From the IMG/VR virus record IMGVR_UViG_3300023179_000081: DNA of 20,000 bases. One strand, 5' to 3'. Of the stretch, positions 1 through 20,000 are shown piece by piece. The position numbers and the translations under genes were made by a program. The notes below the pieces were generated by a model. It ran no database searches, was not told the DNA's origin, and worked only from the letters and a program-made list of their open reading frames with translations. The number at the start of each line of letters is the position of its first letter. Position 1 is the stretch's first letter. The DNA comes from an uncultured virus (IMG/VR IMGVR_UViG_3300023179_000081). Taxonomy: Duplodnaviria > Heunggongvirae > Uroviricota > Caudoviricetes.

Positions 1-85
1 CACCATTTATGTTAACCATGAGATTCATCTTAGGGGGAGCGTACTGATTGGTTTTATAGATTGGTTTTTGTCTTTCGTTCTTCAT
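1..85 (-). CDS. Hypothetical protein, 5' part only (MKNERQKPIYKTNQYAPPKMNLMVNING...)
   Basis: ATG 6 nt after the TATAAT of motif copy 90-122. The frame is open to the window edge. Not in the ORF track. Confidence 0.75.
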   Translation of the reverse strand, partial: MKNERQKPIYKTNQYAPPKMNLMVNING

Positions 86-89
86 GTCT

Positions 90-122
90 TTATTATACCT
101 TTAGATTGTGAGGGTTGGAAAA
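90..122 (-). promoter_or_regulatory. Motif copy 1, leaderless-type promoter
   Basis: TTCCAA-17-TATAAT-6nt-ATG. Confidence 0.85.
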
Positions 123-148
123 TCTGGGCAGATGCGGTTCTCGAAGTT

Positions 149-823
149 TTAAGCTACTAGCCAATCGGTTTCGTCATAGATTTCTACGAATTCCTCCGCA
201 TATGGACTACTTATTCTGTATTTAGTACCTCGCGCGATTTCCACAATTCCCAACTCTGAGCGCCTTCCGTTAGCTTCTTCTCCTAATTCCTCCACTACTT
301 GGACGAGTGCTGGGTCCGCACGGTAAATTTTTTCAGAGCACAAAATATAGTTGTTGTATAATTCAGCGGATAACTTGCGAGCTTCCCAAGTAGCCTGATT
401 CCATTCGTAAATATTGTATAGTGCTCCTGTGCGCTCTTCCGGCGGCACCGTCCAATACCGCCAGCCTGTTAGTCCATCATCTTCTACCCATAGCTTGATA
501 CCTTTAAGCTCGGCATATCGGCGCAAACCTTTATCACTTAGGAGAAACATGTTGTCGGATTTGTTTATCACAATTTTTACCATCGGCGGGACTTCAGGTT
601 CTACAAGAAACTGACACGCACGATCATGTTCTAAAATCTTGCCGTCTACCAGGTCTGCCATCACGTAGTTTTCGCCAGAATCGTCGTTCGATATTGCCGT
701 GATAAGTAGTGTATCCCGGTCTACGATGGGCCAAGCATCCGGTACTACGAAGTATTCCATAGCTGAAATATGCTGTCCGATAAACCGTGCAGCTTCGTTG
801 GGGTTGATTTCGATAATTTCCAT
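149..823 (-). CDS. Hypothetical phage protein, C-terminal ~140 aa paralogous to 15929..16366
   Basis: 224-aa ORF with GAGGA Shine-Dalgarno before ATG. Shares K.VIN.S...RRYAELKGI...R.DP.LVQ..EELG with the paralog. Confidence 0.85.
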   Translation of the reverse strand: MEIIEINPNEAARFIGQHISAMEYFVVPDAWPIVDRDTLLITAISNDDSGENYVMADLVDGKILEHDRACQFLVEPEVPPMVKIVINKSDNMFLLSDKGLRRYAELKGIKLWVEDDGLTGWRYWTVPPEERTGALYNIYEWNQATWEARKLSAELYNNYILCSEKIYRADPALVQVVEELGEEANGRRSELGIVEIARGTKYRISSPYAEEFVEIYDETDWLVA

Positions 824-875
824 TGTTTTTTCCTCGTGTTTATTCTACTCGGTGATTGTGAGTCTCAATTAGTCG

Positions 876-908
876 TTATTATACCTTGGGTTCGTGAGGG
901 TTGGAAAA
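876..908 (-). promoter_or_regulatory. Motif copy 2 (leadered, followed by a degenerate copy at ~840-872)
   Basis: Full consensus match, no adjacent ATG. Confidence 0.8.
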
Positions 909-909
909 T

Positions 910-1296
910 TTAGTGTTGACATTCGAAGATGACCCATGCACCTGCGTAGCATCTGTCAAGTATACCCGTTACTGCCAAAAGTTGGTCAAGATCGTCAAAA
1001 AGATTCATAATAAGAGCAAATGTAATGTCAACCATGAATGCGTGAATTAGTTTATAAACTTCAAGGCAACAAATGTATGTTCGCACTCCATCTCTTTCGC
1101 CGATTAATTGGCAATCGCTAAAATGAAAACAATAATCTCCGTGATCGAAAATTCTGTAGCCGCAGCCTGCAATAGCATTTGCGCCAATTTCCAAAAGCAC
1201 ATGATTAATTAACTTTACGGAGATATACGGGTCAATAGAATGGAAGTAAAGTAATCCTATCATGTCCCGGTGATTATTCGTAACTACAGTGGTCAT
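910..1296 (-). CDS. Hypothetical protein
   Basis: Part of ORF 910..1344. ATG at 1296 avoids overlap with the upstream gene. The stop abuts motif copy 2. Confidence 0.7.
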   Translation of the reverse strand: MTTVVTNNHRDMIGLLYFHSIDPYISVKLINHVLLEIGANAIAGCGYRIFDHGDYCFHFSDCQLIGERDGVRTYICCLEVYKLIHAFMVDITFALIMNLFDDLDQLLAVTGILDRCYAGAWVIFECQH

Positions 1297-1303
1297 TGTT
1301 TTG

Positions 1304-1576
1304 TTAGATTTTGTTGTCTTTAATGTAGCTTGCGATTGAGTCAAGGTCGTATGGTAAGCTAAGCTCAGAGAAATGCTGCTCTAACTCGCCCATCCACAGC
1401 GGCTCACCGTTTGTAGTGGCGAAGAAAGTACCATTTTCGCACTCATAAAGCCGAGCAGCTTCATCAAATTGTTTTCCATTGTCGCAGATGAAACGGAATC
1501 GAGAGCCAACTGGGTAACTGCCGTTGAGAGATGAAGAACCGAAGTATTCGAGGTCGAGAGGGTAAGTATTGTGCAT
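1304..1576 (-). CDS. Hypothetical protein
   Basis: 90-aa ORF downstream of motif copy 3. Confidence 0.75.
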   Translation of the reverse strand: MHNTYPLDLEYFGSSSLNGSYPVGSRFRFICDNGKQFDEAARLYECENGTFFATTNGEPLWMGELEQHFSELSLPYDLDSIASYIKDNKI

Positions 1577-1597
1577 AGCGGTTTGCCTTTGTGTCCT

Positions 1598-1630
1598 TTA
1601 TTATACCTTTAGTTTGTGAGGGTTGGAAAC
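1598..1630 (-). promoter_or_regulatory. Motif copy 3 (short leader)
   Basis: Consensus match, ATG about 23 nt after TATAAT. Confidence 0.8.
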
Positions 1631-1638
1631 CGCGCGGA

Positions 1639-2292
1639 TTAGGATACCATTACAAAATCACCATCGTCATCTAGTTTATAGAATACGTTCGGAAGAATTC
1701 CGTTTTCTCCGACATATGCCGTTTTAATGCGGCAGCGTGAACCGCCCATAAACTCAATAACTAAAATTCCATTGTCGCCGGATGCGCATTGTCCACCATA
1801 ACCCGAAGTACTTGTTCCACCATAGCCTGAAATACTCGTTCCATAGTCGCCAGAAGTGCTTTTTCCTTCGCGACCAGAAGTACTTGTTCCATGGTATCCA
1901 GAAGTACTCGTTCCATAGTCGCCAGAAGTGCTTTTTCCTTCGCGACCAGAAGTACTTGTTCCATGGTATCCAGAAGTACTTGTTCCATGGTATCCAGAAG
2001 TACTTGTTCCTTCGCGACCAGAAGTACTTGTTCCATGGTATCCAGAAGTACTTGTTCCATGGTATCCAGAAGTACTTTGAACGATTCCTTCCTCATTCCA
2101 TGTGAAGTTAGGAGTTCGAAGGTGTTCTAGATCGTAACCTTCGACAACAAGCCATCTGAAGTATTCAAATTGCCCCTGGCGAATAGTTTCCAGTGCTGGA
2201 TCGAGTCCTGCGTCAAATGCGGCCTTGGCGAATTCAATACCGCTATCGCAAGCGTCGTCTGCAATAAGATTTTCGATGGTGAGCTTTTTCAT
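1639..2292 (-). CDS. Phage protein with octapeptide (TSTSGYHG-type) repeats, probable beta-solenoid
   Basis: 13 eight-residue Gly/Ser/Thr repeats and a C-terminal YVGENGILPNVFYKL motif. Leaderless start at motif copy 4. Confidence 0.85.
   Translation of the reverse strand: MKKLTIENLIADDACDSGIEFAKAAFDAGLDPALETIRQGQFEYFRWLVVEGYDLEHLRTPNFTWNEEGIVQSTSGYHGTSTSGYHGTSTSGREGTSTSGYHGTSTSGYHGTSTSGREGKSTSGDYGTSTSGYHGTSTSGREGKSTSGDYGTSISGYGGTSTSGYGGQCASGDNGILVIEFMGGSRCRIKTAYVGENGILPNVFYKLDDDGDFVMVS
1768..2079 (-). repeat. 24-bp coding tandem repeat, about 13 units
   Basis: Plus-strand units such as CCAGAAGTACTTGTTCCATGGTAT, in frame. Confidence 0.95.
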
Positions 2293-2297
2293 TGTGA

Positions 2298-2330
2298 TTA
2301 TTATACCTTGTGTTTTTGAGGGTTGGAAAA
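2298..2330 (-). promoter_or_regulatory. Motif copy 4, leaderless-type promoter
   Basis: TATAAT-7nt-ATG(2292). Confidence 0.85.
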
Positions 2331-2331
2331 T

Positions 2332-2901
2332 TCAGGAAAGATACGTGCCTGCCGCAATGCAATCTTTAATCATGCTTCTAGTGCTGGCAGATACTGAATC
2401 GTACATATTCCATCCTTCAGCGTTAGTAAAAACATCACCATCAAATAAGCGAAGCACGCCAGCCTCGGCATTATACGCAACAGACTTTGTAACGCAAGTA
2501 GCAACAATGCCATCAAATGCTGGAGTTAATTCCGGGAAGTTAATAGCATTTCGAGCCGCTAAAAGCGCATATCTTGCCGAATCATTACAAGAAGCAAATT
2601 CGGATTGAGAAGCGTATAACTTCGCCCATTCGAAGGCAGAAGTTGGTTCCGATAATTGATCATACTGATAACACAGAACTGAGCGATAAATATTATTGGC
2701 TTCTTTATTAAAATCTTCCAATTGATTTGCACTCAGTTCCTTGCCTGCAATACGTAAATTAAGAAGCCATACAGCGTGATCAATCACAAAGCCGACAACT
2801 GGGTAGATATTTCGATCTAAATCTAGTGCGAAGGTGAGAAGATATCGGTTAAATTTAGCATTGATGATTAGTTGATCGGCGTTTTCTTCGGAAATGTTCA
2901 T
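2332..2901 (-). CDS. Hypothetical protein
   Basis: 189-aa ORF filling the space between motif copies 5 and 4. Confidence 0.85.
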   Translation of the reverse strand: MNISEENADQLIINAKFNRYLLTFALDLDRNIYPVVGFVIDHAVWLLNLRIAGKELSANQLEDFNKEANNIYRSVLCYQYDQLSEPTSAFEWAKLYASQSEFASCNDSARYALLAARNAINFPELTPAFDGIVATCVTKSVAYNAEAGVLRLFDGDVFTNAEGWNMYDSVSASTRSMIKDCIAAGTYLS

Positions 2902-2906
2902 TGTCG

Positions 2907-2939
2907 TTATTATACCTTTAAATTGTGAGGGTTGGAAAA
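2907..2939 (-). promoter_or_regulatory. Motif copy 5, leaderless-type promoter
   Basis: TATAAT-7nt-ATG(2901). Confidence 0.85.
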
Positions 2940-2943
2940 ACAG

Positions 2944-3360
2944 TTAAGACCATGACTTCAGCTTAGGAATTTGATTTAGCATCCATAAGTATTCTGGGTT
3001 GTTTCTGTCATTAGCGCTCCAATACCGCGTTAGAAACATAAGAGTCCTAAGATCGTAGAATTTGACACCAAGTTTATTTGCTTTAAACATGGATTCCAAA
3101 GCGGCTTTTACCCATGCTCTTGCTTTAGTGCTACCTTGAGTCAAAACAACTCGTTTTAAACTAAGGTCATCTACCCCGGTAACAACCCACTCTCCGCATA
3201 CTATATTAGCGTTTAGGGAAAGCATGCCTGAATGTAGATTTGCTAATTCTTCTGAGTTACGAAACTTATGTCCACAAGAATCAATGATAGGAAATTTCAT
3301 CGCACGAACCGAAAGTGGCTTACCCAGGCTTTTTTTATGGTAAGATAAAGCTGTTGCCAT
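2944..3360 (-). CDS. Hypothetical protein
   Basis: ATG at 3360 overlaps the upstream TAA (TAATG coupling). ATG at 3300 is an alternative start. Confidence 0.7.
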   Translation of the reverse strand: MATALSYHKKSLGKPLSVRAMKFPIIDSCGHKFRNSEELANLHSGMLSLNANIVCGEWVVTGVDDLSLKRVVLTQGSTKARAWVKAALESMFKANKLGVKFYDLRTLMFLTRYWSANDRNNPEYLWMLNQIPKLKSWS

Positions 3361-3668
3361 TAGACAGTTGGCCACCCGCAATTGCTGCGCAACCCATTTT
3401 TGAGTGCGTCTGCCGCTTTCTTGCCATTTTTGAGACCAATTGGTGGCAAGTGAATGTCGTGTGCTTCATCCATAGTGATTTGGATGGCCCCGTTAGAATA
3501 AAGGGTAATGCTGACGACATCATTGATTAAAAATTTTGGGTGTGTATAGGTCATCCAGGAATTAGAAATACCCTTGACCAATTCCCAACCACTCCAATCG
3601 TATCCCTGAAATTCTTTTGGAACCTCAGTTCCGTCGGCGAGCGTGTTTGAGTTTTTGTATTTTCTCAT
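3360..3668 (-). CDS. Hypothetical protein
   Basis: 102-aa ORF, leaderless start at motif copy 6. Confidence 0.8.
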   Translation of the reverse strand: MRKYKNSNTLADGTEVPKEFQGYDWSGWELVKGISNSWMTYTHPKFLINDVVSITLYSNGAIQITMDEAHDIHLPPIGLKNGKKAADALKNGLRSNCGWPTV

Positions 3669-3673
3669 TGTGC

Positions 3674-3706
3674 TTATTATACCTTGTTCGCTTGAGAGTT
3701 GGAAAA
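3674..3706 (-). promoter_or_regulatory. Motif copy 6, leaderless-type promoter
   Basis: Identical over 33 bp to copies 8 and 9. Confidence 0.85.
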
Positions 3707-4336
3707 TTATGCTTCGATTAATTGTCGGAGTAGACCCGAAAAGTTAATATCACTCCACTTTACGCCAGTTTTACTATTTGGGGTGATGGCGATCAGTGCG
3801 CAAACCGCCCAATGAATTTTCAATTCAAAGATAGTATCATTATTATAATAATTGAGATAACTTAAAGTATGACTAAGGCCATATTTGATTGCGAACGAAT
3901 GAAGTTCAGGAAAGTCATAGTTGTCACGTTCAGGCTCAAGATTTGTGATCATAGCATCCCAATCATCACCTACTCCTTCTTAATCTGCAATCGGCTGGTA
4001 TTGCTTTAGCAACTCCCACACAAAAGCAACAATCAGCGTGAGTCTCTTTTTCTCCTTTTCTTTATCGCGACCAGTACCAGCCGCAAGCGGAAGAAATGCC
4101 TTCCACTTCTTAGTGTTTCGCATCCTGCCGGGCATTTCATCCTGCATTCTGACAATAAATTCTCCAATAACATTACTCATATAATCTGGAGTTACGTCAG
4201 TGTGAGTGCCAGTGACCGCGAGATTAATTGCAACGATGGAGCAGACTGATGTTTCGGTTTCCGTGCCACGTGAGAGTGTTTGCCCGACTAAGAAATCCGC
4301 GATCTTCTTTTCTTGTGCTTCAGTGATGGTGCTCAT
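3707..4336 (-). pseudogene. Hypothetical gene split by a single in-frame TAA at 3980-3982 (or two separate genes)
   Basis: ORFs 3980..4336 and 3707..3952 share a frame and are joined by 9 sense codons (QPIAD*EGVGDDWDAM). Together they fill one inter-motif cassette. Confidence 0.6.
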
Positions 4337-4340
4337 GGGA

Positions 4341-4373
4341 TTATTATACCTTGTGTTCTTGAGAGTTAGAAAA
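4341..4373 (-). promoter_or_regulatory. Motif copy 7, leaderless-type promoter
   Basis: TTCTAA-17-TATAAT-6nt-ATG(4336). Confidence 0.85.
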
Positions 4374-4389
4374 ACGCGCCAGATTAAAT

Positions 4390-4851
4390 CTAGACCGGCA
4401 CCTTCATGCTACATACAAGTACTTGTCCATCTAGCAAAATCGCTTTAATACATGCAAGATAGACTTTTACCATATATGCGTTATCGCCCCATTTATCTCG
4501 CGCCAGCGTTTCAGTGGTCGCGTTGTATTCAAAAACATCAGTGGGATGGCCATGAGCATCCAGATGCTCTTTGACTTCAGGCCCAGTGTATGCAAGCACA
4601 TAGTCGCCACAAATTTCGAAGATACCATACTTTTGTAACACCGCGCGATAGTGCTCTTTGAAGAATGATCCCCGCTCACGCAACTTATTAGCGGTTTCAA
4701 GTTCATCCTCAAATTTTCGTTTACTGAACCACGAGAATACTAAACCTTCGTTGATATTATGGTCAATACGCAAGTCCAATTCAAACAAGCTCTTTCCGTT
4801 TTCGAAGAGTTCCATCTGATTTGGTTCGTATTTAAAAGTTTTATCGCTCAT
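4390..4851 (-). CDS. Hypothetical protein
   Basis: 153-aa ORF between motif copies 8 and 7. Confidence 0.85.
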   Translation of the reverse strand: MSDKTFKYEPNQMELFENGKSLFELDLRIDHNINEGLVFSWFSKRKFEDELETANKLRERGSFFKEHYRAVLQKYGIFEICGDYVLAYTGPEVKEHLDAHGHPTDVFEYNATTETLARDKWGDNAYMVKVYLACIKAILLDGQVLVCSMKVPV

Positions 4852-4855
4852 GTGA

Positions 4856-4888
4856 TTATTATACCTTGTTCGCTTGAGAGTTGGAAAA
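4856..4888 (-). promoter_or_regulatory. Motif copy 8, leaderless-type promoter
   Basis: TATAAT-6nt-ATG(4851). Confidence 0.85.
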
Positions 4889-4889
4889 T

Positions 4890-5276
4890 CTAAATGACTT
4901 TGTTAATTACGATTTCAAAACCACCATAATAACCATTGTGTTCATTGTGATTTGCAAAAGAAATGTTGCCACGATCAGTGATGATTACCAAGAATTGAAT
5001 TGCACTAGAATGTGAATCCATCATATCAAATTCATCATCGACCCATTCTTCCGTTGCTTCTCGCAATTCTATTGAGAGAAAAGTTGCGCCTACATATTCG
5101 TCCAGACCATCATCTGTGGTCATATAGCGCCTTTCACAGCAACTTCGCTTGCTGTCGTAGATGTCAAACAGATTGTCACCAATAGAGAGCCTAAGTACAC
5201 TATAATCGCCTGATTGACCAAGGACAATTGACGTGATTTTTCGGCCAGATAATTCATTGAGATCTTCTAATTGCAC
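4890..5276 (-). CDS. Conserved-looking phage hypothetical protein (SCCE...HNGYYGG motifs)
   Basis: 128 aa, GTG start 6 nt after TATAAT, stop abuts the next motif. Confidence 0.85.
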   Translation of the reverse strand: MQLEDLNELSGRKITSIVLGQSGDYSVLRLSIGDNLFDIYDSKRSCCERRYMTTDDGLDEYVGATFLSIELREATEEWVDDEFDMMDSHSSAIQFLVIITDRGNISFANHNEHNGYYGGFEIVINKVI

Positions 5277-5280
5277 GTGA

Positions 5281-5313
5281 TTATTATACCTTGTTCGCTT
5301 GAGAGTTGGAAAA
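5281..5313 (-). promoter_or_regulatory. Motif copy 9, leaderless-type promoter
   Basis: TATAAT-6nt-GTG(5276). Confidence 0.85.
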
Positions 5314-5314
5314 T

Positions 5315-5629
5315 CTAAGCGTTCCAGCGGGCGTTACGCAGTGATTCGATCACGGTGCGTTGGCTTACTGAATCGTTCCAATCTGCCAAACTTTCTGATC
5401 CATATCTTCGGCCCAGTGCCGCTTTATAAAGATCATAATCAAACTTTTCAGTGTTCATATCATGCACTGCTCGCATAATTGCTCCCTGAATACACCATGA
5501 TTTTGCATCTGGACTAAGAGCCCAGCAAGGTCGCTGGAGCCAATCTCGCGCGTTTGTGAGCTTGCAATGGCCAATAGTGACAAGTTCTTCAGCACGACGA
5601 TAAACTTCTGCTAGTTTAGGATTTCTCAT
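5315..5629 (-). CDS. Hypothetical phage protein (WCxxGAI...WND motifs, DUF6197-like by recall)
   Basis: 104 aa, ATGA overlap with the upstream gene. Confidence 0.75.
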   Translation of the reverse strand: MRNPKLAEVYRRAEELVTIGHCKLTNARDWLQRPCWALSPDAKSWCIQGAIMRAVHDMNTEKFDYDLYKAALGRRYGSESLADWNDSVSQRTVIESLRNARWNA

Positions 5630-5946
5630 GGTTCGTTCCAGAAACGCAAATCAGTTTCATAATAACCGCCATAACCACAAGTGTCACAACCATCAACATC
5701 ATCACGCCCAGTTTCTGCACCCTGGTTCACGCCAAGAATCTTAGCGATTTCTAGGTATGCTGTTAGCGTCGAATATGATCCGTGGAACGAGACATAATCA
5801 CTACCACCGCGAACAGTAATGTGATATCCGTCGTCTCGCGTTTGAATCGAAAATGTGCCACGCTCGCCAAGCCAAAAAACTTTCTTGATCGCTTCAATCT
5901 GTTCTTCGGTTGGTTTACTGTAGGTTTTCTTCGCAGGTTTGCTCAT
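5626..5946 (-). CDS. Hypothetical protein with GCDTCGYG motif
   Basis: Start re-assigned to ATG 5946 (MSKPAKK), 6 nt after TATAAT of motif copy 10. Confidence 0.8.
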   Translation of the reverse strand: MSKPAKKTYSKPTEEQIEAIKKVFWLGERGTFSIQTRDDGYHITVRGGSDYVSFHGSYSTLTAYLEIAKILGVNQGAETGRDDVDGCDTCGYGGYYETDLRFWNEP

Positions 5947-5950
5947 GTTT

Positions 5951-5983
5951 TTATTATACCCGTGCTGCCTGAGTGTTGGAAAG
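5951..5983 (-). promoter_or_regulatory. Motif copy 10, leaderless-type promoter
   Basis: Consensus match, overlapped by the 3' end of the upstream gene. Confidence 0.8.
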
Positions 5984-6559
5984 GGCCACATCTCTTACCC
6001 ATAGAGGAAGATCATTCTTTGCCCAGGTAGAAAGAACAAATACCGCGACAACGACAGCGCACTTAATCGTTGGGAGAACAACCGTGCCACTAACATTGAA
6101 ATCAAACGAACTTCGTTGCCGCCGCTGCAAAAATAGATCGGCTGGTCTATTATAATCAATTCTAGGCTTCAGAAGATTCATATGAGTGAACATTGCGCTA
6201 TCACCAAATTCAGATAACAAGCGAGTGTGGCCGTAGTAATTATGCCAACCTGCCAACAGGTCAGCAATCTCATTATTGTCTCGAAGTTCTGGATTCTCAA
6301 TCTCTGAGAAAATAAGATCGGCAAGTTGCTTTGCTTCGGCAGCAGAAGATACACAAATGTTTCCGCACAAACACCTAGGCATTGGCTCCGATTGCTGATA
6401 TGGAGCTTCAATGTTTAATCGAACAGGTTGCAATGGCTCTTGTCCAATATAAAACCGATATCCATTGGAAGTTTGGATGGTCATCTTATCTTTAAAGATG
6501 CGTTGCCAGCCATCAAAATTGTGTGATTTAGTCCATTCGGGCAGCTCTGAGTTGTGCAT
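5954..6559 (-). CDS. Hypothetical protein
   Basis: Start re-assigned to ATG 6559 (MHNSELP) at motif copy 11. The stop is the TAA inside the next TATAAT. Confidence 0.75.
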   Translation of the reverse strand: MHNSELPEWTKSHNFDGWQRIFKDKMTIQTSNGYRFYIGQEPLQPVRLNIEAPYQQSEPMPRCLCGNICVSSAAEAKQLADLIFSEIENPELRDNNEIADLLAGWHNYYGHTRLLSEFGDSAMFTHMNLLKPRIDYNRPADLFLQRRQRSSFDFNVSGTVVLPTIKCAVVVAVFVLSTWAKNDLPLWVRDVALSNTQAARV

Positions 6560-6563
6560 GCGT

Positions 6564-6596
6564 TTATTATACCCACGTGGTCTGAGTGTTGGAAAT
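6564..6596 (-). promoter_or_regulatory. Motif copy 11, leaderless-type promoter
   Basis: TATAAT-6nt-ATG(6559). Confidence 0.85.
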
Positions 6597-6634
6597 TGTG
6601 GAGAGAAGATTTCGGAAACTTCCTCCACAATTTC
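6592..6634 (-). terminator. Stem-loop after the HicB-like gene, possible terminator
   Basis: GAAATTGTGGAG (6592-6603) and CTCCACAATTTC (6623-6634) are a perfect inverted repeat, with inner GAAG/CTTC pairing. The U-tract is weak. Confidence 0.45.
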
Positions 6635-6644
6635 GATTTAGTGA

Positions 6645-6890
6645 TTAGGTTCGAGGATCGTAATACTCTTCGAAGTATTGAGGTTGCCGAGGCACAATTA
6701 CATCAACTGATTCTAGTGACTCCAATAGCAACTCTGAAGCTTCATCCAAATCCTTCAGGGCGAGCAATCGAGTTTCACCGTATCCAGCAGTGGTGCGCCT
6801 AAGCGCTGGATAGAACGCCATGTATCCGCCACCGTCGGATACTGGTAGTCGTTGAATATTAATGTCTAAACTTGCAAGATCAATCTTCAT
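6645..6890 (-). CDS. HicB-like antitoxin domain protein (orphan)
   Basis: DGGGYMAFYPAL...GYGETRLLALKDLDEA...VPRQP matches the HicB N-terminal pattern (GY.A..PDL....GET..EA..N..EA). Confidence 0.75.
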   Translation of the reverse strand: MKIDLASLDINIQRLPVSDGGGYMAFYPALRRTTAGYGETRLLALKDLDEASELLLESLESVDVIVPRQPQYFEEYYDPRT

Positions 6891-6893
6891 TTT

Positions 6894-7439
6894 TTACTCC
6901 ATTTCCCAATCACGACCATCTACACCCGAGTCTTCCCAGAAATCGTCGTCATCGTCATAGCCCTCGTCCTCATTTTTATCGCCGATGAACTCAATGGTAA
7001 ACTTTACAAGTTCACCATCCACAAAATACCCATCTCCAGAATATACACCGTCGCCAAAGCCTGTGCTAGATACAAATCCATAAGTATTTACTACACCGCA
7101 CATTGTTTCTTGGAGGGTGATATCGCAACAATCTCGATAAAATCCAGGCGTTTCATAATCTCCGCCATCCTCATAGATTTCAGTGTCAAAGATTCCAAAC
7201 TGACCAGAGTCCACAGGAAATTCACCTAGCGACTTAAACTCGGCGCTCTTTATAAAGCAATAGTCTTTGTGGAGGATTGTTAGTTGCCGCACTCTAGTAT
7301 AATAGCCTTCATCGCAGCGCACATATTCAACGATTACATTCCATTCTCCATTTTTGGCCGGAGTCGTCATGTCGGCATCGTAACATGGGTCGGTCAGGTA
7401 AACCTGACCGGACTTGATCTCAAAAGTGTGATTTGTCAT
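6894..7439 (-). CDS. DUF4241-like protein with acidic tail
   Basis: TDPCY, VDSGQFGIFD and STGFGDGVY motifs. Leaderless start. Confidence 0.7.
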   Translation of the reverse strand: MTNHTFEIKSGQVYLTDPCYDADMTTPAKNGEWNVIVEYVRCDEGYYTRVRQLTILHKDYCFIKSAEFKSLGEFPVDSGQFGIFDTEIYEDGGDYETPGFYRDCCDITLQETMCGVVNTYGFVSSTGFGDGVYSGDGYFVDGELVKFTIEFIGDKNEDEGYDDDDDFWEDSGVDGRDWEME

Positions 7440-7444
7440 CGTTT

Positions 7445-7477
7445 TTATTATACCTTTAGATTGTGAGGGTGAGAAAC
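7445..7477 (-). promoter_or_regulatory. Motif copy 12, leaderless-type promoter
   Basis: TTCTCA-17-TATAAT-7nt-ATG(7439). Confidence 0.85.
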
Positions 7478-8554
7478 TTACTCACCCGTATTGATAAGAA
7501 ACTTATTGGAGATAGCCTTGAAAGACATGCGTCGGCCATTTAAAACTTCTTCTCGTTCGGGCCTCCAAACTAACCCTTCTCGCTCAACCTTTGGATTGAG
7601 AATCGACTTACCTTCTGCCATTTTAAGGATTTCGTCCACAGTGGTACTAGAATTAATCTTACCCCAAGTAACCCACGGAACCCATTTCAGGCCAAGGTTC
7701 TCAACGTAACCTTTCGCTGTGTTATTATCTAAATATCTACCGGATTTAATATGGTAAACATTAAATACATAGAGTTCGGTTTGTGTCAAATCGTACATAT
7801 TCTTTTGAATACCTGGGCCAATTAATTCACCCTGGATACAAACACCCTCTTCTAGCTTGTTAGGAAGGTCATATCGCCGCGCGATCTCCCAGAAGGCGTT
7901 CCCTTCAGTTTCCTTTAGGTCCAGATTTCGGCTACACACGCCAAAGTATCCATCTTGACGGTAGAAAGTGGCTGAACTGCCATTCAATTTTTCGTTTAAT
8001 ACAAACAAAGTGTTATACATGGCAGGAAAATATTGTGACAAATTCTGGACTCGCTCCTCATCGGTCTTGATAAGAAAGCCTGGAAAATCGCCACGTGCTT
8101 GGCCAGCAAGTTGCGCAGGAATTTCTCGCTCCCACTTCAGGACACCCAAATCCCAGGTAACATCTTTCCCAATGCAATCATCATTAATTAAGACCTCACG
8201 AATTCCATCCTGAAGATCAGTGTAGTATTCATCAGAGCCATCCTGATAATAAGTCGGAATAGAAGAAAGAGGGCAAATCAAACCCTGGCTAATCTGTTTT
8301 CTGAGCGAAATCGTCTGCAATCGCTCTCCAGCAACACCCTGGTAAACACGTGGCTCCTTACCCTTAGAAAGAAATGGAGCGATGCTGTGCGGTACCCAAG
8401 AGTCAATCTCAAGATACACAATCTTTTGGCCGACGCTATAAATTCCCTTCTGAATTACGGCCTTCCATCCGTTTACAGTGGCGACCTCGATGGCATCCGC
8501 TCCATCAATCGGCTGAATGTCTTTGATGACTTGAATCGTTGCTAACTTTCTCAT
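7478..8554 (-). CDS. ATP-dependent RNA ligase, DRB0094 family (N-terminal OB-like domain)
   Basis: MRKLATIQ...PIDGADAIE N-terminus, KTDEERVQN, motif I EKLNGSS, QGELIGPGIQKN, REGLV and SFKAISNKFL. Confidence 0.93.
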   Translation of the reverse strand: MRKLATIQVIKDIQPIDGADAIEVATVNGWKAVIQKGIYSVGQKIVYLEIDSWVPHSIAPFLSKGKEPRVYQGVAGERLQTISLRKQISQGLICPLSSIPTYYQDGSDEYYTDLQDGIREVLINDDCIGKDVTWDLGVLKWEREIPAQLAGQARGDFPGFLIKTDEERVQNLSQYFPAMYNTLFVLNEKLNGSSATFYRQDGYFGVCSRNLDLKETEGNAFWEIARRYDLPNKLEEGVCIQGELIGPGIQKNMYDLTQTELYVFNVYHIKSGRYLDNNTAKGYVENLGLKWVPWVTWGKINSSTTVDEILKMAEGKSILNPKVEREGLVWRPEREEVLNGRRMSFKAISNKFLINTGE

Positions 8555-8559
8555 TGTGT

Positions 8560-8592
8560 TTATTATACCTTCAGATCGTGAGGGTTGGAAAA
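8560..8592 (-). promoter_or_regulatory. Motif copy 13, leaderless-type promoter
   Basis: TATAAT-7nt-ATG(8554). Confidence 0.85.
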
Positions 8593-8593
8593 A

Positions 8594-9157
8594 CTAAGCC
8601 ATATCAAGCTTCCGAAGCATTTCTTGCAAAGAAATCAAATCGTCTGGATTTAATTCGTCAAAGCTGTAAGCCCTGACGAGTTTAACTGGATGATGATCTT
8701 CAACGCCACAATCGCTATCGAGAAAGAAAAACCGGTCTTGCTCGGTTAATGGCGTTGTATTATTGCCCTTATAAACCTCAAAAGTTTCTTGATCAAGATC
8801 AATAACGTAGCACCATTCACAAAATAGTGAATCTGCTGCGAACTGCTCGTCGTCTTGAACTGGCAAGATTTCGTCACCTTCATATTCGTCAAGGTATCGA
8901 AGTAATTCAGCGCCGTGAAGCTTGTAGGATAGCCAAGGATATTTTTCGTGCCAATCTGGAGTGGATTGCAAAAGTAAATCATCTTCAGATGCAAAACGTA
9001 CCTTCGACATCAATTCTCGAATCCGCTTTGCGCCAGCATGCTTAATGAATGTTGCAAGATCAAATCCTAGTCCGGTCAGGTAGCCGTCGCTATTCCCATA
9101 CTTAGACAGCCTAGTTAGGCCGTCAAACTTAACAATTGTGAGGTTTCGTGTTCCCAT
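8594..9157 (-). CDS. Conserved-looking phage hypothetical protein (MGTRNLT...DGY...DSLFCEWCYVIDLD)
   Basis: Start re-assigned to ATG 9157 at motif copy 14. Confidence 0.85.
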   Translation of the reverse strand: MGTRNLTIVKFDGLTRLSKYGNSDGYLTGLGFDLATFIKHAGAKRIRELMSKVRFASEDDLLLQSTPDWHEKYPWLSYKLHGAELLRYLDEYEGDEILPVQDDEQFAADSLFCEWCYVIDLDQETFEVYKGNNTTPLTEQDRFFFLDSDCGVEDHHPVKLVRAYSFDELNPDDLISLQEMLRKLDMA

Positions 9158-9162
9158 GGTGT

Positions 9163-9195
9163 TTATTATACCTTTAGATCGTGAGGGTTGGAAAA
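9163..9195 (-). promoter_or_regulatory. Motif copy 14, leaderless-type promoter
   Basis: TATAAT-7nt-ATG(9157), with palindrome AATCGCGCGATT at 9194-9205. Confidence 0.85.
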
Positions 9196-9203
9196 TCGCG
9201 CGA

Positions 9204-9788
9204 TTAGAGGCTCTTGATCTGAGTCTCTTCGAATGTAATTCGTCGGTAGCGCCCAAGCTGATGTGGCAGAACCTTTGTTCCAGGACGATCTGTGGTAGCC
9301 CAAGCTCCATTATAATATTCGTCTGTTGGTTCAATAGATTGACCAACTTCAGGATACAAATAGTTGATATTCAAATAGCCAATAGAATCCACATTAACAC
9401 TGATTGGTCTCATATAATTGTGAGAACATTTCTCTTCAATCTTTGTACCAAACCTATATGCAGCAACGTCAAAAAGATCGACTTGGCCGTTCATTTTAGT
9501 AAAATACACGTCTCCCGGCAATAGCATATCTCCGGCGCGAAGTTCAATCCAATTATTTTTAATCTCTCGTGGAATTTCATACCAAACACAATGCTCAAAA
9601 CATGCGTGTTGATTTCTGTCGGTATGTGAGTGTGTGCTGTAAGACTTAACGACGATAGAGCAAAGATGAAGCACTCCAAGAAAAGCATTTAGTGTCTCTT
9701 CTTTCTGAAACCTGGCCATCTTTAGGCCAAAAACATTTTCATCCTGATCAATCGAGTGTCGAGTAAAGATTGTGCGTTGTGTGCTCAT
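9204..9788 (-). CDS. Hypothetical protein, paralog of 19172..19732
   Basis: Shared ARF..E..LN.FL..L, ELR.GD.LLP.DV.F and QLG.YRR motifs. Confidence 0.85.
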   Translation of the reverse strand: MSTQRTIFTRHSIDQDENVFGLKMARFQKEETLNAFLGVLHLCSIVVKSYSTHSHTDRNQHACFEHCVWYEIPREIKNNWIELRAGDMLLPGDVYFTKMNGQVDLFDVAAYRFGTKIEEKCSHNYMRPISVNVDSIGYLNINYLYPEVGQSIEPTDEYYNGAWATTDRPGTKVLPHQLGRYRRITFEETQIKSL

Positions 9789-9793
9789 TGTGT

Positions 9794-9826
9794 TTATTAT
9801 ACCTTTAGATTGTGAGTGTTGGAAAA
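9794..9826 (-). promoter_or_regulatory. Motif copy 15, leaderless-type promoter
   Basis: TATAAT-7nt-ATG(9788). Confidence 0.85.
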
Positions 9827-9827
9827 T

Positions 9828-9897
9828 TGGAGCCGAGCAGGAGAATCAAACTCCTCTAGAGGCATTACAAGTGCATCTTCGTCTCAGACGGCCCGGC
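9828..9897 (-). tRNA. tRNA-Thr(TGT)-like with shortened D-arm
   Basis: Acceptor GCCGGGC/GCTCGGC-T-CCA, anticodon loop CTTGTAA, T-arm AGGAG-TTTGATT-CTCCT, 70 nt. Confidence 0.75.
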
Positions 9898-10203
9898 AAG
9901 TTTTTCTTCAATCTTATGCTTTTTTTGATTGCAGCCATAACAGCAGATCACAACAAAGTTTTCTTCGTCTTCATACCTGCCAGAACCTTTCGAATAATAA
10001 TGATCAAGTGTGGCAAAATTATCTGGCAAAGAATCACAATGGTCTTCGTTATAGACCACGACGCCGCCGCAATACGCACAATTGTGTGTTTTTGTTAGAA
10101 GCCACTTCCTTGTGGCTTTAGTGCTATAACAAGTATTTTTGTTTATGAATGACCTTGGGGTGTCAAACTTTACTGCAAACAGTTCTTCAATACGCTTCGC
10201 CAT
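9865..10203 (-). CDS. HNH endonuclease (McrA-like, zinc-binding)
   Basis: CAYCG...ATLDHYYSK...N.V.CCYGCNQKK. Confidence 0.85.
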   Translation of the reverse strand: MAKRIEELFAVKFDTPRSFINKNTCYSTKATRKWLLTKTHNCAYCGGVVVYNEDHCDSLPDNFATLDHYYSKGSGRYEDEENFVVICCYGCNQKKHKIEEKLAGPSETKMHL

Positions 10204-10276
10204 AGAGATTCATGATTATTCCCGCCGAAGATAATCCGGCGCTTTAGCTTTGGATAGGAATCGGCATTCCGTGTGT

Positions 10277-10309
10277 TTATTATACCCGGAATTCCTGAGG
10301 GTTAGAAAA
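10277..10309 (-). promoter_or_regulatory. Motif copy 16 (precedes a structured leader, HNH gene and tRNA)
   Basis: TTCTAA-17-TATAAT, no adjacent ATG. Confidence 0.8.
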
Positions 10310-10317
10310 TCGCGCCA

Positions 10318-11040
10318 TTAGAGTTCCTCAATCACTTCAAACCGCTTGCAGCGAATCTTTCCACAATTGTGAACTAATGCTGCCACATCATCTAGGTGAA
10401 TTTTTACCTTGACAAGTTTTTCATCACAATATTCACAAGCTTTCTCTTCGGTCCAAGCGGAAAGACCGAATGAATTTTCTTCGTCCAGACTGTGATCTGC
10501 GTGAGCTTCGTAAATACCACCTAGTTCATAATGGTATTGAAAGTTGTATTTAGAATAACCATCTGAGCGAATACCTTTGAAAGCAATAACATAATCACCA
10601 TCGAGTTTGTATAGATTGCAATTTTCAATTACCTTTCGTTTGGTTTCTTTATCTGCGTATAGCCAGTTGTTTTCTGGTAGTTCCAGATTGTGTTTGGTTC
10701 GGAATTCATCGGAGAGTTTTTGATAGTAGTTGATCCAAGGCAAAGACACACGATCAGAATTACGTTCAATGAATTCCTCAGAGAGTTTTTGATATTGACT
10801 TATGTAATACCAAGCCACACGATCTGCATTTCGATTAATGAACGCCTCAGAGAGTTTTTGATATTGACTTATGTAATACCAAGCCACACGATCTGCATTA
10901 CGTTCAATGAATTCCTCGGATAATTTTTGATATTGACTTATGTATTCCCAATCCACACGATCTGCATGGCGTTCAATGAATTCTTCGGAGATTGGTTTCT
11001 TGTAGCTTTCGTAGTTGTAAAAATCAAATTCTGGTGTCAT
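10318..11040 (-). CDS. Tryptophan-repeat protein (4 x 23-aa KLSEEFIERNADRVxWxYISQYQ) with conserved phage C-terminal domain
   Basis: 69-bp coding repeats at ~10710-10995, C-terminal GKIRC..FEVIEEL. Paralog of 14353..15015. Confidence 0.9.
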   Translation of the reverse strand: MTPEFDFYNYESYKKPISEEFIERHADRVDWEYISQYQKLSEEFIERNADRVAWYYISQYQKLSEAFINRNADRVAWYYISQYQKLSEEFIERNSDRVSLPWINYYQKLSDEFRTKHNLELPENNWLYADKETKRKVIENCNLYKLDGDYVIAFKGIRSDGYSKYNFQYHYELGGIYEAHADHSLDEENSFGLSAWTEEKACEYCDEKLVKVKIHLDDVAALVHNCGKIRCKRFEVIEEL

Positions 11041-11044
11041 GTGT

Positions 11045-11077
11045 TTATTATACCTTCAGAGTGTGAGCGTGAGAAAA
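11045..11077 (-). promoter_or_regulatory. Motif copy 17, leaderless-type promoter
   Basis: TTCTCA-17-TATAAT-6nt-ATG(11040). Confidence 0.85.
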
Positions 11078-11099
11078 TCGCGCGGGTTCCGTCAGCCCA

Positions 11100-11402
11100 T
11101 CAAGATAAGGAGTTATTATAGTCCCTCAAGAGAAAAACTGTAATTGGATGATTCCGATCTTTAATCTCATCACAAATAGAAGCAACATCACCTTCCCAAT
11201 GGTATTCTGTGATTGCAGAAATAGAATCATCAGAAAGGTGATTTTTAAGGATGTATTCCAAAAAATGATAACACACTTTTCCGGGATACATCGTCCAGCC
11301 ATCTTTGACGTAAATCGGCATCGCACGAGCGTCCTCCATCAATTCGCGGATTCGATTCACGATGGTTTCAGGAAGCTGATTTGATCCGACTAATGGTGCC
11401 AT
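11100..11402 (-). CDS. Hypothetical protein
   Basis: 100 aa, GAGGAAAG Shine-Dalgarno before ATG. Confidence 0.8.
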   Translation of the reverse strand: MAPLVGSNQLPETIVNRIRELMEDARAMPIYVKDGWTMYPGKVCYHFLEYILKNHLSDDSISAITEYHWEGDVASICDEIKDRNHPITVFLLRDYNNSLS

Positions 11403-11412
11403 TGTTCTTTCC

Positions 11413-11715
11413 TCAGAAAGTACTGATCGTTCCAGTTAGCTTATCAGCCTCAATGTAAAGATGATCACTTGGAAGATTAAACTTACTGGCGGAGAACCTA
11501 ACAGAGCCGTCTTTCTCGACCTTGTAGTTGCCATTAGGGTTTGGAACGATTTCTACGGTTAAGCCGTTGCGACTTCGCGAGATCATTACTCGGCTTCCAG
11601 GCTCAATGCCCGTGTGTTTTGCTCCAGCAACTGGAATTCGCAAACGATTGCGGCTTCCAGTTCGGGAAATAAAGCTTACTTCGATGGATTTCAGTTTGTG
11701 ATTGATTTTGTTCAT
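11413..11715 (-). CDS. AbrB/MazE/SpoVT-like swapped-hairpin DNA-binding protein
   Basis: RNRLRIPVAGAKHTGIEPGSRVMI...GLTVEIVP resembles the AbrB pattern (xIP..IR..LGI.PGD.V.I). Start set at MNKINHK, downstream of motif copy 18. Confidence 0.6.
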   Translation of the reverse strand: MNKINHKLKSIEVSFISRTGSRNRLRIPVAGAKHTGIEPGSRVMISRSRNGLTVEIVPNPNGNYKVEKDGSVRFSASKFNLPSDHLYIEADKLTGTISTF

Positions 11716-11744
11716 TTTCTTTTCTCTGCTCAATAGCGTTGTCA

Positions 11745-11777
11745 TTATTATACCCAAACGCGCTGAGGGTTAGAAAA
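11745..11777 (-). promoter_or_regulatory. Motif copy 18 (leadered)
   Basis: TTCTAA-17-TATAAT. Confidence 0.8.
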
Positions 11778-11784
11778 AAATCCA

Positions 11785-12207
11785 TCAATTCAAGCTCATC
11801 AATGCAGTGGCATCGTCTTTGCCTTTCATATATCCAAACTTAAAAACTCTGAGAAACATGTCGTAATGCATTTGCTCTCGCCAGGTCCTGTCCTGATCTT
11901 CGTATAGATAGAGTTGATCTTTATACAAATAAGAATATCGATTGAAACTATCATTAATGATCTCTTTTTCAAGCGATTCGAAATCAATCACTTGGTGGCC
12001 ACTTAAAACATGATTAGCGCCAGTTACGTAGCCGAAAGTTGCAGCGTAGTCTTCGCCAACATATGTATTAATTACACTCGACATTAGAAAAGATAGCTTG
12101 ATTAAGTCAGTTTTTCTTTCAGACTGCCCAAGGTCAACTAATTTTCGAGCAGTCTGAAATTTTTTGCATTCAGAATTTGGTAACGAACTAAATTTGTATT
12201 TAATCAT
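11785..12207 (-). CDS. Hypothetical protein
   Basis: ATG 12207 (MIKYKF) lies just past the upstream stop at 12212. Confidence 0.75.
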   Translation of the reverse strand: MIKYKFSSLPNSECKKFQTARKLVDLGQSERKTDLIKLSFLMSSVINTYVGEDYAATFGYVTGANHVLSGHQVIDFESLEKEIINDSFNRYSYLYKDQLYLYEDQDRTWREQMHYDMFLRVFKFGYMKGKDDATALMSLN

Positions 12208-12211
12208 TTTT

Positions 12212-12679
12212 TCACCAGTGAATATGCAATGAGTCACTGGCAAAATTCCAGCTAGCCCCGTATCCAAGTTTTTTCATCATTTTTTCGATTTGGTCAATTA
12301 TGTCTGCCATTAATTCTTCGCGACTAACATCGAATTCTGAAAGTTCTGAGAATTGACCAATCGTGAATTGACATTTATTTTTTCCTTTTTTAGCTTGCAA
12401 TAAGCATTCTTTCGTAATTATCGGAATGGCGATCTCTACAATTTGTTTTACCATTCCGGAACGATCATTTATGGCTTTGTCAGTGATCTTGCGAATTTCG
12501 GAAGCGGTGTAAATATGATTTTCTGGTTTGTTGCTCATGGTTGTTTTGTGTGGGTCTTTTATTTCGGAGTAGTCGCCTCGCATCCATTTTGGCCAAGATA
12601 GAACAAAATTCGCCGTCTTATCGACGAAATTTCGTTCATCTCGCCTTTCTTTTGTGTCAGCTTTAAGCTCGATCCTCAT
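12212..12679 (-). CDS. Hypothetical protein
   Basis: 155-aa ORF overlapping the end of the macro-domain gene. Confidence 0.75.
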   Translation of the reverse strand: MRIELKADTKERRDERNFVDKTANFVLSWPKWMRGDYSEIKDPHKTTMSNKPENHIYTASEIRKITDKAINDRSGMVKQIVEIAIPIITKECLLQAKKGKNKCQFTIGQFSELSEFDVSREELMADIIDQIEKMMKKLGYGASWNFASDSLHIHW

Positions 12680-13187
12680 TTAGTTTTTCCTGGTAAACTT
12701 GAAACTCTTGTTCACCAAACATAGCAAACACAATGGTTTCGAGGCTGGTTTCATTGACCTTGAGCCAATCGAAAATGGTTGACAATGCAATATCGCAAGC
12801 CTCTTCCAGAGGATATCCATAGATTCCAGTGCTAATTGAGCAGAAAGCTATAGTCTTAGCGCCAGCTAAAGTTGCCGTGGAAAGAATTGCAGTGTACACA
12901 CTAGCGAGTGCGTCACTCTCACCAGATTCACCGTCGATCCACACCGGACCAGGAGCGTGAATGATTGATTGTGGTAAATTAAAACCACTGGTTAGGACCA
13001 CTTCACCTGCCTTGATTGGGTTCGGGTACTGCTCTTTGAGATACGCGAGCAAATCTGGTCCGGCAAAATTATGGATTGCGCCGTCGATACCGCCGCCGCC
13101 ACGAAGCCTTGCGTTTGCCGCGTTAACAATGATATCAACATCTTGATCGATAACCGATCCCCTGACTAGCTTAAATTCTTGTGTCAT
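12663..13187 (-). CDS. Macro domain protein (YmdB/MacroD-like ADP-ribose hydrolase)
   Basis: DIIVNAANARLRGGGGIDGAIH, IIHAPGPVW and IAFCSISTGIYGYP motifs. Start re-assigned to ATG 13187 at motif copy 19. Confidence 0.93.
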   Translation of the reverse strand: MTQEFKLVRGSVIDQDVDIIVNAANARLRGGGGIDGAIHNFAGPDLLAYLKEQYPNPIKAGEVVLTSGFNLPQSIIHAPGPVWIDGESGESDALASVYTAILSTATLAGAKTIAFCSISTGIYGYPLEEACDIALSTIFDWLKVNETSLETIVFAMFGEQEFQVYQEKLNEDRA

Positions 13188-13191
13188 GTGT

Positions 13192-13224
13192 TTATTATAC
13201 CCGTTGGTTTTGAGTGTTGGAAAG
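13192..13224 (-). promoter_or_regulatory. Motif copy 19, leaderless-type promoter
   Basis: TATAAT-6nt-ATG(13187). Confidence 0.85.
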
Positions 13225-13280
13225 ATTGTGAGGGAGGGTGGTGCATAGGTGGTCCTAATTTTATTGTGCAATTATGTAAT

Positions 13281-13955
13281 ATGACTGAAAAACAAAAACA
13301 ACTTATCGAATCTCTTAAAGACTATTATAATCAACACGAATTTATATCAAAATTAAAGTTCCCTAGATCAACAACTATAAATAGGCATTTTGGATCTTGG
13401 AATAAAGCATTATCTCAGGCTGGAATTCCAACTAGAGAAAGAGTCACCGAGCGTGTTGAATTGGCATGTAAGAAATGTGGAGCATCATTCACGCGCCCGC
13501 AATCGGGAGTTCAGCAAAATAATTTTTGCAACAAATCATGTGCTGCGTCATATAACAATCGTGTCCAAAAACGCAAAAATAAACCAAAACAGGAATGTGA
13601 AGGGTGCAAGGCCGATGTCAATATTGGTATTCAATTTTGTAAACAATGCATTATTGATCGTCGCGACGTGCCTATAAGTGAGCTATTCTATGAAGGTAAC
13701 AGAGCCAGTAAATACGCAAAAATCAGACATCGCGCTCGAAAATCTTACCTGAAGGAAAAACCATATGAATGTGCTGTTTGTGGATATAAGCTACATATTG
13801 AGGTGGCGCATCTCAAAGCCATTAGTAAATTTGAACCACATACATTGTTGTCAGTTGTTAACAATTTAAGTAATTTAGTTGGTTTATGTAAACGATGCCA
13901 TTGGGAACTAGATAATGGACATCTTAAATTAGAACCAAATGAAATTGAAAAATGA
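13281..13955 (+). CDS. HNH homing-type endonuclease with N-terminal FGSWNKAL repeat and zinc fingers
   Basis: RHFGSWNKALSQAG, CKKC...FCNKSC and CAVCG...EVAH...NNLSNLVGLCKRCHWELD. Only credible plus-strand gene, and it looks AT-rich. Confidence 0.88.
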   Translation: MTEKQKQLIESLKDYYNQHEFISKLKFPRSTTINRHFGSWNKALSQAGIPTRERVTERVELACKKCGASFTRPQSGVQQNNFCNKSCAASYNNRVQKRKNKPKQECEGCKADVNIGIQFCKQCIIDRRDVPISELFYEGNRASKYAKIRHRARKSYLKEKPYECAVCGYKLHIEVAHLKAISKFEPHTLLSVVNNLSNLVGLCKRCHWELDNGHLKLEPNEIEK

Positions 13956-13998
13956 TCTTCATTAGTTTCGAACTGATTCGCTTACTTTTATGAAGAAA

Positions 13999-14077
13999 TG
14001 GTGGGCACGCTCAGATTCAAACTGAGTCACTCTCGCTTATGAGGCGAACGCTAGAAATTCATACCAGCTTCGTGCCC
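13999..14077 (-). tRNA. tRNA with CAT anticodon (Met or lysidine-type Ile2)
   Basis: Acceptor GGGCACG/CGTGCCC-A-CCA, anticodon arm TTCGC-CTCATAA-GCGAG, T-arm CTCAG-TTTGAAT-CTGAG. Confidence 0.85.
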
Positions 14078-14102
14078 AAAACCTATACATATCACAATCG
14101 TT

Positions 14103-14172
14103 ACACTCAAGAACTACACTCAAAAACTTCTCTCAAGAACTACACTCGCCAGAGCTTCACTCAAGAGCTACA
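14103..14172. repeat. Five imperfect 13-bp tandem repeats (ACACTCAAGAACT)
   Basis: ACACTCAAGAACT, ACACTCAAAAACT, TCTCTCAAGAACT, ACACTCGCCAGAGCT, TCACTCAAGAGCT, then ACA. Confidence 0.9.
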
Positions 14173-14188
14173 TTTCCTTGCGACATTC

Positions 14189-14221
14189 TTATTATACACA
14201 ATCGCTCTGAGTGTTAGAAAA
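14189..14221 (-). promoter_or_regulatory. Motif copy 20 (precedes the repeat leader and tRNA-CAT)
   Basis: TTCTAA-17-TATAAT with TG before the -10 box. Confidence 0.8.
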
Positions 14222-14223
14222 AC

Positions 14224-14300
14224 TGGTAGACGCGGTAGGATTTGAACCCACGACCTGACGGTTATATGCCACCTGCTCTAACCAACTGAGCTACACGTCC
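14224..14300 (-). tRNA. tRNA-Ile(TAT)
   Basis: GGACGTG-TA-GCTC-AGTTGGTTA-GAGC-A-GGTGG-CATATAA-CCGTC-AGGTC-GTGGG-TTCAAAT-CCTAC-CGCGTCT-A-CCA. Confidence 0.88.
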
Positions 14301-14311
14301 ACTTTACACCC

Positions 14312-14344
14312 TTATTATACCCAATGGTTCTGAGCGTGAGAAAA
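14312..14344 (-). promoter_or_regulatory. Motif copy 21 (precedes tRNA-Ile)
   Basis: TTCTCA-17-TATAAT, 13 nt before the tRNA 5' end. Confidence 0.85.
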
Positions 14345-14352
14345 TCGCGCCA

Positions 14353-15015
14353 TTAGAGTTCCTCAATCACTTCAAACCGAGTACAACGAATCTTGCCACC
14401 ATTGTGAACAAGCGCTGCAACATCGTCTAGATGAATTTTGACCTTGATGAGTTTCTGATCACAATATGCACGAGCTTTCTTTTCAGTCCATGCGGAAAGA
14501 CCGAATGAATTTTCATTGTACAGATTGTGATCTGCGTGAGCTTCGTAAATACCTCCCAATTCATAATGGTTTTGGAAGTTATAGACAGAATAACCATCTG
14601 ATCGAATCCCTTTATAAGCAATCACATAATCGCCATCGAGTTCATAAAAGCCAAGATCTTCAATTGCTTTTCGCTTAGTTTCTTTATCTGCGTATAGCCA
14701 GTTGTTTTCTGGAAGGTTCAGATTGTGTTTAATGCGGAATTCCTCGGAGAGCTTCTGGTATTTGCTGATGTAATGCCATCCTACCCATCCTACACGATCT
14801 GCATTGCGTTCAATGAATTCCTCGGAGAGTTTTTGGTGTGCGCTTATACATAGCCAATTCACACGATCTGCATTGCGTTCAATGAATTGCTCGGAGAGTT
14901 TTTGACGGCTACTGATGTAATACCAATCCACACGCTTGGAATGTCGTTCAATGAATTCATCGGAGAGTGGCTGCTTGTAGCTATTATAGTCATTAAAATC
15001 AAATTCTGGTGTCAT
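14353..15015 (-). CDS. Tryptophan-repeat protein (3 x 23-aa repeats), paralog of 10318..11040
   Basis: Start re-assigned to ATG 15015 (MTPEFDF, same as the paralog). Strong DNA similarity to the paralog. Confidence 0.9.
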   Translation of the reverse strand: MTPEFDFNDYNSYKQPLSDEFIERHSKRVDWYYISSRQKLSEQFIERNADRVNWLCISAHQKLSEEFIERNADRVGWVGWHYISKYQKLSEEFRIKHNLNLPENNWLYADKETKRKAIEDLGFYELDGDYVIAYKGIRSDGYSVYNFQNHYELGGIYEAHADHNLYNENSFGLSAWTEKKARAYCDQKLIKVKIHLDDVAALVHNGGKIRCTRFEVIEEL

Positions 15016-15019
15016 GTGT

Positions 15020-15052
15020 TTATTATACCCGTTGGTTTTGAGCGTTAGAAAA
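15020..15052 (-). promoter_or_regulatory. Motif copy 22, leaderless-type promoter
   Basis: TATAAT-6nt-ATG(15015). Confidence 0.85.
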
Positions 15053-15061
15053 TCGTGTGGA

Positions 15062-15670
15062 TTAAGCGTTGACTTTAGCGTATGGATTGATGCCATAAGC
15101 GTTAATTAACAATTGTTTGTTAATTAACGCATCCTTACTCACGCGCTCTTCGAGTTCATATGAGCCATTTGAGATATCCATTGGCCATTTATATTCTTGG
15201 CAAAAAAGCTCCGAATGCTTCATCTCTTCCCAATCAAATTCTCGATACCAAGCAATCGTCAGATGTGCATTTTTCTGGCCTTTTAATAGTTCCTCATATC
15301 CTTTCTGAAGTAGGCGATATCGATGACTGCTGTGAACTAGTTCATCTCCCCACCAGATGGGCAATTCGCTATCTGAAACCAAATCACGATACATACACAA
15401 TCGTTCCTTGCAATAATCAGATTTAAAGTTCCTATGATCACATTCAGCGATGCCAGCCGCAAGATAATCGATCAATGCTCCTGGTGTGGGTTTCCACATC
15501 ATCAAGGCAGGATGGTTAGTCCATCCTGTGCGCGGCTTCCCGCTTTTCGTAGGCAGATCAAGTATCGTATCGAGCAACTGTGTGGTTTCGAGATTTTGCT
15601 TGACAAGTCTACGGTTATCTAAGCACTTGTGAGATTTCGCGAAATCAGCATACGGAACAAATGTTTGCAT
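15062..15670 (-). CDS. Pyrimidine-dimer DNA glycosylase/endonuclease V-like protein (MSMEG_6728-type)
   Basis: MQTFVPYADF...LDNRRLVKQNLE..Q...GWTNHPALMMW...P.WWGDELVHSSHR..LL.K. Confidence 0.85.
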   Translation of the reverse strand: MQTFVPYADFAKSHKCLDNRRLVKQNLETTQLLDTILDLPTKSGKPRTGWTNHPALMMWKPTPGALIDYLAAGIAECDHRNFKSDYCKERLCMYRDLVSDSELPIWWGDELVHSSHRYRLLQKGYEELLKGQKNAHLTIAWYREFDWEEMKHSELFCQEYKWPMDISNGSYELEERVSKDALINKQLLINAYGINPYAKVNA

Positions 15671-15674
15671 ACGT

Positions 15675-15707
15675 TTATTATACCCTCGTTCTGCGAGTGT
15701 CGGAAAA
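15675..15707 (-). promoter_or_regulatory. Motif copy 23, leaderless-type promoter
   Basis: TTCCGA-17-TATAAT-6nt-ATG(15670), CTCG variant of the box. Confidence 0.8.
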
Positions 15708-15932
15708 AACTAGTCGCTTATCAAGCGGGTCTCCATAAACGAAAAATGCAGTGATTTCGTTGTAAGACTCACAATCTAAACTTCTGCGCGAATAACCAAG
15801 AAACTGGTCATACAGTTTGCGATTGTCAAAGGTAACAGAAGCAAAACGACCATCTTGCTCTACAGTGTAACTATCCTGATGACATCCGTCAAAGAATTTA
15901 ATCAAATGACTCTTAAGATCTTCTGAATTCAA
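15678..15932 (-). CDS. Hypothetical protein
   Basis: TTG start overlapping the upstream TGA. The stop is the TAA in the TATAAT of copy 23. Confidence 0.65.
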   Translation of the reverse strand: MNSEDLKSHLIKFFDGCHQDSYTVEQDGRFASVTFDNRKLYDQFLGYSRRSLDCESYNEITAFFVYGDPLDKRLVFSDTRRTRV

Positions 15933-16366
15933 GCTGTTCTCCAGTTGTGCCCGTATTCTGCCTCAATAATATCCTCAAAACCTTCATTGTAATCGTTAAT
16001 CCGATATATGGTACCTTTATCGACTTCCATGATTCTGATTTTACCACCATCTGCGTGAGCCGTATCACCTAACTCTTCAATTGTTTGAACAAGAAAAGGA
16101 TCAGTGCGATCAAAATCTGTGTCGGTTATAGTGCCTTCGCGCTTGATGCGGTTAGATCGTGCACGCTCTAAAATAGTGGCCTTTTTTAAATCAGATATAT
16201 CATCTAAGTAGCCAATTCTATTCTCTTCTGAAACAACCCAGTAATCTGGAAATAACCCATCCTCGACATAAATAGGAATCCCTTTAAGTTCCGCGTAACG
16301 TCGCATAGCCGCTTCGCTTAGGCGGAATGGAGTATAAGATCGATTGATTACGACTTTTGTTTTCAT
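15929..16366 (-). CDS. Hypothetical phage protein, paralog of the C-terminal part of 149..823
   Basis: KVVINRSY..F.LSEAAMRRYAELKGI...RTDPFLVQTIEELG. Confidence 0.85.
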   Translation of the reverse strand: MKTKVVINRSYTPFRLSEAAMRRYAELKGIPIYVEDGLFPDYWVVSEENRIGYLDDISDLKKATILERARSNRIKREGTITDTDFDRTDPFLVQTIEELGDTAHADGGKIRIMEVDKGTIYRINDYNEGFEDIIEAEYGHNWRTA

Positions 16367-16370
16367 GTAT

Positions 16371-16394
16371 TTATTAATTATGAGGGTTGGAAAA
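16371..16394 (-). promoter_or_regulatory. Motif copy 24 with net 9-bp internal deletion
   Basis: Plus strand TTATTAATTA-TGAGGGTTGGAAAA, TATAAT disrupted. Confidence 0.7.
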
Positions 16395-16399
16395 TGAGG

Positions 16400-16834
16400 T
16401 CATCGCAATGGGTCGCATTTGACCACTCTAATGTAGCTGAATTTATTAAAATGGCCTTTCCACATGTATGTGTGGAATTTAATGCCGCCGATGTCATGGT
16501 ACGGATATGTATTGCCATCAAGCTCTACATTTAAGTCGCTTTTGACAAAATCTTGAATTCTCTGCGCTAAATCCGCATCGTGAGTTGCACCGACGACATA
16601 AATATACGCATCTCTATAATCATTGAACGAATCTCCGCCAGAATAAACCACGTAGATAAGATAAATATCTTTCTTTGGATTGTATTCACTGATATTGGTA
16701 CGCCAGTCATAACGTGAGTACTTTGTGCTTTTCTTAGTAGCTTTGCTAACACCAGTGAATTCCCATGTATTCCAGGTCTCTTCCGAGAATAAATCTGCTC
16801 CCGATTCGTGATTGAAATTAGCTATGATTTCCAT
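16400..16834 (-). CDS. Hypothetical phage protein (VVYSGGDSF...WKGHF motifs)
   Basis: Start re-assigned to ATG 16834 (MEIIANF) at motif copy 25. Confidence 0.8.
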   Translation of the reverse strand: MEIIANFNHESGADLFSEETWNTWEFTGVSKATKKSTKYSRYDWRTNISEYNPKKDIYLIYVVYSGGDSFNDYRDAYIYVVGATHDADLAQRIQDFVKSDLNVELDGNTYPYHDIGGIKFHTYMWKGHFNKFSYIRVVKCDPLR

Positions 16835-16838
16835 GTGC

Positions 16839-16871
16839 TTATTATACCTAGTCTTTCTGAGGGTTGGAAAA
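16839..16871 (-). promoter_or_regulatory. Motif copy 25, leaderless-type promoter
   Basis: TATAAT-6nt-ATG(16834). Confidence 0.85.
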
Positions 16872-17153
16872 ATCCCAATTGGGTTTAACAATATGTAATA
16901 ATGGATGATCTCCGACCTGGTCACCAGCGATCCACGCAAATGCATCACGCTTAGTTCTGAAATATCGTGATTTCCTAAAAGGTCCGATGTTGTTGATCAC
17001 AATATCGTGTACAACGGCCCACGACATACTTCCGTTGCCCGTCTCGATTGGTGGAGCGATGAAGCGCACAATATCGCAATGTATCGAGCTAGAGCCTCCA
17101 TAATCGTCATAATCTACGTAATCGTAATATGCAATAACTTCGTTATTTTCCAT
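16848..17153 (-). CDS. Hypothetical protein, paralog of the C-terminal domain of 17975..18481
   Basis: VIAYYD...GG...F..KR.A.AW..GD.....P.LH shared. ATG 17153 lies just past the upstream stop. Confidence 0.8.
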   Translation of the reverse strand: MENNEVIAYYDYVDYDDYGGSSSIHCDIVRFIAPPIETGNGSMSWAVVHDIVINNIGPFRKSRYFRTKRDAFAWIAGDQVGDHPLLHIVKPNWDFSNPQKD

Positions 17154-17155
17154 AT

Positions 17156-17368
17156 TCAAAGCTTGATGATTTTGCCGCAATACGCACATTCAGACATATC
17201 ATAATCTGGAAAATTTGGTTCGCGGTGTTGCTCTTTCCAAGTTCTAGTAAATCCCCAATGTCCACATTTGGTAGCGTGAACACGCAGAGCTTCTTTAAGT
17301 TCTGCGTTTATCTTGATCCAACTTGCTATTTCGTTAATTGTTTCTGGCTGCAATCCTATTTTTTCCAT
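17156..17368 (-). CDS. Small Cys/His-containing protein (CGH...CAYCG), possible zinc binder
   Basis: 70 aa, TAATG coupling with the upstream gene. Confidence 0.7.
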   Translation of the reverse strand: MEKIGLQPETINEIASWIKINAELKEALRVHATKCGHWGFTRTWKEQHREPNFPDYDMSECAYCGKIIKL

Positions 17369-17922
17369 TAATCTTGCTCCATATTGTAATATTCTTTCGT
17401 TCGATTATATTTCTCTTCGAGAAACGTCGTGATTAATTTTCGCTGTGCGTCCACTAGTGCGCGAAGATGAATGCATTCGCGGAGTAATTCTTTTGGATTC
17501 TTCAAGAGATTAGCTTCCTCTGAAGGGTTCTCAGGAATATATTCTTCTCCGTTTAAATACCAACGTGGTCGATCTTTACTCTGCACAGGCGGCAAATAAG
17601 CTGGTCCTGCTTCGTTGTGTAAGTTGCCTTCGTAATAAAATTCAAGTAGTCCGCTAGGATAAATGCACGCAGGTCCGTTGGTTCGATGTAAAACACCACC
17701 CTTGTAATGAAAAGTCGTACCATCTTCAGATGAATATTCACCGTCGGCAATGTAACCTTCTTTATTGAGCCAATTAATGAAGTAAAAATTGTTATTATGC
17801 AGACATAGAGCGATGATCGCCTCTCTATCGCAATACACCTGCTCAGCATACTCAATAAGACCGCGAGGTGCCAATCGCTCCTGGAGATTTTCGATTGTTA
17901 ATTCTAAAAGTTCTGGTTCCAT
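17368..17922 (-). CDS. Protein with LHRxxGPA beta-hairpin repeats
   Basis: GVLHRTNGPACIY and GNLHNEAGPAYL...WYLNG. Leaderless start at motif copy 26. Confidence 0.85.
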   Translation of the reverse strand: MEPELLELTIENLQERLAPRGLIEYAEQVYCDREAIIALCLHNNNFYFINWLNKEGYIADGEYSSEDGTTFHYKGGVLHRTNGPACIYPSGLLEFYYEGNLHNEAGPAYLPPVQSKDRPRWYLNGEEYIPENPSEEANLLKNPKELLRECIHLRALVDAQRKLITTFLEEKYNRTKEYYNMEQD

Positions 17923-17926
17923 GTGT

Positions 17927-17960
17927 TTATTATACCCGCACCAATTTGAGAGTAGGAAAA
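17927..17960 (-). promoter_or_regulatory. Motif copy 26 (one extra spacer base), leaderless-type promoter
   Basis: TTCCTA-18-TATAAT-6nt-ATG(17922). Confidence 0.8.
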
Positions 17961-17974
17961 TCTAAGATTTCCTT

Positions 17975-18481
17975 TTAGCGATGAAGACGCGGATATCCTT
18001 CGATACAATCGCCGCGAAGCCATGCGTGGGCCTGCCGCTTGTGCTTGAAAAGCAACCGACGCGGTTCGATTTTGCCATCGATCTCGATATCAAATGAAGC
18101 AGACCATGGAAGATGCGGCAAAGAGAAACCGTCTACCTTTTTTGGTCCATGGAATTTGGTAATATTGACTCTCGTCGAATGATCGCCACCACCATCACGA
18201 TAGTTATCATCGTAATAGGCAATTACCTTAGTTTTCTGTTGACGGTGTTTCCGAAGCTCACGGTATGCCTCAAGCGTCATTTCGCGAGCTTCAGCCACTG
18301 TCTCACCTTGAGAATTAACACCTGGAATTTCCATGATGTAAGAAGAGAATCCACCTTCTTCAGCGGGCTCAATCACAATTGTAATTGTTTCGAATTCAGA
18401 TTGTGATCTCTCTCTATTCTTGGCAACAGTGCGATCAAGACGATCCCAGTAACGCGCGAATTCTTCAGTTGTGTTAGTCAT
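17975..18481 (-). CDS. HicB-like domain fused to an uncharacterised C-terminal domain
   Basis: TIVIEPAEEGGFSSYIMEIPGVNSQGETVAEAREMTLEA is a typical HicB N-terminal motif. Confidence 0.8.
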   Translation of the reverse strand: MTNTTEEFARYWDRLDRTVAKNRERSQSEFETITIVIEPAEEGGFSSYIMEIPGVNSQGETVAEAREMTLEAYRELRKHRQQKTKVIAYYDDNYRDGGGDHSTRVNITKFHGPKKVDGFSLPHLPWSASFDIEIDGKIEPRRLLFKHKRQAHAWLRGDCIEGYPRLHR

Positions 18482-18487
18482 TTTAAA

Positions 18488-18682
18488 CTATCCAGATACA
18501 GGGCGCTGGAATTTATTCGAGAACATGCCAGCAAATTCTCCTACCTTCTTTCCGAAGTAGAACTCGCCGATCTCGTACCATTCGCCATCGATCTGCTTTT
18601 GGTCGCCAGCCTTCAAGACATCGTCCTTTTCAAGCCGAATAAAATTCGTATTTCCGGTGTTTTCCATTTGTGCGTTTTGCAT
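18488..18682 (-). CDS. Small hypothetical protein (single L...D....GD...W...G...RP domain)
   Basis: 64 aa, similar to the C-terminus of 18697..19059. Confidence 0.75.
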   Translation of the reverse strand: MQNAQMENTGNTNFIRLEKDDVLKAGDQKQIDGEWYEIGEFYFGKKVGEFAGMFSNKFQRPVSG

Positions 18683-18696
18683 GGTCTTGTGTCGTA

Positions 18697-19059
18697 TCAG
18701 TCGCTAAGTGGTCGCTTGAATTCAGCCGTAAAATCTTTCGTGCTCTTGCCAGCGTAAAAACCATCAACATCGCGCCATTGCTCAAGGATGAGGATCATGT
18801 CGCCTAATTCAATAGTCTCATCTTTTCCAAGCTTCCGAAAGTAAACTTCCGTTGCAATCTCCTTGGCGTTCAAATGAACACCGCCAGCTAATGCAGTCTC
18901 GTGCAACGCATTAAGCTCGTCAAAGGTATTCTCACCATTCTCTTGCTTCTTAAGATTAGCGCTATCGATTGAGTGGGAAATTAGTTTCAGGGTGATAAAA
19001 GTCACTACTCCCGTTAAAATAAGCGTGATTGCCCAAAACTCAGTGTTGGTAAAGATCAT
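18697..19059 (-). CDS. Membrane-anchored hypothetical protein
   Basis: N-terminal hydrophobic helix FWAITLILTGVVTFITLKLI, GGAG Shine-Dalgarno. Confidence 0.8.
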   Translation of the reverse strand: MIFTNTEFWAITLILTGVVTFITLKLISHSIDSANLKKQENGENTFDELNALHETALAGGVHLNAKEIATEVYFRKLGKDETIELGDMILILEQWRDVDGFYAGKSTKDFTAEFKRPLSD

Positions 19060-19119
19060 CGCGTAACTCCGATTGTGTTGTGTGTGTTCATATTTGTGCT
19101 CTGCTGTTGGTCAGCGATT

Positions 19120-19152
19120 TTATTATACCCAACGAATGTGAGGGTTGGAAAA
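19120..19152 (-). promoter_or_regulatory. Motif copy 27 (leadered, flanked by 15-bp inverted repeats)
   Basis: Consensus match. Confidence 0.85.
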
Positions 19153-19171
19153 TCGCTGACCAATACGACGG

Positions 19172-19732
19172 TTAAATTAAGCGTCGGTACAAACCAAGTT
19201 GATAATCTAGAACTGGCTTACCAACAAAGTCTGGATCAACAACATCCCAATCGCCATCGTAAAATTCATCGCTTTTTTGAATAAGATCGCCAGGCTCAAC
19301 ATATAGAAAATCTCCCTCGGCATCAATGTTAATTGGTCTTCGGTAGGGAGAATGGTCATCAAGAGAAATCCTCTGTCCTACAAAGTGGCCAGGAACGGTT
19401 GCCCACATCGCACCATCGAATTGAACGTCATAAGGGAGCAAAACATCTCCTATTCTTAACTCAAGGTAAGAGTTTGGATTGCCTTCTTGGCCATCGTACA
19501 TAACGAAATATTCAGGGTTTCTATTTTCTGAAAGAATATCTACGCTTTGAACGGTGATGTTAAGTTTTTGTAGAATTGTGAGAAAACTATTGAGTCGTGT
19601 TTCTCTTTCGAATCTAGCAACTCTAACATTTCTAATGGAACCGTGCTGGTCTAATAGTCCAGGATTGGTGATTTCTCGTGGAGCGGCGTATTCGGTGGCG
19701 AGTGTTTCGGTGGTTTGTGTGGTGGTTGACAT
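19172..19732 (-). CDS. Hypothetical protein, paralog of 9204..9788
   Basis: 186 aa with two internal ~45-aa domains ending YRRP and YRRL. Confidence 0.85.
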   Translation of the reverse strand: MSTTTQTTETLATEYAAPREITNPGLLDQHGSIRNVRVARFERETRLNSFLTILQKLNITVQSVDILSENRNPEYFVMYDGQEGNPNSYLELRIGDVLLPYDVQFDGAMWATVPGHFVGQRISLDDHSPYRRPINIDAEGDFLYVEPGDLIQKSDEFYDGDWDVVDPDFVGKPVLDYQLGLYRRLI

Positions 19733-19804
19733 AATAATTCCGTGGGGTTTCCCAATTTAGTTATACGATTTTTTTGAAAATATTTCCACCAAAATCTGAA
19801 TTCT

Positions 19805-19879
19805 TGGAGGGGCCAGATTGAATTGAACAATCATTTCCTGTGCCACAGACAGGCGTTCGAACCGTTGAACTACAGCCGC
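19805..19879 (-). tRNA. tRNA-His(GTG)
   Basis: GCGGCTG-TA-GTTC-AACGGTTC-GAAC-G-CCTGT-CTGTGGC-ACAGG-AAAT-GATTG-TTCAATT-CAATC-TGGCCCC-T-CCA. Confidence 0.85.
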
Positions 19880-19881
19880 TC

Positions 19882-20000
19882 TTAAAAACTTACACAATTC
19901 TGAACATTTGTTCTTAATTGATGTTTTATTCCTGCTTCTGCGACGATAGTTTCGTTGCTGGCAAAGCCAGCAACCAGAGCTTTCATCTCCACAGGCGTTG
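19882..20000 (-). CDS. Possible 3' end of a gene entering from outside the window
   Basis: Open frame ...TPVEMKALVAGFASNETIVAEAGIKHQLRTNVQNCVSF*, stopping just before tRNA-His. Confidence 0.4.
   Translation of the reverse strand, partial: TPVEMKALVAGFASNETIVAEAGIKHQLRTNVQNCVSF

Follow-up and report, generated by a model that had tools for sequence, protein, structure and literature searches.

Near-identical promoter copies abut the start codons of most small accessory genes in an uncultured phage and probably give leaderless messages

Several described systems resemble parts of the locus reported here. In phage T4 the middle promoters serve rII genes and tRNAs and carry a MotA box at -35 to -26, 12 +/- 1 bp from the -10, while the early promoters have 'additional regions of consensus' (as given in PMC2988021). 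T4 also hosts the PeSLs, which carry a stem-loop and a Shine-Dalgarno sequence, and for which homologous recombination between repeats has been argued to be sufficient (PMC2839356). A signature of leaderless genes is TANNNT about 12 bp ahead of the start (PMC3160421), and the Thermus phages phiYS40 and Lalka27a are reported to produce leaderless transcripts in the majority. Leaderless translation is described as weak in E. coli-like hosts, where GTG-initiated leaderless messages are nearly dead (PMC4633059). We did not find the combination of a near-identical bacterial-type promoter with leaderless small genes in print, each ingredient being known separately.

The window, a stretch of 20,000 nucleotides from an uncultured virus of the Caudoviricetes, occurs in 12 runs, all of them recorded as something other than RNA, and hosts an array of the motif TTTTCCAAC-N-CTCA-N9-GGTATAATAA (Table 1). 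A preliminary description of this DNA had counted 27 co-oriented copies; these are 26 complete copies and a degraded one, all on the minus strand. The array is not random. With up to 3 mismatches allowed, a motif scan of the window gave 25 matches, every one on the minus strand, and 200 shuffles of the window gave none (mean 0, maximum 0). A looser regular expression, CTC[AG]-N9/10-[GT]N-TATAAT, which leaves the first 10 bases unconstrained, raised the minus-strand count to 26 and had no plus-strand match, the copy gained being the one at 17927-17960. The 5' block likewise has 26 minus-strand occurrences and none on the other strand, and 26 of the 34 minus-strand TATAAT hexamers lie inside the motif. 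No second repeated promoter class was seen in the window.

Table 1. Motif copies in the window and the features that follow them.
Feature	Coordinates	Strand	Downstream feature and remarks
Motif copy	19120..19152	-	no adjacent start; 5'UTR of ~86 nt, then ATG 19059 (GGAG 7 nt upstream), gene 18697-19059; promoter flanked by 13-bp inverted repeat (19149-19161 and 19109-19121)
Motif copy, 10-nt gap (TTTTCCTACTCTCA...)	17927..17960	-	ATG 17922 at 6 nt; gene 17368-17922, 184 aa
Motif copy	16839..16871	-	ATG 16834 at 6 nt; gene 16400-16834, 144 aa; TAG of upstream ORF in spacer
Degraded copy	16367..16394	-	5' block TTTTCCAACCCTCA whole; spacer and -10 replaced by TAATTAATAAATAC, then ATG 16366
Gene after degraded copy	15929-16366	-	145 aa
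Motif copy	15675..15707	-	ATG 15670 at 6 nt; gene 15062-15670, 202 aa, Pyr_excise; stop of upstream ORF is TAA in TATAAT
Motif copy	15020..15052	-	ATG 15015 at 6 nt; gene 14353-15015, 220 aa, tryptophan-repeat family (phrog_3532)
Motif copy	14312..14344	-	no start codon; drives tRNA-Ile(UAU) 14224-14300
Motif copy	14189..14221	-	2 nt past tRNA-Ile; drives leader of ~110 nt (13-nt tandem repeats, 14102-14172) and third tRNA 14002-14077 (CAU in anticodon loop)
Motif copy	13192..13224	-	ATG 13187 at 6 nt; Macro-domain gene 12663-13187, 174 aa
Motif copy	11745..11777	-	5'UTR, then ATG 11715, gene 11413-11715
Motif copy	11045..11077	-	ATG 11040 at 6 nt; gene 10318-11040, 240 aa; 70% identical in amino acids to its paralogue 14353-15015
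Motif copy	10277..10309	-	structured 5'UTR, then HNH endonuclease gene 9865-10203
Motif copy	9794..9826	-	ATG 9788 at 7 nt; gene 9204-9788, 194 aa
Motif copy	9163..9195	-	ATG 9157 at 7 nt; gene 8594-9157, 187 aa, phrog_30528
Motif copy	8560..8592	-	ATG 8554 at 7 nt; RNA ligase gene 7478-8554, 358 aa (PF21189)
Motif copy	7445..7477	-	ATG 7439 at 7 nt; gene 6894-7439, 181 aa, weak DUF4241 match under Pfam's cut-off; upstream stop at 0 nt
Motif copy	6564..6596	-	ATG 6559 at 6 nt; gene 5954-6559, 201 aa
Motif copy	5951..5983	-	ATG 5946 at 6 nt; gene 5626-5946, 106 aa; stop of upstream gene is TAA in TATAAT
Motif copy	5281..5313	-	GTG 5276 at 6 nt; gene 4890-5276, 128 aa, DUF7448
Motif copy	4856..4888	-	ATG 4851 at 6 nt; gene 4390-4851, 153 aa
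Motif copy	4341..4373	-	ATG 4336 at 6 nt; gene 3980-4336, 118 aa
Motif copy	3674..3706	-	ATG 3668 at 7 nt; gene 3360-3668, 102 aa; upstream stop abuts motif
Motif copy	2907..2939	-	ATG 2901 at 7 nt; gene 2332-2901, 189 aa
Motif copy	2298..2330	-	ATG 2292 at 7 nt; gene 1639-2292, 217 aa, 24/72-nt tandem repeat
Motif copy	1598..1630	-	5'UTR, then ATG 1576, gene 1304-1576
Motif copy	876..908	-	5'UTR, then ATG 823 (GAGG 8 nt upstream), gene 149-823
Motif copy	90..122	-	ATG 85 at 6 nt; ORF leaves window (at least 98 codons open in same DNA of L032)

The motif is not confined to this stretch. A wider scan met it at 28 further distinct copies on other lake-metagenome contigs, heading at least 28 genes, rIIA included; ATG or GTG follows at 6-7 nt in 18 of these copies, at 5 nt in one and at 9 nt in three. 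The window's proteins were also found on a contig of 150,970 bp. Over the 53 distinct copies the mean pairwise identity is 0.89 for the 14-nt block and 0.995 for GG-TATAAT, compared with 0.36 for the 9-nt spacer and 0.28 upstream, the conservation of the 28 metagenome copies being inflated by their retrieval with an exact pattern over conserved positions. Both boxes are under selection. Within the block C-29, C-27, T-26 and C-25 are invariant, A-24 is kept in 52 of the 53 copies and position -28 is free. The near-invariant CTCA box noticed earlier in the spacer is real, and the extra invariant box AAC-N-CTCA (-31 to -24) is, judging from this conservation, under selection. No primary sigma factor is known to read the bases at -31 to -24, so host polymerase alone may not explain the conservation of this box; an unusual host sigma or a dedicated factor, as the preliminary description proposed, may be its reader.

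Sigma-70-type geometry, already proposed for these copies, is supported by the perfect TATAAT, by a -35 at 17 or 18 bp and by start codons that stand where transcription should begin. Two readings of the -35 are possible, TTCCAA with a 17-bp spacer and TTTCCA with an 18-bp one. In a promoter scan 23 copies match TTGACA-N17/18-TATAAT at 10 of 12 positions (TTTCCA/18 in 20 copies, TTCTCA/17 in 3); the -35 itself agrees with TTGACA at just 3-4 of 6 positions.

A start codon, ATG in 18 cases and GTG in one, lies 6-7 nt past TATAAT in 19 of the 26 complete copies (6 nt in 12, 7 nt in 7), which sets the first T of the hexamer 12-13 nt ahead of it, in agreement with the published signature of leaderless genes (PMC3160421). 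Twenty such copies had been claimed, the twentieth probably being the degraded one. Nearly all of these abutting starts (18/19) open ORFs of 102-358 codons. The remaining seven complete copies drive tRNAs (2) or genes with a 5'UTR and a ribosome-binding site (5). No Shine-Dalgarno sequence lies between promoter and abutting start in the window's motif-headed genes, as the preliminary description had stated; where no promoter abuts the start, GGAG, GAGG or AGGA stands 6-9 nt ahead of it in about 9 of 17 genes. Profile alignments begin at or near the predicted first residue for Pyr_excise (1) and phrog_30528 (1); residue 4 of the RNA ligase aligns to profile position 1, residue 8 of the GTG-started DUF7448 protein aligns to profile position 2, and at locus L027 the rIIA profile begins on the methionine right after the motif. 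With family profiles beginning at or next to them, the motif-adjacent starts are, on this comparison, the starts of real genes.

The units are tightly packed. The stop of the upstream ORF lies 0-9 nt ahead of the motif in 14 of the 26 copies, 14-48 nt ahead in 7 and inside the motif in 3; one copy follows a tRNA and another follows a convergent plus-strand gene. Eight of nine stop/motif pairs listed earlier were recovered, while the pair 9828/9826 fails, the nearest upstream stop being 38 nt off.

We consider it fairly probable that the motif is the main promoter of accessory, pre-replicative ('early-type') genes in this large lake phage, that host polymerase reads it, and that it gives mRNAs with leaders of 0-1 nt. 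Host RNA polymerase with a primary (sigma-70/sigma-A type) sigma would read GG-TATAAT together with a -35 of TTTCCA at 18 bp or TTCCAA at 17 bp. With C at -1 and the start codon 6-7 nt past the -10, the first transcribed base should be the initial A or G of that codon or its immediate 5' neighbour; these start sites are predictions, as they are placed from geometry alone. The mRNAs, with neither leader nor ribosome-binding site, would take a leaderless translation route, so that a near-identical promoter abutting the start codons of most small accessory genes probably yields leaderless messages. The weakness of that route in E. coli-like hosts, with GTG starts above all, speaks against this reading. 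Since stops abut or enter the next promoter and no terminators stand between units, each leaderless gene would depend on its own promoter copy, and second genes of a unit would be translated from a Shine-Dalgarno sequence or through a stop-start overlap. The repeat homology of about 33-45 bp could let genes be duplicated, lost and exchanged via ordinary recombination. The 'early' timing is suggested by gene content only (rIIA, small ORFans and tRNAs), and in T4 such genes, rII and tRNAs, belong to middle promoters as well.

Alternatively, the block TTTTCCAAC-N-CTCA (-37 to -24) may bind a phage-encoded or virion-delivered activator, or region 4 of a phage sigma, with host polymerase reading the -10. 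The array would then be a middle-type regulon that works by something like T4 'sigma appropriation' or by a phage sigma, with the same leaderless output. The 14-nt block reaches 6 bp past any -35 hexamer and is conserved equally with it, to the pattern of fixed and free positions given above; it lacks dyad symmetry, like a monomer-bound site, and ends 11 bp before TATAAT, near the spacing reported for the MotA box. The motif also drives tRNAs and rIIA, like T4 middle promoters (PMC2988021), and is no recognisable host promoter type, bacterial and archaeal species genomes giving nothing beyond 2 chance-level single hits. We nevertheless regard this reading as possible but rather unlikely. No homologue of MotA, AsiA, sigma or WhiB was found among 40 window proteins (Pfam; 39 also PHROGs) and 45 locus ORF fragments (PHROGs), a search that covered about 20 kb and some short loci, out of 151 kb or more for the whole genome, and the MotA-box sequence (TGCTT) is absent. 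A readable -35 at canonical spacing with a perfect -10 is the look of strong early promoters, and those of T4 have their additional regions of consensus too. Furthermore, a phage needs promoters that unmodified host polymerase can read, and the window holds no other repeated class. Phages shut off early promoters as a set, and the block might be the operator of a shut-off or repressor protein over an ordinary host promoter, silencing the array together later. This is compatible with the host-read promoter that we favour, and each copy has an invariant stretch over the -35 and the upstream spacer, with no terminator or other timing device between units. We think it improbable, as the same 40 proteins and 45 fragments include no candidate regulator and repressors, being for the most part dyad binders, seldom have an asymmetric site of 14 nt; the sequence favours neither operator nor activator. 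Very unlikely, in our judgement, is that the genes are not leaderless, with transcription starting elsewhere or read-through dominating, internal starts independent of Shine-Dalgarno sequences, and TATAAT serving also as an A/U-rich translation enhancer. Read-through RNA must exist, given that units are not separated by terminators, and every ATG has A-rich sequence ahead of it (TATAATAAACAC). In Cyanobacteria and Bacteroidetes, initiation is often neither led by a Shine-Dalgarno sequence nor leaderless (PMC3160421), and cyanophages are among the best hits of the RNA ligase. However, a translation signal needs no bipartite promoter, fixed 17/18-bp spacing or strand-specific occurrence, and translation is irrelevant to the two tRNAs that the motif drives. 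The motif-less window genes use GGAG-type Shine-Dalgarno sequences, thus the host evidently reads these.

The units had also been likened to plug-in cassettes, to integron arrays and to PeSLs. The first of these stands in part. Locus L007 (946 bp) is 82% identical to the window starting exactly at the 2298-2330 copy, and its upstream sequence is unrelated. A segment duplicated in the window (10230-11130 and 14270-15100, mean column identity 85% over the whole alignment) starts within one motif copy and ends within the next. Adjacent copies are more alike, differing at 8.12 of 37 positions versus 9.58 for all pairs (permutation p = 0.0018), and the copies at 5281-5313 and 4856-4888 are identical over 37 nt. 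The degraded half-copy at 16367-16394 is a further sign of this kind. One relative's junction, one old duplication and a modest neighbour effect give limited support to gene shuffling at the repeats. An integron-like capture system, whose site-specific recombinase inserts promoter-plus-gene cassettes at the repeat, would fit the junction and the duplication as well as the one-gene, repeat-bounded units in a single orientation. It is extremely unlikely all the same: the 40 window proteins include no integrase or other recombinase, the motif copies have no attC-like hairpins, and just 1 of the 26 has an upstream stem-loop (6564-6596, -17.9 kcal/mol, then TTT). Every unit owns a promoter, unlike integron cassettes, which share one common Pc; promoter function explains both halves of the repeat, and homologous recombination at repeats of 33-45 bp suffices, as for PeSLs (PMC2839356). 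The likeness to integrons is therefore not supported, and we do not take the array for an integron. The PeSL comparison holds for a similar way of working and not for membership, as the stem-loop and Shine-Dalgarno sequence of T4 PeSLs are missing, save for that single hairpin, and terminator-like sites are not enriched in the window (19 found versus 16.1 expected).

The host may be an actinobacterium. A precedent for such promoter placement is Cece, an isolated Microbacterium phage: in our reading of the upstream sequences printed for one of its loci, 7 of the 28 genes there have the arrangement TTGACN-N17/18-TAnnnT-N6/7-ATG, and homologues of the window's Pyr_excise and RNA ligase genes are among the seven.

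The preliminary description counted 27 co-oriented copies of the promoter motif, and the number stands if it is read as 26 complete copies plus one degraded copy. Using the consensus given there and allowing up to 3 mismatches, we find 25 copies, all on the minus strand, and 0 in 200 dinucleotide-preserving shuffles searched with the same tolerance. A looser regular expression (CTC[AG], a 9-10 nt gap, then [GT]N-TATAAT) recovers 26 copies on the minus strand and 0 on the plus strand. The pattern TTTTC(C/T)NAC forms the first ten bases of every match, though the expression left them unconstrained, and the 5′ block on its own is also found 26 times on the minus strand, the degraded copy being one of these, and 0 times on the plus strand. 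The TATAAT hexamer is invariant in the 26 complete copies, which hold 26 of the 34 such hexamers on that strand. The additional and the degraded copy are listed with other features in the table below, and single copies are named by their upper coordinate, e.g. the 4888 copy spans 4856-4888.

Most copies are joined closely to a gene. In 19 of the 26 complete copies a start codon (ATG in 18, GTG in 1) lies 6-7 nt 3′ of TATAAT, the spacing being 6 nt in 12 copies and 7 nt in 7. Open reading frames of 102-358 codons follow 18 of these 19 starts; the 19th leaves the window and remains open in a metagenome contig that covers it (L032). Family profiles begin at or beside residue 1 in the Pyr_excise, RNA ligase, DUF7448 (GTG start) and phrog_30528 proteins, and as far as homology can tell the promoter-adjoining ATG and GTG codons are true starts. 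The other 7 copies head tRNA-Ile(UAU) (1), a leader and a third tRNA (1) and genes with 5′ UTRs (5). The motif heads 19 of the 38 minus-strand protein genes defined in the window. At its other edge, the stop codon of the preceding ORF lies 0-9 nt 5′ of the motif in 14 copies, and in 3 copies the preceding ORF ends within the motif, 2 of these at the TAA of TATAAT. Eight of the nine stop/motif pairs listed in the preliminary description hold; the pair 9828/9826 is wrong.

Transcription is expected to start 7 nt past the hexamer, at a purine that follows a C. With this textbook spacing, the 6-nt copies would have their +1 at the initial A or G of the start codon, and the 7-nt copies either there or one base earlier. 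A start codon 6-7 nt after TATAAT leaves no space for a Shine-Dalgarno sequence, and nothing resembling one is found between promoter and start in the promoter-adjoining copies. The signature described for bacterial leaderless genes is TANNNT with its first T about 12 nt 5′ of the start codon (parts of PMC3160421); here, that distance, counted from TATAAT to ATG or GTG, is 12 nt in 12 copies and 13 nt in 7. On the strength of this geometry in 19 of the 26 copies and of the empty interval between promoter and start, the mRNAs are probably leaderless, as had been proposed.

Genes with other start signals in the window do use Shine-Dalgarno sequences of the GGAG type, so the host evidently reads this signal. 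GGAG, GAGG or AGGA lies 6-9 nt upstream in about 9 of the 17 window genes without an abutting promoter, and several others of this group overlap the preceding stop codon. Terminator-like sites are not enriched in the window (19 observed against 16.1 expected), and a hairpin upstream of the motif falls below the 5th percentile of 400 background windows in just 1 of the 26 copies, the 6596 copy (Mann-Whitney p = 0.11). With so few terminators and hairpins, read-through RNA must exist. On such RNA the promoter-fused genes would have no ribosome-binding site, and we infer that each of them depends on a promoter copy of its own.

The anatomy of the motif is best described with TATAAT placed at -12 to -7. 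Invariant or near-invariant positions are then T-36 to C-33, A-30, C-29, C-27 to A-24, G-14, G-13, the hexamer, A-6 and A-5; C is favoured at -1, and the bases vary freely at -28 and throughout the 9-nt stretch from -23 to -15. Over 53 distinct copies the mean pairwise identity is 0.89 in the block, 0.995 in GG-TATAAT, 0.36 in the spacer and 0.28 upstream, figures that are inflated for the 28 metagenome copies among them, as these were found by exact conserved positions. The window's own 26 copies, found with the loose expression, show the same contrast between block and spacer, and therefore the conserved blocks are held by selection, not just by recent copying.

The sigma-70-type geometry noted in the preliminary description is confirmed, with 23 copies reaching 10/12 in a promoter scan (TTTCCA/18 in 20, TTCTCA/17 in 3) and an invariant -10. 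Read as TTCCAA with a 17-bp spacer, the -35 element has 3/6 matches to TTGACA; read as TTTCCA with 18 bp it has 4/6. The AAC of the block might also point to an ECF-type promoter, a reading we rejected since the hexamer at -10 is a perfect match to that of primary sigma.

Two side observations concern the surroundings of single copies. A further upstream extension, (TAAT)-S-GCGCG-A/T directly 5′ of TTTTC, is present in 6 of the 26 copies and in the copy of another metagenome contig (L036), which suggests that this subfamily spread with its flank, in units of about 45-50 bp. The 19120-19152 copy is the only one bracketed by an inverted repeat, which encloses it whole and which, in read-through RNA, would place the promoter sequence within a hairpin.

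Which form of polymerase reads the box at -31 to -24? One reading is that AAC-N-CTCA is recognised via a phage factor, in the manner of T4 middle promoters. These bases lie outside the positions that primary sigma is known to read; we know of no primary sigma factor that reads any base from -31 to -24. That said, unmodified host polymerase is the likelier reader in view of the perfect primary-sigma -10, the canonical spacing and how many copies there are, and T4 early promoters too have 'additional regions of consensus' (parts of PMC2988021). The block lacks symmetry, and the 11 bp that separate it from the -10 come near the geometry of the MotA box, (a/t)(a/t)TGCTT(t/c)a, which lies 12 +/- 1 bp upstream of the -10 (parts of PMC2988021). 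The position of our box, TTTTCCAAC-N-CTCA, is similar and its sequence is unrelated.

The comparison with T4 middle promoters can be carried further. Both join a host-type -10 to a phage-specific conserved box centred near -30, with a similar interval between the two, and both serve rII genes and tRNAs; in contrast to the T4 promoters, the motif has a readable -35 and a box unrelated to TGCTT, and T4 middle genes have leaders and Shine-Dalgarno sequences (parts of PMC2988021). Homologues of MotA, AsiA, sigma or WhiB were not found among the 40 window proteins or 45 ORF fragments of the metagenome loci, a scan that covered a small part of a genome of at least 151 kb. Taken together, we consider a dedicated phage factor unlikely.

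The motif is not confined to the window. Near-identical contigs are found in 8 lake and freshwater metagenome runs, at least part of the window is present in 12 runs from six lake or freshwater studies, none of them recorded as RNA, and the window's proteins also occur on a contig of 150,970 bp. Scanning metagenome contigs with the exact conserved positions yielded 39 loci, of which L013-L016 and L030-L032 are the window itself; the others add 28 distinct copies, carried by contigs of up to 28 kb. Of these 28 copies, 18 are followed by an ATG or GTG after 6-7 nt, while in one more the distance is 5 nt and in another three it is 9 nt. In L027, for example, a copy is fused to the start of a rIIA homologue (E = 1.7e-30), and the following one downstream (L028) to a weak rIIB match. 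Others head a nicotinamide phosphoribosyltransferase gene, which has a leader, and more genes of a tryptophan-repeat family, and fragments of ClpP-like, DnaK-like, NusG-like and deaminase-like genes lie near motif copies. From this spread we conclude that the motif serves a large accessory region as its common promoter and is no local curiosity. In one contig (L033, 446-631, plus strand) a DnaK/Hsp70-like gene start (MSKIIAIDLGTSNS...) is divergent from a motif-headed gene and may mark the edge of the array there.

Searches of broader collections found little. There is no near match to the window among 50,697 phage records. In the viral_contigs collection the exact motif has 0 matches, a looser -10-half pattern has 5 single matches of unrelated GC and no protein similarity to the window, and 0 relatives of the RNA ligase were confirmed. 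In 185,579 species genomes the motif occurs as 2 single copies, approximately the number expected by chance, one in an Anaerolineales MAG contig of 68.5% GC and one in a Methanospirillum MAG, neither similar to the window. With matches at the level of chance, the motif cannot be recognised as a host promoter or a prophage in the species genomes searched.

It had been suggested that the array consists of plug-in cassettes that are gained, lost and exchanged. This is plausible, on rather thin support from four observations. On another metagenome contig (L007), a homologue of gene 1639-2292 (82% identity) stands behind the same promoter; the similarity to the window starts exactly at the motif, and upstream an unrelated small unit replaces gene 2332-2901. 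For the two tryptophan-repeat paralogues of the window, the alignment takes in each gene with its own promoter and the 5′ half of the promoter that follows (TAATGGCGCGATTTTCT-AC-CTCAG); the mean column identity is 85% over the full length, and the two are unrelated beyond both ends, where one runs into tRNA-Ile and the other into an HNH leader. Neighbouring copies differ at 8.12 of 37 positions against 9.58 overall (permutation p = 0.0018), and spacers are common to the neighbour runs 3706/4888/5313 and 8592/9195/9826. Finally, the degraded half-copy resembles the 'half PeSLs' of phages nt-1 and PST (parts of PMC4122927). These observations fit recombination between repeats, which would require no dedicated recombinase.

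A further candidate line of evidence was rejected. In public contigs, many joints and loose ends fall at motif edges; of 24 loose ends listed, 11 are no more than 6 nt from such an edge. However, a 33-bp repeat in contigs assembled with k=31 makes such joints and loose ends unusable as evidence of mosaicism: any contig from another part of the genome aligns by the motif alone if it has a copy, and the joints at its edges are explained by the repeat itself.

The resemblance to an integron array, which the preliminary description also raised, goes no further than one-gene units of the same orientation separated by repeats. Unlike integrons, the window shows no integrase, attC hairpin or shared Pc promoter; the repeat itself is the promoter, and is present in every unit. 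No recombinase, including a tyrosine-recombinase integrase (IntI), was found among the 40 window proteins (searched against Pfam, 39 of them also against PHROGs), and a search for attC-like imperfect hairpins between the cassettes found no hairpin enrichment.

The promoter-early stem-loop (PeSL) cassettes of T4-type phages are a closer parallel, and here the earlier comparison is half right. A PeSL comprises a stem-loop terminator, a strong early promoter, a Shine-Dalgarno sequence and an ATG; they border ORFans in hyperplastic regions, and their recombination produces indels and mini-circles, as described for RB49/phi1, T4/PST and KVP40/nt-1 (parts of PMC2839356 and PMC4122927). The array matches them in its near-identical sigma-70-like promoters before small, mostly unknown genes in a variable region of a large phage, in its degraded 'half' copy, in signs of exchange and duplication at repeats (one junction with a relative and one internal duplication), and in that repeat recombination is a plausible source of gene turnover. 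It departs from them in lacking the stem-loop terminator (seen in 1/26 copies) and the Shine-Dalgarno sequence, leaderless mRNA being predicted instead, and in having the extra invariant AAC-N-CTCA box. As two defining features of PeSLs fail, the array resembles PeSLs in the way it works but is not a PeSL array. As to whether the phage may be of the T4 type, the visible parts of the genome contain no T4 core gene for structure or replication, and rIIA/rIIB homologues like those behind the motif occur in Streptomyces phage TunaTartare too.

Phage-wide leaderless transcription has been described for the Thermus phages phiYS40 and Lalka27a, with starts mapped experimentally, in thermophile hosts from a phylum with about 40% leaderless genes (parts of PMC3594737 and bioRxiv 10.64898/2026.04.20.719267). 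The features they have in common with the array, as predicted here, are transcripts that begin at the first base (A or G) of the initiator codon, conserved promoter classes and the use of host RNA polymerase. They differ in having several promoter classes without this box and in never having been described as recombination modules, and the phage studied here is a mesophilic lake phage of 42% GC whose starts are predicted from sequence. Transcripts of phiKZ and AR9 carry leaders. Among the open-access papers searched, none was found to describe arrays of leaderless promoters for T4-like phages, cyanophages or actinophages. The array is a combination of known kinds, i.e. PeSL-like repeats and leaderless phage transcription.

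Leaderless genes of Actinobacteria and Deinococcus-Thermus have the same -10-to-start distance, use both ATG and GTG, and occur with Shine-Dalgarno genes in one genome (parts of PMC3160421 and PMC4633059). This geometry is present, on the evidence of its annotated sequence, in at least one cultured large actinophage. In Microbacterium phage Cece (L048, record 85876-106244), TTGACN-N17/18-TAnnnT-N6/7-ATG is found in 7 of 28 annotated genes, and the homologues of the Pyr_excise glycosylase and RNA ligase adjoin one another, each with TTGACN-N17/18-TAnnnT-N6-ATG. Its promoters are individually different (TTGACN/TAnnnT), whereas here a single 33-bp sequence with a non-canonical -35 is repeated nearly verbatim. 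The architecture is not general to large actinophages, as the TunaTartare locus has this geometry in 0 of 27 genes. Each of these two loci has peculiarities of its own. Before some of the leaderless-type genes of Cece (117, 120, 154) a terminator hairpin overlaps the -35, and TunaTartare (L049, record 84618-96908) has many intergenic repeats made up of a GC-rich hairpin, AAGCTT, a Shine-Dalgarno sequence and ATG, an element that resembles a terminator-plus-signal cassette in a rIIA/rIIB actinophage.

What is the host? Leaderless initiation at ATG and GTG, mixed with Shine-Dalgarno genes, is typical of Actinobacteria, where it matches leadered initiation in efficiency; in E. coli, by contrast, such initiation is weak, and from GTG it hardly takes place (parts of PMC4633059 and PMC3160421). 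For the Pyr_excise glycosylase, 6 of the 10 phage records matched are actinobacterial phages, and a NadV fragment has its best matches in mycobacteriophages (52%). The RNA ligase is closest to Limnohabitans and Synechococcus phages (46%), and a rIIA fragment matches TunaTartare (43%) and Vibrio phage KVP40 (42%, with the better E-value) about equally. The ClpP matches are uninformative on the host, and just one weakly similar gene is shared with Actinomycetia phage DSL-LC01. With phage databases as heavily biased as they are, these sequence matches are suggestive, and an actinobacterial host is close to a toss-up.

A more elaborate scenario can be sketched, which we think improbable as a whole. 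A protein of the phage, either brought in along with the DNA or the first to be synthesised, would read AAC-N-CTCA and retarget the host's primary-sigma polymerase, in a manner akin to sigma appropriation. The host, possibly a low-GC freshwater actinobacterium, would translate 5′-terminal AUG and GUG efficiently, and most of the accessory genome would consist of leaderless units of one gene each, beyond the reach of any shut-off of leadered translation in the host. Gene duplication, and exchange among co-occurring phages, would use this same repeat as their joint.

The leaderless reading itself has consequences. If transcripts start on the start codons, most accessory genes are expressed without ribosome-binding sites, and one promoter sequence in more than 50 copies serves most of the phage's accessory genes. 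A strategy that is experimentally documented only in Thermus phages would then extend to an abundant mesophilic lake phage. The array is also a natural test set for the role of a non-canonical -35 and spacer box, for the handling of leaderless mRNA in hosts other than E. coli and for short promoter repeats as drivers of gene turnover, as proposed for PeSLs. A practical point concerns annotation. Gene callers that expect a Shine-Dalgarno sequence will mis-start such genes, and the motif could help both in placing their starts and in picking out contigs that belong to this group of phages.

Features located in the window. Single motif copies are named by their upper coordinate.
Feature	Position	Strand	Remarks
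Extra copy from looser expression	17927-17960	-	10-nt gap
Degraded copy	16367-16394	-	5′ block directly joined to TAATTAATAAATAC-ATG
Copies with upstream extension	14344, 11077, 10309, 9195, 4373, 1630	-	shared sequence before TTTTC
Inverted repeat	19109-19161	-	perfect, 13 bp, GGTCAGCGATTTT ... AAAATCGCTGACC
Tryptophan-repeat gene	10318-11040	-	phrog_3532
Tryptophan-repeat gene	14353-15015	-	phrog_3532
HNH homing-endonuclease-like gene	13179-13955	+	HNH_repeat, HNH_2; sole plus-strand gene
Third tRNA	14002-14077	-	Rfam 44.1 bits against gathering score 29; not called by ARAGORN
Leader tandem repeats	14102-14172	-	about 5 copies of a 13-nt unit, GAGTGTAGTTCTT-like
24/72-nt tandem repeat	1801-2078, in gene 1639-2292	-	encodes a G-T-S-T-S-G-Y/R-H/E-rich array

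All genes of the window but one are on the minus strand, and most belong to no known family. The recognisable products are an RNA ligase, a Macro domain protein, a pyrimidine dimer glycosylase of the T4-endonuclease-V type and two HNH endonucleases; DUF7448, DUF6197 and, weakly, DUF4241 are also matched. The GC content is 42% (38-45%).

Five paralogous pairs are found besides the tryptophan-repeat pair. The tryptophan-repeat genes contain 69-nt internal repeats and have relatives in three of the metagenome loci (L020, L033 and L037). The family is multi-copy in several jumbo phages, with 39 places in Bacillus phage vB_BpuM-BpSp, 39 in Listeria phage LPJP1 and 24 in Bacillus phage G. Read depth in public runs is several-fold higher over these genes, which suggests many relatives or copies.

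The plus-strand HNH gene is convergent with the array, lies between the tRNA cluster and the promoter of the Macro gene, and looks like a selfish insertion. The third tRNA sits about 110 nt behind the motif copy at 14189-14221. It has the anticodon loop CUCAUAA, with anticodon CAU (Met or lysidine-Ile), and its acceptor end is CCA. Between this promoter and the tRNA lies the repeat-bearing leader, where a 196-nt stretch folds slightly more stably than its shuffles (z = -2.15). As for the tandem repeat in gene 1639-2292, a contig that omits 57 nt (2035 to 2093) is present in all four public runs, and the repeat number may vary between strains or may have been collapsed by assembly.
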